Source of the DNA: Candidatus Latescibacterota bacterium
Lineage (GTDB): Bacteria > Latescibacterota > UBA2968 > UBA8231
Assembly: GCA_965248355.1 (NCBI GenBank)
Contig: OZ252098.1
Location: forward strand, 2,144,001-2,208,000
Direction of reading: 5' to 3'
DNA: 64,000 nucleotides
Shown here in pieces: positions 1-64,000 of this stretch. Position 1 is the stretch's first letter. The number at the start of each line of letters is the position of its first letter. The notes beneath the pieces were generated by a model. It did no database searches. It saw nothing but the letters and a program-made list of their open reading frames with translations, and was not told where the DNA came from. The position numbers were made by a program, and so were the translations under genes.

Positions 1-474
1 CGCCACCTCGTCCACGTCGAAGTCCCCGGTGGACAGGTCGACCCAGGCGATGCCGGCCGTCGGACCCTGGGCGCAGAAGCTGGCGATGAAGTTGTTGCGC
101 TGGCCGTCGAGCATGCTGTCCGAGAGCGCCGTCCCGGGGGAGACGATCTCCACCACGTCGCGCTTGACGAGGCCCTTGGCCTTCTTCGGGTCCTCCACCT
201 GCTCGCAGATCGCCACCTTGCGCCCCATGCCGATGAGGCGGGCCACGTAGCCCTCCATGGCGTGGTGGGGAACGCCGGCCAGGGGCACGTCGCCGGAGGT
301 CTTGCCGTGGTTGCGGGAGGTGAGGGTCAGGCCGAGGAGACGGGACGCCTCGCGGGCGTCATCGAAGAACATCTCGTAGAAGTCTCCCATGCGGAAGAAC
401 AGGATGGCGTCGTCGTGCTCGCGCTTGAAGCGCATGTACTGCTCCATCGCCGGCGACAACTTGGCTTCGGCCAT
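1..474 (-). CDS. mutS: DNA mismatch repair protein MutS, 5' part (runs off window start)
   Basis: Not in ORF track; manual translation from ATG at 474 gives MAEAKLSPAMEQYMRFKREHDDAILFFRMGDFYEMFFDDA...VPLAGVPHHA...KVAICEQVEDP, the MutS domain I signature. Confidence 0.96.
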   Translation of the reverse strand, partial: MAEAKLSPAMEQYMRFKREHDDAILFFRMGDFYEMFFDDAREASRLLGLTLTSRNHGKTSGDVPLAGVPHHAMEGYVARLIGMGRKVAICEQVEDPKKAKGLVKRDVVEIVSPGTALSDSMLDGQRNNFIASFCAQGPTAGIAWVDLSTGDFDVDEVA

Positions 475-505
475 GGGCGCTAAGATAACCACCCCCCGGG
501 ACACG

Positions 506-539
506 AAAAGAGCGCGGCCGGACCCGGCCGGCCGCGCTC
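506..539 (-). terminator. Intrinsic terminator after rpsA
   Basis: 12-bp GC stem GAGCGCGGCCGG/CCGGCCGCGCTC with 6-nt loop followed by TTTT on the minus strand, 23 nt after the rpsA stop. Confidence 0.75.
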
Positions 540-562
540 CATCGATGCCGCAGGCCGGGGGC

Positions 563-2341
563 TCAGGCCGTCGTCTCCTCCTCCGCGTCGGCGTCGGCCC
601 AGCTCTCCATCTCCTCGTCCTCGTCCTCGGGCTCCTCGGCCTCCTCCACCTCCCGGACCGGATGGGCGTCGGTGTAGGCGTCGACCTCGCTCTGGTCCTT
701 GTCGCGCAGGTACTCGAGCACGCTGAGGACGATCTTCTTCTGCTCCTCGTCGAACTCGATCACCTTGAGCGGCACCTCCTGGCCGACCTCGAAGCTCTGA
801 CGGGGGCTCTCCAGCCCCTCGATGGCGAGCTGCGACAGGGGAACGAACCCGTCCACGTCGTGCTCGAGGTTGACCACGATGCCGCGCTCGAGCATGCGCG
901 ACACGGCGCCCTTCGTCTCGGTGCCGTCGGCGTAGGTGCGCACCAGCTGCGGCCAGGGGTTGTCGAAGGCCAGCTTGTGGCTCAGGGAGATGCGGCGGCG
1001 CTTCTTGTCGATGTCGGTGACCACCACCGGGATGACGTCGCCCTTCTTGAACATCTCGCTCGCCTGCCGGATGCGCCGCGTCCAGGACATGTCCGAGATG
1101 TGCACGAGACCGTCGATGCCCTCCTCGATCTCGACGAAGGCGCCAAAGTTGGTCAGGCTCTTCACCGTACCCTCCAGGCGGGTGCCGCCCGGATAGCGGT
1201 TGTCCAGGGTCTCCCACGGATCCGGATCGGTCTGCTTCATCCCCAGGGAGATCTTCTGGTTCTCCACGTCGAGCTTGAGGACCATCACCTCCACCTGGTC
1301 GCCGATGGAGACCACCTTGGAGGGGTGGCGCACGTGCTGGGTCCAGGACATCTCCGAGATGTGCACCAGGCCCTCGATGCCTTCCTCGAGCTCGACGAAG
1401 GCGCCGTAGTCGGTGATGCTGACCACCTTGCCCGGGGTCGTGGTGCCCTCGGGGTAGCGGCCGCCGATGTCCTCCCAGGGATGGGGCGTGAGCTGCTTGA
1501 GGCCGAGGGAGATGCGCTCCCGCTCGCGGTCGTAGTTGAGGACCTTGACACGGATGCGGTCGCCGATGGAGACCATCTCCGACGGGTGCGACACGCGGCC
1601 CCAGGACATGTCGGTGATGTGCAGCAGGCCGTCGAGGCCGCCCAGGTCGATGAAGGCGCCGAAGTCGGTGATGTTCTTGACCACGCCCTCGCGGGTCTGG
1701 CCGTCCTCGAGCTCCGCCACCAGTTCCTGGCGCATCTTCTCGCGCTCCTCCTCGAGAACGGAGCGCCGCGACACGACGATGTTCCGCCGCGCCTTGTTGA
1801 GCTTGATGATCTTGAACTCGTAATCGTTGCCGAGATACTGATCGAAGTTCTTCACCTGGCGGATGTCGATCTGCGATCCAGGCAGGAAGGCCTCGACGCC
1901 GAGGAGATCGACGACGATGCCCCCCTTGATGCGACGCATCAGCCGGCCGCGCACCGTCGTGCCGCCCTCGTGGGCGTCCTTGATGCTGTCCCAGACGCGC
2001 ATGAAGTCGGCCTTCTGCTTGGAGAGCACCACGCACCCTTCAAGGTCTTCCACGTTCTCCAGGAAGACGTCGATCTCCTGGCCGATGGCGATGGCCGAGG
2101 GATCGTCGCCGAACTCGCGGATCGGGATCGCTCCCTCCGACTTGAACCCGATGTCGACGAGGACGTCGCTGGGGTTGACGCTGACCACCTTCCCCTTGAC
2201 GATCTCGCCCTCCTTGATGCCGGAGAAGCTCTCCTCGTACATCTGGGCGAGCTGCTCGAACTCCTGCTCGTCGTACTCCGGCCGGTCGAGGTCCTCGATG
2301 CTGGCCTGCCCGTACACGGGCGCGGCGGTTTCTTCGGTCAT
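563..2341 (-). CDS. rpsA: 30S ribosomal protein S1
   Basis: 592 aa with repeated S1 domains (ITDFGAFIDLGGLDGLLHITDMSW, YGAFVELEEGIEGLVHISEMSW); follows cmk. Confidence 0.98.
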   Translation of the reverse strand: MTEETAAPVYGQASIEDLDRPEYDEQEFEQLAQMYEESFSGIKEGEIVKGKVVSVNPSDVLVDIGFKSEGAIPIREFGDDPSAIAIGQEIDVFLENVEDLEGCVVLSKQKADFMRVWDSIKDAHEGGTTVRGRLMRRIKGGIVVDLLGVEAFLPGSQIDIRQVKNFDQYLGNDYEFKIIKLNKARRNIVVSRRSVLEEEREKMRQELVAELEDGQTREGVVKNITDFGAFIDLGGLDGLLHITDMSWGRVSHPSEMVSIGDRIRVKVLNYDRERERISLGLKQLTPHPWEDIGGRYPEGTTTPGKVVSITDYGAFVELEEGIEGLVHISEMSWTQHVRHPSKVVSIGDQVEVMVLKLDVENQKISLGMKQTDPDPWETLDNRYPGGTRLEGTVKSLTNFGAFVEIEEGIDGLVHISDMSWTRRIRQASEMFKKGDVIPVVVTDIDKKRRRISLSHKLAFDNPWPQLVRTYADGTETKGAVSRMLERGIVVNLEHDVDGFVPLSQLAIEGLESPRQSFEVGQEVPLKVIEFDEEQKKIVLSVLEYLRDKDQSEVDAYTDAHPVREVEEAEEPEDEDEEMESWADADAEEETTA

Positions 2342-2474
2342 TGGGCTTCTTCCACCTTCGGCTCCGGCGCCGTCCGTGAGGCCGGCCCCGGGGGGTTGTG
2401 GGCACCGGCCAGGGCCGGATACCCGGGGTTGATGAACCGGCGCGCCCTCGTGACGCGCCGGAGAAAGGGCCCTC

Positions 2475-3152
2475 TCAGGCGCCGCTCTCGCGGGCCAGGG
2501 CCACGATGCGGTCCACCACCTGATCGGCGGTCAGGCCGCTGGTGTCCACCTCCACGGCGTCCCCTGGGGCTGCTCCCTGAACGCCGTAGTCTCGCTCGGC
2601 GTCCTCCCGGTCGCGCCGGCGGATGTCGGCGCGCACCCGGGACAGCGTGATGCCCACGCCGGCGGCGAGGAACTCGCGGTGCCGGCGGCGGGCGCGTTCG
2701 TCCAGGTCGGCCACCATGCGAACCTTCAGATCGGCATGGGGAAACACGACCGTGCTCATGTCCCGGCCCTCGGCGACCACGCCGCCGGAGCGTCCCATCT
2801 CCCGCTGCCGCCGCACCAGGGCGCGGCGCACCACGGGATCGTTGGCGAAGGCGCCCACATCGCGCGAGACCTCGGGGCTGCGGATGGCCGCGCCCACATC
2901 CTCGCCGTCGAGGCGGATGCCCCCGCTCCCGCCGGCCGGCAGCTCCAGGCGCAGGCTCTCGAGGAACCCTTCGAGAGCGGCGGCCCCCGGCGCGAAGCCG
3001 CGGCGCGATGCGGCCAGGGCCACGGCCCGGTACATGGCGCCGGTGTCCAGATGGCGATAGCCGAGGGCGGCGGCCGCGCCCCGGGCGGCCGTGGACTTGC
3101 CGGCCCCGATGACTCCGTCGATAGCGATCGTCAGCCCCCCCGCCCCGGTCAC
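2475..3152 (-). CDS. cmk: Cytidylate kinase
   Basis: IAIDGVIGAGKST P-loop, LDTGAMYRA, VAEGRDMSTVVFP; GTG start overlaps the rluB stop (GTGA). The ORF-track N-terminal extension is spurious. Confidence 0.95.
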   Translation of the reverse strand: MTGAGGLTIAIDGVIGAGKSTAARGAAAALGYRHLDTGAMYRAVALAASRRGFAPGAAALEGFLESLRLELPAGGSGGIRLDGEDVGAAIRSPEVSRDVGAFANDPVVRRALVRRQREMGRSGGVVAEGRDMSTVVFPHADLKVRMVADLDERARRRHREFLAAGVGITLSRVRADIRRRDREDAERDYGVQGAAPGDAVEVDTSGLTADQVVDRIVALARESGA

Positions 3153-3922
3153 GGCTCCGATTCCAGGCCCACGAGGCGGCGGACCCGCGCCACCTCCGCC
3201 GGGCGCAGGCGGCGCCACTGACCGGCCCGCAGGTCGCCGAGAGCCACGCCGGCGAAGCTCTGCCGCCGCAAGCTCGTCACGCGGTGGCCGATGGCCATGC
3301 ACATGCGCTTGACCTGGTGCTTGCGGCCCTCGGTCAGGATCAGCTCGATTCTCCCCCGGCCGTCGGCGGTCTCTCCAAGATACCGCACGCCGGCCGGAGC
3401 GGTCGGCCCGTCCTCGAGCTCGAGTCCGCGCCGCAGCCGTTGCAGGGCCCGTTCGCCCGGGCTCCCCTGCACCACGGCCACGTAGCGCTTCTCGACGCCG
3501 AAGCGCGGGTGGGTCAGGCGGTAGGCCAGCTCGCCGTCGTCGGTGAGCAGCAGCGCCCCCGTCGTGTCCCGGTCGAGGCGTCCCACGGCCACCGTCGAAG
3601 GCCGCAGCCGGAGTCCGTCGTAGACCGTGCGCCGGCCGCGCTCGTCGCGGCTCGTGACGAGAGTGTCGCGGCGCTTGTGCAGCAGGACGTGCTCGAAGCC
3701 GTCGGGCAGGGCCACCCGGCCCCGTCCCTCGAGCTCCACGCGGTCCCGGGCGGGGTCGATGCGGTCCCCCGGCCCCGCCGCCGGAGCCCCGTTGACGCGC
3801 ACGGCGCCGGCGGAGATCAACGCGGCACACCGCCGCCGGGAGGCCACGCCGGCGCGGGCGAGGAAGCGGTTGAGCTGCATCCCGTCGGCCCGGGCGCCTT
3901 CAGCTTCGGCTGTCCTCGCCAC
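3149..3922 (-). CDS. rluB: rRNA pseudouridine synthase (RsuA/RluB family)
   Basis: S4 domain LNRFLARAGVASRR, catalytic VGRLDRDTTG, EGRKHQVKRM; scpAB-rluB-cmk synteny. Confidence 0.9.
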   Translation of the reverse strand: MARTAEAEGARADGMQLNRFLARAGVASRRRCAALISAGAVRVNGAPAAGPGDRIDPARDRVELEGRGRVALPDGFEHVLLHKRRDTLVTSRDERGRRTVYDGLRLRPSTVAVGRLDRDTTGALLLTDDGELAYRLTHPRFGVEKRYVAVVQGSPGERALQRLRRGLELEDGPTAPAGVRYLGETADGRGRIELILTEGRKHQVKRMCMAIGHRVTSLRRQSFAGVALGDLRAGQWRRLRPAEVARVRRLVGLESEP

Positions 3923-4577
3923 TTCCCTCCTCGATCCGGCCTCCCACCTCCGGCAGATCCTCCTCCGACGAGCCGGGCTCCGCGGCGACGTCCTCCAAGC
4001 GGCCGTTGCCCGAGTCTTCGCGCGCCTTGCGCTCGCCCTCGGCCAGCAGCTCCTCGAGCTCCTTCGGCTTCGGCAGATCGGCCAGCGAGCGCAGGCCGAA
4101 GTGGGTCATGAAGTCCCGGGTGGTGCCGAACAGCATGGGGCGGCCGAGACCCTCGGAGCGGCCCACGATGCGTACGAGATTGAGATCCAGCAGGTTGCGG
4201 ACGACGCCGGCCGAATCGACGCCGCGGAGGTTGTCGACCTCGATGCGGGTGACGGGCTGCTTGAAGGCGACGATGGCGAGCGTCTCGAGGGCCGCCTGGG
4301 AGAGGCGCACGTGGCTGCGGTCGTGGAACTTGCGCAGCCAGGGAGCGAACTCCTTGAGGGTGACCAGCTGGTAGCCGCCGGCGACCTCGGCGATGGTCAT
4401 GGCGTGACCGCCCTCCCGGTAGCGCTCGTTGAGATCGGTCACGGCCTGGCGCAGCTGCGATCCCTTGACGCCCTTGAGGACGGCCTCCAGCCGGCCCGGG
4501 GTGACCGGGGTGTCGGCCGTCATGAGCACCGCCTCGACGATGCCGCGCACCTGCCCTGGATCGAGGGGCCCGCTCAC
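3900..4577 (-). CDS. scpB: SMC-Scp complex subunit ScpB
   Basis: EVAGGYQL, LSQAALETLAIVAFKQPVTRIEV, GRPMLFGTT; GTG start at 4577 overlaps the scpA stop. Confidence 0.95.
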   Translation of the reverse strand: MSGPLDPGQVRGIVEAVLMTADTPVTPGRLEAVLKGVKGSQLRQAVTDLNERYREGGHAMTIAEVAGGYQLVTLKEFAPWLRKFHDRSHVRLSQAALETLAIVAFKQPVTRIEVDNLRGVDSAGVVRNLLDLNLVRIVGRSEGLGRPMLFGTTRDFMTHFGLRSLADLPKPKELEELLAEGERKAREDSGNGRLEDVAAEPGSSEEDLPEVGGRIEEGSGEDSRS

Positions 4578-5374
4578 GCAACCCCCCCGCCGGGCGGGGA
4601 GTCGGAGGCCGCCGGGGCCTCCTCGGGCCCGCCGTGGCCGCTCTCGATCCAGATGTCGCCGAAGGGCCGCGCCTGCTGCACCTGGATGCGCTGGGACTTG
4701 AGCAGCTCGAGGAGGCTGATGAAGGTGACCACCAGGTCGTGCCGGCTCCGGCCGGTCACCAGGTCGTGGAACCGGAGGCGGGAGCGGCGGCGCACCTCGC
4801 CGATGATCTGGTCGATGCACTCCTCCACCGTGACCCGTTCCTCCACGATGCGGTGGACCAGGGAGCGGGGCACGTTGTCGATGACGTGCTGGTAGACCTT
4901 GAGCAGGTCGAAGAGCGAGACCGGGTGCAGACCGGCCTCGGCGTCTCCGGGGCGGCCGCTGCGGCGGTAGACGTGGCGCTGCTCGAGACCCGCGTCGGAG
5001 AGCCAGTGGGCGATCTCCTTGAACTGCTGGTACTCCAGCAGCCGGCGGACCAGCTCCTCCCTTGGATCGCCCCCGCTCTCGTCGTCGACCTCCCCGCCGG
5101 TCTCGCGGGGCAGCAGCATCTGCGACTTGATCTGCATCAGGGTCGCCGCCATGAGGACGAAGCCGGCGGCCCCTTCGAGATCGAGCAGGTCGACCTCGGA
5201 TCGAAGCAGGGCGAGGTACTGGGCCGTGATCGTCGACACGGGGATGTCGTAGATGTCCACCTCGTTCCTGCGAATGAGGTAGAGCAGCAGGTCGAGGGGC
5301 CCCTCGAAGACCTCGAGCCTGACGCCGTAGGGGTCGAGGGGGCCGCCGGACTCGGGGGGGATCGGCTCAGTCAA
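4574..5374 (-). CDS. scpA: Segregation/condensation protein ScpA
   Basis: FEGPLDLLLYLIRRNEVDIYDIP, AATLMQIKSQMLLP, DPREELVRRLLEY; probable TTG start at 5374 (start uncertain). Confidence 0.94.
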   Translation of the reverse strand: MTEPIPPESGGPLDPYGVRLEVFEGPLDLLLYLIRRNEVDIYDIPVSTITAQYLALLRSEVDLLDLEGAAGFVLMAATLMQIKSQMLLPRETGGEVDDESGGDPREELVRRLLEYQQFKEIAHWLSDAGLEQRHVYRRSGRPGDAEAGLHPVSLFDLLKVYQHVIDNVPRSLVHRIVEERVTVEECIDQIIGEVRRRSRLRFHDLVTGRSRHDLVVTFISLLELLKSQRIQVQQARPFGDIWIESGHGGPEEAPAASDSPPGGGVA

Positions 5375-5915
5375 GAAAGAGGTAGGGCTTCCACCGGTGG
5401 TCGGGGACACCCACGTAGTTGCGGATGAAGGTGATGTTGTTCGGGCGCTTCGGCTTGCGGCGCAGCCGGAGGCCCGCCTGCTCCAGCGGCCGGTCGCCCT
5501 TGCGGGCGTTGCAGGCCACGCAGGCCGTGACCAGGTTTTCCCAGGTCTCCGGACCCCTGTGCTTCCTGGGCACCACGTGGTCGATCGTCATCTTGCGATC
5601 GGCGACCCCGCAGTACTGGCACTCGTAGTTGTCGCGCTTGAAAATGTTGCGCTTGGAGAGCACCACCCGTCGCCGGGGCGCGCGGATGTAGCGCTCGAGA
5701 CGGACGACGCTGGGCACCGGAAAGGAGTCGGACACGGAGCGCACGCGCCGGTCGGCGGGCTCGACGCTGATCGCCTTGCCGCCGAAGACGAGACTCAGGG
5801 CCCGGCGGACGGAACAGACGTTGAGGGGCTCGTAGTTCTGGTTCAGCACGAGGACCGCCTCGTCGAGGACGGGGGCCTGCCTCTGGGCGGCGCTATGGTG
5901 AATGGCGCGGATCAT
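5367..5915 (-). CDS. HNH endonuclease
   Basis: VLVLNQNYEPL N-terminus, RDNYECQYCG, TIDHVVP, WENLVTACVACNARKG. Confidence 0.9.
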   Translation of the reverse strand: MIRAIHHSAAQRQAPVLDEAVLVLNQNYEPLNVCSVRRALSLVFGGKAISVEPADRRVRSVSDSFPVPSVVRLERYIRAPRRRVVLSKRNIFKRDNYECQYCGVADRKMTIDHVVPRKHRGPETWENLVTACVACNARKGDRPLEQAGLRLRRKPKRPNNITFIRNYVGVPDHRWKPYLFLD

Positions 5916-5977
5916 CCCATATCCCGCACAATCAAGGGGAATCCGCGCACATCGTCAATGGCGGTCCGGAGCCGGGC

Positions 5978-6376
5978 TCAGGCGTTCTCGATGAATTCGG
6001 CGTACTCGGAAGGTCCCAGCAGGTCGGCGATCTCCTCCGGGTCGTCGATACGGACCTTGATGAGCCAGCCGTCGCCGTAAGGGTCGCCGTTCACCTGCTC
6101 GGCGCTGTCCTCGAGGGTCTCGTTGACCTCCAGGACCTGGCAGCTCACGGGGGAGAACAGCTCCTCCACCGTCTTGACCGCCTCCACCGTGCCGAAGGCC
6201 TGGCCCTTCTCCAACGTGTCGCCCACCTGGGGCAGCTCGACGAAGACGATGTCCCCGAGCTCGGACTGGGCGTAGTCCGTGAGGCCGATGGTGCCCAGAT
6301 CTCCGTCGAGGGAGATCCACTCGTGCTGCTCGGTGTAGCGGAGGTCGTCGGGGACCCTGGTTTCCGACTCTGCCAT
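5978..6376 (-). CDS. gcvH: Glycine cleavage system H protein
   Basis: YTEQHEW, GLTDYAQSELGDIVFVELP, lipoyl-Lys motif VEAVKTV, DPYGDGWL; AAAGGAG RBS before ATG 6376. Confidence 0.96.
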   Translation of the reverse strand: MAESETRVPDDLRYTEQHEWISLDGDLGTIGLTDYAQSELGDIVFVELPQVGDTLEKGQAFGTVEAVKTVEELFSPVSCQVLEVNETLEDSAEQVNGDPYGDGWLIKVRIDDPEEIADLLGPSEYAEFIENA

Positions 6377-6494
6377 GGTCGCTCCTTTCGGATGGCGGGT
6401 CAGAGGGTGACGGGGCGGCGAGCCGGCGTCGCTGGATTCCCGCTGATCGTATTCCAATGGCCCGACTCGGGCAACACGATGGGGGCTTCCTGCT

Positions 6495-7055
6495 CTAATA
6501 GACCCGCTCGACGTAGTCGCCGGTGCGGGTGTCGATCTTCAGCGTGTCCCCCCGATTGACGAACAGGGGCACCGAGACCACGGCCCCGGTCTCGAGGGTG
6601 GCCGGCTTGACCGCCCCGGTGGCGGTATCGCCCTTCACCCCCGGTTCGGTGTGGGCCACCTTTAGCTGCACGAAGTTGGGCAGCTCCACGCCGATGGGCT
6701 TCCCCTCGACGACCATGACATAGGCGGTCTCGTTCTCCTGCAGCAGCCCGGCCGAGTCGGCGAGCAGATCCGCGTCGAGGCCGACCTGCTCGTAGGTCTC
6801 CGAATCCATGAAGTGGAAGGTGCCCGTATCCGAGTAGAGGAACTGCATCTCCCTCTTCTCGAGGCGGATCGCGTCCACCTTGTCGCCGGAGCGGAAGGTG
6901 CGGTCGATGACGGAGCCCGTGCTCAGGTTCTTCAAGCGCGTGCGCACGAAGGCGCCGCCCTTGCCCGGCTTGACGTGCTGAAACTCGACGATGGAAAACA
7001 GGCCGCCGTCGAGTCGCATGGTGAATCCGTTGCGGAAGTTCGTCGTGTCGGCCAT
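6495..7055 (-). CDS. efp: Elongation factor P
   Basis: HVKPGKGGAFVRT, PGVKGDTA, KPATLETG, IDTRTGDYVER. Confidence 0.98.
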   Translation of the reverse strand: MADTTNFRNGFTMRLDGGLFSIVEFQHVKPGKGGAFVRTRLKNLSTGSVIDRTFRSGDKVDAIRLEKREMQFLYSDTGTFHFMDSETYEQVGLDADLLADSAGLLQENETAYVMVVEGKPIGVELPNFVQLKVAHTEPGVKGDTATGAVKPATLETGAVVSVPLFVNRGDTLKIDTRTGDYVERVY

Positions 7056-7065
7056 CTCTCTCTTC

Positions 7066-7833
7066 TCAGGTGGCGGTCAGCGCCTCGGCGCCGCGCCGGG
7101 CGTCCTGGTTGCCGGGGTCGACGGACAGCACGCGCCGGTAGGTCTCCAGGGCCTGCTCGGGGAATCCCTGCCGGGCGTACAGCCGGGCCAGGGTCACCGT
7201 GGGCACCGGACCCCGCTCGTCCATCTCCCCTTCCGCCGGTTCCCCTCCCGCCTCTTCGGGCCTGTCGATGTCCTGCAGCAGCGTCGTCAGCTCGGCGTCC
7301 TCCGGCGCGCCGAAGCGGGAGACGGAGGGCTTCGAGTCGGGCCCGACGGCGGGCGCCGGCCGCGACGCGGACGACGGGGAGCCGGGCGGCGGGCCGGGCC
7401 CGGCCACCGGGTCGCCGTCCGCCTCCCGGGGTTGCGCCTCGAAGGCCGGCGACGACAGCTCGCGCGCCAGCCGGGGGCTCAACGGGTCGAGGACGGCCGC
7501 CCGCTCCAGGCACTCGAGGGCTCGCCTCTCCTCGCCGAGCCGGCGGTGGACCCCGGCCAGCTGCCGGAGCCCGGCGGGGTTGTCGGCATCGAGGTGAAGC
7601 CCCCGGTCGAGGGCGGAGCGGGCCTGCTGCCACATCCCCCGCGACGCGTAGCAGCGGCCGAGGACGAAGAAGCCGGTGGGGTAGCGGGGAAAGCGCTCGC
7701 ACCCCTCCTCGCAGAGGGTCTGGGCGCGCAGCGCCCGCCCCTTGCGCAGGTACTCGTCGGCCAAGCGCGCGAACAAGGGAACCTGGGGAAAGCGCCGGAA
7801 GGCCTTCTCCACCTTGCTGGTGCGTGCGAACAC
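7066..7833 (-). CDS. Tetratricopeptide-repeat protein
   Basis: N-terminal TPRs (LFARLADEY..., GFFVLGRCY...), low-complexity linker, C-terminal TVTLARLYARQG helix pair. Confidence 0.75.
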   Translation of the reverse strand: MFARTSKVEKAFRRFPQVPLFARLADEYLRKGRALRAQTLCEEGCERFPRYPTGFFVLGRCYASRGMWQQARSALDRGLHLDADNPAGLRQLAGVHRRLGEERRALECLERAAVLDPLSPRLARELSSPAFEAQPREADGDPVAGPGPPPGSPSSASRPAPAVGPDSKPSVSRFGAPEDAELTTLLQDIDRPEEAGGEPAEGEMDERGPVPTVTLARLYARQGFPEQALETYRRVLSVDPGNQDARRGAEALTAT

Positions 7834-7922
7834 CAGCTGTCTCAGCAGCCTGTGGACGAGCGAATTCGGGGCACGGAAACGACCTGCCTCTGCGGCTGTC
7901 AGGGGATTTTGGACAGCCTTCG

Positions 7923-7951
7923 ATTCTACGCCGGAGGCGTCGGATTGTCAA
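7923..7951 (-). promoter_or_regulatory. sigma70-type promoter for the TPR-efp unit
   Basis: Minus strand TTGACA-N17-TAGAAT. Confidence 0.75.
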
Positions 7952-7994
7952 ACTCGGACAATCACTTGCAGGTCCGTGGCAAGACCCGGGGAGG

Positions 7995-8023
7995 TTGACG
8001 GGATGCCTCCCCGCCGCTATACT
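7995..8023 (+). promoter_or_regulatory. sigma70-type promoter of tRNA-Lys
   Basis: TTGACG-N17-TATACT, 18 nt upstream of the tRNA. Confidence 0.8.
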
Positions 8024-8041
8024 CGCGCCCCTTCCGAATCT

Positions 8042-8117
8042 GCGCCCATAGCTCAGTTGGTAGAGCGGCTGACTCTTAATCAGTTGGTCCGGGGTTCGAG
8101 TCCCTGTGGGCGCACCA
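8042..8117 (+). tRNA. tRNA-Lys (anticodon CTT)
   Basis: 76 nt; acceptor GCGCCCA/TGGGCGC, D-arm AGCTCAGTTGGTAGAGC, anticodon arm CTGA-CTCTTAA-TCAG, GTTCGAGTC T-loop, encoded CCA. Confidence 0.98.
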
Positions 8118-8119
8118 CT

Positions 8120-8169
8120 TGGACTTTTCGGGGAGTTTCGTCTGGTTCCGCACACTCCCCGTAAGTCCA
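8120..8169. repeat. Imperfect inverted repeat immediately 3' of tRNA-Lys
   Basis: TGGACTTTTCGGGGAGT (8120-8136) pairs with ACTCCCCGTAAGTCCA (8154-8169). Confidence 0.7.
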
Positions 8170-8242
8170 TGTTCACCATCATGTTGACGTAGTTCTTGAG
8201 CTTCGGTCCGCGGCTGGCACGGGGGAACGGCCAACAGGCCCC

Positions 8243-10387
8243 TCACCCCCAGGCGAAGAGGAAGTTGCCGGTGTGCCCGGTGAAGTAGTCGATGGTCAGC
8301 CAGAGGCCGACGGTCAGCATCTGACCGGCGATCATCCCCAGGAACACCCCCTGAGTGCGGCGGTAGAGGTTGACGCCTCCATACCGGCAGACCATGACCT
8401 TGATGAGCCAGGCGACGAACACGCTGGTAATGGTGTAGGACATGAGGTCCACGGCCGCCACCGGGAAGCCGATCGGGTGGAGGGGCCACCAGAGCAGGCG
8501 GTGGCGAGCCCAGTACAGCAGGGCCATGATGCCGCCGCCGCCGAAGAGGAAGCCGATGCCCGGCCAGTAGAGACCGGCGGGCTCCAGATTGCGCACGGCG
8601 TTGTCGTAGGCTACCGCCGGCCCCGCCTTGAAGAACCAGGAATCGAGGTTGACGCCGCCGTAGCGGTAGGCGACGTGGAAGATCATCCAAAGCGAGCCCA
8701 GGGTCCCGATCATCAGGGCCAGGATGAGAGCCAGGAAGACCAGCCGCCGGCTGCGCGCATCCATGTCCTCGATCAGCTTGAGGGCGTTCGTGCAGGTCGC
8801 CATGGCAAAGGAGCGGACCTCGCTGGACCAGATGTAGGCCATGGACAGATTGAGCACGCCGGTGGGACCGACGAGAGATGAACCGAGACCCATGACGACG
8901 AAGTCGGGGGCGTTGACGGGTGTCCGCAGCGTCGCCAGCCCGGCTTCGGCGATGATCCGGGTGATGCCGATGAAGATCGCCATGGCCAGGACGATGAAGA
9001 AGAGGGAGACCCAAAGCGGTGTGCCCATGATCCACAGCCACAGGGTCATGACCGCGATCCCCCCGAGGGCGCCGATCACGGCGCCGCGGTAGGAGAGGAT
9101 CTCGTCCCGGTCGTCGACGAGGGGCGCCCGGCCCAGGGCTTTGAGCCAGACCGCCTTCAAGTGCTCGCGGGCGGTCCACAGCACCCCCGCCACCAGCACC
9201 AGCAGGGCGCCCAGCCCCTCGTAGCCGATCAGGGGTGCGTCGTACACGCCGTGGAAGTGCACCTGCTCCGATCTGACCCCGACGGTCGCCAGCACGCTCT
9301 TCTGGATCCTGCCGAGCAGGTAGAACACCCACACGCTGCCCGATATCCTCGTGTCGATGAGGTAGGAGAAGCCGGTCAGGGCGAAGTTGACCTTGCCGCC
9401 CAGGTACGGTATCGGCAGGTGTATGGAGACCATGGGAATGGAGGGGTCGTAGCTCGACATGGCCCTCAGGCTGCCGGCGATGAAGGGGATGGCCATGCCG
9501 ATCCACACGGACGGACGCCTGAAGAAGCCGTTCACCAGCCTGTTCTCGTCCTCGCCGCGGATCATGGCCAGACCGACCTGGGCGATCGGATAGCCCAGCC
9601 GCTCCCGCTCCATCCACTGGCGCCGCAGGATTACGGCGATCGAGATCATGCAGACGTACAGGGCCAGCAGGAAGACGGCCCACCACATCAACGGCTCGAC
9701 CCAGGCGCCGTAGGGGATGCTCTGGCCGGGCCGGGAGATGCCCTCGTAGAACAGGGCGTTCCCGGCGCCGTCGTCTACCAGGATATCATGCTCGGGGAAG
9801 TGGGGGAAGAGCTTCTCCCGCCACTGGTTCTCCGGAGAGGCGTAGTAGAAGATGGCGGTGAGGGAGGGCAGGATCAGCTCGGTCAGGCCCATGGTGCACA
9901 CGGCCGAGACCATGGCCAGCATGGCATAGACCATGATCAGCTCCGCCCGGTTGAGGGCCAGGCTGCGACCGGACCACGCCAGCGGCACGTTGCCGAGGGC
10001 GCAGAGCAGGGCGAAGGTGGAGAAGATCAGCCCGGGTGAATGCGCATCGACATCGCTCAGGGGCCAGTAGGCGTAGAGCCAGGCAGCCCCCAGGGCGATG
10101 GCGAAGGCGAGGGCCGCCCCCTTGCTGCGCGCGGCCAGCTTGAAGGCCAGGTTGAGGATCCCGATCAGCACGACGAAGAGGAAGATGGCCCCCGGGGTGC
10201 TGATGTCTGCAGCCAGGTAGGCGCCCTTGATGATCATGTTGCTGTAGGGAGCGCTGACGGCGAGGAAGAAGCTCAGGAAGCTCCCCACGCAGAACCCCCG
10301 CCACGTCAGGCGGTGGCGCGATTCGAGGAGGGGCTCGGAGCGCGACCTCAGGTGCTCGCGGTAGCTCGGGGCGATTTCCTTTTTCAC
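8243..10387 (-). CDS. Polytopic inner-membrane protein, DUF6785/DUF6784-like (putative transporter)
   Basis: 714 aa with many TM segments; motifs ELIMVYAML, ILRRQWMERERLGYPIAQV, RIIAEAG, WWPLHPIGF, RYGGVNLYRR. Confidence 0.75.
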   Translation of the reverse strand: MKKEIAPSYREHLRSRSEPLLESRHRLTWRGFCVGSFLSFFLAVSAPYSNMIIKGAYLAADISTPGAIFLFVVLIGILNLAFKLAARSKGAALAFAIALGAAWLYAYWPLSDVDAHSPGLIFSTFALLCALGNVPLAWSGRSLALNRAELIMVYAMLAMVSAVCTMGLTELILPSLTAIFYYASPENQWREKLFPHFPEHDILVDDGAGNALFYEGISRPGQSIPYGAWVEPLMWWAVFLLALYVCMISIAVILRRQWMERERLGYPIAQVGLAMIRGEDENRLVNGFFRRPSVWIGMAIPFIAGSLRAMSSYDPSIPMVSIHLPIPYLGGKVNFALTGFSYLIDTRISGSVWVFYLLGRIQKSVLATVGVRSEQVHFHGVYDAPLIGYEGLGALLVLVAGVLWTAREHLKAVWLKALGRAPLVDDRDEILSYRGAVIGALGGIAVMTLWLWIMGTPLWVSLFFIVLAMAIFIGITRIIAEAGLATLRTPVNAPDFVVMGLGSSLVGPTGVLNLSMAYIWSSEVRSFAMATCTNALKLIEDMDARSRRLVFLALILALMIGTLGSLWMIFHVAYRYGGVNLDSWFFKAGPAVAYDNAVRNLEPAGLYWPGIGFLFGGGGIMALLYWARHRLLWWPLHPIGFPVAAVDLMSYTITSVFVAWLIKVMVCRYGGVNLYRRTQGVFLGMIAGQMLTVGLWLTIDYFTGHTGNFLFAWG

Positions 10388-10570
10388 GCCAGGCGCTTCA
10401 GTGGGTGAGGGTGGAGACCGCTTTGCTGATCATCGCCAGCCGGCGCAGAACATGCCGACCAGCGCCATGCCGGCGCCGACGCCGAGCACCATGGCGTTGG
10501 CGCCGTTGTATTCGGACAGCTGCCCCCCGCGTAGATCAAATGGCCGGAGATCCCGGGAGCTGGCGGCGCC

Positions 10571-12280
10571 TCAGCTACCACCCTCCTGTTGTACCAGGGC
10601 TCTCAGGTTCTCTTCGTGGATCTTGACCTGGGGCTCGTACTGTTGCCGCAATTCGCCCAGGAACCGGAAGAAGGCCGCATCGCGCTTCCGCCGCAGGACC
10701 ATGGCCCGGGCTCGCGTCGCGACCTCGGCGAAGGGCTTCGGGCCGCCTCCGAGGGTCGACTCGACGACCCTGAACACGGAATGGTAACGGTCTTCTGACG
10801 CCGCACCGGGGATCACGACCTGGCGGGCCGGCACCTCCACTTCGATGGGACCCAGCAGGTCCCCCGGCGCGGCTCCCCGGGCGGCTTCGAACAGGGCCTC
10901 GTGCCCTTCTCTCTGATACCAATGGAGGTGGAATCTCCCGGTGTCTGGTATGGGCATGCGCCGCAGGGTGTGCTGCTGTGCCAGGACCCGCAGATCCTCA
11001 CCGCGCTCGATCCGGCCCCGGAGCGCGACCGCTTCTTCGCGTGTCGCGACCAGGATTTCGTCCAGCGTCAGGGCCTCCTGGGGGACGAAGCTCTGCGGAT
11101 TCCGGGCGTGGAAGCGCCGCGCCTCGGCCTCGTCCACCTGCACGTCGCCCGTCACCTTCTTCCTGATGACCGCCAGCAGGCGTTCCTGCTCTCTGGCCTG
11201 GCGCCAGGCGACCATCTCCTTCTCGCGGTCGATTCCGGCATTGTGAGCGGCCTGCATGGCCAGCGCGCGGGGAACCAGGACCCACTCCCCAAACCACCGC
11301 ACCTGCTCTCGCACATCTCCCGAGAACTCCCGGTAGTTCTCCCGGGACGAGTCGACGAACTCTCCCACCGTGATGGTGCCGCCGTCGAACTCGTAGAGTA
11401 CCGTGCCGCGCTCCACCTCGGAGAACGTGTGTCCCCCGCTCTCCAGACGCGCGGCGAGAAACTCGAAACCGTCTACTCGGGGCCGCACGTCCAGAGCGCC
11501 CCGCAGTTCCCGGCCAAGCTCCATGGACCGGAAGCCGGCCTTCTCCCGGTGGAGCTCGGCCTCCACCACACTCCGCACCCGTTCGAGGGGAACAGGAACC
11601 TCGTCCATGACCTTGAAAACGCCGTAGGTGCCGTCCGGCAGGGGTATGGGTTCGGTGATCTGACCCTTCTCGAGGGGGAAGACCTTTTCCTGCATGACGG
11701 CCAGGGGCATCTGGTCCCTGGTGGCGGACCCCGCGTAGCGGCCGCCCTGTTCCGCCGTCGGACGGTGGGTCGAGCGCTGCCGCGCCAACTCCCCGAAATC
11801 GGCGCCGCTCTCCAACAGGCGCACGATCTCCTCGGCCTCTTCCCTGCTCTCGACCACGATCTTGCCCGCCTTGACCGCGCGGTTCCGTCCGGTCTTCAGG
11901 TAGTGGTCGTGGATTTCCTGATCTTCGAGCGTGATCTTCGCGTCCACTTCCCGGGCCAGGAACTCCTTCACCAGCCGTTCGGTCCATTCGCGGTCCAGCT
12001 TGCGGCGCATGGCGGGGTCGCGGTCCCATCCCCGCGCTGCCGCTTCCTGAATGAGGATCTCCTTGTCGATCAGGGCCTGCAGATGCTGCCGTCGGCCTTC
12101 GATGCCCGCCTCCTTGGACCTCAGGCTTTCGGCCAGGCGCTCCTCGTAGCGGCGCAGCTGCGCCGCGTGAATGCGGGTCTCTCCCACCTCGGCCAGCACC
12201 GGGCCATGCGAGTCTCCCCCACAACCCGACAGGACCGCCCCCAGAGCCAGGACCAGCACCGATGTGGCAGGTCCCGTCAC
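10571..12280 (-). CDS. Parvulin/PpiC-type peptidyl-prolyl isomerase lipoprotein (two PPIase-like domains)
   Basis: Lipobox LSGC; IVVESREEAEEIVRLLESGADFGELARQRS and ILVATREEAVALRGRIERGEDLRVLAQQHT; SurA-like N-domain (LQALIDKEILIQEA). Confidence 0.85.
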   Translation of the reverse strand: MTGPATSVLVLALGAVLSGCGGDSHGPVLAEVGETRIHAAQLRRYEERLAESLRSKEAGIEGRRQHLQALIDKEILIQEAAARGWDRDPAMRRKLDREWTERLVKEFLAREVDAKITLEDQEIHDHYLKTGRNRAVKAGKIVVESREEAEEIVRLLESGADFGELARQRSTHRPTAEQGGRYAGSATRDQMPLAVMQEKVFPLEKGQITEPIPLPDGTYGVFKVMDEVPVPLERVRSVVEAELHREKAGFRSMELGRELRGALDVRPRVDGFEFLAARLESGGHTFSEVERGTVLYEFDGGTITVGEFVDSSRENYREFSGDVREQVRWFGEWVLVPRALAMQAAHNAGIDREKEMVAWRQAREQERLLAVIRKKVTGDVQVDEAEARRFHARNPQSFVPQEALTLDEILVATREEAVALRGRIERGEDLRVLAQQHTLRRMPIPDTGRFHLHWYQREGHEALFEAARGAAPGDLLGPIEVEVPARQVVIPGAASEDRYHSVFRVVESTLGGGPKPFAEVATRARAMVLRRKRDAAFFRFLGELRQQYEPQVKIHEENLRALVQQEGGS

Positions 12281-15183
12281 TCTCTCAATCCGGCGTATAC
12301 GGTGAGATAGGACAGGCCGCTGGTCTCCGACCGGTCTTTGTGGGCGAAGGTGTCGATCTTCCGCCTGTCCACACGAATCCCCATCGTGGCCATCAGCCGG
12401 TATCCCAGGTAACTGCTCGCATTGGCCAGCTGCAGGGCGAGGGACAGCTCATGGAAGTCCCCGGTGGGATCTCCCGGATTCAGGCCGGCTGCGGGGTCGT
12501 CATCGAAGGCCACCTCCCGCTGGGCGAAGTCGCGGAAGATGACCTGCTCCAGGCCGACGATCACCATGCTGTGTCTCAACACCGGGATGTCCAGCCGCAG
12601 GGAGGCCATGCCGGCCCACTCCTTGCGCTCGAAGACCCGGTCGTTCAGGAGCCACTCGGTGTTGAAGGGCGTATCGTCCAGGAACAGCTCCTGCTTGACG
12701 CGCGGACGGAGTTGGATTCCGTTGCCCAGAGGATAGAGCCAACCCAGTTTGTTGATCAAACCGAGCCGCCGGGTGTGCTTCGAGATCTTCCGGCCCTTCC
12801 GGTCCACGGTGAGCTTCTCCCGCTGCCGCAGCACCTCGTGGATCAGCTTGTTCTCGGAGTTGATGCCGGCATTGCCCAGGCGCTCGAAGGCCAGCGACAG
12901 CTTGTTGACCCAGGTATCCGGCAGGCCCAGCGGATCCGGGACCGGGGTCATGCCCGCGTCCCTGAACCTTCCGTGCAGCCATTGGAAGAGGTCGTCCGCG
13001 ATATCGTCCTCGACCCGCTTCAACATGTTGAAGACAGCCAGCTCTCCCACGCCGGGATAGCTGCGCTCGAAGGCGAAAAGGGCATAGCTGCTCACGTTGG
13101 TCTCGCCGGTCGAGGGACGGCGCACCCGCTGGTGGCCCGCGGTGACCTTGGCGCCCGGCATGATCCACGCACCGCCGTACACGTTGTATCCGCGGCGGTC
13201 ACGCTTGTAGGGGTAGTCGGGTTCGTCATCGTTCTCGAAACGGTCCCCCCAGCCGTTGTTGTTCATGTCGATGCCGAAGAGGTACTCGGGCCGGTCCACG
13301 CTGTAGCGCAGGAAGGGCTCGGCGTAATCGGGCACACTGTTGGGCCGCACCCGGGTGTTGTTCTGGTTGAAGTCGGAGATGAAATCGTTGTTCTCGTCGA
13401 GGCCGGGAAAGACCGCCTCGTCCCCGTACCCCTCGAACCCGCGCAGGATGCCGGTGCCCCGTTCCTCTTGTGTCCGGCCGTCGTCGAATATGCGCTGCTG
13501 GTCGTTCTTGCGGTCGTTGTCGTCGTTGTCGTCGACGAAGTCGTAGAGGTAGCGGGCATTGGCCAGAGGCGTGTCCGCGTAGTTGACCCGGCCCGCCGAG
13601 TCCAGGAACCGCATGGTGGTCGAGTATTCGGCGTCCATGCCGAAGGCCTCGCCGAAGAGGTAGTACGGATGGAAGTCCCTGGCCACGTTGACCATCCACC
13701 CTGCGGCGGAGGGATTTCCCCGAAGGCCCGATGAGGTGGTGTGAGTGGTCCGGCTCACGTCGGGGTACTTGCGGTACTGGTGGTTCACGTTGAACTCGCC
13801 GTAGAGCCTGAACCCGGCCAGATCGTCGGCCTCCACCGTAAAGCCGAGGACCTGGGTGGCGGTGGGCAGTCCGTAGTCAAAGACCACGGCGCCCAGGTTG
13901 GAATGGTCCTTCACATTCCCCGGCGCCCGCGCCATGGTCCTGAAGACCGGGCGCGGTTCGTAGAGGGCGTTGTCGGTCTCCTGGTCGGAAGTGACTTCGA
14001 CCTTGTAGTCGTTGCTCAGGACCATCCGGAACCGGACCTTCCTGATGTTGTTGATCACATCGGCCAGGGGCACCACCGTTTCCAGATCGTCGCGGACCTC
14101 CGGGTCCAAGTCGGCCAGCACGTAGTCCAGTCGGATCCGCGCCAGTTCGCCGTCCCCTTCGGCTACCAGGAAGCCATCCCGAGGGACGCCTCCCGAAACC
14201 CTCGGATAGAAGCCGATCCGGCTGCCCACCAGCACCGTGTCCAGCTCTCCTACCCGGGTCGTGATCTCGATCTCGTGGGCGAAGAGGACGGGACTTCCCT
14301 CGCCGTCTTCCGGGGAATCGTCGGTAATCCGCACGGTGATCCGGTTGATGCGCGCCCCCGCCTGGTGGGAGCTCAGCCTTCCGGTGTATGGACTCCCGTC
14401 GAAGGGCCGGGTCGAGCTCCGCGCGTTGTGGGCGTTCACGAAGGTTCCGCCGAGGCGCGCGAAGTCGGCCACGTTCCAGACGGCCCGGAGACCGACGAGA
14501 GTGGTGAATTCGTCGATGAAACTGGACGTTGGCTCGACCAGCGGGACATTGATTCTGGACATGAGGGCAGTGGCCGAGCCGTGATCCGACATGTAGTCGA
14601 ACTGGACCCCGTTGAAGGCCGTCTTCCGAAGGGTCATGGGCGTCAGGGTCGTGCTGATCTCGTCGCCGATGCTCACCCGGAAGTGGTGCTGCCCCTTGGC
14701 GTCCGAAGAAACCACGAGGGAGCCGAGAAGGTCCTTGTACTGTTCGGTCTTGTGGAGCAGGTTCCCCTCGGAGGTCCGGGGCCGGCTCTGCTGCCAGTCG
14801 TAGATCAGCCAGCCTCGGGTCAGGAGCCTGCCGTAGAGATCGTAGTGATAGTCGCCCTCCTGATCGGTGGCCCGGTAAGGCCAGTAGCGCTCGAGGGCAT
14901 AGTTGGTCCCCTCCTCCCAGCGCCAGCGGTAGCGGTTGGCGGCCTCCTGGGGCAGGTACCATTTCCTGAGGGATGGAACGAAGGCGTCCGGACGCAGGCT
15001 GGGAGCCGCCGGGTAGTAGATCGCCCGGCCGCTCTCGCGGATGCCCAGGAGATTCCCGTAGCCCGACTGGGGCGCGCCGGGATCGACGCCCAACGTCACC
15101 GCGAGCCCGACGAGGATGAGGATTCGGGACCGGCCTGCGGGCCCCCCGGGCCGCACGGTGCGCGCTTCGGAGGGCTCGACCAT
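12277..15183 (-). CDS. Large uncharacterised secreted / putative outer-membrane protein A (~968 aa)
   Basis: ATG overlaps upstream stop (TGATG); hydrophobic signal region; D/N-rich motifs; C-terminal amphipathic strands ending LTVYAGLRE; paralog of 15183..17999. Confidence 0.8.
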   Translation of the reverse strand: MVEPSEARTVRPGGPAGRSRILILVGLAVTLGVDPGAPQSGYGNLLGIRESGRAIYYPAAPSLRPDAFVPSLRKWYLPQEAANRYRWRWEEGTNYALERYWPYRATDQEGDYHYDLYGRLLTRGWLIYDWQQSRPRTSEGNLLHKTEQYKDLLGSLVVSSDAKGQHHFRVSIGDEISTTLTPMTLRKTAFNGVQFDYMSDHGSATALMSRINVPLVEPTSSFIDEFTTLVGLRAVWNVADFARLGGTFVNAHNARSSTRPFDGSPYTGRLSSHQAGARINRITVRITDDSPEDGEGSPVLFAHEIEITTRVGELDTVLVGSRIGFYPRVSGGVPRDGFLVAEGDGELARIRLDYVLADLDPEVRDDLETVVPLADVINNIRKVRFRMVLSNDYKVEVTSDQETDNALYEPRPVFRTMARAPGNVKDHSNLGAVVFDYGLPTATQVLGFTVEADDLAGFRLYGEFNVNHQYRKYPDVSRTTHTTSSGLRGNPSAAGWMVNVARDFHPYYLFGEAFGMDAEYSTTMRFLDSAGRVNYADTPLANARYLYDFVDDNDDNDRKNDQQRIFDDGRTQEERGTGILRGFEGYGDEAVFPGLDENNDFISDFNQNNTRVRPNSVPDYAEPFLRYSVDRPEYLFGIDMNNNGWGDRFENDDEPDYPYKRDRRGYNVYGGAWIMPGAKVTAGHQRVRRPSTGETNVSSYALFAFERSYPGVGELAVFNMLKRVEDDIADDLFQWLHGRFRDAGMTPVPDPLGLPDTWVNKLSLAFERLGNAGINSENKLIHEVLRQREKLTVDRKGRKISKHTRRLGLINKLGWLYPLGNGIQLRPRVKQELFLDDTPFNTEWLLNDRVFERKEWAGMASLRLDIPVLRHSMVIVGLEQVIFRDFAQREVAFDDDPAAGLNPGDPTGDFHELSLALQLANASSYLGYRLMATMGIRVDRRKIDTFAHKDRSETSGLSYLTVYAGLRE

Positions 15184-17999
15184 CACAGTCCGGCATATAC
15201 GGTTATGAAGGTGGTGCTCAATTCGCGGCCCCGGTCTTCCTTCACCGACTCTCCCAGGCCACCGGCGGTGACGAACTCGTCCCAGACCCGGGTGTACATG
15301 ATGCCGAACCGGGTGGTCAGGACGTAGCCCTGGTATTCCCCGACGTTGGACCACTGGGCGGCCAGCACCAGGCTGCGGGAGTCACCCGTGGCCCCCACCC
15401 GGTTGGCGGCGAGGGCCTCCTTCTCGTCCAGCATCAGATCCGCAACCCGGTGGTATTCCAGCCCGGCCTCGAGAGAGGACGCGCTCAACATGGGATGCCG
15501 CAGCAGCAGGATGCCTGTTCCCGTCCACTCCTGGCGCTCGTCGCCGCCCAGGATGAACGGCGTCTGGTTCAGGTACTCGCTCTTGATCCTGGGTTGGACC
15601 TCCAGTCCGCCGACGCGGCAGGTGTAATCCGCTTTGTTGATGAGCCCGAAGAAGTGGGTGCGATCCTCGAGTATGGGACCGACGCCCCGCTCGTAGGCAT
15701 CTCCCTGCTGAGCATACAGGTCGTACTTGATCTTGGTAATCGTCTTCAGCTCGCCCACCGGGCGATAATTCAGCTCCAGGAAGGTCGAGTTCACCCAGGT
15801 GTCGCGGGCCGGGAGCAGGTCCTCGATGTTGGCCAGGTTGCCGGTGGCGAGACCGAGGTAAGGAGTCATCTCCCGGCGGTCGTCGGGTATGGTGTCCCGG
15901 GTCCGCTTGAGCATGTCGTAGACCCGGACCACGCCGAACCGGGGATCGTCGTGGGTGAAGGTGATCAGCCCGTAGGTCGTGTGGTTCTTGCGATCGGAAG
16001 ACAAGGAGCTGACCCCCAGGCGCCCCAGGGCGGCCCTGATGTCGGGCCTCACGAAAGCGCCGCCGTACACATTGTACCCCCGCCGGTCCTTCTTGTAGGG
16101 GTAGTCGGCCAGATCGTCGTTCTCGAAGCGGTCCACCCAGTTGTTGTTGTTCAGGTCGATGCCGAAGAGGAACTCGGGCCGGTCCGAATGGTAGCGGAAG
16201 AAGGGCTCCTCGTAGTCGGGGATGCGATTCGGCAGAATGGCGCTGTCGTTCTGATTGAAGTCCGACACGAAGTCGTTGTTCTCGTCCCATCCCGGGAACA
16301 CGTTGGCATCACCGGAGCCGTGCTCAAACCGGGCCCAGTCGGAAAACCGGTCCTGGTCGTCATTGTCCTCGACGAACTCGTAGAGGTGCCGGCCCGAATG
16401 GTCGTAGAGGATGTCCCCCTGGCTGTCTACGAGGTACGCCGTGGTGGAGTAGTCGGGGTCCATGCTGAAGGCCTCTCCGAAGGCGAAGAACGGATAGGCC
16501 ACCTTCGACAAATTGACGATCAACGCCTCTGCCTCTCTGGAATAGCTGGACAGAGCGCGGTCTGCCTGGGCCAGGGTGGGGTTGGGGAACTGGTGATAGG
16601 ACCGGCTGATGGCCAGTTCGGCGTAGGCATCAAGACCGATCACATCCTTGACGTCCATGGTGACTCCATAAACCATGTTCGCCGTGGGCAAGCCGTATTC
16701 GAAGACGAGGCGGGTCTGGTTGGAGTTGTCCGACACATTGCCCTCGGCCCGGGCCACCTCGAAGAGCGCCGGCGCGAGCTCGTCGATATCTTCGCCGCTG
16801 AGCGGCAGGTTGGGCATGGGGCGCAATCCGGTCTGCCGGTCGGACCATACCTGGATGCGGTAATCGTTGGCCACCACCAGCTCGAAGGTGATCTTCGTGA
16901 TGGTGTTCGGACGCGGCCCGGTGTAGGAGATGTCGTTGAGGTCGTAACTGATTACGATCTTCTCGTCCCCGTCCGCGCTCTGGAAGCCCTCGTGGTGGAA
17001 TCCGCCGCTGACCACGGGCCACTTGGCCGGATCGGTGACCATCGCCCGCTGGCGGATCTCCTCCCGCCTCCCGGTGGCCGGATCCTCCGTGGTCATGATG
17101 ATCTCGTGCGAGAACAGGGCCGCGCCGGCCACGCCGTCCTCCGGTGAATCGTCGCTCAGAACAAGGGCCAGGCCGCGCACCGGGACCGCCCCCTGGTTGG
17201 CAGCCAGCGTGCCTTTGAGCGGGTTCCGCTCGAAGGCGTCCTCGAAGGTCCGGGAGTTGTGGGCGTTGACCAGAGTCGCCCCCACTTCCACGAAGTCCCC
17301 AACCTCGGCGACGACCCGCCCCCCCATCAGGTTGGTGCCATTGGTCACCGTCACGGGCGCGTTCCTGGGCGTGGTACCTGCCACCGCAAGGCTGACCCGG
17401 GAGAACAGCAGCGTGCCCCGGTACTTGTCCGAGGCGAAGTCCATCTGTATGCCGTTGAAGTTGGGCTTGGAGAAGGTGAGCGGCGTCAACGCCGTTCTGA
17501 TCTGATTCCCCGCCGTTATGGCATAGTGAAACTGGCCCCTGGAGTCCGAGCTCACCAGGACGTTGTTGAACCAGTTGGCGAACCTGGGATCCTTGTAGAG
17601 CGAGGAACCGAACTGCCCGGGCTGGTTCTGGTTCCAGTCGTAGACCAGCCACCCCCGGGTCAGGTAGTTGCCGTAGAGATCGTAGAAGGGGTCGCCCTCG
17701 CGGTCGGTGCCTACGTACCGCTGGTACTGTTCGCGGGCATAGTTGGAGTACTCCCACTGCTGCCAGCCGTACAGCTCGTAAAGCTCCTGTGGCACGTACC
17801 ACTTCTTGAGGGCCGGATCGAGGGCGTCGAAGATGACCCCGGGTCCCCTGGGTTCATAGGTTATCTCCCCCCCTCGCCGCTCTCCGAGACGCCGGACGGA
17901 GGACTGACCCCACACATGGGATACCTGAAGTGTGGCGATGAGCAGGAACACGCTCAGCACTCCCCCCGCCTTGCCGGTCGTCGACATCAAGGCCCTCAT
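15183..17999 (-). CDS. Large uncharacterised secreted / putative outer-membrane protein B (938 aa)
   Basis: Signal peptide (VLSVFLLIATLQVSHVWG-Q); shares KWY.PQE, YDLYG..LTRGWL.YDW, LTP.T..K..FNG.Q.D, DDSPEDG, FPG.DENNDF.SDFNQN with protein A; ends ITVYAGL. Confidence 0.85.
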   Translation of the reverse strand: MRALMSTTGKAGGVLSVFLLIATLQVSHVWGQSSVRRLGERRGGEITYEPRGPGVIFDALDPALKKWYVPQELYELYGWQQWEYSNYAREQYQRYVGTDREGDPFYDLYGNYLTRGWLVYDWNQNQPGQFGSSLYKDPRFANWFNNVLVSSDSRGQFHYAITAGNQIRTALTPLTFSKPNFNGIQMDFASDKYRGTLLFSRVSLAVAGTTPRNAPVTVTNGTNLMGGRVVAEVGDFVEVGATLVNAHNSRTFEDAFERNPLKGTLAANQGAVPVRGLALVLSDDSPEDGVAGAALFSHEIIMTTEDPATGRREEIRQRAMVTDPAKWPVVSGGFHHEGFQSADGDEKIVISYDLNDISYTGPRPNTITKITFELVVANDYRIQVWSDRQTGLRPMPNLPLSGEDIDELAPALFEVARAEGNVSDNSNQTRLVFEYGLPTANMVYGVTMDVKDVIGLDAYAELAISRSYHQFPNPTLAQADRALSSYSREAEALIVNLSKVAYPFFAFGEAFSMDPDYSTTAYLVDSQGDILYDHSGRHLYEFVEDNDDQDRFSDWARFEHGSGDANVFPGWDENNDFVSDFNQNDSAILPNRIPDYEEPFFRYHSDRPEFLFGIDLNNNNWVDRFENDDLADYPYKKDRRGYNVYGGAFVRPDIRAALGRLGVSSLSSDRKNHTTYGLITFTHDDPRFGVVRVYDMLKRTRDTIPDDRREMTPYLGLATGNLANIEDLLPARDTWVNSTFLELNYRPVGELKTITKIKYDLYAQQGDAYERGVGPILEDRTHFFGLINKADYTCRVGGLEVQPRIKSEYLNQTPFILGGDERQEWTGTGILLLRHPMLSASSLEAGLEYHRVADLMLDEKEALAANRVGATGDSRSLVLAAQWSNVGEYQGYVLTTRFGIMYTRVWDEFVTAGGLGESVKEDRGRELSTTFITVYAGL

Positions 18000-20183
18000 T
18001 CAGTACGCCACTTCGACGACGGTGGCGGCCGTCTCGGCGCTGGCCGCGCTGTGCACCTCTACGTGAGCCAGGTAGATCCCGGGCGGCACGAGCTCGCCAC
18101 GGCCGTTGGTGCCATCCCATGGGATCGACCAGTGACCGCCTCCCTGCTCGCCGGAGAAGAGGCGGCGAACGAGGTGGCCGGCCAGATCGAGCACCCTCAC
18201 CTCAACGGCCACGGGACCGATCACGCGCGACAGGTCGTAAGAGATGCGGGTCCGGTCGTTGATCCCGTCGCCGTTGGGGCTGAAGGGCCGCGGTCCGGCC
18301 CGGGTATTGATCAGGACGTGGCCGCCCGAAAGGGGCACGTCCACCGCCAGCACCCGCGGGTCCGCCGTTCCCGCCGGAGGAAAGGCGGCGTCCTCGGGGC
18401 CCAGGTGGGCCGCGTTGCCGGCGAGGATCTTCTGACCGCTGATCCCGATCCCGGTGCGGCCGGCCCACCCGGGAAAGGTCGTCCCGTATCTGAGGACGCG
18501 GCAGCGAAACCGGATCCTCAGGACGGCGGCCTCGCCGGCCTCCAGGTCGCTGACCGTTATGGCCGGGAAGCGTACCCGGAACCGCCGTTCCTCCACCGCC
18601 TCGATGCCGAAGTCGGCGGCCGGATCGGTGGGCAGGGCCGACGAGCTCAGATCCTGAGCGGAGAAGTCCGCCGCCTCGCTGCGGTCGTCGTGGAACAGGA
18701 CCTGGATCGACTCGATCGCTTCGACCCGGACCGGCGTGGCGATCTCGAAGGTGTCGAAGCCGCTGTCCCGGCCCGGCCGTATCCGGGTCGGCATGACCGC
18801 GTAGGTGAAGGTTTCCGGAACGGCCAGCTCGGCCTGACGAGGGTAGATCTCTCCGACGATCCGCTCGGCCGCCGGGGGAAACACCGTGAAGGCCAGCTGC
18901 CCAACCCCGGCCGCTGCCGCCAGGTCCCGGCTCACCAGTTCGACCCGGACCTGGAAATAGCGCCGCGGGCCCGGAGTGGTGACGACCGCCCCGAGCTGCT
19001 CGTCATCGATGTTCTCGACCGTGATGCCGCTGGTGCCTTCCTGCCCATACGGAGCCGACCACGGCGTCCAGGCGTCCGGATCGTCCCGGATCTCGCCCCG
19101 TGGCTTCGTGCCGAGGTAGTCCTCCAGGCTCAGAGCCACCCGGTTCTTCTCCGCCAGCGGCAGCGCCCGGTAGGCTCGCAGCGCATCGAGCGGCTCCAGG
19201 TCATCCAGGGCGATCTGCTCTCCCTCGGCCGTGGTGGCCACCGCGCCCTGCTTCCAGGGGAGATTCACCGAACCATCGGGACCCGGGCGGGTGAATTCCA
19301 GGGGTGTATCGTCATGCCCGGCGCGCGTCGCAATGCGGGCCTGCGCCAGCCCTTCGGGACCCAGGGCCTCCTCGATCCACCGGATCTTGCCCCACACCCC
19401 CCAGTCGTCCCCCAGGTCGTAGACATTGGAGATGTATCGGGCCTCGGGCACGAACCCCGCCCCGTATACCCGGAACTCGGCGATTTCGAAGCCGACCACC
19501 GTCTGCGACTTCAGTCGCAGGAAGCGGAGGTACTGGGGGGGGATCCGCAGGTCGACCACGGGCCGGTCGTTCTGCAGCTCCAGCTTGAAGCTGGTCAGCA
19601 CCGGCCGGCCGGACTCGTCTCTGGAATTCTCGCTGCCGTCGTTGACCAGAAGCTCGTAGGCGCGCAGAAAGTCGTTCTGGAACGGAAAGTCGGGCGTCTC
19701 GAAACCCGGAGCGTTCCTCGGAAAGAACTGGATCCGGTTCACCCCGAAGCGCGCCCCCAGGTCAACGTCGAACATGGCCCCGAAGGCGAGGACCTGCGGC
19801 CCCCCGGCTTCGCCCTTCTGGGTGAAAGCCGTCTCGAGATCGCCGTCCACCATCAGGAGCAGCTCCTCGGCGATGCCGCTCGTCAAGATGTTCGGCGAGG
19901 TCAGGGTGGCTGCGGCCGCGAAATTCCTGGTGGAGTCGGCTCTCTGCGGGAAGATCCAGCCCGGTCTTCCGGGAACGTCGAAGTCGACCACATCGCCCGG
20001 GGTGTTGGTGATCTCGGCCTCGTCGACACCGATCTCCACCGCGGCCGGGATCTGGCCGCCGCCGCCGTTCCAGGGTTGGCCGCCGGCGCCGCCCAGCACC
20101 CGGCTGTCGGCAGCCAGATTCTGGACCATCAGGCAGATTGTCCCGAGCAGGCCCAGGCAGAGGCTGATCGGCTGCGGTCTCAC
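18000..20183 (-). CDS. Secreted protein with discoidin/F5-8-like domain and C-terminal FlgD-Ig / gliding-motility-CTD-like domain
   Basis: AGGAGG RBS before GTG 20183; signal peptide; VDGDLETAF..FDVDLG..EIAEFRVYG; FSPNGDGIND...WDGTNGRGELVPPGIY...VEVAY*. Confidence 0.8.
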   Translation of the reverse strand: MRPQPISLCLGLLGTICLMVQNLAADSRVLGGAGGQPWNGGGGQIPAAVEIGVDEAEITNTPGDVVDFDVPGRPGWIFPQRADSTRNFAAAATLTSPNILTSGIAEELLLMVDGDLETAFTQKGEAGGPQVLAFGAMFDVDLGARFGVNRIQFFPRNAPGFETPDFPFQNDFLRAYELLVNDGSENSRDESGRPVLTSFKLELQNDRPVVDLRIPPQYLRFLRLKSQTVVGFEIAEFRVYGAGFVPEARYISNVYDLGDDWGVWGKIRWIEEALGPEGLAQARIATRAGHDDTPLEFTRPGPDGSVNLPWKQGAVATTAEGEQIALDDLEPLDALRAYRALPLAEKNRVALSLEDYLGTKPRGEIRDDPDAWTPWSAPYGQEGTSGITVENIDDEQLGAVVTTPGPRRYFQVRVELVSRDLAAAAGVGQLAFTVFPPAAERIVGEIYPRQAELAVPETFTYAVMPTRIRPGRDSGFDTFEIATPVRVEAIESIQVLFHDDRSEAADFSAQDLSSSALPTDPAADFGIEAVEERRFRVRFPAITVSDLEAGEAAVLRIRFRCRVLRYGTTFPGWAGRTGIGISGQKILAGNAAHLGPEDAAFPPAGTADPRVLAVDVPLSGGHVLINTRAGPRPFSPNGDGINDRTRISYDLSRVIGPVAVEVRVLDLAGHLVRRLFSGEQGGGHWSIPWDGTNGRGELVPPGIYLAHVEVHSAASAETAATVVEVAY

Positions 20184-20200
20184 TCGATGGCCTCCTGGTG

Positions 20201-22726
20201 TCAATACGCTACGTGGACCACGCGGTGCGCCTTGCGGCTCGATACGTCCGCGTCCGAATCCACCTCGATCTCCAACAGGTAGGCCCCGGGAGGCACCAGC
20301 CGGCCGCTCTGGTCGTCGCCGGACCAGCGGACCGTGTAGGATCCGCTCACGTGGGGACGCCGCTCCTCCCACTCCCTCACCAGGCCGCCGCCCAGATCGT
20401 AGAGGCGGGTCTTCACCGCGCGCTGCCCGGTGAGCCGGAAGACCGAGAACTCGAACCGCGCTTCGTCGTTGATCCCATCCCCGTTCGGGGTCAGGATCGG
20501 AGCGCTGATCGTCAACGGGCCCATCACCCGCCTGTCTTCCAACGGCCCTCGCAACAGCATCCCCTGACTCGAGGCCAGGGCGGTCGCATCGCCGGGATCC
20601 ACCCGTTGCCACCGGTCGGCCTCGGAGGAATTTCCCAGTTCCGCCTGCAGGATGGCGCCGGGGCGGAACAGGGTCGTGGTGAACCGCACTTCGATCAGGT
20701 CGACGTCGGGGCCCACCGCCGAATCCAGGCGCACCCACAGCGAGTCCGATCCGGCCGGGACCTGCTCCAGATCGGAGGGTCCCAGCTCGGCCACCGGGCC
20801 GGCTTCCCACTGCGACTCCCGGGCCATGCGGAGAAGCTGAAAATCCAGGTCCACCCCGGGAGCGTACAGGCGAATCTGGTCCATTCCGGGGCCGCTCCGC
20901 AGGAACTCGGCCTTGACGAACAGGGACAGGGTGTCGATGGCACCCAACCCGGATACCAGGGCCGGCTCGAGCTCGCCCCGGACCTGCCGGGCCAGGGGAT
21001 CGAGAAAGTTCAGCCGAATCGACCGCAGGGAGGCCGCCTGGTGCGGATCGTCCGTCATCAGCCAGGCCTGGAGCATCAGGTACGACCGCGGGCTCGGCGA
21101 GGTGACGGGGGCCCCCGAGACCGCGTATCCCTCGCTCCAGTCGCTCCAGTCACCCCCCGGCACCTGCTCGGCCACGATGTCGATCTCCTTCTTGGCGAAT
21201 TTGTTCAGCTTGTCGTAGGCCTCTTCGGTTATCTCGGTGCCATCGTCCTTGAAGTAGCGGAGGACATCCGCGAGTTGGTTGCCGGTCCGGCTGCGCAGCG
21301 AGATGGAGGTCCCGGGGGGCGTCTCTCCCTCCCACTCGATCGAGTTCAGCGTCCGGGCGCCGCCCAGCGTGATCAGGGGGGACGTGAGTGAAACGCGAGG
21401 CTGGTATCCCTCGCCGTAGAACTGCATCTCCCGCGTGTCCGCGTTGCCTCCCGCCATGCCGCCGGAATAGGGAATGCTGATGTAGCGGGCGACCGTCGGT
21501 TCGAACACGTTGACGTGGTAATCCATGCCGCCGTCGCCCCCGAGCGCCTGGCTGGTCCAGGCCAGTCTTCCCTCGGGCGTCAGGGTGCCGTCCGAGGTCT
21601 GGATTTCGTACTTGGTGATGGGTCCCTCGTAACCCTTGTTCTGGAAGAGCATCTGCACTCGATCCACCCAGAAGAAGGCGCCCAGGTCGAAGAAGAAGAA
21701 GCGCTGGGCGGGCTTGACGACGGTGGTCACGACCGTCGTTTCATACAGGCCGTCCACCAGGCTGGTGACCGCGGTGGTATCCGTCTCTATCTTCTGCGCC
21801 ACCCCCCGGCGGGCCGTCAACCCCAGGGCGATGTTCTCGCCTATCGTCCGCACTTCCATCCCGGCCAGACGGGGACGCTCGCGGCGGAAGTACCGGACCT
21901 CGCCACGCGATCCCGCGTCGATCGCCTCGTAGATCTCCGGCTCGACCCGGATGCTCCCATCGGCCACCCTCTTGTAGTAGTCCACCGCCCCCCGGCGGCC
22001 CGGCTCCAGGGCGTCGTAGACCTCGCGGGACACCTCGGCGCCTCGCACCGAGTCGCTTTCCGTCACCACGAGCTGGACGTACCGGATCTCGTCCCCCCGC
22101 CACTCGGGATCGCGGACGTCTCCCGACGGTTTCAGCTCGACGTCGAAGAGGCGTCGGCTCTTGTTCGCGCCCGGACTCGCGTAGGCGACGATGTAGCTCT
22201 TGACGTCCTTCAGGCCCTGCTCGGGACGCTCGCCGTCCGAGGTCAGAAGGGTATACTGGAGAAAGGGATCCCCGAGATCCTCGTTCACGAAGGTCAGGAG
22301 GATCCTGGTGGCGGACACGACCCGCCCCAGATCCAGCTCGAACCACCAGTCGCGCAGTGGCTGGTCCGGGTCGGGCTGCCAGTACGAGGTCAGGTCCCCG
22401 TCAAGGAGGTTGGCTACCGCGGCCGCATTGGTGCCGGCAGTCACCGCGTTCATGAAGTCGACGTCTTCAGCCTCGACTCCTCTGGGCGGGTGCCGTCTCA
22501 GGTGCTCGACAATGTCCCGGGTCGCGTCGATATCCCTGGCCACAAAGTGCGGTCGAACCGTGTGCGCCGGGGCCAAGAACTCCACCGTGCCGGCCGGGAA
22601 ATTCCAGGCTTCCAGGTGGCGGCCCTCTACCACGATCTGGTTGCCGCGGATGACATACCCCTGGCCCCAGACCGCACTGCCACACAGGACCCAGAGAGCC
22701 AGCGCCGAGCTGATCCTGCCGTTCAT
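20201..22726 (-). CDS. Secreted protein with two discoidin-like domains and C-terminal FlgD-Ig-like domain
   Basis: GGAGG RBS, ATG 22726, signal peptide; LLDGDLTSYW..WFELDLG and LVDG..FFFDLG; LTPNGDGIND...WSGDDQSGRLVPPGAY...VHVAY*. Confidence 0.8.
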   Translation of the reverse strand: MNGRISSALALWVLCGSAVWGQGYVIRGNQIVVEGRHLEAWNFPAGTVEFLAPAHTVRPHFVARDIDATRDIVEHLRRHPPRGVEAEDVDFMNAVTAGTNAAAVANLLDGDLTSYWQPDPDQPLRDWWFELDLGRVVSATRILLTFVNEDLGDPFLQYTLLTSDGERPEQGLKDVKSYIVAYASPGANKSRRLFDVELKPSGDVRDPEWRGDEIRYVQLVVTESDSVRGAEVSREVYDALEPGRRGAVDYYKRVADGSIRVEPEIYEAIDAGSRGEVRYFRRERPRLAGMEVRTIGENIALGLTARRGVAQKIETDTTAVTSLVDGLYETTVVTTVVKPAQRFFFFDLGAFFWVDRVQMLFQNKGYEGPITKYEIQTSDGTLTPEGRLAWTSQALGGDGGMDYHVNVFEPTVARYISIPYSGGMAGGNADTREMQFYGEGYQPRVSLTSPLITLGGARTLNSIEWEGETPPGTSISLRSRTGNQLADVLRYFKDDGTEITEEAYDKLNKFAKKEIDIVAEQVPGGDWSDWSEGYAVSGAPVTSPSPRSYLMLQAWLMTDDPHQAASLRSIRLNFLDPLARQVRGELEPALVSGLGAIDTLSLFVKAEFLRSGPGMDQIRLYAPGVDLDFQLLRMARESQWEAGPVAELGPSDLEQVPAGSDSLWVRLDSAVGPDVDLIEVRFTTTLFRPGAILQAELGNSSEADRWQRVDPGDATALASSQGMLLRGPLEDRRVMGPLTISAPILTPNGDGINDEARFEFSVFRLTGQRAVKTRLYDLGGGLVREWEERRPHVSGSYTVRWSGDDQSGRLVPPGAYLLEIEVDSDADVSSRKAHRVVHVAY

Positions 22727-22770
22727 GTTGCCGCACCTCCCTGTGCCGGCCCACGGCCGACAGGCCCGCC

Positions 22771-24735
22771 TCAATACGCCACCGCGATCAGGCGGGTTCC
22801 GCTGTCGCGGCCCCCTTCGCGATCGACCGCGACCCGGCATACGTAGAGCCCCGGCGGCACCAGCCGGCCGCCGCTGTCCCGCCCGTCCCAGGGCTGGATG
22901 TACCGACCCGAACGGTCCCGGCCCACATACACCTCCCGCACCCGCCGGCCCGACAGATCCCACACCCCCACCTCCACCCGCCGGTCCTCGGTCAACTTCA
23001 GCAGGTCGTACCGGATCGCCACCGCGTCGTTGATCCCGTCCCCGTTGGGCGTAAACGCAGCCGGCTCGACCTCCAGCCCCCCCACAATCGACGCTCCCAG
23101 CGACAGCGTCTCCACCGACAGACGGTTGCCGTCCAGCGAGTTGGTCGCATCGCCTTCCCGCACCGGTTGCCAGACCTCCGCCGGCGCCTGGCTGTCGAAG
23201 ACGCGGCCCTGGAAGGTCGCCGCATAACGATACACCTCGCCCCGCAGCCGAACCTGCAGCAACTCACCGCTCTCGTTCACTCCCAGCCGCGGAAAACTCA
23301 CCACCACCCGGTCCTCGGTGCGCAGGCTGTCCGCCTCCGTGAACGCTACCTCCGCTCCCTCCACCTCGACCCCGACCACCTCCGCCACCCGGCCCCCCTG
23401 GAAGCGCAACTCCAGGCTGTCGAATCCCCGATCCCGCAGCGACAAGGTGGGCCGCACCGCATAGGTGAAGTCGGTCAACTCCGAAGCCTCGGCCTGCCAC
23501 GGATCCACCTCCCCCACCAGATCCGTCGCCGCCGGCGGCGACGATACCGCGAATTCCAGGAGATTCACCTGCCCCCCGTCCAGAAAATCACTGGCGAAGT
23601 CAATCGAGAACTGCACGTAGCTGCGGGGCCGCGGCGCCACCATCGGCACCCCCAGACTGTCGTCGAACGAATACGGCGCCGACCACAGGTCCCAGTTGGC
23701 CGCGTCGTGGGTGATGCTGCCTTTCTCCTTCTCCTTCAGCTTGTCATACCGCGCCCGGGTCAGGGGCGATCCGTCCGGCCCATACGGCACCTCCTCGTCG
23801 GCCCGGAAGGTCCGCCGCCAGTACCGGGACGGATCCGGATCGTCGCCGCCATGGCTGCGGATCGATACCCGGGCCGACTCGTCCTGGCGGCCCGACCAGC
23901 GCACCCGGCCCAGACTGGAGGGGGCGCCCAGCGGAATGGTGTTCGAGGTATAGCCGGCGAACGGCACATACCCCTCGGCGAAGACCTCCATCTCCGCGAT
24001 CTCCCACGCCTGCCGCTGAAACGGGTCGACCCACAGGGCCAGCTGTCGCACCGGCGTCCGGTCGAGGGGGATCTCCACCACCGGGCTCTTGTTCTCCGTG
24101 ATCTCCGCCACCAGATCGAATTCGAGTCCCGTGCGGACGAGCTTGCGCTGGAATTCCAGGTGAGACCGGTTCGGCGTTCCCCCGTGGGGTTCGCCACGGC
24201 CGGTGGCGATGGCCATGTGCTCGATGTAGTGCGGGGAGCCGGGACGCGGGGACACCCGCACCCGGTTCACCGGGAACAGGCCGCCCAGGTCGAAGTACAG
24301 GGTGAAGCCGGTGATACCGCCGCCCGGACTGTAATCCGACAGCGACGCATTGTGCTCCAGGAAGAAGGTGGTGAAGTCCCCATCCGCGACCACGTCCAGG
24401 GCCGGATCGTGGCCATAGCCCGAATAGCGCTCGGTCCTCAGGAAGCCGCCCCGCTCCCCCACCGTGGCCAGGATGCTCTCGTCGCTGCCGTAGTAGTAGG
24501 GCGCCAGCGCTCCATCCAGGTTCACGCTGTCGAAGTCGCCGGCCCCGGCGGGATCGACGTCGGTCCACCTCAGCTGCTCGAACCCGGCGCGGCCGTCCGC
24601 CACCTCGAGCGGCAGGGGAAAGCGCGCGTAGTCCTCGCCGCCCAGCCGATAGATCGTCAGCGCGTCTGCGGGGAGCAACATCCCCGGGCTCGCCGCCAGG
24701 CACAAGATCAGGCCTGCCAATCGCGGTTTTGCCAA
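22771..24735 (-). CDS. Secreted protein with discoidin-like domain and C-terminal FlgD-Ig-like domain
   Basis: Probable TTG start 24735 giving a signal peptide (KPRLAGLILCLAA...ADA); VADGDFTTFF..LYFDLG..WEIAEMEVF; FTPNGDGIND...WDGRDSGGRLVPPGLY...IAVAY*. Confidence 0.8.
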   Translation of the reverse strand: MAKPRLAGLILCLAASPGMLLPADALTIYRLGGEDYARFPLPLEVADGRAGFEQLRWTDVDPAGAGDFDSVNLDGALAPYYYGSDESILATVGERGGFLRTERYSGYGHDPALDVVADGDFTTFFLEHNASLSDYSPGGGITGFTLYFDLGGLFPVNRVRVSPRPGSPHYIEHMAIATGRGEPHGGTPNRSHLEFQRKLVRTGLEFDLVAEITENKSPVVEIPLDRTPVRQLALWVDPFQRQAWEIAEMEVFAEGYVPFAGYTSNTIPLGAPSSLGRVRWSGRQDESARVSIRSHGGDDPDPSRYWRRTFRADEEVPYGPDGSPLTRARYDKLKEKEKGSITHDAANWDLWSAPYSFDDSLGVPMVAPRPRSYVQFSIDFASDFLDGGQVNLLEFAVSSPPAATDLVGEVDPWQAEASELTDFTYAVRPTLSLRDRGFDSLELRFQGGRVAEVVGVEVEGAEVAFTEADSLRTEDRVVVSFPRLGVNESGELLQVRLRGEVYRYAATFQGRVFDSQAPAEVWQPVREGDATNSLDGNRLSVETLSLGASIVGGLEVEPAAFTPNGDGINDAVAIRYDLLKLTEDRRVEVGVWDLSGRRVREVYVGRDRSGRYIQPWDGRDSGGRLVPPGLYVCRVAVDREGGRDSGTRLIAVAY

Positions 24736-24791
24736 GATTTCACCCTGCTGTCGTGTGGGCCCCCCGCTGTGCACCAGGGGCTGATTCTCAG

Positions 24792-24825
24792 GGAAGGGGG
24801 GATGTGAGACCACATCCCCCCTTCC
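24792..24825. terminator. Perfect 15-bp stem-loop between the first and second genes of the locus
   Basis: GGAAGGGGGGATGTG-AGAC-CACATCCCCCCTTCC; no U-tract on the coding (minus) strand, so it may be a stabiliser or attenuator rather than a full terminator. Confidence 0.65.
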
Positions 24826-24874
24826 TTCGTGCCATGGAGCTTGGAGCGCCGGCAGCGAATCTGCTCGCCGTCAG

Positions 24875-25783
24875 CTACTGCGTGAACGCGGCCTTGACCC
24901 GGCCCCAGCTCTCGGCTTCGACGGCCGTGCCGAACTCGACATCCTCCACCGGAGCCAGCAGGAAGTCGGTGGATACCGACGAGGTTTGCCAGACGGTTGC
25001 CTCGCCATTCAGAATCCACTGATCTTTCGAGTTGTCCTCCGTATTGTCATAGTCGGTGATCTCCCAGTTCAGACCGATGATCTCACCTTCTACCATGTCG
25101 TGCACCACACTGCCGTCCGGGTCATCCCACTGCAGGTTGTCCCACAACGTGAGCATCCACTCCGCCTGGCCGGTGACGTCGGCGGCGTTGAGCTCGGCGG
25201 CATCCGACGAGTACCCATTGTCGGCCCACGGCAGTTCGCCGGTCCAGGTAGCCTGGGACTGCCAGTACCAGGCCCACGCCGTCGCCTCGTTGTTCACGTT
25301 CGGCGACCCAGGATCGATATCCGGGAGGCGGAAGTGGATATTCTGGGCGAAGCGCGAGCCGTCCTCCGGCGAATCGCCATTGAAGGAGTCTTCGCCGCCG
25401 TGGTCCCCGTCAACGTTCATCTCGAAGCTGTCGGGTAAGTTCGCTGCGGCATCGAGACCGGAGACGTCCCGCTTGCGGAAGTCGTCGAACACCTGGTGGT
25501 GCATATAGAGACGGTCGGTGCTGGCGCTGTAACCGACGATGACCTTGCTGTTCATACTCGACAGGTCCGTCCACTGCTCGCCGGCCGGGGACGCGTAGAA
25601 CTCCGGCCCGATCCAGTAGTCCTGGGGAACCACGGACCACTCGGACAGATCCCCGTCCAGGGTCGGCTCGGCACCCGCCGGGAACTGGAACGCGAGCAGA
25701 ACCTGCCCCTCTGGCACGTGACCCCAGGCGGAAGGGGCGAAGCCCATGGTCAGGCAGAGGGCGAAAATCACTTTCTTCACCAT
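24875..25783 (-). CDS. Secreted acidic protein, CBM9/DOMON-like, with C-terminal 'TAVEAESWGRVKA' motif
   Basis: GGAGA RBS, ATG 25783, signal peptide MVKKVIFALCLTMGFAPSAWG; PTLDGDLSEW, LYMHHQVFDD, GEIIGLNWEITDYD. Confidence 0.8.
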   Translation of the reverse strand: MVKKVIFALCLTMGFAPSAWGHVPEGQVLLAFQFPAGAEPTLDGDLSEWSVVPQDYWIGPEFYASPAGEQWTDLSSMNSKVIVGYSASTDRLYMHHQVFDDFRKRDVSGLDAAANLPDSFEMNVDGDHGGEDSFNGDSPEDGSRFAQNIHFRLPDIDPGSPNVNNEATAWAWYWQSQATWTGELPWADNGYSSDAAELNAADVTGQAEWMLTLWDNLQWDDPDGSVVHDMVEGEIIGLNWEITDYDNTEDNSKDQWILNGEATVWQTSSVSTDFLLAPVEDVEFGTAVEAESWGRVKAAFTQ

Positions 25784-25802
25784 TGAAGAATCTCCATGAT
25801 GC

Positions 25803-26112
25803 TGATTCCCCGACCCCAGGCTCTCTGGGACCGACGGAATCGGGTTGACTGGATGTGTGGGCGGCCGGTCAGACCGCCGGGTGTAGAGATCGCTGGGGGT
25901 CTCGCAGTCGAAGGCCTGGTGCGGGGCCGGTCCGGCGCCACCGGGCGGTAGTGGAAGCTCGAGCGGGGCAGCCCGAGCAACTGGCACTGACGTGTACGCT
26001 CAACTGGGGATGCTGCGGCTCGATGAGAGCCACCTTGGCCTTGAATTGAGCGGAGTGCGGCTAATGTATGCATGGCCTTGGGGCGGACCAAGAAAAAACG
26101 AGGCCGACCCCA
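25803..26112 (-). mobile_element. Internally deleted IS3-family relic (MITE-like)
   Basis: Minus strand carries in order HSAQFKAKVAL (OrfA start), IEPQHPQLSV/RQCQLLGLPRSSFHYRP (OrfB start) and PHQAFDCETPSDLY (OrfB end); degenerate inverted repeats at 25811-25833 and 26084-26106 (14/23 identical). Confidence 0.75.
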
Positions 26113-26116
26113 CTCG

Positions 26117-27652
26117 CTAAGGGGCAAGCTGCGCCAGGCGCGCCTCGATCGCTGCGAGCTGGCGGGCATCTCCCCGCCAGTGGGCCACCGCCGATCGATA
26201 GGCCCGCCCGGCCGCATCCGCGTTCCCCAGCTTCTCGCAGGCGTCGCCCAGGGCGAGGTAGGCCCTCGCGTTGGTCGAATCCAGCCGCAGTGCGGCCTGC
26301 AACATCTCGATCGCCTGGTCGTAGTCCCGCTGGCGGAGGTAGCACTGTCCGAGGCTCAGGCGGGCATCGACCCAATCCGGCCGGTGGCGGATCGCTGCCC
26401 TGTAGGACTGCCCGGCCTCGCCCAGGCGCCCCTGAAGCAGCCCCAAATTGCCCAGGGCGTGGTGCGCCTTGGCAAAGGTCGTGTCTACTTGCAGGGCCCG
26501 CTCGAAGGCCTGACGGGCCTGGTCCAGGCGCCCGTTCCGGACGGCGATGTAGCCGATGGTGAAATGGGCCCCGCGGGCCTCGCGCTGGCCCGGGGCCCGG
26601 GCGATCACCTGGCGGGCCAGCGCCGCCGCCTCGTCCAGGTCGCCCTGATTCAGGCAGGCATGGCTCAACCCCGCCAGGCCCCCGACATGCCCGGGCTCGC
26701 GCTCCAGGACCGCCCGGTACATTCCGATGGCCTCCTCCCACCGTCCGAGCTCGACGTAGGAGCGCCCCGCCGCCAGATAGGAGTCCAGGTCGCCGGCGGC
26801 CCTGCTCACCTGCTTCTCCAGGACGCGCGCCTGAGCGGCCCTCCGGTTCAGCTCGGCAAAGCGGTCGAGCAGTATCCGGGCCTTTTCCACGCGTCCCTGG
26901 GCGGAGTGGAGGTTGGCCAGGCTGTGGTATGCCTCGGGATAGTCCGGGTCGATCTCGCGAGCCCGGCGCAGCATTTCCCCGGCCTCCTCGTAGCGCTCCG
27001 CGTAGGTGTAGAGCACGCCGAGTTCCCGGTGGGCCTCCTTGCCGCCGGGATCGAACCTGACAGCGCGGGTCAGCATCTCCTCGGATTCTGCCAGCCGCCC
27101 CTGCAGCCGGAGGAGCCGGCCCAGGGTCCACAGCGCCCCGGCATCGGCCGAGTCCGCCGCCACGGCCCGCACCAGGGCCGCCTCGGCCCGCTCGTACGCC
27201 CCCTGCTCCTGGTGCAGACCGGCCAGGAGACGGTACGAGGGAGCCGTGCCCGGATCGATGCGCACGGCCTCTTCCAGCAGGGCGACCGCCTCCCGCTGGC
27301 GTCCCGCCTCTCCGTAGGCCACGGCCAGATTGTGGTAGGCGAGAACGAGGCTGGAATCCAGGCGAATGGCGGCCAGGTACGCGGTCTCGGCCGAATCCCT
27401 GCGGCCCAGCTTCATGTAGGCCGTGGCCAGATGGCAGTGGGCTTCCGCAGAGAGGGAGTCCAGGGCCACGGCCTGCTGATACGCGGCCAGCGCGTCGCGG
27501 TACCGGGCCTGGCGGAAATAGGTGTTCCCGAGCGTGCGGAGCCGGTCTCTCTCCGGGTCCGGCGCCGGCGATTCGGGTGCCCGGCACGCGCCCAGCCAGA
27601 TCGTCATCAGGGCAACGGCGGTGCGGCGGACCGGAACTGCGTACGAATGCAT
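26117..27652 (-). CDS. TPR-repeat lipoprotein
   Basis: ATG 27652, lipobox LGAC; many TPR units (AHCHLATAY, AYHNLAVAY, AYHSLANLH, AHHALGNL). Confidence 0.85.
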   Translation of the reverse strand: MHSYAVPVRRTAVALMTIWLGACRAPESPAPDPERDRLRTLGNTYFRQARYRDALAAYQQAVALDSLSAEAHCHLATAYMKLGRRDSAETAYLAAIRLDSSLVLAYHNLAVAYGEAGRQREAVALLEEAVRIDPGTAPSYRLLAGLHQEQGAYERAEAALVRAVAADSADAGALWTLGRLLRLQGRLAESEEMLTRAVRFDPGGKEAHRELGVLYTYAERYEEAGEMLRRAREIDPDYPEAYHSLANLHSAQGRVEKARILLDRFAELNRRAAQARVLEKQVSRAAGDLDSYLAAGRSYVELGRWEEAIGMYRAVLEREPGHVGGLAGLSHACLNQGDLDEAAALARQVIARAPGQREARGAHFTIGYIAVRNGRLDQARQAFERALQVDTTFAKAHHALGNLGLLQGRLGEAGQSYRAAIRHRPDWVDARLSLGQCYLRQRDYDQAIEMLQAALRLDSTNARAYLALGDACEKLGNADAAGRAYRSAVAHWRGDARQLAAIEARLAQLAP

Positions 27653-27774
27653 CGCGCAGTCTTCCGTTGAACCACGGGGTCTCACCGGGGCGCCGCGGCG
27701 GCTGCCCGCAGGGCCGTTTCGGAGGTCGCTGCAGAGCCCGCGGATTGGATGGCGCGCCCGGCGCCGATCTCCTG

Positions 27775-27802
27775 TAGTATAGGTCTGATAGTATAGGTCT
27801 GA
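27775..27802. repeat. Perfect tandem 14-bp direct repeat in a divergent intergenic region
   Basis: TAGTATAGGTCTGA twice (27775-27788, 27789-27802). Confidence 0.9.
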
Positions 27803-27859
27803 GCGCCCGCGCCGGGCCTGGCTCAACCGGAACCAGCGAACCCGGGGACCTGAAGCGGC

Positions 27860-28741
27860 ATGGCCGCGACGATCGGACTGAGGGGCGGCTCCTTCAGGGG
27901 CCTCCTCCTCGACAACGAGGCGAACGCCGACCGCCAGGGAAGCGGCTTCACCCCCCTGTGCCATCTGACCCACCCGGACCACAACCTCTTCCGGGACGAC
28001 GCCGTCGGCCTCAACTTCGAGCACGTCATGAACGGCGCGGCGGCCGACGACCCCCGCTCGATGTTCACCCCCCGGAAGGACCGCTGCCTCCTCCTGCCCC
28101 ACTCTCCCTGCGAGGCGTCGGTCCGCCACCCGGCCGCCGACTCCTCCTGGGGGATCGAGAGCGCGATGCGCTACCGCCTCGGGCCGGACTGCGTCGACAT
28201 GGAGTTCACCGCCCGCCTGACCGACGCACGATGCGCCCCGCTCGGATACGTCGCCTTCATGTGGGCCTCCTACATGAACCGCACCCGCGGCCGGGCGATC
28301 CACTTCTACGGGACCTGCGAAGGCGAGGAAGGCTGGCTCCGCTTCGGCGAAGACCTTCCGGACGGCCGCTTCGAGACCGGCACCGTCGCCCACGCCTCGG
28401 TCGATCCCCTCCCGTACGAAGAAGGGGCCGAAACCCTCAACATCGTCGAAGATCCCCGCAAGCGCTTCCTCCTGCCGTTCTACTACGGCTTGGCGAAGGA
28501 CCGGATGGTCTACGCGATGATGTTCGATCGGGAGGCGCCGATCCGCTTCGCCCTGTGGAACTTCATCCGGGACGAGAGCGGACGGCCGGACCCGCACAGC
28601 CCGGCCTGGGACTGGCAGTATGTCATCCGCGACCCGGAGATCGGCCGGACCTACGGTTACCGGGCGCGGCTGCTGTACCGGCCGTTCGTCGATCGGGAAG
28701 CGGTGCGGCGGGCGTATGAGGAGTGGGCGGCCGAACTATAG
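27860..28741 (+). CDS. Hypothetical protein (possible aldose-epimerase-like beta-sandwich)
   Basis: 293 aa with coding-like codon usage; GLNFEH, FMWASYMN, PFYYG, PAWDWQY motifs; fold is a guess. Confidence 0.65.
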   Translation: MAATIGLRGGSFRGLLLDNEANADRQGSGFTPLCHLTHPDHNLFRDDAVGLNFEHVMNGAAADDPRSMFTPRKDRCLLLPHSPCEASVRHPAADSSWGIESAMRYRLGPDCVDMEFTARLTDARCAPLGYVAFMWASYMNRTRGRAIHFYGTCEGEEGWLRFGEDLPDGRFETGTVAHASVDPLPYEEGAETLNIVEDPRKRFLLPFYYGLAKDRMVYAMMFDREAPIRFALWNFIRDESGRPDPHSPAWDWQYVIRDPEIGRTYGYRARLLYRPFVDREAVRRAYEEWAAEL

Positions 28742-28799
28742 CGCGGGTGGCCGCCAGGCAGGTCCGCCAGCTCGTCCAGCAGCGGGTCCTTGGCAGGCG

Positions 28800-30686
28800 T
28801 CACCAAGGCGGGGCCAGACTCGGCTCGTGGACGAAGCGCTTCATTCCCAGCACCAGTCGGGCCTGGGTGCGCGGCGGCAGAGCCACCTCGAGCGTCCTGC
28901 CGTTCACCGGAACGCGCCGGGACGCCCCGTCGACCTCGACCTCGGTGAACTCGTGCTCCCCCATGCCCCCCGCCTGGATCAGCACCTCCCGGCGCTCCGT
29001 CGGGCTCAGGTTCACCGCGGTCAGCTCGACCCGGTCGCCGGTCAGCCCCGACACGAGGGCGGCCACGTCGGGCGGAAGCCCCGGACGACGGCGTTGACGG
29101 TCGAAGTGACGCAGTCGCGTGACCAGCAAGCCGCCATTGTAGTGCGGCAGAGGGGAGCCCATGGTGAGCTGCACCAGGCCTTCGCAGGTAACCGGATTCC
29201 GCTGCTGGAAATAGGCGTCGCCATAGCTGGCCGGGTCCTGCTCGTCCTGCGCCATGAAGTCGAGGCGCGCCTGCACCTGGTCCAGATTGTGTTGCAGGAT
29301 CCGCTCCGGATACTCGGGGAACTCACCGTGCAGGTAGGCCATCCAGCCCCAGTCGTGCCCGCCCTGATCCTTGGTGTGGTGCCACGAGTTGACGGCGAAG
29401 GGATCACCCGACCGCTTGCGGGTCCGCTCGAACCGCCGCGAGTCGGACCGGTCCATCGACATGCACCACAGGTGGGCGATGTCGGACGGGTACATGGGCA
29501 TGAACTCGAACCAGCCGTCCTCCTGCAGGGCGGTGCCGTCCTCCTTCCGGATCACGTACCACATCCACTCGCCCGGAGCGTAGTCGACGCGCCCGGGATC
29601 GTCGTACTTGTGGGGCACGTAGAGCTGATCGTCGCGCTCGATCCCGCGGGAAAGGAGGACGTCGATCTGCGACCGCGGAAACTCCATGTACTCCAGCCGG
29701 CGCGTCAGCAGGGCGCAGTTCTGGGCTGCCACCCCCACGGCCTGCCCCACGCTGTGCCAACCGTGGGGCCAGGCCCAGCCGTAGCTCGACCCGTACCACT
29801 TGCCGTTGGTGTGTTCACCCACGACGCCGGAAAGGCCGACGTTGTCGGGCACGATGCCGCCGTTCGCCGCGGCGCGCTCCATCCATGCCTCGGTGTACTC
29901 CAGGACCCAGTCGCGGTACTTCCCGTCCGCCGTCAGCAGGTAGGCGTTGGCCCCCAGGGTGGTCGCCAGGAGGTTGACCACGGCGTCGCCGCGGCCCATG
30001 CGATCGCGCATGGCCCGGCCCAGCCGCTCGGACAACTCGGGATGGGCCAGCACCGCCTCGTGGCTGGTGCATCCCGGCACGTCGTAGAAGGGCAGGTTGT
30101 ACCCCTCGTAGGGCCAGTGCGGACCTTCCTCGAAGGCCCGGTAGGCCGGCCCCTTGCTGCCGTTTCTCGCGCACCGGATGATCCGGTGTTCCGGGTCGTA
30201 GTTGGGCGCCTCCGGATCCTGGCCGAGGAACAGCCCGGCGAAGCGCCGGGCCCGCTCGATGTTGGCCCCGTTGGTCGGATCGGCCATGCAGAGCATGTAG
30301 AACAGGTAGTTGCCCTCGCCCTGATGGAACCAGTCGTAGCCCGGCTGGTATTCCCGCACGACCATGGGGTAGCCGTGTCCCGTGCCATGCCGGCTCATCT
30401 GCTCGTTGATGACGTCGAACTCCCGCTGGGCGTCGGCCAGGAAGCGGTCGCCGCCGCCGAGAAGGTAGAAGAGCGGCCAGTTGTGGAAGCTCTCGTAGCA
30501 GTCGTCCAGCGCGTCGATGCTCTGGAAGTCGGGACTCGGCGGCCAGAGCAGGCGCCCGTCCGGATGGGTGTATCTCTCGAGCGCCCGCGGAGCGGCGTCC
30601 TCGATTGCGTCGAACAGCCGGCGCTGAAGCACGGCCCACTTCGGTGGTGTCCGGGCCGACTCGCGCGCCTCCAGAAAGACTGCCAT
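28800..30686 (-). CDS. Conserved hypothetical protein (possible alpha/alpha-toroid glycoside hydrolase/lyase-like)
   Basis: AAGGAG RBS, ATG 30686; DDCYESFHNWPLFYLLGG, YDWFHQGEG, IVPDNVG, RRPGLPPDVAALV. Confidence 0.75.
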   Translation of the reverse strand: MAVFLEARESARTPPKWAVLQRRLFDAIEDAAPRALERYTHPDGRLLWPPSPDFQSIDALDDCYESFHNWPLFYLLGGGDRFLADAQREFDVINEQMSRHGTGHGYPMVVREYQPGYDWFHQGEGNYLFYMLCMADPTNGANIERARRFAGLFLGQDPEAPNYDPEHRIIRCARNGSKGPAYRAFEEGPHWPYEGYNLPFYDVPGCTSHEAVLAHPELSERLGRAMRDRMGRGDAVVNLLATTLGANAYLLTADGKYRDWVLEYTEAWMERAAANGGIVPDNVGLSGVVGEHTNGKWYGSSYGWAWPHGWHSVGQAVGVAAQNCALLTRRLEYMEFPRSQIDVLLSRGIERDDQLYVPHKYDDPGRVDYAPGEWMWYVIRKEDGTALQEDGWFEFMPMYPSDIAHLWCMSMDRSDSRRFERTRKRSGDPFAVNSWHHTKDQGGHDWGWMAYLHGEFPEYPERILQHNLDQVQARLDFMAQDEQDPASYGDAYFQQRNPVTCEGLVQLTMGSPLPHYNGGLLVTRLRHFDRQRRRPGLPPDVAALVSGLTGDRVELTAVNLSPTERREVLIQAGGMGEHEFTEVEVDGASRRVPVNGRTLEVALPPRTQARLVLGMKRFVHEPSLAPPW

Positions 30687-30709
30687 GTATGCTCCTTCGG
30701 TCTCATCCC

Positions 30710-32461
30710 TCAGGGGCCGGGGCGTCCCACCTCGCCCTCGACCAGCGTGAGGAACCGATCGGGTCTCAGACCCGCCAGACGCTCGACCTCGCCGCCGGGC
30801 CAGTGGATCCGCAGCGAGTCGACCCGCGTCCGGGCGCCCAGCCCGAAGCTCACCCGCAGGTCCCGCTGCGACAGATAGCTGAAGCTCCCCCGGACCTCCT
30901 TCACCTGGTAGAGGCCGCCCGCCCACACCTCGATCCGCGCCCCGATGCCGTCCCGGTTGCCGGGCCCGCCGCGGGTGGAGATGGTGAGCCAGTGGCGCGA
31001 GTTCCCCCCCTCGTTGCGCAGCAGGGCGGCCGACTGCCCGCTGTTTGTGACCACGATGTCCGTGTCGCCGTCGTTGTCGTAATCACCCACGGCGCAGCCG
31101 CGGCTGACCCGCGCCCGGGCCAGGGCCGGCCCCGCCCGGGAAGAGATGTCCCGGAACCGGAACCGGCCGCGGTCGTCGGGGCCCTGGTTCCGCAGCAGTT
31201 GGTTCGGCTGGGCATAGCTGCCGGACTCGTAGAACGCGGAGGCGTTGTCGAGCACGTGGCCATTGGCGACGAACAGGTCCTGGTAGCCGTCGTTGTCGTA
31301 GTCGACGAAGCCGATGCCGAAGGAGAGGTAGCGCAGGCTGACCAGACCGACACCCGCGGGGAAAGAGGCGTGGGGGAAGAACCCGGCGCCCCGGTTATGG
31401 TAGAGGCTGTTGGGCTCGTTCTCGAAATTGGTGACCACCAGGTCCACGTGGCCGTCGTTGTCGTAGTCGGCGGCGTCGACCCCCATTCCCGCCTCCTGCT
31501 GGCCGTCCTGGCCGTAGGCCACGCCGGCCAACTCGCCGATCTCGGTGAAGCGACCGTCGCCCTCGTTGTGGTAGAGGAAGTTGGGCACGGCGTCATTGGC
31601 CACGTAGAGGTCGCTCCAGCCGTCGTTGTCGTAGTCGGTGGCCACCACGCCCAGCCCCCGCCCGGCCGCGGCCGAGGTGTCCACCAGCCCGGCCAGCCGA
31701 TTCACGGCGCGGAAACGGCCGTCGCCCTCGTTGCGGTACAGGTGGTCCTCGGCGCCGGGGAAGTTCCGCGGATGGGGGTATGCTTCGATGCCTTCTTCCG
31801 GGCCGCTCCGTGAGGTGGCCAGGTAGGCTTCCAGATCCTTCCCGGCGTCGGCCAGGTCGTAGTGGACGTAGTTGGCCACGTACAGGTCGAGGTCTCCGTC
31901 GTTGTCGTAGTCGATGAAAGTGCTGCCCGTGCTCCAGGTGGTGTCCGCCACCGAGGCCTCGGTGACATCGCGGTACCGCCCATCGCCCTCGTTGCGGTAC
32001 ATGACATTGGCGCCGTAGTTGGTCAGGTACAGGTCCGCGTCGCCGTCGTTGTCGTAGTCGGCAAAGGCGCATCCCATGCCATGGCCCGGGTCGTCCACGC
32101 CAGCGTCCCGCGCCGCCTCCACGAAGCGGCCGCCCTCGTTGCGAAACAGCGCATTGACTGGTCCCGGCGAGCCTTTGTACCCTGGGAATGCGGCGCCGTT
32201 GACGAAGTATATGTCCAGGTCCTGGTCGCCGTCGAAGTCGACGAAACCAACCCCGGAACCCATGGTCTCCGGGAAGTAGCGCCGGCCGCTCGCCCCGGTG
32301 ACGTGCCGGAAGTCGACCCCGACCGGCCCGGCCACGTCGACGTACTCGACCGCGGGAAGAGGAGGGGGTTGAGCGGCCCCTCCAGCGGGTGGGCCCAGGC
32401 CCAGCACGGCCGCTATCCCCGCGCCGCTCAGGGCGCCCAGTGGTCGGCGCACGGGCTCCAT
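30710..32461 (-). CDS. CRTAC1-family protein (FG-GAP repeats + ASPIC/UnbV)
   Basis: Signal peptide; ETMGSG, repeated DYDNDG, AGMGVD, NRDGIGARIEV, SYLSQ..FGLG. Confidence 0.92.
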   Translation of the reverse strand: MEPVRRPLGALSGAGIAAVLGLGPPAGGAAQPPPLPAVEYVDVAGPVGVDFRHVTGASGRRYFPETMGSGVGFVDFDGDQDLDIYFVNGAAFPGYKGSPGPVNALFRNEGGRFVEAARDAGVDDPGHGMGCAFADYDNDGDADLYLTNYGANVMYRNEGDGRYRDVTEASVADTTWSTGSTFIDYDNDGDLDLYVANYVHYDLADAGKDLEAYLATSRSGPEEGIEAYPHPRNFPGAEDHLYRNEGDGRFRAVNRLAGLVDTSAAAGRGLGVVATDYDNDGWSDLYVANDAVPNFLYHNEGDGRFTEIGELAGVAYGQDGQQEAGMGVDAADYDNDGHVDLVVTNFENEPNSLYHNRGAGFFPHASFPAGVGLVSLRYLSFGIGFVDYDNDGYQDLFVANGHVLDNASAFYESGSYAQPNQLLRNQGPDDRGRFRFRDISSRAGPALARARVSRGCAVGDYDNDGDTDIVVTNSGQSAALLRNEGGNSRHWLTISTRGGPGNRDGIGARIEVWAGGLYQVKEVRGSFSYLSQRDLRVSFGLGARTRVDSLRIHWPGGEVERLAGLRPDRFLTLVEGEVGRPGP

Positions 32462-32494
32462 CCTGAACAAGATACACAGCCCGAGGAGAGTGAC

Positions 32495-34753
32495 ATGACA
32501 GAGCTCGATGACGGCAGACCGTTCGCCACCCTCGAAGGCGCCCGCGACGCGGTCCGGGAACTGAAGGCGGCCGCCGGCCTGCCTGCCGGCGGCCTGAGGG
32601 TCCGGGTGCGCGGCGGGGTTCACGCCCTGGCGCGCGGCGTGCGCTTCGGCCCGGAGGACTCGGGCACGGCCGCGGCCCCCATCGTGTATGGCCCTGCCGA
32701 GGGCGGGACGGTGCGCCTCCTGGGCGGCCGGCAGCTCGACCCGGCGGCGTGGACGCCGGTGATCGATCCCGCGGTCCGGGCCCGTCTGGCCGGGGCGGCC
32801 AAGGAGCACGTCGTGCAGAGCGATCTGGCCGCCCAGGGCGTGACCGACCTCGGCGCTTTCGTCTCGCGCGGGTTCGGCCGCGAAACGGCACCGGCCCATC
32901 TGGAGCTGTTCTTCGATGATCTGCCCATGACCGTGGCCCAGTGGCCCGATGCCGGGCAGTTCGCCGAGATCACCGGCTTCACCAAGCCCATGTCCAACGC
33001 GTGGGGCCAGGAAGCGGGGGACCTGACGGGCGGGTTCACCTACGACGGGGACCGGCCGAGTCGCTGGGCGCCGGCCGACGACATCTGGGTCCACGGGTAC
33101 TGGGCCTATGACTGGGCCAACTCCTACGAGCGGGTCAGCCGTCTCGATCCCGGGGACCGCCTGGTGGAGACCGCCCCGCCCCACGGCAACCACCACTTCA
33201 CCCCGGGGCAGCGGTTCTACTTCCTCAATGTCCTGGAGGAGCTCGACCAGCCCGGCGAGTACTACGTGGACCGGACCAGGGGCATCCTCTGCTTCTGGCC
33301 TCCGGGCGACCTGTCCGGGGCGGAGACCGTGGTATCGGTCGTGAGCGAGCCGCTGCTGGCGCTGCAGGACGTCAGCCACGTGGAATTCCGCGGCCTGACC
33401 GTGGAGGCGGGCCGCGGCAGCGGCATCGAGGCCGAGGGCGGCGAGGGACTGCGCATCACGGGCTGCACGATTCGCAACTGCGGCACCTGGGCCGTGCGGA
33501 TCGAGGGCGGAACCAACCACACGGTGGCCGGATGCGACATCTACGGCAGCGGCGACGGCGGCGTCAGCGTCAACGGCGGCGATCGCCCCGGTCTGACTCC
33601 CTGCAACCACGCCGTCGTCAACAACCACATCCACCACTTTGCGCGCTGGAGCCGGTGCTATGTCGCCGGCATCGGGGCTGGCGGGGTCGGCATGCGCTTC
33701 GCCCACAACCTGATCCACGACGCGCCGCACAATGCCATCCTGTTCTGGGGCAACGACTTCCTGATCGAGAACAACGAGATCTACCGGGTCTGCCTGGAGA
33801 CCGGCGACGCCGGGGCCATCTACACCGGCCGCGACTTCACCTACCGGGGCAACGTCATCCGCCGCAACTTCATCCACCACATGGGCGGCGTCGGCATGGG
33901 CACCATGGCCATCTACATGGATGACTGCGTCAGCGGCACCCACATAGCAGAGAATACGCTCTGGCGCTGCCAGACCGCCGTGGTGCTGGGCGGCGGCCGC
34001 GACTTCGCCGTCGAGCAGAACGTCTTCGTGGAGTGTCGTCTCGCCATCGGCGCCGACGCCCGCGGGATAGACACCAATCCGGTCTGGCAGAACAACATCA
34101 AGGGACTGCGGGAAAGCCTCGAGGCGATGCGCTACGACGAGCCCCCCTACAGCGTCCGCTATCCCGAGATCGCGGGGGTCGACCCGCACTATGCGGCGGG
34201 GAAGGGTGTGCCTCCGGAGCACAACCGGGTCGAGGGCAACGTCTGTTGGCACTCCCCCTGGATCGGCGAGCCCTGGCCGGCCGGGGCGGACAACGGCATT
34301 ACCGAGAAGGACAACCTGGTCGGGGACCCGGGATTCACGGACGAGGCCTTCGGGGTGCTGACCCTCGGCCCGGGGTCGCCGGCGCGGCGCCTGGGGTGCG
34401 GCGCGATTCCCCTCGACGAGATCGGCCTGGTCCGGGACGCCACCCGAGCCGCCGTGCCGCCGCGCGTGCGTACCGCCCTGGAACCGGGGCCGCCGCGGGG
34501 GGCCGGCGAGCCGGCCGGGCTGCGCCTGCGGTTGCGCAACGACGGCGCCGACCCGGCCCGGGGCACGGTCGTGGTGGAGACGAGCACCTCGGCCGACCCA
34601 ACCTCGACCGCCAGTGAGCGCTTCGATTACGCACTGGCTCCAGGCGAAGTCCTGGTCCGCGACCTGACCATCGACGCGTCCGGCGGCCGGACGGTGCGGA
34701 TCCACTCACCGGACAGCCGCCTGCAGCCGGGGCAGCTGGTCGTTGCCGAGTGA
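32495..34753 (+). CDS. Right-handed parallel beta-helix repeat protein (pectin-lyase-like fold)
   Basis: GAGGAG RBS, ATG 32495; PFATLEGARDAVR, ELDQPGEYY, HNLIHDAPH, ETGDAGAIY, IYMDD. Confidence 0.88.
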   Translation: MTELDDGRPFATLEGARDAVRELKAAAGLPAGGLRVRVRGGVHALARGVRFGPEDSGTAAAPIVYGPAEGGTVRLLGGRQLDPAAWTPVIDPAVRARLAGAAKEHVVQSDLAAQGVTDLGAFVSRGFGRETAPAHLELFFDDLPMTVAQWPDAGQFAEITGFTKPMSNAWGQEAGDLTGGFTYDGDRPSRWAPADDIWVHGYWAYDWANSYERVSRLDPGDRLVETAPPHGNHHFTPGQRFYFLNVLEELDQPGEYYVDRTRGILCFWPPGDLSGAETVVSVVSEPLLALQDVSHVEFRGLTVEAGRGSGIEAEGGEGLRITGCTIRNCGTWAVRIEGGTNHTVAGCDIYGSGDGGVSVNGGDRPGLTPCNHAVVNNHIHHFARWSRCYVAGIGAGGVGMRFAHNLIHDAPHNAILFWGNDFLIENNEIYRVCLETGDAGAIYTGRDFTYRGNVIRRNFIHHMGGVGMGTMAIYMDDCVSGTHIAENTLWRCQTAVVLGGGRDFAVEQNVFVECRLAIGADARGIDTNPVWQNNIKGLRESLEAMRYDEPPYSVRYPEIAGVDPHYAAGKGVPPEHNRVEGNVCWHSPWIGEPWPAGADNGITEKDNLVGDPGFTDEAFGVLTLGPGSPARRLGCGAIPLDEIGLVRDATRAAVPPRVRTALEPGPPRGAGEPAGLRLRLRNDGADPARGTVVVETSTSADPTSTASERFDYALAPGEVLVRDLTIDASGGRTVRIHSPDSRLQPGQLVVAE

Positions 34754-35919
34754 AGGCCATGACGGATCGCGCGGGAAAAACCGCCCGCATCTTTTTTTCG
34801 TCGCAGGGCCGGACGGCGATGATGAACGCCGACGGCAGCGGCCTGCGGCACTTCGACTTCGACGTGCCGGACCAGGCGACCTGGCAGGTCTGTGGATTCT
34901 TCGCGGACGGCAGGGTCCTGTTTCTCAGCATGGAGCCCCGGCACGATGGACCGGGCCGGCCCTTCGAGGAGTACTACCACAGGACGCCCACGCACATCTG
35001 GATCTACGATCCGGAGCGGGACTCGCTGGAGGAGATCGCCACCCGCGAGCGTCTGGCCGTCTTCACGACGCCGCAGCTTCTGCTGAAGGACGGTCGCATG
35101 CTTGTGCAGGTCATCCGCGAGGACAAGACGGCCCAGACCTTCAGCGTGAACCTGGACGGCACGGATGCGCGCGAGGTGACGCGGGCGGACGAGGGCCTGC
35201 CGTACGGGCTCAGTCTCAGTCCGGACGGCCGCCGGCTGGCCTTCCACCTGGCCGGTCGATCCGGGTACCGGATATGGACCAGCGACGTGGATGGCGGGAA
35301 CCGCATCCTGGTGGCCGCCCACGAAGAGTACCTCTACTTCGGCCCGAGCTGGTCCCCGGACGGCGACTGGCTGGCGTACCAGGGCTGCCTCTACCGGCAG
35401 GACCCCGGGCACGACTGGTCCGACCTGTTCATCGGCCGCCCGGACGGCTCCGGGCAGCGAAGGCTGACGGAGGGGCAGGCGCTGTGGTTCGGGGCGACCT
35501 ACGGCTCTCCCGAGACCCGGGGGGGCGGTTCCAACATGCCCGTCTGGTCACGGGACGGGGGGATTCTGGTTTCGCACCGGCTGCCCGGTTCGAAGGTCGC
35601 CTGGGAGTACCAGCCGCAGCGTCCGGACACGGACCACTTCAACCGCGATTTCAAGCCGGATCTGGCCCGGGGCGGCACCGGGATCTGCCGGGTCGATCCG
35701 GGCGACGGCGCGATTGCGCGGCTCACCGGCTCGACCCCGCCGGTCTGGGACTTCCGGCAGAGCGAGTCTCCCGACGGCCGGCAGATGGTCTTCTGCCGGG
35801 CGGAAACCGGAGCGCCGCCGGCCCTCTGGGCGGCGGACGCGGACGGGCGGAATCAGCGGCTGCTCACCCGGGGAACAGACGGGCGGGGCGCGGATCACCC
35901 GCGGTGGGTGGAGCGCTGA
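34750..35919 (+). CDS. TolB-like/PD40 beta-propeller protein
   Basis: Repeated SPDG motifs (LSPDGRRLAF, WSPDGDWLAY, SPDGRQMVF); GTGA overlap with the upstream gene. Confidence 0.82.
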   Translation: MKAMTDRAGKTARIFFSSQGRTAMMNADGSGLRHFDFDVPDQATWQVCGFFADGRVLFLSMEPRHDGPGRPFEEYYHRTPTHIWIYDPERDSLEEIATRERLAVFTTPQLLLKDGRMLVQVIREDKTAQTFSVNLDGTDAREVTRADEGLPYGLSLSPDGRRLAFHLAGRSGYRIWTSDVDGGNRILVAAHEEYLYFGPSWSPDGDWLAYQGCLYRQDPGHDWSDLFIGRPDGSGQRRLTEGQALWFGATYGSPETRGGGSNMPVWSRDGGILVSHRLPGSKVAWEYQPQRPDTDHFNRDFKPDLARGGTGICRVDPGDGAIARLTGSTPPVWDFRQSESPDGRQMVFCRAETGAPPALWAADADGRNQRLLTRGTDGRGADHPRWVER

Positions 35920-35991
35920 GGGGCGTGGCGCCGGCGGCGAAGCTCAGGCGCCGCGACGAGCTCGACGAATTCAGATAGGGAGGGAGGGAGA

Positions 35992-36460
35992 ATGGTAAGG
36001 GTCGCCATGTTGAGTCGCTGGCATGTACATGCCGATGAGTGTGCCTCGCGCGTCGATGACGAAGAGCAGGCGCAGGTGGTTGCCGTCTGGGATGAAGAAC
36101 CCGGGCGCGGTCAAGGTTGGGCCAGCGAGCTCGGGGTCGGTTTCGAGGCCGATCCGGATCGCCTCCTGGCGCGAGATGACATCGATGCGGTGGCGGTTGC
36201 TGCGCCCACCAATATGCATCCCGAAGTGATGCTCAGAGCCGCACAGGCCGGTAAACACACGCATTCAGGCCCCGAATTGGTCCGGCCGCAATGACTGGGT
36301 GGAGCCGGAGAGATTGCCGGAACCGCTGTTGCATCCGGTCACCCAGTGGATCAACGGCATCACTCGGGACAGCCCGATCGACTATGGCCTGACCGAACTG
36401 ATGGAAGGGGCCTGCCGGGCCCACCGTGAGGGGCGGACCGTAACCTATCCGCTGGAAGAA
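35992..36460 (+). pseudogene. Gfo/Idh/MocA oxidoreductase, internally deleted
   Basis: N-domain MVRVAMLSRWHVHA...DIDAVAVAAPTNMHPEVMLRAAQAGKH stops before the EKP motif and joins out of frame to a C-terminal piece (QWINGI...LTELMEGACRAHREGRTV). Confidence 0.8.
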
Positions 36461-36513
36461 CCACCCGCCGGCCAGGGCCCGGGCACGCCATCTCCCCGAG
36501 CCGCCGCGCGGCG

Positions 36514-38250
<1,737 letters not shown>

Positions 38251-38435
38251 CTGGGTCTCCGGAGGGATGGACGGAATGCGGATGGACATCGCCGGGGCGG
38301 TGAGCGAGGCGACCCTCGGGCCGGTCGATGACATGGGCAGGACCACGAAAGGCGCTGTCCGTGCCATGGTCAAGGGAACTCGACGGCGCGGCCTCCTTCC
38401 GTCGTATCTTTCGGTCAATCCTCCGGAAGCATGCC

Positions 38436-39487
38436 ATGCACACCGCTCTCCATATCTCCTGTCTCCTCCTCCTCGCATGGACGCTGCCGGGCTGCGACCG
38501 TGGCCGCGAAGCGGCGGCCGTCCCGTCGAGCTGGTCGCCCGGTCGGGGATCGAGGAGCCCTCGCTCTCCGTGCAGGCCGCGGAGGAGATGATCCTCGACG
38601 AGGAGGTGATCGCCCTGATCGGGCCCAACCGCTCCTCCCACGCGGTGGCCGTGGCGGAGACGGCCCAGCGCTACCGCCGGCCGATGATCACCACCGCCGC
38701 CACCAACCCGGATGTGACCAGGGCCGGCGACTTCGTCTTCATGGCGGCCTTCACCGATCTCTTCCAGGGGGGCGTCATGGCCCGGTTCGCCCGCGAGGAG
38801 CTCGGCCTGGACGGTGTCGCGGTGCTGACCATGCGCGGCGAGGTCTATACGGAGGGGGTATCCGAGATCTTCGTCTCCGGCTTCCGCGGTTCCGGCGGGA
38901 CGGTGGTGGCGGAGGAGTTCTTCGACCGGGGAGAGACCGATTTCACCGGGCCCCTGGGCCGCCTGGCCGCGGCGGGCCCCGGAGCGCTCTTCATCTCGGG
39001 GTTGGTGCCGCAGATCGCGCTGGTGACCCAACAGGCCAGGTCTCTGCCTGTCCTCGACCCGGAGGGTCTACCGGTGCTCTTCCTGGGAGCCGACTCCTGG
39101 GATCACCCCGACCTGCTGGCCCACCCGGCGGCCGAGCTGGAAGGCAGCTATTTCACCACCCACTTCTCGCCGCATGCGGACGAGCCGGGGGCCCGCGCCT
39201 TCGTCGACGCCTACAAGTCCCGGTACGGCGGCGCCCCCACCGGCGGGGACGCCGTGAGCTACGATGCCGTCAGGTTGCTGTCGCAGGCCGTGGAGCGGGC
39301 CGGCCGCCTCGACCCGGAGGCCATCCGGGCGCAACTGGCCGCCACCGGGAACTACGCCGGCGCCACCCGGATCGCCGGGTACGACGAGAACCGCCACCCC
39401 GCCAAGAGCGTGGTGATCATGACCCTTCGAGAGGGTGAGAAGGTCTTCCACCGGCAGATCGACCCGGACCCCTCGGAGGCTCCATAA
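38436..39487 (+). pseudogene. Branched-chain amino acid (LivK-like) substrate-binding lipoprotein, deleted/frameshifted
   Basis: Lipoprotein signal MHTALHISCLLLLAWTLPGC is in a different frame from the body (GRPVELV...ALIGPNRSS...ATNPDVT...TDF...YDAV); the first strand/helix of the domain is missing. Confidence 0.75.
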
Positions 39488-39509
39488 TCCGGCCGGAGAA
39501 CGCCGACCC

Positions 39510-40598
39510 ATGCGCATCCAGAGGATCGAGACCATCGAGCTGCAGCTGCCCTGGGGGCCGCCCGCCGACGGCGCCGCCCGCACCTGGACCGTGCATCGCA
39601 TCCACGCCGAGGGCGGCCTCGTCGGCATCGGCCGCGGCGGCAGCCGTGAGCTGATCGAGCGGCACCTGGCGCCCCTGCTGGTGGGCGAGGACCCGCGCCG
39701 CACGGCGCGGCTCTGGCAGAGGATGTACGACGCGGCCTGGGGTTTCGGCGGCCCGGGGCGAGCCGCCATGAGCAGCATCGGGGCCCTGGACGTGGCCCTG
39801 TGGGACCTCTACGGCAAGGCCTGCGGCGAGCCGGTGTGGCGCCTGCTCGGCGGCTGCCGGTCCCGCGTGCCGGCCTACGCCGACGGCATCGGCTACGCCG
39901 ACTCGACGGCCGAAGAGGTGGGGGCCCTGGTGGCGAAGCACGCGGGCCTGGGGTACCGGGCCGTCAAGTTCCACCTCACCTCACCGGAGCCGGAGGTCGC
40001 CCTGGCCAAGGTCGAGGCCGCCCGGCAGGCCCTGGGCCCGGACCGCCGCCTGATGATCGACGTCCGCCGGCTGTGGGACGGGCACCTGGCGGCCCGCATG
40101 GCCCGGGCCTTCGCGCCGCACGACCTCTACTGGATCGAGGAACCGGTTCGCGGGGACGACGAGCCCGGGGCGCTGCGCATGGTTCGCGAGGCGGCCGGCG
40201 GGGCCCTGCTGGCCGGCGGCGAGGGCGAGGGCACGATCTACGGGATCCGCCGGCTCATCGTCGAGGGGGGACTGCAGGTCGCCCAGAGCGACATCCTCAT
40301 CGGCGGCGGGTTCACGGGGCTGCTGCGGATCGCCGCCGTGGCCGAGTCCCACCACGCCCACGCCGCTCCCCACGGCGCCTCCTTCCCCGAGATCAACTGT
40401 CACCTGGTGGCGGCCGTGCCCAACGGCCTGATCATCCCCGCCTGCCCCCACACCGAGCCCTACCAGATCTGGTCGCGGCTCTACGATCCGCCCTTTGCGG
40501 TGACCGGCGGCCAGGTGCGGATGACCGACCGGCCCGGCCTCGGTCTCGACTTCGACGAGGCCTTCCTCGAGGAGTTCAGGATCGCGCCGGGGGCCTGA
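39510..40598 (+). CDS. Mandelate racemase/muconate lactonizing enzyme family protein
   Basis: LAPLLVGEDP, GALDVALWDLYGK, MID / WIEEP / GE metal ligands, PGLGLDFD. Confidence 0.92.
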   Translation: MRIQRIETIELQLPWGPPADGAARTWTVHRIHAEGGLVGIGRGGSRELIERHLAPLLVGEDPRRTARLWQRMYDAAWGFGGPGRAAMSSIGALDVALWDLYGKACGEPVWRLLGGCRSRVPAYADGIGYADSTAEEVGALVAKHAGLGYRAVKFHLTSPEPEVALAKVEAARQALGPDRRLMIDVRRLWDGHLAARMARAFAPHDLYWIEEPVRGDDEPGALRMVREAAGGALLAGGEGEGTIYGIRRLIVEGGLQVAQSDILIGGGFTGLLRIAAVAESHHAHAAPHGASFPEINCHLVAAVPNGLIIPACPHTEPYQIWSRLYDPPFAVTGGQVRMTDRPGLGLDFDEAFLEEFRIAPGA

Positions 40599-41703
40599 CG
40601 GGCCCGGCGAAGAGCTCGCCGGGCAGGATGCTGCCGGTCTCGACGGCGTGCCGGTACTCGGGCAGCCCCTCGGTGGTGACCACGCCCAGGGCGGTGAAGT
40701 GCCCGCTCTCGCCGCTGGCCCCGCTGCGGTTGCCGCCGCTGTGTCCGCGCAGCCAGTCGGCGTCGATGACGCGCTCGCCCTTCCACAGGCCGCGGGTGGC
40801 GTTGAGGTGTCCGAAGCGCGCCAGGTCGGAGGCGCTGATCACCACCCACCCGGGTCCGCTGCGAACGACGTGGCCGCCGATCTCGTACGGCGGGTCGAGG
40901 TAGGTATAGCTGTCCGGGATCGTCGGGTAGAGGAACCTCCGGTCCTTGACCTCCCCCCCGGGCAGCCAGTCCCAGCGCCCGGCGGGGATGCCGATGGCGT
41001 CGAAGAGCCGCTCCTGCACCACGTCCTTGAGGTCCCGGCCCCAGGCCGCGGTCAGGGCCTGGCCCAGGCGCCAGAAGCCGGCGCTGCTGTAGAGGCCGAC
41101 GGTGCCCGGCTCGGCGTGGGAGTAGCAGTCGTGGAAGGGGTCCCCGGTCCAGTGGGCCCACCCGGGCACGCCGGGCACCGCGTCGGCCTCCTCGAGGCCG
41201 GTGCGCTTCTCCCGCCAGCGGTTGCCGATCTCGAAGGGGAAGCCGCCCCAGTGCACGCTCTCGTCGCGCCGTCCCACGAGGTGGCGCCAGGTCAGCCTCT
41301 CGTGGTGCCCGGCCGTCAGGTACTTGTGCGGATGGGACAGCTCGCCCTCGCCGGTCCAGGTCCGGTGGACGGGCTCGTCCGGGTCCAGCAGCCCATCGGC
41401 CACCGCCGCGCCCAGCACCACCCAGGTGAGGGCCTTGCCCACGGAGGCCGTCTGATGGCGGTAGTGGCGGTCCCCCCAGGCGTGCACGAGGTAGCCGCCG
41501 CGGGCGAGGACGGCGCCGTAGCGGTTGCCGCCGTGGTCCTCGCCCCCGAAGCGGGCGCCGCGCACCTCCAACCCGGCCAGCCAGCGGGCGAACCCCTCCG
41601 CGTCGAGGCCGGCCTGCTCCGGGGTGACCGACTGCCAGTCCTCCTCCGGGTAGGTGACCCAGCCGGGCACCTCGACCGTGTGCGTGGGGGCGATCAGGTC
41701 CAT
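40576..41703 (-). CDS. Serine hydrolase (beta-lactamase-related)
   Basis: SxxK motif ASVGK, PGTVGLYSS, ISASDLARFGHL, G.WKGERVI; ATG 41703. Confidence 0.8.
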   Translation of the reverse strand: MDLIAPTHTVEVPGWVTYPEEDWQSVTPEQAGLDAEGFARWLAGLEVRGARFGGEDHGGNRYGAVLARGGYLVHAWGDRHYRHQTASVGKALTWVVLGAAVADGLLDPDEPVHRTWTGEGELSHPHKYLTAGHHERLTWRHLVGRRDESVHWGGFPFEIGNRWREKRTGLEEADAVPGVPGWAHWTGDPFHDCYSHAEPGTVGLYSSAGFWRLGQALTAAWGRDLKDVVQERLFDAIGIPAGRWDWLPGGEVKDRRFLYPTIPDSYTYLDPPYEIGGHVVRSGPGWVVISASDLARFGHLNATRGLWKGERVIDADWLRGHSGGNRSGASGESGHFTALGVVTTEGLPEYRHAVETGSILPGELFAGPVRPPARS

Positions 41704-41825
41704 GGGGGAAAGCTGATTCCCCGGGGGTGGCCGCCGCAAGCCGGGCGAATCGCCCTGATCGACGACACCCAGAAGGTCCAGGGGTCGGTCACGAGCACGA
41801 TCCGCGGCATCCGGGGCTCCGGGCG

Positions 41826-41855
41826 TTGTCTCCCTCCGCGGCCCGGTCCTACACT
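41826..41855 (+). promoter_or_regulatory. Probable sigma70 promoter of the phyH-ThDP operon
   Basis: TTGTCT-N18-TACACT about 50 nt before ATG 41906. Confidence 0.45.
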
Positions 41856-41905
41856 TCCCGCGCCGCAGTCGGGGACAGCATGCGGCCACTCCCGGAGAGG
41901 AAGCG

Positions 41906-42676
41906 ATGCCCTCCAGCCCTCTGAACACCGACCCGGCGCGCTTCGGCGAGCTGGGATACTGCCTGTTCCCGGATGTCCTCAGCGCGGCCGAGGCCGAGGG
42001 CTTGCGGGACCTGCTGGAGGAGGCCCTGGCGACGCCGCTGCCCCAGCCGGGGGACCGCGCCATGGACCGGGACAGCTACGTCGGGGAGCCCCACGTGAGG
42101 GACCCGCGCTGGCTCGGGCTCTGCCGCCACCCCCGCGTCCTCGACGCCGTCGAGTCGATCCTGGGGCCGAACCTGATCCTCGTCTACTCGAGCGTCTTCA
42201 TCAAACAGCCCGGCTCCCCCGTGAAGGTGGGCAGCGTCCACGGAACCGACGTGGTCACCCTGTGGCTCGCCGTCGATCCCGCCGACGCCGCCAAGAGCGC
42301 CATGAAGGTCATCCCCGGCTCCCACCGCGGATGGCGCGAGCTGGAGACCGTCGACTCCGGCCAGGACCAGATGCTCAAGCGGAGCGTGCCGGTCTCCCCG
42401 GAGCAGGAGGCCTCGGCGGTGACCCTGGCCATGGGCGCCGGCAGCCTGTCGATCCACGATTCCTTCATCCTCCACGGCAGCGACGCCAACCGCAGCCGCC
42501 GCCGGCGCGCCGGGTACACGGTCCGCTACTGCAGCACCGACAGCGCCCGGGTCGACGTCGACAGCCATCCCCATCCCGTCTTCCTGGTGCGCGGCCGCTC
42601 CGGCCCCCGGGGGGAGCGCTACACCAGCCTGCTCCCCGGCGTGCAGCCCACCGCCGAGTTGCTGTCCTGCCCATGA
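41906..42676 (+). CDS. Phytanoyl-CoA dioxygenase (PhyH) family protein lacking the canonical WHQD motif
   Basis: FGELGY, HPRVLDAVESILGPN, VTLWLAVD, MKVIPGSH, LHGSDANRS.RRR; FIKQPGSPVKVG runs directly into SVHGTDVVT. Confidence 0.85.
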   Translation: MPSSPLNTDPARFGELGYCLFPDVLSAAEAEGLRDLLEEALATPLPQPGDRAMDRDSYVGEPHVRDPRWLGLCRHPRVLDAVESILGPNLILVYSSVFIKQPGSPVKVGSVHGTDVVTLWLAVDPADAAKSAMKVIPGSHRGWRELETVDSGQDQMLKRSVPVSPEQEASAVTLAMGAGSLSIHDSFILHGSDANRSRRRRAGYTVRYCSTDSARVDVDSHPHPVFLVRGRSGPRGERYTSLLPGVQPTAELLSCP

Positions 42677-44301
42677 GGGGCGGCGACCTCCTGATCGAGT
42701 GCCTGAAGGCCCAGGGCGTGCGCTGCCTCTTCGGCATGCCCGGGACCCAGAACATCCAGATCTACGATTCCCTGCTCCGGTGCGGCGCCGGCGCCATCGA
42801 CCACTACCTGGTCCGCCACGAGTACGGCGCCACGGTGATGGCCGACGGCTACGCCCGGGCCAGCGGCGACGTGGGCGTCGCCCTCACCGTGCCAGGCCCC
42901 GGGGCCAGCAACGCCTCCACCGGGCTGCTGCAGGCCTACACCGACTGCGTGCCCGTGCTCCTGATCACCGGTCAGCATGACTCGCGGCACTACGCGCGGG
43001 ATCCCGCCAAGCTGTTCCACGGGCTCGATCAGATGGCCTTCTTCGAGCCGATCACGCGCTACCGGCAGATCGCGCGCACCGCGGCCGACATCCCCCGCGT
43101 GGTGGAGGAGGCCTTCCGGGTCCTGCGCGCGCCCCGGCCCGGGCCGGCGATGCTCGAGTTCCCGCAGGACGTGATCACCGGACCGGCCGACGGCGCCGCC
43201 GTTCCGCCCCGGGTGGCCTCCCCCTCCGCCGGGACGCCCGACGAGGCGCTGCTGCGCGAGGCGGCCCGCAGGCTGGGCGCCGCTTCGCGGCCCCTGCTGC
43301 TGGCCGGAAGCGCCGTGGTCACGGGGCGGGCCCGGGAGCCGCTGCGGGCCCTGGCCGAGAAGCTCCGGGCGCCGGTGGCGGTGACCCGCCGCGGCAAGGG
43401 CGCCCTGCCCGAGGACCACGAGCTGGCCCTGTGCGACATCCGCGGCTACCTGGCGCGGCAGGCGGTGGAGACCGCCGACTGCACCCTCGCCGTGGGCTGC
43501 CGCTTCACCTCCATCGACACCGACCACTGGGGCTGCGAGTTCCCGCGGCCCCTGATCCAGCTCGATCCCGAGGCGTCCGAGATCGGCCGCGAGTACGACT
43601 GCGACGTGGGCGTCGCCGGCGACCTCGGCCTCGGGCTGCAGGCCCTGTGCGACGAGGTGCCCGAGGGCGGCGGCGAATGGAGGCCGCTGCTGGAAGCCTG
43701 GCGCCGGCGGTTCGCGGCGCAGCCGCCCCTGCCGCTGCTGCCCGAGATCCGCGAGGTCCTGCCCGACGACGGCATCCTCTCCGTCGACGTCCACGGCATC
43801 GGCTACTCGGCCTTCGCCGAGTATCCCGTCCGCGACCCAGAGACCTTCCTCTACCCCTGCATCGGCGTCTCCCTGGGCCACGCCTTCCCCGCCGCCCTCG
43901 GGGCCCGGCTGGCGCGGCCCGACCGGCCCGTGATCTGCTTTGCCGGGGACGGCGGCTTCCTCATGGGCAGCTTCGAGCTGGCCACGGCCGTGCGCTACGG
44001 CATCGACGTGACCGTGGTGGTCGTCAACGACTCGGCGCTGACCGCGATCAAGGGCTCCCAGCAGCGCGACTGCGAGGGCCGCACCATCGACACGGAGCTG
44101 ACCAACCCCGACTTCGTGGCCTTCGCCCGCTCCTTCGGGATCCACGCCGAGAGGGTCCGTGACCTGAGTGACTTCCGGCCCGCCCTGGAACGGGCCCTGG
44201 CCGCGGCCGGACCGTCCCTGGTCGAGGTCGAGATGACCGGCCGCCAGGACGAGATCATGAGCTGGGTCACCTGGTTGCGGAAGAACCCTCTCAGGGAGTG
44301 A
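42673..44301 (+). CDS. Thiamine diphosphate-dependent enzyme (acetolactate synthase-like superfamily)
   Basis: FGMPG, VRHE, MADGYARASG, GPGASN, GDGGF...VVVND, NPDFVAFARSFG; ATGA overlap with phyH. Confidence 0.93.
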   Translation: MRGGDLLIECLKAQGVRCLFGMPGTQNIQIYDSLLRCGAGAIDHYLVRHEYGATVMADGYARASGDVGVALTVPGPGASNASTGLLQAYTDCVPVLLITGQHDSRHYARDPAKLFHGLDQMAFFEPITRYRQIARTAADIPRVVEEAFRVLRAPRPGPAMLEFPQDVITGPADGAAVPPRVASPSAGTPDEALLREAARRLGAASRPLLLAGSAVVTGRAREPLRALAEKLRAPVAVTRRGKGALPEDHELALCDIRGYLARQAVETADCTLAVGCRFTSIDTDHWGCEFPRPLIQLDPEASEIGREYDCDVGVAGDLGLGLQALCDEVPEGGGEWRPLLEAWRRRFAAQPPLPLLPEIREVLPDDGILSVDVHGIGYSAFAEYPVRDPETFLYPCIGVSLGHAFPAALGARLARPDRPVICFAGDGGFLMGSFELATAVRYGIDVTVVVVNDSALTAIKGSQQRDCEGRTIDTELTNPDFVAFARSFGIHAERVRDLSDFRPALERALAAAGPSLVEVEMTGRQDEIMSWVTWLRKNPLRE

Positions 44302-44516
44302 GGTCGGCATACCGGACCTGGCCGCCGCCGGGCCGCCCTCCTCCGCCTGCGACCACCCCGCTCCACGGCCGATCCCGGTTCCTGGTCTTGCCCTCCATCA
44401 CCGCCAAGCCCTGAGTAAGGACCGGCGGCCCCAGGCGCTGGCCGGCCCGGGCTCCACGGACCTTCGCCCCTCCCCGATCCTGCCCTCCCCTCCGGTCCGC
44501 TGACCTCCGGTCGGGA

Positions 44517-44555
44517 GTGTCCAGAATCGGAAGGCCGGTGTTCAAAAGCGGACAC
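44517..44555 (+). promoter_or_regulatory. Tandem putative enhancer (UAS) sites for the NtrC-family regulator
   Basis: GTGTCCAGAATCGGAAG and GTGTTCAAAAGCGGACAC, imperfect GTGTCC-N6-GGACAC palindromes 21 bp apart, upstream of the sigma54 site. Confidence 0.6.
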
Positions 44556-44609
44556 AAGAGAGGCCGGCGTCCCGACTCGTCCCCCCCCTGTAACGCCCTC
44601 AGCCGGACC

Positions 44610-44624
44610 TGGCACGGAATTTGT
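44610..44624 (+). promoter_or_regulatory. sigma54 (-24/-12) promoter
   Basis: TGGCAC-GGAAT-TTGT (consensus TGGCAC-N5-TTGC) ahead of an operon that encodes its own sigma54 activator. Confidence 0.7.
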
Positions 44625-44638
44625 GTAAGGAGCCTCCC

Positions 44639-45916
44639 ATGGACGAGCAGACCTCCAGCAATCCCATGGACCGGCCGGTGGACCCGTCGTTCCTGCGGCG
44701 CCGGCGCCTCAAGCGCATCGCCGCTTCGGCGGCGGGACTGGCGGCGGTGGTCTGGCTCTTCCTCTGGCTGCCCGGCCTGATCCGGCCGTCGGTGGACCCC
44801 GACCGCATCCGCACGGCGAAGGTGCAGCAGGGCCCGGTGGAGGAGACGATCACCGCCTCGGGCACGATCGTCCCCGAGTTCGAGCAGGTCCTCTTCAGCC
44901 CCATCGACACGCGGCTGCTGCGCATCCTGGAGAAGCCGGGCGCCGTGCTGAGCCAGGGACAGCCCATCGTCGAGCTGGACCTGAACGGGGCGCGGCTCGA
45001 GGTGGAGAAACGGGCCGAGGAGCTGGCCCTGAAGCGGAACCGCCGGACCCAGCTGGAGCTGGACGAACGCCAGAGGCTGAGCGACCTGGATACGCAATGG
45101 CGCCTGAAGAAGCTGGACCTGCAGCGATTCCAGACCCGCTCCGACCAGTACGTGGAGCTGCAGAAGATCGGCGCCGTCTCCCAGGAGGAGTTCAGCCAGG
45201 TGCAGCTGCAGGCGCAGCGCACCGAGATCGAGCTGCAGCAGATCGAGGAGGACCGGCGCAACCGGCTGGAATCCACCCGGGCCCAGCTGGAGGCGCTGGA
45301 GGTGGAGATGAGAACCCTCGAACGGGAGGGCGAGGAGGCCCGCCGGCGCCTGGAGCGGTCCCGCATCCTGGCCGACCAGGAGGGGGTGCTCACGGCGGTC
45401 TCGCCGGTGGTCGGTGCCTCCATCCGCCAGGGCGAGGAGATCGCCCGCATCGCCGACCTCAGCTCCTTCCGCGCCGATGTCACCGTCTCCGACCTCCACG
45501 CCCGCCGCCTCGGCTCCGGGCTGCCCGTGCGCCTGCGCATCGACGAGGAGGCCTTCGTGAACGGCCACGTCGCCCGCATCCTGCCCATGGTGGACAACAA
45601 CATCATCAATCTGGAGGTGGAGCTGGAGGACTCGGCCCACGCCTTGCTGAGACCCAACCAGAGGGTGGACGCCTACATCGTCACGGCCCGCAAGGACCGG
45701 GCCCTGCGCCTCAAGCGCGGGCCCTTCATCAGCGGCGGAGCGGGCCTGCACGAGGTCTTCGTCATCCACGGGGGCACGGCGGTGAAGACCGAGATCCGCG
45801 TCGGCATCGCCAGCTTCGAGCACTACGAGGTGGTGGAGGGCCTGCTCGAGGGCGACGAGGTGATCATCTCCAGCATGAAGGACTACCTGCACCTGGACGA
45901 GGTCCAGATCAAATAG
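44639..45916 (+). CDS. Periplasmic adaptor (MacA/HlyD-like membrane fusion protein)
   Basis: AAGGAG RBS; single TM, ITASGTIVP, long coiled coil, LRPNQRVD, GLLEGDEVIIS. Confidence 0.9.
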   Translation: MDEQTSSNPMDRPVDPSFLRRRRLKRIAASAAGLAAVVWLFLWLPGLIRPSVDPDRIRTAKVQQGPVEETITASGTIVPEFEQVLFSPIDTRLLRILEKPGAVLSQGQPIVELDLNGARLEVEKRAEELALKRNRRTQLELDERQRLSDLDTQWRLKKLDLQRFQTRSDQYVELQKIGAVSQEEFSQVQLQAQRTEIELQQIEEDRRNRLESTRAQLEALEVEMRTLEREGEEARRRLERSRILADQEGVLTAVSPVVGASIRQGEEIARIADLSSFRADVTVSDLHARRLGSGLPVRLRIDEEAFVNGHVARILPMVDNNIINLEVELEDSAHALLRPNQRVDAYIVTARKDRALRLKRGPFISGGAGLHEVFVIHGGTAVKTEIRVGIASFEHYEVVEGLLEGDEVIISSMKDYLHLDEVQIK

Positions 45917-45927
45917 AGGAGGCAGCC

Positions 45928-46593
45928 GTGATCCAGCTCGATGGCATCGAGAAGGTCTACCGCACCGACAAGATCGAGACCCTGGCCCTGAGCAACATCA
46001 ATCTCACCGTCGACCCGGGGGAGTTCATCTCGGTCATGGGCCCCTCGGGCTCGGGCAAGAGCACCCTCCTCAACGTCATGGGCCTGCTCGACGAGCCCAC
46101 CTCGGGGGACCTGAGCCTCAACAAGCGCCACATCAACTCCTACGCCGACCGCTACCTGGCGCGCATCCGCAACGAGGAGATCGGCTTCATCTTCCAGACC
46201 TTCCACCTCATCGCCGATCTCAATGTGGTGGACAACGTCGAGATCCCCCTGCTCTACCGGCGCGGCCTGTCGGGCAAGCAGCGGCGGGAGATGGCCCTGG
46301 CCGCCCTGGAGCGGGTCGGCCTGGGCTCGCGGGTGCGCCACTTCCCCTCGCAGCTGTCGGGCGGCCAGCAGCAGCGCGTGGCCGTGGCCCGGGCGATCGT
46401 CGGCAAGCCGCGGATTCTGCTGGCCGACGAGCCCACGGGCAACCTGGACAGCCGCATGGGCGACGAGATCATGGGCATCCTGCACCAGCTCAACGACGAC
46501 GGCGCCACCATCGTCATGGTGACCCACGACCAGCGCCTCGCCGAGCGCACCGAACGAACGGTTCGCCTCTTCGACGGCCGCCAGGTCCAGTGA
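45928..46593 (+). CDS. ABC transporter ATP-binding protein (MacB/LolD-like)
   Basis: GTG after GAGGAGG; GPSGSGKST, LSGGQQQRVAVARA, LADEPTGNLD, VTHD. Confidence 0.96.
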   Translation: MIQLDGIEKVYRTDKIETLALSNINLTVDPGEFISVMGPSGSGKSTLLNVMGLLDEPTSGDLSLNKRHINSYADRYLARIRNEEIGFIFQTFHLIADLNVVDNVEIPLLYRRGLSGKQRREMALAALERVGLGSRVRHFPSQLSGGQQQRVAVARAIVGKPRILLADEPTGNLDSRMGDEIMGILHQLNDDGATIVMVTHDQRLAERTERTVRLFDGRQVQ

Positions 46594-46600
46594 GGACAGC

Positions 46601-47898
46601 ATGCTGAGGAACTACGTCAAGGTCGCCCTCAAGGTGTTCTGGCGGCACAAGTTCCTCACCGCCGTCAACCTCTTCGGCATCTGCTTCACCCTCGTGGTGC
46701 TCATGGTGGCGGCCGCCGTCATCGACCAGCAGGTGGGGCCCATCCCGCCCGAGGTCAACGCCGGCCGCACCCTGCACCTGGGCTGGCTCGTCGTGGAGCG
46801 CGGCACCGGCGACGAGACCTTCCGGTCGATCCACAAGCCGAGCTATGCCTTCCTGGACCGCTACGTGCGCCCCTGGAGACCGCGGAGAACGTGGCCGTGT
46901 TCTCGGACCACAAGTACAGGGGATTGCCTGGCGGCGCCGAGGAGGGTTTCGCCACCGTGGTCGCCACGGATGCCGCCTACTGGGAGGTCTTCGGCTTCGA
47001 CTTCCGCCAGGGCCGGCCCTATTCCGGCCAGGAGGTGGAGGCCGGCGATCTCGTCGCCGTGATCCGCGCCGGCTTCAGCCGCCGCTTCTTCGGCTCCGAG
47101 GCGGTGACGGGCCGCAGCGTGCCCATCGACGGACGGAGCTACCGCGTCCTCGGCGTGGTGGCCGATCCCTCCAGCATGAGGGATATCTACGCCGACCTCT
47201 GGGTGCCGATGAGCACCGATCCCACCGGAGTGTGGCGAACCTACAAGCTCGATGGACGGTTCAACGCCGCGGTGCTGGCCCGGCGGCCGGCGGACGTGGG
47301 GCGCATCCGGGCCGAGCTCGCCGCCGTACTGGCGCAGGTGGAACCTCCGCCCGGCGAAGATCGCGCCCTGCGGGAAGTGGCCGCTCCGCTGCTCAGCACC
47401 TTGGAGGAATGGGCACGAAGCAATCAACAGGGCCGGAGAGGATGGGCGGATGCGTACAAAGAAGGGGATCCACAGCAGGCCGCCGCGGCCCAGCTGCGGT
47501 GGTGGCTGCTGACCTTGGCGGGCTGCGCGCTGCTGTTCATGCTCCTGCCTGCCCTCCACCTGGTCAATCTCAACATGGGCCGCATCGAGGAGCGCACCTC
47601 GGAGATCGGCGTGCGCAAGTCCTTCGGCGCCTCGACCCGCATCCTGGTGGGGCAGTTCGTCGCCGAGAACGTGCTGCTCACCCTGCTGGGCGCGGCGGCC
47701 AGCCTACCCCTCAGCTGGGGGATCCTGTCGCTCCTCGCGCTGCACGCCCCCCTCCACCTCGATGCCGGGGTCCTGGCCCGCACCTTCCTCTACGGGCTGT
47801 TGCTCGCCCTGTTCTTCGGGGCGGCCTCCGGGGCCTGGCCGGCCTGGAAGATGGCGCGCCTCCATCCCGTCCGGGCCCTCACCGGGAGGGAATCATGA
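46601..47898 (+). pseudogene. MacB/FtsX-type ABC permease with a 1-nt frameshift near 46870-46873
   Basis: MLRNYVKVALKVF...FLDRYVRP continues in another frame as ETAENVAVFS...ERTSEIGVRKSFGAS; one extra C in the C-run would restore the frame (paralog reads YVSPLAHAEKV). May be a sequencing error. Confidence 0.8.
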
Positions 47899-49157
47899 TC
47901 GCTCACCTGTGCCGCCTCGCCTGGAACCGTCGGCGGAGCTACCTGCTGCTCGTGGCCGAGCTGCTCGTGTCCTTCCTGGTGCTCACGCCCTTGACCGCCG
48001 GCTGGGTGCTGTTCGCCGCGGAGCGGCTCCGGCCCCTGGGTTTCGAGCACGAGAACGTGTGGTCCGCCATGGTCACGGACCGGGATCTCTTCGGCGAGGG
48101 CCGCGGGGAGTCCGCGGGCGAGTACCGGCGCAACATCGAGCTGGTATGGCGGGAGATCCGGACCCTCGACGGTGTCCAGGCGGTGGCCCTGGCCAGCGAC
48201 GCGCCCCTCCGCTTCTCCCACTCGTGGAACGGGATCAGCTCCGTCCACCTGTCGGACGAGGGTCTGCAAGCCCTGGGACTGCGGCTGCTTTCCGGACGCT
48301 GGTTCGAGCCCGAGGACGAGGCCCTCGACTGGACCCCGGCGGTCATCGACCGGCAGCTGGGCCGCGCTCTCTTCGGCGGCGAGGACCCCCTGGGCCGGGC
48401 AATCGGAGACTCGCCCTTGATCGAAGAGGAGGATGGGTACAATCCCCCCCGCCCCGACCTGGTCCGCGTCGTCGGCGTCGTGGAGAGCTGCTTCTACTAC
48501 GGGAGCTACCAGAACGTGAGCCCTGCCCGGGGGGCGTTTCTCGAGGTGCCCGGCTTCATCTTCCTGCGCCATGGCGGCAAGCTTCTCGACCATCCGACGA
48601 GCAATACGAGCCACTTCCTCGTAAAGGCCGCTCCGGGGGCTGGTCCGACCCTCGGGGAAAAGCTCCGGACCAGAGTCCGGGAGGTCCTCGCCACGGGCCG
48701 GTCCGTGCGCCTGGAGGTGGAGTCCCTGGCCCGGATCCGCGAAGACTCCCGCATGAACCGGCTCACGAATCTGGCATTCATCGCCGTCATCAGCGGCCTG
48801 ATGATGCTCATGGTGGCCCTCGGCCTGACCGGCATCATGTGGCAGAACGTGCGCCGGCGCACCCGCGAGATCGGCATCCGCCGCGCCGTGGGGGCGCCGG
48901 CCGGCCGCATCTACGGCCAGTTCCTGGGCGAGCTGGCGGTGCTGGTGACCGCGGCCATCGTCCTGGGCTGCGTGCCGCTGCTCCAGCTCGGGCTGCTGGA
49001 CATGGTGCTGGGGAGCCGGGTGCCAGGCACCGTGGCGGCCGCCGGCGTGGGAGCCACCGCCCTCGTGCTCTACCTGGGGGTGATGCTGTGCGGACTCTAT
49101 CCGAGCTGGCTGGCGGCGCGCGTGAAGCCCGCCGAGGCCTTGCACCACGACTATTGA
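47895..49157 (+). CDS. MacB/FtsX-type ABC permease
   Basis: MIAHLCRLAWNRRRS, PLGF, GRWF, RRTREIGIRRAVGA, YPSWLAARVKPAEALHHD. Confidence 0.92.
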   Translation: MIAHLCRLAWNRRRSYLLLVAELLVSFLVLTPLTAGWVLFAAERLRPLGFEHENVWSAMVTDRDLFGEGRGESAGEYRRNIELVWREIRTLDGVQAVALASDAPLRFSHSWNGISSVHLSDEGLQALGLRLLSGRWFEPEDEALDWTPAVIDRQLGRALFGGEDPLGRAIGDSPLIEEEDGYNPPRPDLVRVVGVVESCFYYGSYQNVSPARGAFLEVPGFIFLRHGGKLLDHPTSNTSHFLVKAAPGAGPTLGEKLRTRVREVLATGRSVRLEVESLARIREDSRMNRLTNLAFIAVISGLMMLMVALGLTGIMWQNVRRRTREIGIRRAVGAPAGRIYGQFLGELAVLVTAAIVLGCVPLLQLGLLDMVLGSRVPGTVAAAGVGATALVLYLGVMLCGLYPSWLAARVKPAEALHHDY

Positions 49158-49176
49158 GAGAACTGCAAAGGAGAGA

Positions 49177-49674
49177 GTGATGAAACCTGCTCTTTTGGTC
49201 CTCGTGCTTGGTCTTGTGAGTTGGCCGGGGCCCGCCCCCGTGCACGGTGAAGCGCAACTCGAACCACCCGGCGAGAGGCGGCACCTGGGATTCGTGCTGG
49301 CCCAGGGGCCCTCCGGAGAGCCGCGGGCGGCCATGCCGGGGTACTCGCGGGATCAGGGTGCCTTCGACGGGGAGATGTCGGCCGAATTCAAGGGGACCCG
49401 CTGGTGGTGGCTGTCCGGCTTCGTGAGCGGCTTCAGCATCGTCGGCCTGGTCCTGGTGGACGACGCCCTCGTTCCGAGGGACGCTTCCATATCGAGGAAG
49501 GAGTACGAGGCCATCCGCGGAGAGGGAATCGAGTACGTCCAGGCTTACCGGGAAGGCTACAGGAGGCATCTTCGCAAGAGGAGAGCGGCGAGCCACAACC
49601 ATGGATCGTTCTGGGGATTCGTCACGGTGCTCGGAGTGGTCTCCGTGAAGGCCGCGCTCGCGCTGCTCGACTGA
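49177..49674 (+). CDS. Hypothetical exported/membrane protein
   Basis: AAGGAG RBS, signal peptide, two further hydrophobic Gly-rich segments. Confidence 0.65.
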   Translation: MMKPALLVLVLGLVSWPGPAPVHGEAQLEPPGERRHLGFVLAQGPSGEPRAAMPGYSRDQGAFDGEMSAEFKGTRWWWLSGFVSGFSIVGLVLVDDALVPRDASISRKEYEAIRGEGIEYVQAYREGYRRHLRKRRAASHNHGSFWGFVTVLGVVSVKAALALLD

Positions 49675-49711
49675 CCATGGTCACCGACAACTCCGCAAAC
49701 GGGAGGCACCC

Positions 49712-50959
49712 ATGCTGAAGAACTACATGAAGATCGGCCTCAAGGTGCTGTTGCGGCGCAAGCTCTTCACCTGCATCAGCCTCTTCACCATCAGCTTCAC
49801 CCTCATGGTGCTGATGGTGGCGGCCTCCTTGTTCGACCACGTCTTCGGCTCCTTTCCCCCGGAGACGCGCTCGGACCGCACGCTGCTGCTGAGCTCGATG
49901 AGAGGGGAACACGACGAGTCGACGGGCTACCGCCGGCAGGGGCCGAGCTACGCCTTCTTGGAGCGCTACGTCTCTCCCCTGGCCCATGCGGAGAAGGTCT
50001 CCATCTACGGGGCGACCACCACGGTGACGACCTTCCGCGAGGGCGAGAAGATCGAGTCCCAGCTCAAGTCCACGGACGGGGCGTTCTGGGAGATCCTCGA
50101 GTTCGACTTCCTCGAAGGCCGCCCCTATTCCGAGGAGGAGGTGGAGGAGGGCCGGCGGGTGGCGGTGATCAACGAGGCGACGCGCCGCGTGTTCTTCGGG
50201 GAGGAAGAGGCCGTGGGCCGCTACATCGACCTGGGGGACCGGGCCTTCCGCGTCGTCGGGGTCGTGCCCAACGTGCCGGTCTTCCGCATGGTTCCCTTCG
50301 CCGATGTCTGGGTGCCCCACAGCGCCTTCGGGACCGACGCCTACCGGCGGTACGACTCCCTCTTCGGGCACTTCCAGGCGCTGATCCTGGCGCCCAGCGC
50401 GGCAGAGATACCGCTCATCCACGAGGAGTTCGCCGATGTGCTCACGCGCATCGAGTACCCCAATCCCGACAAGATCAACCGCCTCACCGGCGGCCCGACG
50501 ACGCTGCTGGACATGGTGGCGAACATCGTCTTCACCCTGGGCACGCTGACCGGCCGCGGGCTCATGGTGCTCGTCCTCGTCCTCGCCCTGCTCTTCATGC
50601 TCCTGCCCGTCATCAGCCTGGTCAACATCAACACCACCCGCATCCTCGAGCGCGCCTCCGAGATCGGCGTGCGCAAGGCCTTCGGCGGGTCGTCGCTCAC
50701 CCTGGTGGGCCAGTTCCTGATGGAGAACGTCATCCTCACGCTGCTCGGCGGCGCCCTGGGGCTGGTGCTCACCTACCTGGTCCTGCAGATGCTCGGCGCC
50801 GCCGCCATCGTCCAGTACGCCGAGTTCCGGCTGAACCACCGCATCTTCCTCTACGGCCTGGTGATGACCCTGTTCTTCGGTCTCGTCTCCGGCGTCTGGC
50901 CGGCCTGGAAGATGTCGCGCCTGCACGTCGTGGAGGCCTTCCGGAGGAGGAAGCAATGA
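49712..50959 (+). CDS. MacB/FtsX-type ABC permease
   Basis: MLKNYMKIGLKVLLRRK, ERASEIGVRKAFGGS, VSGVWPAWKMSRL. Confidence 0.93.
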   Translation: MLKNYMKIGLKVLLRRKLFTCISLFTISFTLMVLMVAASLFDHVFGSFPPETRSDRTLLLSSMRGEHDESTGYRRQGPSYAFLERYVSPLAHAEKVSIYGATTTVTTFREGEKIESQLKSTDGAFWEILEFDFLEGRPYSEEEVEEGRRVAVINEATRRVFFGEEEAVGRYIDLGDRAFRVVGVVPNVPVFRMVPFADVWVPHSAFGTDAYRRYDSLFGHFQALILAPSAAEIPLIHEEFADVLTRIEYPNPDKINRLTGGPTTLLDMVANIVFTLGTLTGRGLMVLVLVLALLFMLLPVISLVNINTTRILERASEIGVRKAFGGSSLTLVGQFLMENVILTLLGGALGLVLTYLVLQMLGAAAIVQYAEFRLNHRIFLYGLVMTLFFGLVSGVWPAWKMSRLHVVEAFRRRKQ

Positions 50960-52121
50960 TCCGCCACTTGTGCAAGATCGTCTGGAACCGCAAGAGGTCC
51001 AACGGGCTGACCGCCCTGCAGATCTTCATCTCCTTCCTGCTGCTCTTCGTCACCCTCTCCCTCGCCCTGGACAAGTCCGCCAACTACCGGCGGCCCCTCG
51101 GATACTCCTACGAGGACCGGTGGGTCGTGAACTTCAACCCGGACCGGCTGATGGAACCGGAAAGCGAGGCGGCCCCCGTCGGCCGCGAGCAGGTCTACCG
51201 GGTCCTGAAGGGATTCGACTGGATCGAGTCGGTCTCCTCCTCGGACTACGTGGCCCTGCCCTTCGCCTTCGGTTTCCAGGCCCAGTTCAGCGTCGATGGA
51301 CGTTTCGTCTCCAATGGCGTCGTCTCGGACGATTTCCACCACACCCTCGGGATCGAGCTGGTGAGCGGAAGGTGGTTCGGCGAGGAGGACGCGGCCCTGG
51401 ACTGGGATCCGATCGTGATCACCCGGCCCCTCGCCGAGGCCCTCTTCGGCAACGACGATCCCCTCGGCCGGCGGATCGAGGAGTGGGAGGGGTACCAGGG
51501 ACGGATCGTCGGGGTGGTCTCCGACTACCGCCGCGGCGGCGAGTTCTCCTCTCCCGGGTTCTTCGTCTTCGAGCGCCTGGGCGAGGAGGAACGCAGGCAG
51601 AACTTCCTGGTCAAGGTGCGCCCCGGAACGCCACTGGCCGCCCAGGAGCAGATCGAGCGGCGGCTCCGGGCCATGGCACCGGGCTACGGAGTCGGGATCA
51701 CCACCCTGGCGGAGCACCGCGCCGCCGCCTTCAAGCTGACCCTGGTGCCCCTCTTCGCCCTCGGGGTCGTCTCGGCCCTGGTGCTGGGCATGGTGGCCCT
51801 GTCCCTGAGCGGCGTGCTGTGGCAGCGGGCCACGCTGAGGGTCGAGGAGATCGGCCTGAGGAGGGCCCTGGGCGGGTCGGCGGCCAGTATCTTTGCCCAG
51901 TTGACGGGCGAGATGCTGCTGGTGGCCAGCGCCGGCGTGCTCGCCGCCGTGCTGCTGATCGTGCAGTTGCCGCTGCTGGACCTGCTCGACTACGGCCGCG
52001 GGATCTTCGCCCTCGGCCTGGTCCTCTCGGCCCTGGTGGTCTACGGGCTCGTGGTCGCGTGCAGTCTCTACCCGGGGCGTCTGGCCTGCCGCATCCGGCC
52101 GGCCGAGGCCCTGCACTCCGA

Positions 52122-52125
<4 letters not shown>
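50956..52125 (+). CDS. MacB/FtsX-type ABC permease
   Basis: MIRHLCKIVWNRKRSN, EEIGLRRALG, YPGRLACRIRPAEALHSE. Confidence 0.92.
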
Positions 52126-53512
<1,387 letters not shown>

Positions 53513-53516
<4 letters not shown>

Positions 53517-54811
53517 GCCTGCGCTTCAAGCTCGTCCTCTACCTGGTCGGCATCCACCTCGTCTTCGCCGGGGTCTCCGGGTACCTGCTGCTGGACGAGA
53601 AGCCCTGGCTGCTGGCCCTCGAGCTGTTCTTCGTCCTCTCCTTCGTGGCCGGCGCCCGCCTGATCCACCATCTGCGCCTGCCCCTCGACCTGATCGGCAC
53701 CGGCGCCGAGCTGATCGGCGAGCGCGACTTCACCAGCAAGTTCATCGAGGTGGGCCAGCCCGAGATGGACCGGCTCGTGGGCGTGTACAACCGCATGATC
53801 GACCAGCTGCGCGAGGAGCGCACGCGGCTGGAGGAACAGCACTACTTCATGGACAAGATCCTGGCGGCCTCGCCGTCGGGGATCGTCACCCTCGACTTCG
53901 ACGGCGGGATCGCCCTGGCCAACCCCGCCGCCGCGCGCCTGCTGGGGCTGGCCGAAGACGAGGCCGCCGGCCGCGGGCTGGACGAGCTGGGGACCGCCTT
54001 CGGCCGCTCCCTGGGGGCGCTGGCCGTGGGCGGGTCCGAGATCCTGCCGGTGCTGGGACGGCGGGTGCGCTGCCGCAAGTCGCAGTTCCTGGACCAGGGA
54101 TTCCCCCGCGCCTTCATCCTCATGGAGGAGTTGACCGAGGAGCTGCGGCTCTCGGAGAAGGCGGCCTACGAGAAGGTCATCCGCCTGCTCTCGCACGAGG
54201 TGAACAACTCCACGGGGGCCGTCAATTCCCTGCTCCACTCCTGTCTCAACTACAAGGACCAGCTGCGCGAGGACGACCGCGGCGACTTCGAGAACGCCCT
54301 GCAGGTGGCCAGCGGCCGCATCGACCATCTCAGCGCCTTCATGCGCAGCTACGCCGAGGTGGTGCGGCTGCCGGCGCCGCGCCCCCACCCGGTGGACCTG
54401 GAGGACCTCCTGCGCGGCATCGCCCTGCTCATGCGCGCCGAGTGCGAGGGGCGCAGGATCGAGTGGGACTGGCAGGTGCAGGAGGACCTGGCCCCCGTCG
54501 CCATGGACGAGGGCCAGATGGAGCAGGTCTTCGTCAACATCCTCAGGAACGCGGTGGAGGCGATCGGCGAGGACGGCCGGATCACCATTCGCCTGGGGGT
54601 CGAGGACCGGCCCTTCGCCGTGGTCGAGGACACGGGGCCGGGGATCGACCCGGAGGTGGCCGAGAGCCTGTTCACCCCCTTCTTCAGCACCAGGGAGAAC
54701 CGCCGCGGCCTCGGCCTGACCCTGGTGCAGGAGATCCTGGGCCGGCACGGCTTCGCCTTCTCCCTGGAGAGTCCGGCCGGCGAGCCGACCCGGTTCTCCA
54801 TCCGCTTCTGA
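53513..54811 (+). CDS. Sensor histidine kinase (2 TM, HAMP, PAS-like, HisKA, HATPase)
   Basis: SHEVNN H-box, NILRNAVEA, EDTGPGI, LFTPFFST, GLGL. Confidence 0.94.
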
Positions 54812-57303
54812 TGGGCCCGGGGACGAGGGGACTGGCGGTCCTGGCGGTCCTGTGGGCGGTCGCGGCCCATGGCCAACCCTGGTGGGTGCGCGGCACCGTC
54901 CTCGACGCGGCCACCGGGCAGCCCCTGCCGGCGGCCACCGTGCGGCTGGCCGGCACCTTCCGGGGCACCATCGCCAACGACGAGGGCGCCTACCGGATCG
55001 AGGTGCGGAGGTGGCCGTCCACCCTGAGGGTGAACCACATCGGCTACGCCTCCCGGGACAGCCTCCTGGCCGCTCCCCCCGGGCGCGTCGACTTCGTGCT
55101 GGCGCCGGCGCCCTACCCTCTCGAACCGCTGGTGGTGACCCCCGGAGATCCGGCCGAGGGCATCATGGCCCGGGTCATCCGCAACAAGCAGGCCTGGAGG
55201 CCGCTCCTGGCCAGCTACCGCGCCCGGGCCTATACGCGGCGGGTCCTCGAAAACGACGAGGGCATCGTCACCATCGGGGAAACGGCCTCGGAGATCTCCT
55301 GGGACCGGGACCGCGGACTCCGCGAGGTGGTCAAGTCGCGGCGCACGACCAGCAACCTGGATGCCGAGACCGCATACGTATCGGCCCTGCAGGGGTTCGT
55401 CGACTTCTACGACGACGACATCCCCATGCTCGGACACTCCCTCGTCGGGCCCACCCATCCGGAGGCCCTCGACCACTACCGGTTCCGCCTGGCGGGCCGG
55501 CGCTACCTGGACGAGCAGGTGGTCTTCGACATCTCGGTCGAGCCCCGGAGCCGGCTGGCGGCCGCCTTCGTGGGCCGCGTCTCGGTCCTCGACGGCGCCT
55601 TCTCCCTCCTCGAGGTGGAGCTGGCGCCGAGCCGCGCGGCCCTGGCCTCGGCCGTTCCCCTGCCCGTGGTGGAGCGCCTGGAGTTCTCCTGGCGCCAGCA
55701 GTTCCGCGGCTTCGGCGAGGTCTGGCTGCCGGTGGACCACCGGTTCTCGCTGAAGGCGGAGATCGGCATGGTGGGCCTGCGCTTCCCCGCGGCGGGATTC
55801 ACCTCCCTGACGCGGCTGGACGACTACGAGGTCAACGCCGACCTGCCCGATTCCCTCTACGCCGGCGAGGAGGTGCTGCGCGTCGATTCCGTGGCCGTGG
55901 CCCGGGACACCACCTTCGCCCGGCTGGCGGACAAGGTGCCCCTCTCCGACCGGGAGCGGGAGGCCTACGCCGCCATCGACAGCACCGTGCGGCTCGAGCG
56001 GGCCTTCCGGCCCACCGGGGTTCTCGCCCGCCTGCTGATCCGGGACATGGAAGAGGAAGGGGAGGAGAGGGAGGCGGCCGGCGAAGCTCCGCCGGGGACC
56101 GGGGAGGTAGTGGGTCGGCCGCGCGGGCTGGGGATCGATGTGAAGCCCGATCTGCTCTATGACCGGGTGGGTGGAGCGCACCTGGGCCTGGAGGGCCGCC
56201 GGGTCTGGCCGGCGGCCGGGGAGGCGGCGCCGGGTACGACGTGGGTCCGGAGCCCGGGTCGGGCCGACCTGGAGGCGGGCGCCGGCGGCGCCTGGGACCT
56301 GGGCCTGAAGCGCTGGTCCTGGCGGGGCCGGGCCGCCTGGGGATGGGAGAAGGTGGACCGGAGCACCACCCGGCTGCGCGCGGCCGTGGAATACGGCAGC
56401 GGCAAGGTGCCGCGCAGCCACTCGGATACATACACCCTCCTGCTCAACAGCGCCCAGAGCCTGCTGGGCCTGGACGACTACTTCGACTACTACTGGAGCG
56501 AGGGGCTGCGGGCGCGGATCCAGCTCTGGCTGCCGGGGCGGATCCTCGTGGAGGCCGGCCTCAAGGACGAGGCGCACTCCTCCCTGGCGGAGACGACGAC
56601 CTTCAACCTGCTGGGCCGGGAGTGGAGGCCGCGGACCAACCCGGCCGTCGAGGAGGGGCGTCTGCGCTCGGTGGAAGGGTGCTTCGAGTGGGGCGGCCCG
56701 TACCGGCCCTTCGGGCTGAGGGCCAACCGGCGGGTCGAGGTGAAGGTGGAGCACGGCGGCGCCCTGGGCGGCGACTTCTCCTTCTCCCGCCTGCACCTGG
56801 CCCTCGACGGCCACTTCAAGACCCTCCTCCGGCGCCGGTCCGCGCCCAACGCCCTCGATCTGCGGCTGGTGGCGGGCTACGCCTTCGGCCGGTTGCCCCT
56901 GCAGCGCTTCGGGACTCTGGAGGCGGGTCTGCTCCCGTTCTCGCCCTTCGGCGTCTTCCGCACCGTGCGCGGCCATCCCCACGAGGGGGAGCACTACGCG
57001 GCCCTCTACTGGGAGCACAACTTCAAGGGGGCGCCCTTCGAGCTGCTGGGGCTGTGGGACTGGGCCATGCGGGGGGCGGGGCTGGTGGCGCACGGGGCCT
57101 CGGGCCGCACCTGGATCGACCCGGAGCGCCTGGCCGGCCTGGGGTACGATCCGCGCTACCAGGACGGCTTCCGCCACGAGGCCGGGGTCTCGCTGGTGCT
57201 CTTCCACCTGCTGCGCCTCGACTTCACCCGGCGGCTGGACCGCGCCGGCTGGAGCGCCGGGGCGAGCCTGGCGCGTTTCGATTCGGGGACCTTCGGGGGC
57301 TGA
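54811..57303 (+). CDS. Outer-membrane protein, carboxypeptidase-regulatory-like domain + DUF5686-like barrel
   Basis: ATG overlaps HK stop; signal peptide; VRGTVLDAATGQPLPAATV...IGY; YRARAYTR, LDHYRFRL, LPLQR, HEAGVSL...LRLDFT. Confidence 0.75.
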   Translation: MGPGTRGLAVLAVLWAVAAHGQPWWVRGTVLDAATGQPLPAATVRLAGTFRGTIANDEGAYRIEVRRWPSTLRVNHIGYASRDSLLAAPPGRVDFVLAPAPYPLEPLVVTPGDPAEGIMARVIRNKQAWRPLLASYRARAYTRRVLENDEGIVTIGETASEISWDRDRGLREVVKSRRTTSNLDAETAYVSALQGFVDFYDDDIPMLGHSLVGPTHPEALDHYRFRLAGRRYLDEQVVFDISVEPRSRLAAAFVGRVSVLDGAFSLLEVELAPSRAALASAVPLPVVERLEFSWRQQFRGFGEVWLPVDHRFSLKAEIGMVGLRFPAAGFTSLTRLDDYEVNADLPDSLYAGEEVLRVDSVAVARDTTFARLADKVPLSDREREAYAAIDSTVRLERAFRPTGVLARLLIRDMEEEGEEREAAGEAPPGTGEVVGRPRGLGIDVKPDLLYDRVGGAHLGLEGRRVWPAAGEAAPGTTWVRSPGRADLEAGAGGAWDLGLKRWSWRGRAAWGWEKVDRSTTRLRAAVEYGSGKVPRSHSDTYTLLLNSAQSLLGLDDYFDYYWSEGLRARIQLWLPGRILVEAGLKDEAHSSLAETTTFNLLGREWRPRTNPAVEEGRLRSVEGCFEWGGPYRPFGLRANRRVEVKVEHGGALGGDFSFSRLHLALDGHFKTLLRRRSAPNALDLRLVAGYAFGRLPLQRFGTLEAGLLPFSPFGVFRTVRGHPHEGEHYAALYWEHNFKGAPFELLGLWDWAMRGAGLVAHGASGRTWIDPERLAGLGYDPRYQDGFRHEAGVSLVLFHLLRLDFTRRLDRAGWSAGASLARFDSGTFGG

Positions 57304-57332
57304 CGGCGGCCGCAGGGCGCCGCGCCGGATGA

Positions 57333-58625
57333 TCAGCCGGCGGTGAGCCGGCTCACGTCGACGATGTAGAGCTGGCGGTGGCCCTCGTGAACCGAGTCGA
57401 TGCAGACCTGGGTGCCGTCGCGGTTCCAGCGGGGATGGAGATCGCAGCGGATCTCGCCGGTGATCGCGGGCGGCGAGAAGAAGCGGCCCACGTCCACCCG
57501 CCGGTCCCCGGCCAGGTCGTAGAGGATCAGCGTGCGGCTGGTCCCGCCCCGGGGATAGGTGTCGGTGAGCAGCCAGCGGCCGTCGGGCGAGTAGCTGCAG
57601 TGGCCGTCCTCGGTCAGGAGGCCCTCGCCGAGCACCTCCACCTGGTGGTGGACGCGGTCCCGGAAGACCAGGTAGCGGTCGCCGATGCCCCGGTGGAAAC
57701 CCCAGGCCAGGATGTGGTCCGGGTCGCGCCAGTCGAAGTGGGACACCGCGCCGTGGGAGGCGACGATGGCCAGCTCGCCGCCGTCGGGCCGCGCCGTGAT
57801 CATGCGGTGATGGCGGGGCGCGTCGGGGCTCGTCTGCCAGCGATGGAGGAAGACGAAGCGCCGGTCGTCGGGCGAGAACTGGAGATGGTTGAAGCGGTGG
57901 ACGGCGCCGTCGAAGCCGGGGCCCCGCTCGATGGCGGCCACCTGCGCCAGGGAGAGGATCAGGCGGTTCTCGCCGGTCTCGACGTCGAGCCACCAGATCC
58001 CGTCGTCCTCCGGCTCCGGCACCTCCCGCCCGGGGTCGGCCACCCCGGGGTAGCCGTACCCGGGCCGCTGGTGCTGCAGGCGGGAGAAGCTCGGGGTCAC
58101 CGCCTGGCGGCCGTCACGGCTCAGGGCGTAGACCGGGCGCGGCAGGGTGCGCACCACCGCCCCGCTCGACGTCTCCCGCACGACGGCGACAAAGCGGGGA
58201 CCGCCATCCGGGGAATCCTCCCAGCCGCGCTCGCTGGGCCGCTCCGGCTCCTCGCCCGCCTCCAGCCGGTCGTTGTGGATGACCCAGGGTGTCTCCGGCC
58301 GGGGGTCGCGGGCGGCCACGTGTCCGGCGGCGTGCGGCACCGGCAGCCAGTGGAGCATCGAGCTCTGCTGCCAGCACCAGGCGCTGGTCCGGCCGAGGGG
58401 CCGGAACGCCCCGTCGTCCTGCAGGTCGACGACGCCCACGGCGGCGGTGTCCCGGGCGGTGGGCGGCCGCCCGAGAAAGTCCGTCTCCAGGCAGAGCAGG
58501 TAGCGCCCGCTGCCGTCCCAGCAACTCTTGTCGTAGTACCCGAAGAAGTGATGCCGGGGTCCGCGCGTCACCGCGCGGACGGGGAAGTCCGACTCCCAGC
58601 GCGGTGTCGGGGATGGATCGCTCAT
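57333..58625 (-). CDS. Beta-propeller protein (oligogalacturonate-lyase/TolB-like)
   Basis: HHFFGYYDK, FNHLQFSPD.RFVFLHRW, DGHCSYSPDGRWLLTDTYP, RCDLHPRW. Confidence 0.8.
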   Translation of the reverse strand: MSDPSPTPRWESDFPVRAVTRGPRHHFFGYYDKSCWDGSGRYLLCLETDFLGRPPTARDTAAVGVVDLQDDGAFRPLGRTSAWCWQQSSMLHWLPVPHAAGHVAARDPRPETPWVIHNDRLEAGEEPERPSERGWEDSPDGGPRFVAVVRETSSGAVVRTLPRPVYALSRDGRQAVTPSFSRLQHQRPGYGYPGVADPGREVPEPEDDGIWWLDVETGENRLILSLAQVAAIERGPGFDGAVHRFNHLQFSPDDRRFVFLHRWQTSPDAPRHHRMITARPDGGELAIVASHGAVSHFDWRDPDHILAWGFHRGIGDRYLVFRDRVHHQVEVLGEGLLTEDGHCSYSPDGRWLLTDTYPRGGTSRTLILYDLAGDRRVDVGRFFSPPAITGEIRCDLHPRWNRDGTQVCIDSVHEGHRQLYIVDVSRLTAG

Positions 58626-58671
58626 CGTCCGGGCCCGCTCCTCGAGGCCACGGGGCTCGTGGGCGTCCGGA

Positions 58672-58935
58672 TCAGTTGGCGCCCGGCGTCTCGCTCTCGA
58701 GGTGCTTCACCTCCAGGGTCTTGAGGTAATCCTGAAGGGCCCGGCCGTCGCCCGGGAGGTCGAGCACGTCGGAGAAAGGCCACATGTCCCCCTGCAGGAA
58801 CTCGATGGCGCTCTCGTGGTCCTGCGAGGTCGGTGCGGTGGACATGTCCTTGATGGCCTGGAGAATGACGGCGGCGGCCAGCCGACGATGTCCGTCGAAC
58901 TGGGCCCGGTAGGCGGATTTGCGTTGCTTGGCCAT
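58672..58935 (-). CDS. Small hypothetical protein
   Basis: 87 aa; RLAAAVILQAIKD...AIEFL...WPFSDVLDL; AT-rich upstream region. Confidence 0.7.
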   Translation of the reverse strand: MAKQRKSAYRAQFDGHRRLAAAVILQAIKDMSTAPTSQDHESAIEFLQGDMWPFSDVLDLPGDGRALQDYLKTLEVKHLESETPGAN

Positions 58936-59023
58936 GGCTCGTCGCGGTGCGGTCGGGGGTTAGGGAAACGTCCCAATATAGTGATTATTACGACGTTTCG
59001 ACAGGAAAATGGATCCCGGCCTC

Positions 59024-60286
59024 TTAGACGAAGAGCCCCACCACGCATCCCGTAAGCATCGTGGCCAGCGTTCCGGCCACGATCGAGCGCAATCCCAGCC
59101 GGGCCAGATCCCCCCGGCGCTCCGGTGCGATGCTCCCGACGCCGCCGATCATGATCGCCACCGACCCGAAGTTGGCAAAGCCGCACAGGGCGTAGACCGC
59201 GATGAGGAAGGCGCGCGGGCTCAGGACCCCCGGGTCGGCGGCCATGCGCGTGGAGAGCTCCACGTAGGCCACGAACTCGTTGAGGATCGTCTTCACGCCC
59301 ATGAGCTGGCCGATGACCGCCGCCTCCGACCACGACACCCCCATGAGCCAGCAGGGCAGGCGCAGGACCCAGCCGCTGGCGGCCTGCAGGCTCCAGGCCG
59401 CCCCCTCCTCCCCCACGACCATCCTCCCGGCCCAGCCCACGGCGAGGTTGATCAGGGCCACCAGCCCGATGAAGGCGATCAGCATGGCCAGGATGTTGAG
59501 GAACAGGCGCATGCCTTCGGAGGCCCCGCGCGCCGCCGCGTCCAGTCCGTTGAGGGTGTCGTCCGTCTCCACCTCGATGTCGCCGCCGGCGGTGACCGGC
59601 GCCTCCGTCTCCGGGTACATCAGCTTGGCCACGGCCACCGCGGCGGGGGCGCTGATCAGGGAGGCCGTGAACAGGTGGCCGGCGATCTCGGGATGGGCGC
59701 CGGCCAGCATGGTAGCGTAGACGATCATCACCGTCCCGGCGATGGTCGCCATGCCGGCGGTCATCAGGCAGAACAGCTCGCTGAGGGTCAGACGCGCCAC
59801 GTACGGACGAATCAGCAGCGGCGCCTCGGTCATGCCCAGGATGATGTTGGCGGACACCGAGACGCTCTCGGCGGCGCTGATCCCGAAGAGGCGCTGCATG
59901 AAGCGGCTCAGCTGGCGGATCGCCCAGGGCAGGATCCCGTAGTGGTACAGCACCCTGGACAGGGAGGCGACGAAGATGATGACGGCGGCGATCTCCAGGG
60001 CGACGATCGGGCCGTACGTCCGGGTGAAGTCGGCATGGGTGACGCCCATGAAGAGCAGCGACTCGTTGGCCTTGAGCGCCGTCACCTTCAGAAGCTCCGC
60101 CAGGGCGCCGACGATGGCGAAGACGTGGCCCCGCAGGCCGCTGAGCAGGAGCAGCGCCGCGAGACCGAGCTGCAGGCCGGTGGCGGCCAGCAGGATACGC
60201 CAGGGCGCGGGGCCGCATCGGGTGCCGGCGGCCCAGGCCAGCCCCAGGAGGGCCGCGTAGCCGAAGGCGCCGTGCAGGATCTCCAT
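59024..60286 (-). CDS. Concentrative nucleoside transporter (CNT/NupC family)
   Basis: ESVSVSANIILGMTEAPLLIRPY, GMATIAGT, LIAFIGLVALIN, KTILNEFVAY, YALCGFANFGS. Confidence 0.94.
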   Translation of the reverse strand: MEILHGAFGYAALLGLAWAAGTRCGPAPWRILLAATGLQLGLAALLLLSGLRGHVFAIVGALAELLKVTALKANESLLFMGVTHADFTRTYGPIVALEIAAVIIFVASLSRVLYHYGILPWAIRQLSRFMQRLFGISAAESVSVSANIILGMTEAPLLIRPYVARLTLSELFCLMTAGMATIAGTVMIVYATMLAGAHPEIAGHLFTASLISAPAAVAVAKLMYPETEAPVTAGGDIEVETDDTLNGLDAAARGASEGMRLFLNILAMLIAFIGLVALINLAVGWAGRMVVGEEGAAWSLQAASGWVLRLPCWLMGVSWSEAAVIGQLMGVKTILNEFVAYVELSTRMAADPGVLSPRAFLIAVYALCGFANFGSVAIMIGGVGSIAPERRGDLARLGLRSIVAGTLATMLTGCVVGLFV

Positions 60287-60298
60287 GGGAGCCTTCCT

Positions 60299-60961
60299 TC
60301 AGGGATGGAGCCCGAGGGCGTCCAGGGCGGCCTGGGCGACCTGGACGGGCGGACCGCCGGTGGCCAGCCGCACCGCCCCCTCCCACACGGGCAGGGAGGT
60401 CAGGTTGTCGGCGAAGCTCTCGAACCAGGGGCTGTCGACCCGCGACCCCCGGGCCTGCAGCCGCCGGCGCCAGGTCTCGCGCTCCGGGGCGTCGAGGTGG
60501 AGGACGGTCAGGCGCGCCGGAGCCACGGCCTCGGCGAAGGCGGGCCACAGGGGCGCGAAGGCCAGCTCCGGACCCCAGCCGCCGGCGAGGAAGACCACCC
60601 GGCGACCGGCGAGGTTGGCGCAGGCGGTGGCCACGGCCCCGGCGTACTCGATGGGACGCAGCCGCTGCCAATAGCGCCTGGTGCCGTAGGCCCCGGTCTC
60701 GGGGACCCCTGCCTGGCGCGCCGCCTCCAGGACGAAGGGGCCGGCGGCGGCGTCCTTGTCCACGCACAGGGACCCGGGCACCACCGGCAGGAGACGGGCG
60801 ACGAGGGCCGTCTTGCCGGCCCCCGGAGGTCCGGCGACGACGACCAGCCGGGCCCCCGGGGCTCCCGGGGCCGCGGCCTCGAGCACGGCCCGCACGGTCG
60901 GCCGGGCGTCGGGCTCGGACTCCGCGTAGCCGCCGCCGAGCCGTGCCACGGGGGCGGTCAC
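60299..60961 (-). CDS. P-loop kinase/AAA-family protein
   Basis: GTG overlaps upstream stop; VVAGPPGAGKT, VDKD, lid RRRLQARG. Confidence 0.75.
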   Translation of the reverse strand: MTAPVARLGGGYAESEPDARPTVRAVLEAAAPGAPGARLVVVAGPPGAGKTALVARLLPVVPGSLCVDKDAAAGPFVLEAARQAGVPETGAYGTRRYWQRLRPIEYAGAVATACANLAGRRVVFLAGGWGPELAFAPLWPAFAEAVAPARLTVLHLDAPERETWRRRLQARGSRVDSPWFESFADNLTSLPVWEGAVRLATGGPPVQVAQAALDALGLHP

Positions 60962-61695
60962 GGCGAGGGCGCGCCCCGGTCCCGTGGTTCCCAGCCCACC
61001 CCCTTGCCGCTCTCCAGGTCCCACTTGAGCTCGCCGCCCAGGGACGCCCCGTAGACGATGGCGAACCTCGGATCGGGGCCGGCCAGACAGCAGTGGGTGA
61101 ACTCGGCCATGTCCCGCGACGAGAGCCAGCGGTTCATGCCGGGCTCGTACCGGGAGTTGACCTCGTCGGTCTCGGGGAAGTTGGCGATGCGGAGGTTGTA
61201 GCAGGAGATCCCGTACTCGTCGTAGTAGAACCGGCCCAGGGCCTCGCCGTAGGCCTTGCTGACCCCGTACATGCTGTCCGGGCGGACCGGCAGCTCGGGG
61301 CGGGAGACGGCGCCCTCCCTCTCGTAGAAGCCGGTGACGTGGTTGGTGCTGGCGAAGACCACCTTGGGCACCCCGTTGATGCGCGCCGACTCGAAGATGT
61401 TGTAGGTGCCGCGGATATTGGTCTCGAAGATCACCTGGTTGTAGAGCGTGCGGGGCGCGCCCCGGCCGGTGACGGCGATGCCCAGGTGGACGATGGCGTG
61501 CACGCCCTCCCCGATCTCGATCATGCACTCCAGGTTGGACAGGTCGGAGACGATGACCTGGTCCCCGGGCTCCACCTCGGGGACGTTGCGGTGGAAGAGG
61601 AGGCGGAAGTCGTAGCGGTCGCGCAGGTAGCGCCTCAGGGCGCTGCCGACCTTGCCGGCCGCGCCGGTGATCAGGATACGCTTTCGGTCAGCCAT
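60958..61695 (-). CDS. NAD-dependent epimerase/dehydrogenase (uronate dehydrogenase-like extended SDR)
   Basis: LITGAAGKVG, VVFASTNHVTG, YGVSKAYGE, WLS.RD. Confidence 0.88.
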   Translation of the reverse strand: MADRKRILITGAAGKVGSALRRYLRDRYDFRLLFHRNVPEVEPGDQVIVSDLSNLECMIEIGEGVHAIVHLGIAVTGRGAPRTLYNQVIFETNIRGTYNIFESARINGVPKVVFASTNHVTGFYEREGAVSRPELPVRPDSMYGVSKAYGEALGRFYYDEYGISCYNLRIANFPETDEVNSRYEPGMNRWLSSRDMAEFTHCCLAGPDPRFAIVYGASLGGELKWDLESGKGVGWEPRDRGAPSP

Positions 61696-61740
61696 GCTCT
61701 CGGACCAGGGTTGCGGGTGAAGGACGAAGAGACGAGGGAG

Positions 61741-62892
61741 TCAGCCCCGGCTCCGTTGCCACAGGGAGATCTCGGCGCCGGCGAAGATCATGAGCAGGCC
61801 GGCCCCGCCCAGCACCGCCCACCAGGCCTGGGCGGCCCCGGCCCCCCCGGCGGCGGCGCAGGGGAGGGCGACGGCCGCCGTCAGGGCCAGGAGCACGAGC
61901 ACGGCCCGGGTGGGGTCGAGGCCGGCGGCCACGAGCCGGTGGCTGACGTGCCGGTTGTCGCCGACCCACGGCGCCGCGCCGCGGCGCAGCCGCAGCCAGA
62001 CCACGGTGACCAGGTCGTAGGCCGGCAGCGCGAAGGGCAGGATCGGCAACAGCCAGAAGGGTGCGGTGGAGAGGCCGGTGGCCGACTCCGACGACAGCAG
62101 CGAGCTGAGGGAGACGGAGACCGCTCCGGCGAGGAAGCCGAGAAACAGGCCGCCGGCGTCGCCCAGGAAGATGGAGGCGGCGGGGAAGTTGTGGATCAGG
62201 AAACCGCCCGAGGCCCCGGCCGAGGCCAGGCAGAGGATGGCCATGGGCAGGTGTCCGGCCGCCAGGGCGAGGGCCGCGCACGTCCCCAGGCCGAGGACGG
62301 CCAGCCCCGCGGCCAGGCCGTTCATGTTGTCGAGGAAGTTGAAGGCATTGGTCAGGGCCACGATCCACAGGACGCTCAGGCCGGCGGCCAGGACCGCGCT
62401 TCCGCCGGGGGCCGCCAGGCGGAACCCCGGCACCCAGAGAACGAGGGCGCCGCCGCAGACCGCCTGCACGCCCAACCGCAGGCCCGGCGGCAGGGGCCGG
62501 CGATCGTCCGCCAGGCCGAGCAGCATGATCCCCGTGGCCGCCGCCAGCAGGCAGAGGACCTGGCTGACCTGCCGGACCGTGGGGCTCCAGTCCTCCAGGG
62601 GAAAGAAGGCGTACGGCGCCCAGGGGCCGATCCACCCGACGCCGTCGTGGATCAGGTCGGGACGCACGCTCAGGAGCCAGGCGGCGGCCGCCGCGAGAGG
62701 GACGAAGGCGCCGATCCAGACGGCGAGGCCGCCTCCGCACGGCGTACGGCGGCTGTGGGTCTTGTAGTCCGCGTCGTCCGGGTCGTCCACCAGGCCGGCG
62801 CGCAGGGCCAGGTAGCGGACGGGGAGCACGGCCGCCGACGCCAGGAGCAGGGCGCTGACGGTGTACGCGGAGAGCAGGAACAGGGCGGTCAC
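61741..62892 (-). CDS. MraY/WecA-family polyprenyl-phosphate GlcNAc-1-phosphate transferase
   Basis: TPCGGGLA, LGLADD, NAFNFLDNMNGLA, NFPAASIFLGDAG, HVSHRL. Confidence 0.92.
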   Translation of the reverse strand: MTALFLLSAYTVSALLLASAAVLPVRYLALRAGLVDDPDDADYKTHSRRTPCGGGLAVWIGAFVPLAAAAAWLLSVRPDLIHDGVGWIGPWAPYAFFPLEDWSPTVRQVSQVLCLLAAATGIMLLGLADDRRPLPPGLRLGVQAVCGGALVLWVPGFRLAAPGGSAVLAAGLSVLWIVALTNAFNFLDNMNGLAAGLAVLGLGTCAALALAAGHLPMAILCLASAGASGGFLIHNFPAASIFLGDAGGLFLGFLAGAVSVSLSSLLSSESATGLSTAPFWLLPILPFALPAYDLVTVVWLRLRRGAAPWVGDNRHVSHRLVAAGLDPTRAVLVLLALTAAVALPCAAAGGAGAAQAWWAVLGGAGLLMIFAGAEISLWQRSRG

Positions 62893-62930
62893 GGCACTCC
62901 GGATCTGCGACGAGTCGGCGGGGAGGGGCT

Positions 62931-62940
62931 TATTATATCA
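62931..62940. promoter_or_regulatory. Overlapping bidirectional -10 elements
   Basis: Minus strand TGA-TATAAT (extended -10, 62932-62940) overlaps plus strand TATTAT (62931-62936) between divergent genes. Confidence 0.6.
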
Positions 62941-62970
62941 CCCCACCCGAGTCACGGACAGGAGGCGTCC

Positions 62971-64000
62971 ATGCTGGCCATCGACGGGGGAAGACCGGTT
63001 CGAGAGACTCCCTTTCCGCCCCGCGCCTTGTTCGGCGCCGCCGAGAGGGAAGCCGCCCTGCGGCTCTTCGATCAGGCCATCGACAGCGGCTCCCCCATCG
63101 GCTACGGGGGCCCCGAGGAGCAGGCCTACGAGGCCGCCTTCGCCGCCGCCCACGGGGGCGGCTTCGCCGATCTGGTCAACTCCGGCACCTCGGCCCTGTA
63201 CGCCGCCCTCGGAGGGATGGAGCTGGAACCGGCGGCCGAGGTGGTGGTGCCGCCGATCACCGATCCCGGGGGCGTCATGCCGGTGGCGCTGCTGAACCTG
63301 GTTCCCGTCGTGGCCGACGCGGCGCCCGGCAGCTTCAACGCCGGCGCCGAACAGATCGAGGCCGTGCTGTCACCCCGCACGAAGGCGATCCTGGTGGCCC
63401 ACATCGCCGGGGAGCCGGCGGACATGGACCCCGTCCTGGAGCTGGCCGGCCGCCGCGGCCTGCCGGTGATCGAGGACTGCGCCCAGGCCCACGGGGCCCG
63501 GTACCGCGGGCGTACCGTCGGCACCCTCGGGGCGGCGGCCGTGTTCTCGACGATGAGCGGCAAGCATCACGCCACCGGACCCCAGGGAGGGGTCGTGTTC
63601 AGCACCGACGAGGCCCTCGGCTGGCGCTGCAAGCGCTTCGCCGACCGCGGCAAGCCCCTCGGCCTGGAAGGCGGGTCCAACGCGCGCGCCGGGCTGAACC
63701 TCAACGGCAACGAGCTGGCCGCCGCCGTGGGGCGCGTGCAACTGCGCCGGCTTCCGGAGATCACCGCCGGCCGCCGCCGGGTGGCGCAGTCGATCGCCGC
63801 GGGCCTGGAGTCGATCGGGGCCGTGAGCTGCGCGCCGGAACTCCCGGGCGCCGAGGCCGTGTACTGGTTTCTGCGCGTCCACGTCCGCGGCGAAGGGTTG
63901 ACCGTCGGCAAGGACCGCTTCGCCCGCGCCGTGGCGGCCGAAGGCATCCCGGTGAACCCGTCCTACCGGTACCTGCCCGCGGAGGCCGAGTGGTTCCGTG
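62971..64000 (+). CDS. DegT/DnrJ/EryC1/StrS aminotransferase (runs off window end)
   Basis: Not in ORF track; AGGAGG RBS, MLAIDGGRPVR...VNSGTSAL...RTKAILVAH...VIEDCAQAHGA...FSTMSGKH. Confidence 0.93.
   Translation, partial: MLAIDGGRPVRETPFPPRALFGAAEREAALRLFDQAIDSGSPIGYGGPEEQAYEAAFAAAHGGGFADLVNSGTSALYAALGGMELEPAAEVVVPPITDPGGVMPVALLNLVPVVADAAPGSFNAGAEQIEAVLSPRTKAILVAHIAGEPADMDPVLELAGRRGLPVIEDCAQAHGARYRGRTVGTLGAAAVFSTMSGKHHATGPQGGVVFSTDEALGWRCKRFADRGKPLGLEGGSNARAGLNLNGNELAAAVGRVQLRRLPEITAGRRRVAQSIAAGLESIGAVSCAPELPGAEAVYWFLRVHVRGEGLTVGKDRFARAVAAEGIPVNPSYRYLPAEAEWFR

Follow-up and report, generated by a model that had tools for sequence, protein, structure and literature searches.

The SusC/SusD loci of Bacteroidota combine surface glycan-binding proteins and a large outer-membrane protein with nearby degradative enzymes and importers, and are present as many diverged loci. 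Also in Bacteroidota, two papers describe type IX secretion system (T9SS) cargo that carries type-B C-terminal domains (CTDs) and is held by cognate PorP/SprF barrels, as in SprB-SprF and PG1035-PorP-PorE (PMC9143113, PMC12618676), and a passage on SlpA describes a homotrimer of 30-stranded barrels (PMC9388160). We analyzed a stretch of 64,000 nucleotides from a Candidatus Latescibacterota genome (the window), in which eight co-directional minus-strand genes had been put forward, in a preliminary description, as a self-contained and undescribed complex for surface display or nutrient capture. These genes belong to a conserved envelope gene module that recurs widely and is apparently unpublished, as a literature search found no description of it. 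Nothing was found on 'DUF6785', nor on 'Latescibacterota' together with 'type IX secretion' or 'Latescibacteria' together with 'T9SS', and a word find shows that 'lectin' and 'discoidin' are absent from the 2015 Latescibacteria genome paper. The module probably builds a cell-surface device that catches polysaccharides.

Layout of the locus

Along the minus strand, the first of the eight genes, W (24875..25783), codes for a secreted 302-aa CBM9-like protein with the tail TAVEAESWGRVKAAFTQ. It is followed by three genes for lectin-like secreted proteins, L1 (22771..24813, start uncertain), L2 (20201..22726/22774), and L3 (18000..20183/20204). Next come A (15183..17999), whose 938-aa product has a signal peptide, belongs to an unnamed family, and is a putative giant outer-membrane beta-barrel; B (12277..15183/15186), coding for a 968-aa paralog of A; PPI (10571..12280), coding for a PrsA/SurA-like parvulin lipoprotein with a C-terminal extension of ∼320 aa; and a gene for a DUF6785+DUF6784 polytopic inner-membrane protein and putative importer (8243..10387). 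All eight open reading frames (ORFs) are on the minus strand, as in the preliminary description, and the junctions agree with it too, with 44 nt between the L1 stop and the L2 ATG at 22726, 17 nt between the L2 stop and the L3 GTG at 20183, the L3 TGA abutting the ATG of A (0 nt), and overlaps of TGATG at A/B and GTGA at B/PPI. Export signals were likewise found on seven of the eight products, as signal-like hydrophobic N-termini in W, L1 to L3, A, and B and as an LSGC lipobox in PPI; there are no further hydrophobic segments in A, B, W, or PPI, and 11 in the DUF6785 protein. The parvulin domain of PPI is, as had been noted, the sole function-naming domain in Pfam and NCBIfam searches of the eight proteins.

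A further conserved gene, omitted from the preliminary description, lies directly upstream of W and codes for a 511-aa TPR lipoprotein with an LGAC lipobox and TPR Pfam matches (26117..27652, minus strand); its start at ATG 27652 was placed with the help of the GC3 profile and of the MHSYAVPV start. In orthologous loci it is also found upstream of W by tblastn, at identities of 69 to 81% in L051-55 and L072 and 42 to 44% in L059-69. Beyond it lies the minus-strand gene U628 (28800..30686), which codes for a cytoplasmic 628-aa protein and is separated from the module here by a plus-strand ORF (27860-28738) with no PDB relative.

The spacing is looser between W and L1 (at least 61 nt) and between PPI and DUF6785 (183 nt), and each of these two gaps contains a strong hairpin. 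In the former there is a perfect 15-bp G/C-rich hairpin (24792..24825, minus strand) and in the latter a GC-rich 14-bp inverted repeat (10471..10505, no strand assigned). The region of the W-L1 hairpin (24780-24880, minus strand) folds at -50.6 kcal/mol (z -4.38), and an equivalent, taken as a best 50-nt window at or below -25 kcal/mol, lies 3' of W in 51/53 loci versus 9/110 random segments of the same loci; it may serve as an intra-operon terminator, attenuator, or stabilizer. The GTG at 24813 sits inside this hairpin, and L1 probably starts downstream, for example at TTG 24735. A promoter and terminator scan did no better than shuffles (3 promoter-like sites versus 1.9, 11 terminator-like sites versus 8.7), and one terminator-like site (26115-26096) is just 3' of the TPR lipoprotein gene. 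Metatranscriptome contigs from two studies span most of the locus at 95 to 99% identity, which is weak evidence; the region of W (24729-25982) is nearly uncovered in the four RNA runs, which carries no weight, as the contigs belong to a relative with 95 to 99% identity.

Recurrence and conserved core

The genome, 5.5 Mb in size, contains 13 such loci; its intact giant paralogs number ∼25, its lectin-like genes 29, and its DUF6785 genes 26, and 28 of the 29 L-family genes share a locus with an A-family gene. The arrangement is also present in 80/80 loci fetched from other species, and this recurrence, together with that in the 13 loci of the genome itself, is far beyond chance. Among the 61 loci of other species with full flanks, 60 have at least two paired A-family genes of ∼930 aa, all 61 have L, 52 have PPI, and 55 have W. 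The W and A families are co-present or co-absent in 12 of the 14 taxonomic families of the phylum (40/40 in f1, 0/29 in f2, and 0/13 in f3).

The A+B pairing and the gene order thus recur across genomes and loci, as proposed, and the conserved core is L3-A-B and not the full set of eight genes. A-type ORFs preceded by a module-family ORF of like strand number 77, and for 74 of these the gene directly before A is of the L3 type; B lies next to A in 68 cases, and in 9 PPI is inserted between the two. Around this invariant core W, L1, L2, the PrsA-like PPIase lipoprotein, and the TPR lipoprotein shuffle.

The neighbors of the loci are often genes for DUF6785 permeases and for PcRGLX-like, GDSL, DUF4838, and FGE-sulfatase proteins. 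The 8243-10387 product matches DUF6785 at 361.9 bits (cut-off 25) and DUF6784 at 88.2 bits (cut-off 26.4). DUF6785 is a frequent but optional neighbor and not the fixed member first supposed, being within 10 kb in just 26/61 full loci. Like the OPT/Yellow-Stripe transporters, DUF6785/DUF6784 proteins are polytopic, measure ∼650 to 715 aa, and have degradative genes beside theirs, but a link to that fold lacks support at the level of sequence, as the profile has no PDB match and the OPT Pfam model misses the DUF6785 genes of the genome. The position after PPI is kept in L051-L053, and in a group at 60 to 62% identity an unrelated cytoplasmic protein takes the place of DUF6785 there. U628 travels with the module, with orthologs (50% identity) directly after PPI in L036, L037, and L059-69. 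Its product has neither a signal peptide nor a TM segment, and no relative in Pfam, NCBIfam, or PDB; the family counts 8 paralogs, of which 3 lie near genes for DUF6785.

This neighborhood bears on whether the module is an uptake machine, in which A/B would form a large outer-membrane substrate channel of a SusC-like or specific-porin-like kind, L and W would feed it oligosaccharides, DUF6785 would import these, and U628-type enzymes would process them. We think such a machine unlikely. DUF6785 genes are enriched near the loci, occurring within 15 kb of 7/13 loci of the genome versus 1.9 expected (P = 0.0008) and at the 26/61 loci of other species, U628 orthologs follow PPI directly in another clade, and degradative and binding-protein genes adjoin the loci. 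However, more than half of the loci have no DUF6785, and the strict adjacency of L3 to A, like the CTD peculiar to the family, suggests a protein-protein partnership instead.

Lectin-like proteins, T9SS, and giant proteins

L1 is a paralog of L3, with 29% identity (E 8e-44), and L2 and L3 share 25% (E 3e-22). Their weak domain similarity suggests that the L proteins are lectin-like and sugar-binding. L2 has two discoidin/CBM32-like domains (F5_F8_type_C, 39.9 bits), and its family profile matches CBM32 modules and a sialidase galactose-binding domain in two regions (7e-4 to 1e-2) as well as the FlgD/PorU CTD. As judged from sequence, the L proteins carry a CTD subtype of their own (PNGDGxND...VAY), shared by L1 and L2, that resembles T9SS sorting domains; the PNGDGxND motif occurs 22 times in the proteome, 22/22 in L proteins and 89 to 105 aa from a V[AVS]Y C-terminus. 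FlgD_ig matches L3 at 34 bits and L1 at 25.0 bits, the latter below the cut-off of 27, and CHU_C matches L1, L2, and L3 at 25.2, 17.4, and 20.3 bits (cut-off 27). The type-B sorting-domain model TIGR04131 matches 26 of 28 L CTDs at 13.3 to 31.1 bits (20.3 bits for L1), all below its cut-off of 35, and these 26 also match PorU/FlgD-Ig CTDs. With scores this low, and with 19/28 matching the type-A model too, the CTD class is ambiguous.

The genome codes for SprA at 427-432 kb (605.8 bits summed, cut-off 200), for two PorU proteins (556.9 and 543.8 bits, cut-off 420), and, beside PorU, for a PorV-like protein (157.8 bits, below the cut-off of 250). With T9SS-type CTDs on the L proteins and this machinery encoded elsewhere in the genome, the complex is not self-contained as had been suggested, and display probably depends on that machinery. 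PorP/SprF is absent from the genome by TIGR03519, the top match being 16.8 bits on the PorV-like gene. For GldK there are matches at the level of the FGE domain (best 85.5 bits versus a cut-off of 350, in G000), and GldM has no match in 8 genomes in a search whose control also matched nowhere.

W itself has no Pfam or NCBIfam match. CBM9_1 is matched by 3/8 W paralogs (best 8.9e-7), the family profile matches PDB 1i82, the CBM9 of xylanase 10A, at 5.5e-5, and the C-terminal tail is kept in 7/8 paralogs and in 58/66 W ORFs of other loci. PPI matches Rotamase at 46.6 bits (cut-off 21.7), SurA_N_3 at 20.2 bits (cut-off 27.2), and, within residues ∼100-250, PrsA structures (3.8e-9).

A and B share 37% identity across 954 aligned positions and, by their alignment and phylogeny, are ancient paralogs in fixed order. 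A-type and B-type genes form separate clades with 100% local support each (FastTree; the second copy of L035, in two pieces, was dropped), and the B-type clade holds orthologs from 11 other loci, all those with a second copy in the tree. The A family amounts to 711 clusters at 50% identity among 1.84e9 representatives. Neither A nor B falls in a Pfam or NCBIfam family, A has no match among PDB sequences, and A-family profiles find no meaningful match there either, PDB SlpA included. Both proteins have a signal peptide and no lipobox, CTD, or TM segment, and are putative outer-membrane barrel proteins, for which the weak SlpA_C matches given below are further indirect support. The nearest named protein-language-model cluster is DUF6029, a beta-barrel family (0.89), which is a lead only. 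Mean-field DCA of the A family (424 sequences, Neff 195, 867 columns, reduced alphabet) gives 95 antiparallel versus 41 parallel stripes, with hairpin-like stripes in residues ∼690-930 and no barrel closure visible. In residues 540-640 of A, 27 columns are at least 90% D/E/N and may form acidic (Ca-type) loops. The DUF6029, DUF5916, and PorP models match no A-family gene in the genome itself, and by hhalign the A family reached probabilities of ∼1% or less with each of the TBDT, DUF5916, L, W, PPI, and DUF6785 alignments; the positive control, TBDT-DUF5916, scored no better, so that this comparison has no power.

No family model tried places A or B among the TonB-dependent receptors, SusC/D, T5SS, or the T9SS subunits known so far, in line with the preliminary description. 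We rejected a TonB-dependent receptor or SusC, as neither A nor B shows a plug, a TonB box, or any TonB_dep_Rec signal; the 22 matches to PF00593 in the genome include none at an A-family locus. Two-partner secretion or another T5SS was rejected as well, with no POTRA/ShlB-type or autotransporter domain among the eight proteins (Pfam, NCBIfam). The lack of TonB features in A and B, and the absence of motor genes from the window, also count against an uptake machine. We note, however, that ExbB/ExbD and a TonB-C-like protein are encoded near 3/5 sister loci with three barrels, which fits energized transport better than a passive anchor, and that SlpA/OmpM-type proteins are described as often annotated as porins in a passage of PMC9388160. 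Uptake and display are compatible and not mutually exclusive.

Similarity to SlpA bears on a different alternative, that A/B are SlpA/OmpM-like barrel oligomers that stabilize the outer membrane, with the L proteins as a protective or adhesive coat (S-layer-like or for host attachment) and no nutritional role; we regard this as very improbable. SlpA_C (PF21620) matches 17/49 diverse A-family members at E ≤ 0.05 (best 30.2 bits versus a cut-off of 35), and by genome there are weak matches in 50/151 and matches above the cut-off in 0/151. These weak matches are recurrent, the copy number is high, and fixed paralog pairs and triplets would suit hetero-oligomers, given the homotrimer described for SlpA in the passage cited (PMC9388160). 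Yet the similarity is local, covering ∼100 to 130 positions at profile positions ∼156-325 of 656 (16 of the 17 matches are in the region ∼196-330), lies below the cut-off, and is also seen in ORFs of ∼380 to 420 aa in genomes without the A family. Furthermore, A and B have no SLH domain (Pfam) or coiled-coil stalk, and thirteen diverged loci with diversified lectin domains suit substrate variety over a single coat.

Proposed role and comparison with described systems

We give about an even chance to a T9SS-dependent unit that displays lectins on giant barrels cognate to them, by analogy with type-B cargo and PorP/SprF, with glycan capture as the function. L1, L2, and L3 would be discoidin/CBM32-type binding proteins, exported by Sec and presumably moved over the outer membrane by the T9SS encoded elsewhere, by means of their special CTD. 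A and B, acting as a fixed hetero-pair, would hold the L proteins at the surface, and L3 would be A's fixed partner. The PrsA-like lipoprotein may fold or insert A and B or serve as a periplasmic partner, and W, which is CBM9-like and bears a C-terminal tag of its own, would be an accessory part, as would the TPR lipoprotein. The thirteen diverged copies per genome could then amount to a set of surface units for capturing glycans, comparable in function to polysaccharide utilization loci (PULs).

A broader proposal, possible if on the doubtful side, covers Latescibacterota and, through distant homologs, some MAGs labeled Ignavibacteria or Bacteroidota. In these, new giant acidic-loop barrels would replace PorP/SprF as SlpA-like hetero-pairs or triplets, each docking its cognate lectin via the CTD subtype, and a second, undescribed C-terminal tag, TAVxxxSWGxIK, would target CBM9-like proteins and a dozen other families to this same envelope system, the whole being a T9SS-coupled PUL analogue of a non-SusCD kind.

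Latescibacterota are widespread, uncultured, and thought to degrade polymers. A large part of their envelope gene set belongs to the module, whose main proteins are all nameless. If display on giant barrels is true, the T9SS logic of cargo plus cognate anchor is not confined to Bacteroidota, and here it employs a partner that is entirely different and far larger; surface glycans would have a second means of capture next to SusCD, and two candidate sorting signals could serve for predicting the surface proteomes of FCB-group metagenomes.

Among described systems, the SusC/SusD loci offer the same mix of functions in many diverged loci per genome. Unlike them, the locus has no TonB-dependent receptor, plug, or SusD domain (Pfam, NCBIfam), nor were hybrid two-component or ECF regulators seen there, and the binding proteins of the module are putative T9SS-type cargo, not lipoproteins. 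With SlpA/OmpM of Deinococcus-Thermus the module shares very large signal-peptide outer-membrane proteins (putatively so for A/B) and the weak local SlpA_C match, and barrel oligomers would explain the fixed A/B pairs and triplets; in contrast to SlpA/OmpM, A/B have neither SLH domain nor coiled coil, and PDB SlpA is unmatched by the family profiles. Compared with PorP/SprF, A/B are far from the model (∼930 to 970 aa, with TIGR03519 silent on both) and form a fixed hetero-pair. The CTD of the module stays under the type-B cut-off and is half FlgD-Ig/type-A-like, unlike type-B cargo, and, in contrast to PorE systems, the accessory protein is a parvulin foldase and the lineage is Latescibacterota, not Bacteroidota. 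As in the T9SS type-B/PorP-SprF systems described in the papers cited at the outset, however, a cargo gene with a special CTD directly adjoins the gene of a dedicated outer-membrane partner (a putative one in the module), an accessory lipoprotein that faces the periplasm is encoded in the locus and the general T9SS elsewhere, and there are several diverged pairs of cargo and partner per genome.

Gene content of the locus and its copies in the host genome

The host genome is a single contig of 5.50 Mb with 69% G+C, of which the window makes up 64 kb, and relatives of the window proteins come from MAGs labelled mostly 'Candidatus Latescibacterota', with some labelled Gemmatimonadota or Gemmatimonadetes. 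Positions 8243 to 25783 are occupied by eight long ORFs, all on the minus strand, and GC3-based gene calling returns the identical set: W, the lectin-like L1, L2, and L3, the paralogous A and B, the parvulin gene PPI, and DUF6785, in order of transcription. The tight coupling of the core genes in the preliminary description is exactly borne out, with minus-strand gaps of 44 nt (L1-L2), 17 nt (L2-L3), and 0 nt (L3-A) followed by a TGATG overlap (A/B) and a GTGA overlap (B/PPI). The W-L1 and PPI-DUF6785 junctions, also on the minus strand, are looser (at least 61 nt and 183 nt, respectively), each with a strong hairpin inside, and a plus-strand tRNA-Lys gene (8042-8117) together with housekeeping genes bounds the locus downstream. 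Signal-like hydrophobic segments are present at the N-termini of W, L1 to L3, A, and B; PPI has a lipobox and DUF6785 has 11 hydrophobic segments. Family-model searches of the eight proteins confirm the DUF6785/DUF6784 and parvulin domains, place an F5/8 type C domain in L2, and give borderline FlgD_ig/CHU_C matches in the L tails, with no match for A, B, or W. A and B share 37% identity over their whole length, and L1, L2, and L3 are mutually paralogous. The window also carries an ordinary-looking plus-strand cluster (44621-54808) coding for an HlyD-like protein, an ABC ATPase, and four MacB/FtsX-type permeases, followed by a sigma-54 response regulator, a histidine kinase, and a CarboxypepD_reg/DUF5686 outer-membrane-type protein.

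The module at the window locus is repeated elsewhere in the genome. A phmmer search of the eight window proteins against the gene calls of the whole genome (G000) identifies 29 A/B-family gene calls (25 full length, plus two genes each in two pieces), 29 L-family genes, 26 DUF6785, 6 PPI, and 8 close W genes, and the module-family genes group into 13 loci. Seven of these are window-like, with one or two of the putative A-family barrels, several L, and W (and PPI in six of the seven), and in the other six a single L precedes three tandem A-family paralogs; an A-family gene lies in the same locus for 28 of the 29 L genes. Around the 13 loci are PcRGLX-like, DUF4838, GDSL esterase, FGE-sulfatase, GlcNAc-2-epimerase-like, and CBM9 genes, as well as FG-GAP/ASPIC proteins and many TPR proteins. 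One of the two A-family genes in pieces (G000:C1:2469301-2473369, locus L025) is interrupted by a Mutator-family transposase gene (Transposase_mut, 5.1e-36).

Conservation of the module and of its W gene

Sampling of 121 genomes across the phylum detected the A family in 70, with 40/40 in the window's own family and 0/29 and 0/13 in two sister families. At 50% identity it makes up 711 clusters in a set of 1.84 billion representatives, and the best 120 of 832 A matches are all 'hypothetical' where the source gives a name, and have no Pfam domain. At least 677 relatives occur across one genome per GTDB species; the loci of the best 80 were annotated on six-frame translations with family HMMs derived from G000, and gene content was counted in the 61 with full 10-kb flanks. 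L is present in all 61 (three or more in 58), two or more A-family genes in 60, W in 55, PPI in 52, and DUF6785 in 26. When subtyped against the window's own proteins, L3-A-B is the invariant core of the module: an L3-type gene immediately precedes A in 74 of the 77 cases with a same-strand module-family ORF before the A-type gene, B is the next gene after A in 68 cases, and in 9 PPI stands between the two. At least six recurrent arrangements of W, L1, L2, PPI, and DUF6785 surround this core, with the exact eight-gene order of the window kept in the closest orthologs (L051-L053; 88 to 91% identity). In a FastTree phylogeny of 49 sequences, copies in first position and copies in second position form separate clades, both with 100% local support and with orthologs from every compared locus, and the three-barrel loci likewise fall into three clades according to position. 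The A/B duplication is therefore old and the gene order fixed.

CBM9 is matched by W-family paralogs and by the W family profile. The W C-terminus, TAVEAESWGRVKAAFTQ, carries the motif TAVxxxSWGxIK (24875-24925), which has the look of a hitherto undescribed tag for sorting or attachment. Its core, WG.[IVLM]K, is found at 36 sites among the 1.68 million residues of the proteome, 33 of these within the last 25 residues of a protein. The 32 credible carriers represent 12 unrelated small secreted families, and 25 of the 32 have an N-terminal hydrophobic segment. Most W ORFs of other loci (58 of 66) retain the tail. Presence or absence of the W and A families agrees in 12 of 14 taxonomic families, a descriptive figure only, because kin are not independent. 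Right after the W stop, overlapping the longest L1 start, is a perfect 15-bp G/C hairpin (24792-24825, minus strand), with an equivalent following W in 51 of 53 other loci versus 9 of 110 random segments and with compensatory sequence differences; the relative expression of W and L may be set by it. Contigs of two metatranscriptome studies (95 to 99% identical) cover 18 to 29 of 30 locus bins, some spanning the B/PPI and L2/L3 junctions. This is weak evidence, since a contig need not stem from a single transcript and RNA libraries can contain contaminating DNA.

The L tails and a proposed role in surface display

Two regions of the L2-type profile show weak matches to CBM32 modules and to a sialidase galactose-binding domain, and every L profile matches the Ig-like domains of FlgD and the C-terminal domain of PorU. 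All 22 proteome occurrences of the motif PNGDGxND are in L-family proteins, 89 to 105 residues from a C-terminus ending V[AVS]Y, and the same ending is present in 190 of 212 L ORFs of the other 80 loci. When only the final 110 residues are scanned, the sorting-domain model for T9SS type B matches 26 of 28 L tails, in every case below cut-off (13 to 31 bits versus 35), and 19 of 28 also match the type-A model, one at its cut-off. The L tail is therefore a family-specific subtype, type-B-like at its start and FlgD-Ig/type-A-like in its body.

Elsewhere the genome codes for SprA, two PorU proteins, and a PorV-like protein whose gene adjoins one PorU, and about 48 further sub-threshold matches to the C-terminal region of the PorU model are other CTD-bearing ORFs. 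No PorP/SprF was found in the genome, GldK gives FGE-domain-level matches only, and GldM has no match in a search whose control likewise matched nowhere. With no T9SS machinery gene in the locus, the module would depend on the T9SS encoded elsewhere. The second PorU gene is back to back with a DUF6785 gene (G000:C1:1930330-1935477). Our leading interpretation, with roughly even confidence, is that the module displays lectins in a T9SS-dependent way: the L proteins, L3 foremost, would be held at the surface by the locus's own putative giant outer-membrane proteins A and B, and the unit would probably serve to capture glycans.

Neighboring genes and the fold of A and B

DUF6785 is enriched near the module but optional, lying within 15 kb of 7 of the 13 loci in G000 (random placement mean 1.9, P = 0.0008). 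Two further members of the module neighborhood are a TPR lipoprotein gene directly upstream of W (26117-27652, minus strand, with its start determined), whose place is conserved in orthologous loci, and U628 (28800-30686, minus strand), coding for a 628-aa cytoplasmic protein whose family has no Pfam, NCBIfam, or PDB relative. In another clade, U628 orthologs (50% identity) lie directly after PPI, the slot of DUF6785 in the window. U628 has eight paralogs (e.g., G000:C1:4195-4199 kb and 4209.8 kb), three of them near DUF6785 genes. Between U628 and the TPR gene stands a 293-aa plus-strand ORF (27860-28741), antisense to the upstream part of a long minus-strand ORF (26117-28597); the GC-by-codon-position pattern puts the coding frame on the plus strand, and the product has no PDB relative. 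In relatives with 85 to 89% identity, PPI is followed by a gene for an FtsX-like giant protein of about 1330 aa (L034:2-3988 and L035:16006-19998; also L054, L055, and L072), which in six-frame view is an open frame of about 1800 aa also matching the DUF6785 model, and so may be a fusion.

Sister three-barrel loci (L011-L024 and L046-L050; G000:C1:143-170, 498-514, 546-573, 1571-1593, and 1949-1974 kb) share a layout of a protein with a type-A CTD, a single L, three tandem A-family paralogs whose order is fixed, a TPR protein of about 1083 aa, and DUF4159. In 3 of 5 cases, a gene for ExbB, alone or together with ExbD, is at most about eight genes away from the three-barrel locus, and one such locus codes for an AgmX/PglI (TonB-C-like) domain protein. 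These motor genes, together with the association with DUF6785 and U628, speak for A and B as an uptake channel, a strong rival role that we consider less likely than lectin display and that would be compatible with it.

Evidence that A and B may be outer-membrane barrels is indirect. Both have a signal peptide and are devoid of a lipobox, CTD, or TM segment; the module has a dedicated PrsA/SurA-like foldase gene. Among 72 diverse members, residues 540 to 640 include 27 columns that are at least 90% D/E/N, apparently acidic, calcium-type loops. The nearest named protein-language-model cluster is a TonB-receptor-like barrel family (0.89), a lead only, and coevolution stripes at the top threshold are antiparallel in 95 cases versus parallel in 41, with no closure visible. 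The Pfam SlpA_C model, the beta-barrel domain of SlpA, weakly matches 17 of 49 diverse A-family members, 16 of them through one shared profile part of about 100 residues (best 30.2 bits versus a cut-off of 35); across 151 genomes from the phylum, 50 have matches to the same profile region, none above cut-off, and some of these matches are unrelated ORFs of about 400 aa. A purely structural, SlpA-like role of A and B is improbable, and less likely than either display or uptake. SlpA is reported to be a homotrimer of 30-stranded barrels (PMC9388160). Hetero-oligomers of the putative barrels would account for the fixed pairs and triplets.

We found no paper on this module in the literature. The present analysis adds the L3-A-B core statistics, the clade structure of A/B and the triplets, the restriction of the CTD motif to L proteins, the finding of no PorP in the genome, the recognition of the WG-tail as a C-terminal tag across the proteome, the hairpin that is conserved behind W, and the TPR and U628 neighbors. 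As a lectin display unit, the module would follow the holding logic shown for type-B CTD cargo and PorP/SprF in Bacteroidota (PMC9143113 and PMC12618676), with partner proteins that belong to a different and much larger family.

Follow-up and report, generated by a model that had tools for sequence, protein, structure and literature searches.

In the 64,000-nucleotide stretch of DNA analysed here (the window), two adjacent genes, A and B, are, judged by their sequences, anciently diverged and co-inherited copies of one uncharacterised protein family, whose members are most likely very large beta-barrels of the outer membrane. Their constant pairing in a repeated cassette, together with sugar-binding-like proteins and a folding helper, suggests that they are probably the membrane part of a cell-surface device. 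Latescibacterota and their relatives, the source of the window, are widespread and uncultured, and to our knowledge almost nothing is known of their cell surface. The interest of the barrel family is that it is at once without a match in Pfam, NCBIfam or the PDB and wired into a cassette with a secretion-tail class of its own.

Gene A (15183..17999, minus strand; 938 residues from an ATG) belongs to the first-position subfamily, p1, and gene B (12277..15183, minus strand; 968 residues) to the second-position subfamily, p2. The first-pass annotation had described a tandem pair of paralogs of about 950 residues, and both reading frames are indeed found there, sharing 351 of 954 aligned residues (37% identity, 52% positives; BLASTP, 552 bits, E = 0.0) in an alignment that is co-linear from residue 38 of A and residue 46 of B through the last residue, far beyond chance. 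The stop/start coupling through TGATG that had been pointed out can be read directly at the junction, ctgTGATGgtc, where the ATG of B shares one base with the TGA of A, and every motif that had been quoted is present in the translations (KWYVPQE/KWYLPQE, YDLYG..LTRGWL.YDW, VNAHN, DDSPEDG, F[ED]YGLPTA, GLINK and TVYAGL). Third-position GC content (GC3) of A is 0.87. The loop lengths of B differ from those of A, and B evolves faster, p2 being more diverged than p1 in 100% of the comparisons.

The family had also been proposed to be unclassified, which agrees with our searches: neither A nor B matches Pfam, NCBIfam or the PDB, every named protein among the 832 homologs of A that we found is called ‘hypothetical protein’, and a search of the literature found no paper on the family. 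PDB searches started from A, from the family profile and from the distant member P0200 returned chance-level matches only (E 0.12–0.61), and the family HMM, run against the genome's own proteome, found no distant relatives, with three matches at E 2–3.8. The named protein-atlas cluster nearest to A is DUF6029 (0.89), which is a lead only, DUF6029 mapping to another gene of the genome. The family is almost confined to genomes labelled Latescibacterota, and every one of the 44 genomes sampled from the source organism's own family has it. About 25 copies occur in this genome, some single and others in pairs or triples, and a first look at related genomes gave up to 92 candidates in one of them.

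The arrangement of these copies is strictly ordered. Pairs occur at 56 loci in 39 of 42 assemblies, and when the check that had been suggested, for two always-paired clades, was run on 55 pairs (110 rows), the label of first or second position changed only once on the family tree, giving reciprocally monophyletic, mirror-image p1 and p2 clades (62 and 57 rows, support 95 and 99) whose distance matrices correlate at r = 0.98. The close packing of stop and start is conserved too, 41 of the 48 adjacent pairs having a gap of at most 30 nt. This genome has five triple arrays, in which the first, second and third positions form three separate clades (support 99–100); these clades also include genes of a remote family within the phylum. 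Such strict ordering, of A and B and of positions 1, 2 and 3, points to hetero-oligomeric outer-membrane barrels, for which we know of few precedents, and it turns this into a concrete structural question that a few proteins would suffice to test. The isomerase gene described below lies between the two barrel genes in 5 pairs, and this counts against our best explanation. The narrower wording of the first-pass annotation, a heterodimer or translocon of 1:1 stoichiometry, is not supported as it stands: singles and fixed triples exist, and the isomerase gene splits those 5 pairs. A search for fused forms of at least 1,643 residues found none, which is weak evidence.

The predicted barrel fold is drawn from signal peptides, composition, amphipathic beta segments, antiparallel covariation and weak local matches to the SlpA profile, and it is on such indirect signs that the original suggestion of an outer-membrane barrel now stands. 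The signal peptide of A comprises residues 1–31 (...VWG/QS) and the translation of B has one as well; no helical membrane segment follows in either protein, and cysteine makes up 0.1% of A. Together with amphipathic beta strands, these are the generic features of an outer-membrane barrel. Beyond a conserved aromatic N-terminal region (about residues 60–150 of A), amphipathic beta-type segments extend from about residue 150 through residue 938, and so are not limited to the C-terminal third, where the strands had been placed. Among independent covariation stripes, 8 were antiparallel and none parallel at a score of 16, and 14 against 6 at a score of 14 (a first run with a reduced alphabet had been dominated by gap artefacts), and the antiparallel stripes form a chain of hairpins, or meander. 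The proposal of a non-barrel domain inserted after VNAHN is partly supported: a variable, gap-rich stretch (about residues 305–370 of A) lies between two segments that are paired by antiparallel covariation (residues 300 and 372). The local matches to the SlpA_C profile, found in 8 of the 50 members aligned and in 3 further relatives, fall at profile positions of about 200–330 of 656; all of them score at most 30.2 bits, under the gathering cut-off of 35 bits, and A and B themselves give no match. Against the DNA of this genome the same profile reached 16.9 and 12.9 bits at best, with the Thermus and Deinococcus controls detected.

The best-conserved insert of the family is an acidic block rich in Asp and Asn (about residues 540–640 of A), in which residues 615–626 (16122..16157, minus strand) form a loop whose spacing we take to be that of the EF-hand loop pattern. 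The corresponding loop of B (residues 639–650; 13234..13269, minus strand) aligns with it by BLASTP, and over 371 aligned family members positions 1, 3, 5, 9 and 12 are D in 371, N in 365, N in 370, D in 348 and E in 370. The barrels most likely carry a conserved acidic loop of the calcium-binding type.

This block, the best-conserved part of the proteins, might instead belong to beta-rich, calcium-binding proteins that are not barrels at all but are secreted or stay in the periplasm, such as adhesin or matrix components working together with the neighbouring surface proteins. Such a reading would also suit the ends of the sheet, since no clear covariation stripe joins N- and C-terminal columns as closure of a barrel would (antiparallel and parallel scores are alike, about 12–13), and it would suit the C-termini, ...TVYAGL in A and ...TVYAGLRE in B, which lack the terminal aromatic residue of the beta-signal, an absence that counts against our best explanation. 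F, Y or W is the last residue in 34 of 374 family members, and one distant subfamily, of single genes from another family, ends in W. We nevertheless hold the non-barrel reading to be improbable, given an amphipathic periodicity of two residues along 790 residues, the meander of antiparallel stripes, the recurring matches to the SlpA barrel profile, the dedicated SurA-like chaperone encoded alongside, and the fact that A and B themselves lack the sorting tail which the genome's secreted proteins carry.

The predicted barrels are encoded within a cassette read entirely from the minus strand, in the order small secreted protein, P1, P2, P3, A, B and isomerase. The partners of A and B in it, which the first-pass annotation did not take into account, constrain the function best. 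The first gene of this tight run (24875..25783, minus strand) encodes the small secreted protein of 302 residues, which has no family match and has relatives in 61 of 79 related loci. It is followed by three genes for surface proteins, each with a signal peptide and a sorting tail: P1 (22771..24735, minus strand; about 654 residues), whose tail is of the P class described below and scores 19.7 bits with the NCBIfam type B model, below its cut-off of 35; P2 (20201..22726, minus strand; 841 residues), which has a P-class tail and an F5/8 type C (discoidin) domain (Pfam F5_F8_type_C, 4.2e-10, with weak FlgD_ig and CHU_C matches); and P3 (18000..20183, minus strand; 727 residues from a GTG at 20183), whose FlgD-Ig or type-B-like tail ends in VAY. 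The stop codon of P3 abuts the ATG of A (TGAATG), a profile search matches the FlgD Ig domain in the PDB at 5.8e-9, and the P3 clade is the usual immediate upstream neighbour of the barrels, with 63 of 72 such proteins falling in one clade of 74. At the other end, the start of the isomerase gene overlaps the stop of B (GTGA). Its product (10571..12280, minus strand) is a SurA-like, parvulin-type prolyl isomerase and a lipoprotein with an LSGC lipobox (Pfam Rotamase, Rotamase_2 and SurA_N_3); 62 of the 79 loci contain the gene, and of the 7 isomerase genes in this genome 6 are at most 5 kb from a barrel gene.

Upstream of the run lies the gene of a TPR-repeat protein (26117..28597, minus strand; 826 residues in the longest reading frame), which keeps its position in close relatives (loci L021–L023 and L028–L033). 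It may be a separate transcript, given the terminator-like hairpin (26115–26096) that directly follows it in a region whose total terminator count is not above that of shuffled sequences. The scans for promoters and terminators gave counts not above shuffles (3 against 1.9, and 11 against 8.7), and Rfam found a tRNA alone. Contigs from RNA libraries (4 runs from 2 studies, 90–99% alike) cover parts of the A, B and P genes, and one spans the junction of P3 and A (17886–18500); such contigs are no proof of transcription, of a ranking of the genes or of a single transcript, and the stretches that they leave uncovered are uninformative.

The association of the barrels with the P genes is both specific and reciprocal. 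The first barrel gene is directly preceded by a tail-bearing gene in 73 of the 79 loci, and all 205 of the tail-bearing proteins upstream belong to one family, the P family, in three clades. Within this genome 27 of 30 P-family reading frames lie at most 10 kb from a barrel gene and all 29 barrel reading frames have a P gene within 10 kb, against a background of 114 tail-bearing reading frames in total. The tails themselves form a class apart: on the tail tree the P label changes once, a single clade of 28 taking in all but one of the 29 P tails, and a terminal Tyr with the motif [ST]PN.D is found in 21 of 29 P tails compared to none of 85 others. The type A model (TIGR04183, cut-off 23 bits) is passed by none of 6 P tails and by 16 of 20 other tails, these 20 having been taken from the top of the list of 85 and not at random. 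With the type B model (TIGR04131, cut-off 35 bits) 5 of the 6 P tails score 16.4–19.7 bits and one gives no match, which counts against our best explanation, while Pfam CHU_C matches P proteins at 17–33 bits, around its cut-off of 27. Over a wider range, 53 of 121 genomes contain the P family; every one of them comes from a taxonomic family in which the barrel family also occurs, and the 52 genomes that lack barrels contain no P-family member. The reverse has exceptions, as 16 of 69 barrel-holding genomes have no P match at E 1e-30, though the loci of two of those lineages contain weaker P relatives. In some lineages barrel genes also stand without a P-family gene beside them, for example in the arrays of genome G023 and among the single genes whose products end in W, so that the anchoring of P proteins cannot be the family's sole role. 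A model of one barrel for each cargo was rejected because the gene numbers do not match, with three P genes beside one or two barrels and about two tail-bearing genes beside three.

When these features are considered together, the best reading is that A and B are a dedicated hetero-oligomeric outer-membrane partner of the P proteins encoded in the same operon, with the isomerase as folding helper, and that their role is that of a dock or carrier and possibly also of a channel. We put this forward tentatively, as the leading explanation but at a little less than an even chance. Observed directly are the paralogy, the size and range of the family, the reciprocal clades of A and B, the cassette with its specificity, the two classes of tail and the T9SS (type IX secretion system) core genes; the barrel fold, the hetero-oligomer, an attachment of P tails to the barrels and any transport are inferred from these. 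One tightly packed operon would make A, B, the three paralogous lectin-like P proteins and the lipoprotein isomerase, which would assist the folding of the giant barrels. A and B would then assemble as a hetero-oligomer that receives the P proteins and holds them at the cell surface by their special tail. Such an assembly would act as a capture device of the cell surface, and its wide barrel may double as a passage for the captured material.

Of the known systems with which this can be compared, SusC/SusD of Bacteroidota is similar in that the gene of a large barrel adjoins that of a surface substrate-binding protein, tens of times per genome. If the same logic applied here, A and B would be independent porin-like or specific nutrient channels with an SlpA/OmpM-like barrel, the P proteins would be merely co-regulated substrate binders, and the phylum would have in these barrels its main gates for nutrients. 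The huge expansion of the family does recall nutrient-uptake families, the SlpA barrel profile gives the only similarity that can be detected, and one P clade has the discoidin-type sugar-binding domain. There is also a possible inner-membrane counterpart, a polytopic protein with DUF6785 and DUF6784 (8243..10387, minus strand; about 12 hydrophobic segments; Pfam 6.2e-108 and 4.5e-25; nothing found in the PDB with the DUF6785 profile), whose gene lies downstream of that of the isomerase, 183 nt away. This partner is linked loosely: 8 of its 26 copies are within 15 kb of a barrel gene, compared to 8.9% of the genome lying so, and it also stands beside P-less barrel arrays in a distant genome; however, it is present in 24 of the 79 loci and missing from the other 55. 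Strict order, mirror-image trees over 55 pairs and fixed positions in the triples are likewise unexpected for independent channels, and the link to one special tail class exceeds co-regulation. A and B differ from SusC in having no detectable Plug or TonB-dependent receptor domain by Pfam, in line with what had been noted from the sequence, and the genome's 21 Plug-domain genes all lie away from them; the P proteins, for their part, carry type IX secretion system (T9SS) tails and are not SusD-like lipoproteins. No glycoside hydrolase was seen in the cassette. Overall we regard independent uptake channels as unlikely.

The SlpA/OmpM proteins of Deinococcus and Thermus (PF21620, SlpA_C) are the only family with detectable sequence similarity to the barrels. 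SlpA combines an N-terminal SLH domain, a coiled-coil stalk and a barrel of 28–30 strands in a homotrimer, according to PMC9388160, and the size of A and B is comparable to that barrel. Barrels that connect the outer membrane to the cell wall in the same manner could account for the weak local similarity and would fit with SlpA forming trimers of 28- or 30-strand barrels (same paper), but Pfam detects neither the SLH domain nor the coiled-coil stalk that would make such a tether, nor any other N-terminal domain, in A, in B or in the 50 members of the alignment. Moreover SlpA comes from one or two genes, whereas the barrel family runs to dozens of copies per genome within cargo cassettes, which is unfit for a structural tether, and we consider this the least probable of the explanations, with very little chance of being right.

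A different parallel is the T9SS translocon itself, which PMC10994853 describes as a 36-strand SprA barrel with a prolyl isomerase subunit of unknown function and a TPR lipoprotein, SprE. The parts list here, as predicted from the genes, echoes it: cargo-like proteins that bear C-terminal sorting domains (CTDs) are encoded together with giant barrels, an isomerase that is a lipoprotein and a protein with TPR repeats. A and B could then be a private export gate for the P proteins, a putative translocon and small counterpart of SprA aided by the isomerase and the TPR protein, and the separateness of the P tails from the genome's type A tails would be explained. SprA is about 2,400 residues long. 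Neither A nor B matches SprA_N (PF14349), and the single genomic match is a 2,067-residue reading frame elsewhere, which the genome has together with two PorU genes above the cut-off and an adjacent PorV-like gene. With these core genes, and with P tails that are still recognisably T9SS- or FlgD-Ig-like, the general T9SS could export the P proteins. The pair-type cassette has no motor genes and no evident motor link, the TPR gene is possibly a separate transcript, and barrel genes occur without P neighbours, so a private gate seems doubtful to us. About equally doubtful is a broader proposal in which singles, pairs and triples make homo- and hetero-oligomeric giant barrels, a second protein-handling machine of the outer membrane that acts as gate and dock for the Tyr-ending tails, independent of or downstream from SprA, and displays lectin-like trimers on the cell surface. 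If true, this would be more than a porin: type IX-like secretion and anchoring would have a new branch.

The dedicated-partner reading that we prefer has its closest model in the PorP/SprF barrels of Bacteroidota, which, according to PMC9143113 and PMC12618676, bind their cognate type B cargo and anchor or shuttle it, and which are 14-strand barrels of the FadL type (PMC9143113). The scheme proposed above would follow the same cargo-plus-cognate-barrel logic. As with SprB–SprF and PG1035–PorP, the gene of a surface protein with a tail other than type A adjoins that of a predicted barrel, many times per genome, and this gene logic holds in 73 of the 79 loci. The differences are considerable: at about 940–970 residues A and B are roughly three times the size of PorP/SprF (about 300–400), they come in fixed pairs or triples and have the calcium-loop block, and the P tails fall below the cut-off of the type B model. 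PF11751 (PorP/SprF) matches neither A nor B in Pfam, and its genome-wide search gave no match, with the controls equally silent. If the barrels do dock or export lectin-like proteins, the principle of a type IX cargo with its cognate barrel would reach beyond Bacteroidota, and would do so with a larger, multi-subunit barrel.

Genes A and B lie on the minus strand within a long minus-strand gene run that has a strong third-position GC bias, in a window of about 69% G+C. The TGA of A (15183–17999, 938 aa) shares one base with the ATG, at 15183, that opens B (12277–15183, 968 aa), and the two proteins are co-linear over approximately their full length, with 351 of 954 positions identical (37%; BLASTP E = 0.0). 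This confirms the observation made in the first-pass annotation, which had described tandem paralogs of some 950 aa similar from end to end; all of the motifs it quoted are present in the pair. It had placed alternating strands in the C-terminal third, and they do occur there, but the amphipathic two-residue periodicity already starts near residue 150 and continues to the C-terminus. The family is indeed unclassified: neither protein matched a Pfam or NCBIfam model, nor a PDB chain, by sequence or by family profile.

When 8,000 candidates from a collection of 5.8 billion proteins were examined, 832 were related to A at E ≤ 0.001, and an exhaustive search matched the family to 711 cluster representatives. 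Any name attached to a homolog reads "hypothetical protein", and the organism labels are those of Latescibacterota or Gemmatimonadota MAGs, plus one labelled Gammaproteobacteria; the titles of the 79 best genomic loci read Latescibacter* in 66 cases and a Gemmatimonad*-type name in 13. Across 121 genomes of the phylum, each at least 80% complete, the family has a patchy distribution (69 genomes, with up to 92 first-look candidates in one), being found throughout the window's own family (44 of 44 genomes) and in none of the 46 from two sister families. The window's own genome (5.5 Mb) has 31 matching stretches, which amount to some 25 full-length genes together with broken ones. Their layout comprises five triples, five singles and about three pairs, in one of which the second gene is broken. 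For instance, the B-type (second-position) partner of an A-like gene at 364194–367007 is split over three frames (G000:C1:359546-362532), and another copy lies in two halves separated by a 423-aa ORF (G000:C1:2469301-2473399).

To study the pairing we used 79 loci fetched around relatives of A and B. By gene calling these comprised 54 pairs, 24 singles and one triple, though on re-inspection two of the "singles" also carry a second gene, one of them frameshifted, which brings the tally to 56 pair loci (39 of 42 distinct assemblies). In a FastTree tree of 160 proteins, from which rows under 750–800 aa were omitted, the first-position genes group in one clade (62 rows, support 95) and the second-position genes in another (57 rows, support 99), and the position label changes a single time over 110 rows. 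The idea of two always-paired clades, raised in the first-pass annotation, is thus borne out, with strict order and reciprocal clades. The two clades mirror each other (distance matrices, r = 0.98), with B-type divergence exceeding that of A-type (first-position) genes in every comparison, and five regions differ consistently in loop length between the types. The intergenic gap is at most 30 nt in 41 of 48 adjacent pairs, 20 of which overlap; five further pairs have an isomerase gene between the two members and one an unassigned ORF. Positions 1, 2 and 3 of our genome's five triple arrays likewise fall in three separate clades (support 99–100), and a distant family of the phylum has a linked pair in triple clades 1 and 2 with unlinked singles in clade 3. 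Stand-alone members of that third subfamily from a distant family of the phylum (loci L122, L123 and L125 in genomes G026 and G031) end in ...LGW or ...VGW, a terminal aromatic in contrast to most of the barrel family. A and B are therefore a fixed pair that is real, ancient and strictly ordered. Obligate partners would be expected to show such a pattern, in which both products of one ancient duplication are strictly retained, keep their order and diverge in parallel, though the pattern is no proof of a complex and is silent on stoichiometry.

Several features bear on the fold. Both N-termini are signal-peptide-like, with no helical membrane segment following; cysteine makes up 0.1% and 0% of the two proteins, and alignment-averaged hydrophobicity reveals more than 20 amphipathic beta-type segments at residues 150–938. 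In a mean-field covariation analysis of 371 aligned members (effective number, 161), a count restricted to stripes that do not overlap gave 8 antiparallel versus 0 parallel at score 16, and 14 versus 6 at score 14. Strong stripes join successive segments, as in a meander, linking A residues 158-187, 224-246, 300-372, 372-431, 447-461, 459-494, 657-678, 672-702, 693-741, 752-791 and 791-804; both ends lie on amphipathic segments in 9 of 14, compared to 38% by chance. Local, sub-threshold matches to the Pfam model of the SlpA barrel were found for 8 of the 50 members in the alignment and for three other relatives, always at identical profile positions; SlpA is a homotrimer of 28- or 30-strand barrels (PMC9388160). 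Against a barrel, the covariation analysis gave no clear signal for closure of the sheet, and the usual terminal aromatic residue is missing, with F, Y or W ending only 34 of 374 members. Taken together, we consider it likely that A and B adopt a barrel fold. Conservation across the family is highest in an acidic block (A residues 540–640), which contains a 12-residue loop with D, N, N, D and E at positions 1, 3, 5, 9 and 12 in 348 to 371 of 371 members; this is the spacing of an EF-hand calcium loop.

The neighbouring genes tell as much as the pair itself. A tight run of four genes lies upstream of A, including that of a small secreted protein (24875–25783, minus strand, 302 aa, no family match), and three paralogous P proteins (surface proteins with a sorting tail; 650–840 aa, each with a signal peptide) are encoded there. 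Their C-terminal domain of about 95 residues matches FlgD_ig and CHU_C weakly, and one has an additional F5/8 type C (discoidin) domain. The TGA of the last P gene directly abuts the ATG of A, while the stop of B overlaps the start of a gene for a SurA-like isomerase of the parvulin type that carries a lipoprotein signal, and a DUF6785/DUF6784 membrane protein with 12 segments is encoded 183 nt past it. Among the 79 loci, a tail-bearing gene stands immediately 5′ of the first barrel gene in 73, and the isomerase, the small secreted protein and DUF6785 are present in 62, 61 and 24, respectively. All 205 tail-bearing proteins of these loci belong to the P family, which has three clades, one of them holding 63 of the 72 "immediately upstream" members. 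Of 114 tail-bearing ORFs in this genome, 30 are of the P family and 27 of these are no more than 10 kb away from a barrel gene; conversely, all 29 barrel ORFs are accompanied by a P gene at such a distance, so that the link is reciprocal and specific. The genome's isomerase genes of the cassette type also lie close, 6 of 7 being within 5 kb of a barrel gene. P proteins occur in 53 of the 121 genomes, all from barrel-holding families, and in none of the 52 barrel-less genomes; in 16 genomes that do have barrel genes no P protein was matched at E 1e-30, and loci from one lineage without a match at this level do have weaker P relatives.

The small secreted protein's gene is covered by RNA-library contigs to a depth of 22–100, versus about 3–13 for the rest of the cluster, in all four runs, though contigs cannot rank expression; only 7 of the 28 ORFs of its wider family are near barrel genes. 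DUF6785/DUF6784 is an expanded polytopic membrane protein family (26 ORFs in this genome) with no PDB relative, and a literature search covering few subscription journals found nothing on DUF6785. RNA-library contigs pile up at a plus-strand tRNA-Lys (CTT; 8042–8117) that lies just downstream of the window's DUF6785 gene and has a promoter-like site at 7995–8023. Further along, an HNH endonuclease gene (5367–5915, minus strand), placed between scpA and the gene for glycine-cleavage H protein, is the exception in a run of housekeeping genes (EF-P, GcvH, ScpA, ScpB, cytidylate kinase, S1 protein). Overlapping ORFs at 30710–34705 (minus; FG-GAP/ASPIC domains) and 31862–34753 (plus; right-handed beta-helix) have Pfam-matched parts that do not overlap, and are probably two divergent genes over-extended in G+C-rich DNA. 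Triple arrays, such as L009/L010 (G000:C1:1570001-1600000), have neighbours unlike the pair cassette: upstream, a protein with a type A tail and a P protein with a discoidin domain, and downstream a TPR protein of 1,085 aa, part of it BamD/YfiO-like, together with a DUF4159 protein, an ExbB-like one and a PQQ propeller resembling BamB.

The genome encodes type IX secretion core components, with a SprA_N match (2,067-aa ORF) and two PorU matches over the cut-off, one of them adjoined by a PorV-like gene. Two classes can be told apart among its 114 tails. A tree built on the final 100 residues needs a single change of the P/non-P label and groups 28 of 29 P tails together (support 91). Tyrosine is the last residue of the P tails (VAY in 16) and 21 of 29 contain [ST]PN.D, versus 0 of 85 others, which end in LLR, LLK and similar. 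The NCBIfam models agree with these classes: type A (TIGR04183) is passed by 16 of 20 non-P tails, a non-random selection of the first entries listed, and by 0 of 6 P tails, while type B (TIGR04131) matches 5 of 6 P tails weakly, at 16–20 bits compared to a cut-off of 35. The P-family profile matched solved FlgD Ig domains over the tail (5.8e-9), and discoidin-type carbohydrate-binding modules only at chance level (E 0.26–0.66).

In Bacteroidota, type B-tailed cargo depends on and binds cognate PorP/SprF barrels encoded next door (PMC9143113, PMC12618676). The cassette follows this logic but is built from other components, with a tail class of its own beside its own barrel genes in a genome whose remaining cargo is type A. 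Our best reading, tentative when taken jointly, is that the isomerase would aid folding of the giant barrels, that A and B would form a hetero-oligomer, and that, at the cell surface, this complex would dock or carry all three P proteins. Complex and P proteins might jointly act as a lectin-like capture device, whose wide barrel may also pass captured material. The parts list of barrel, isomerase and TPR protein recalls the SprA–PPI–SprE translocon (PMC10994853), though a private SprA-like translocon seems unlikely. Equally improbable, in our view, are plain uptake channels with co-regulated binders, to which the SlpA similarity, the copy number and the enrichment of DUF6785 nearby, including at a distant genome's arrays without any P genes, would point. 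These readings and the docking of P proteins are not mutually exclusive; since barrel genes without P neighbours exist, docking cannot be the family's only role. Gene ratios (three P genes to one or two barrels, and about two tail-bearing genes to three barrels) argue against a simple one-to-one model, which we rejected.

Within coverage that left out most subscription journals, and so is not proof of absence, we found no description of the family or cassette in literature on the Gemmatimonadota/Latescibacterota outer membrane, type IX secretion or polysaccharide utilisation, nor any report of Latescibacter* with type IX secretion. A and B belong to a large undescribed family of probable outer-membrane barrels and are embedded in a specific cassette. 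By every model tested they fall outside SlpA_C, PorP/SprF, SprA and TonB-dependent/SusC; the likeness is to PorP/SprF in the logic of the gene neighbourhood and to SlpA in the probable fold.
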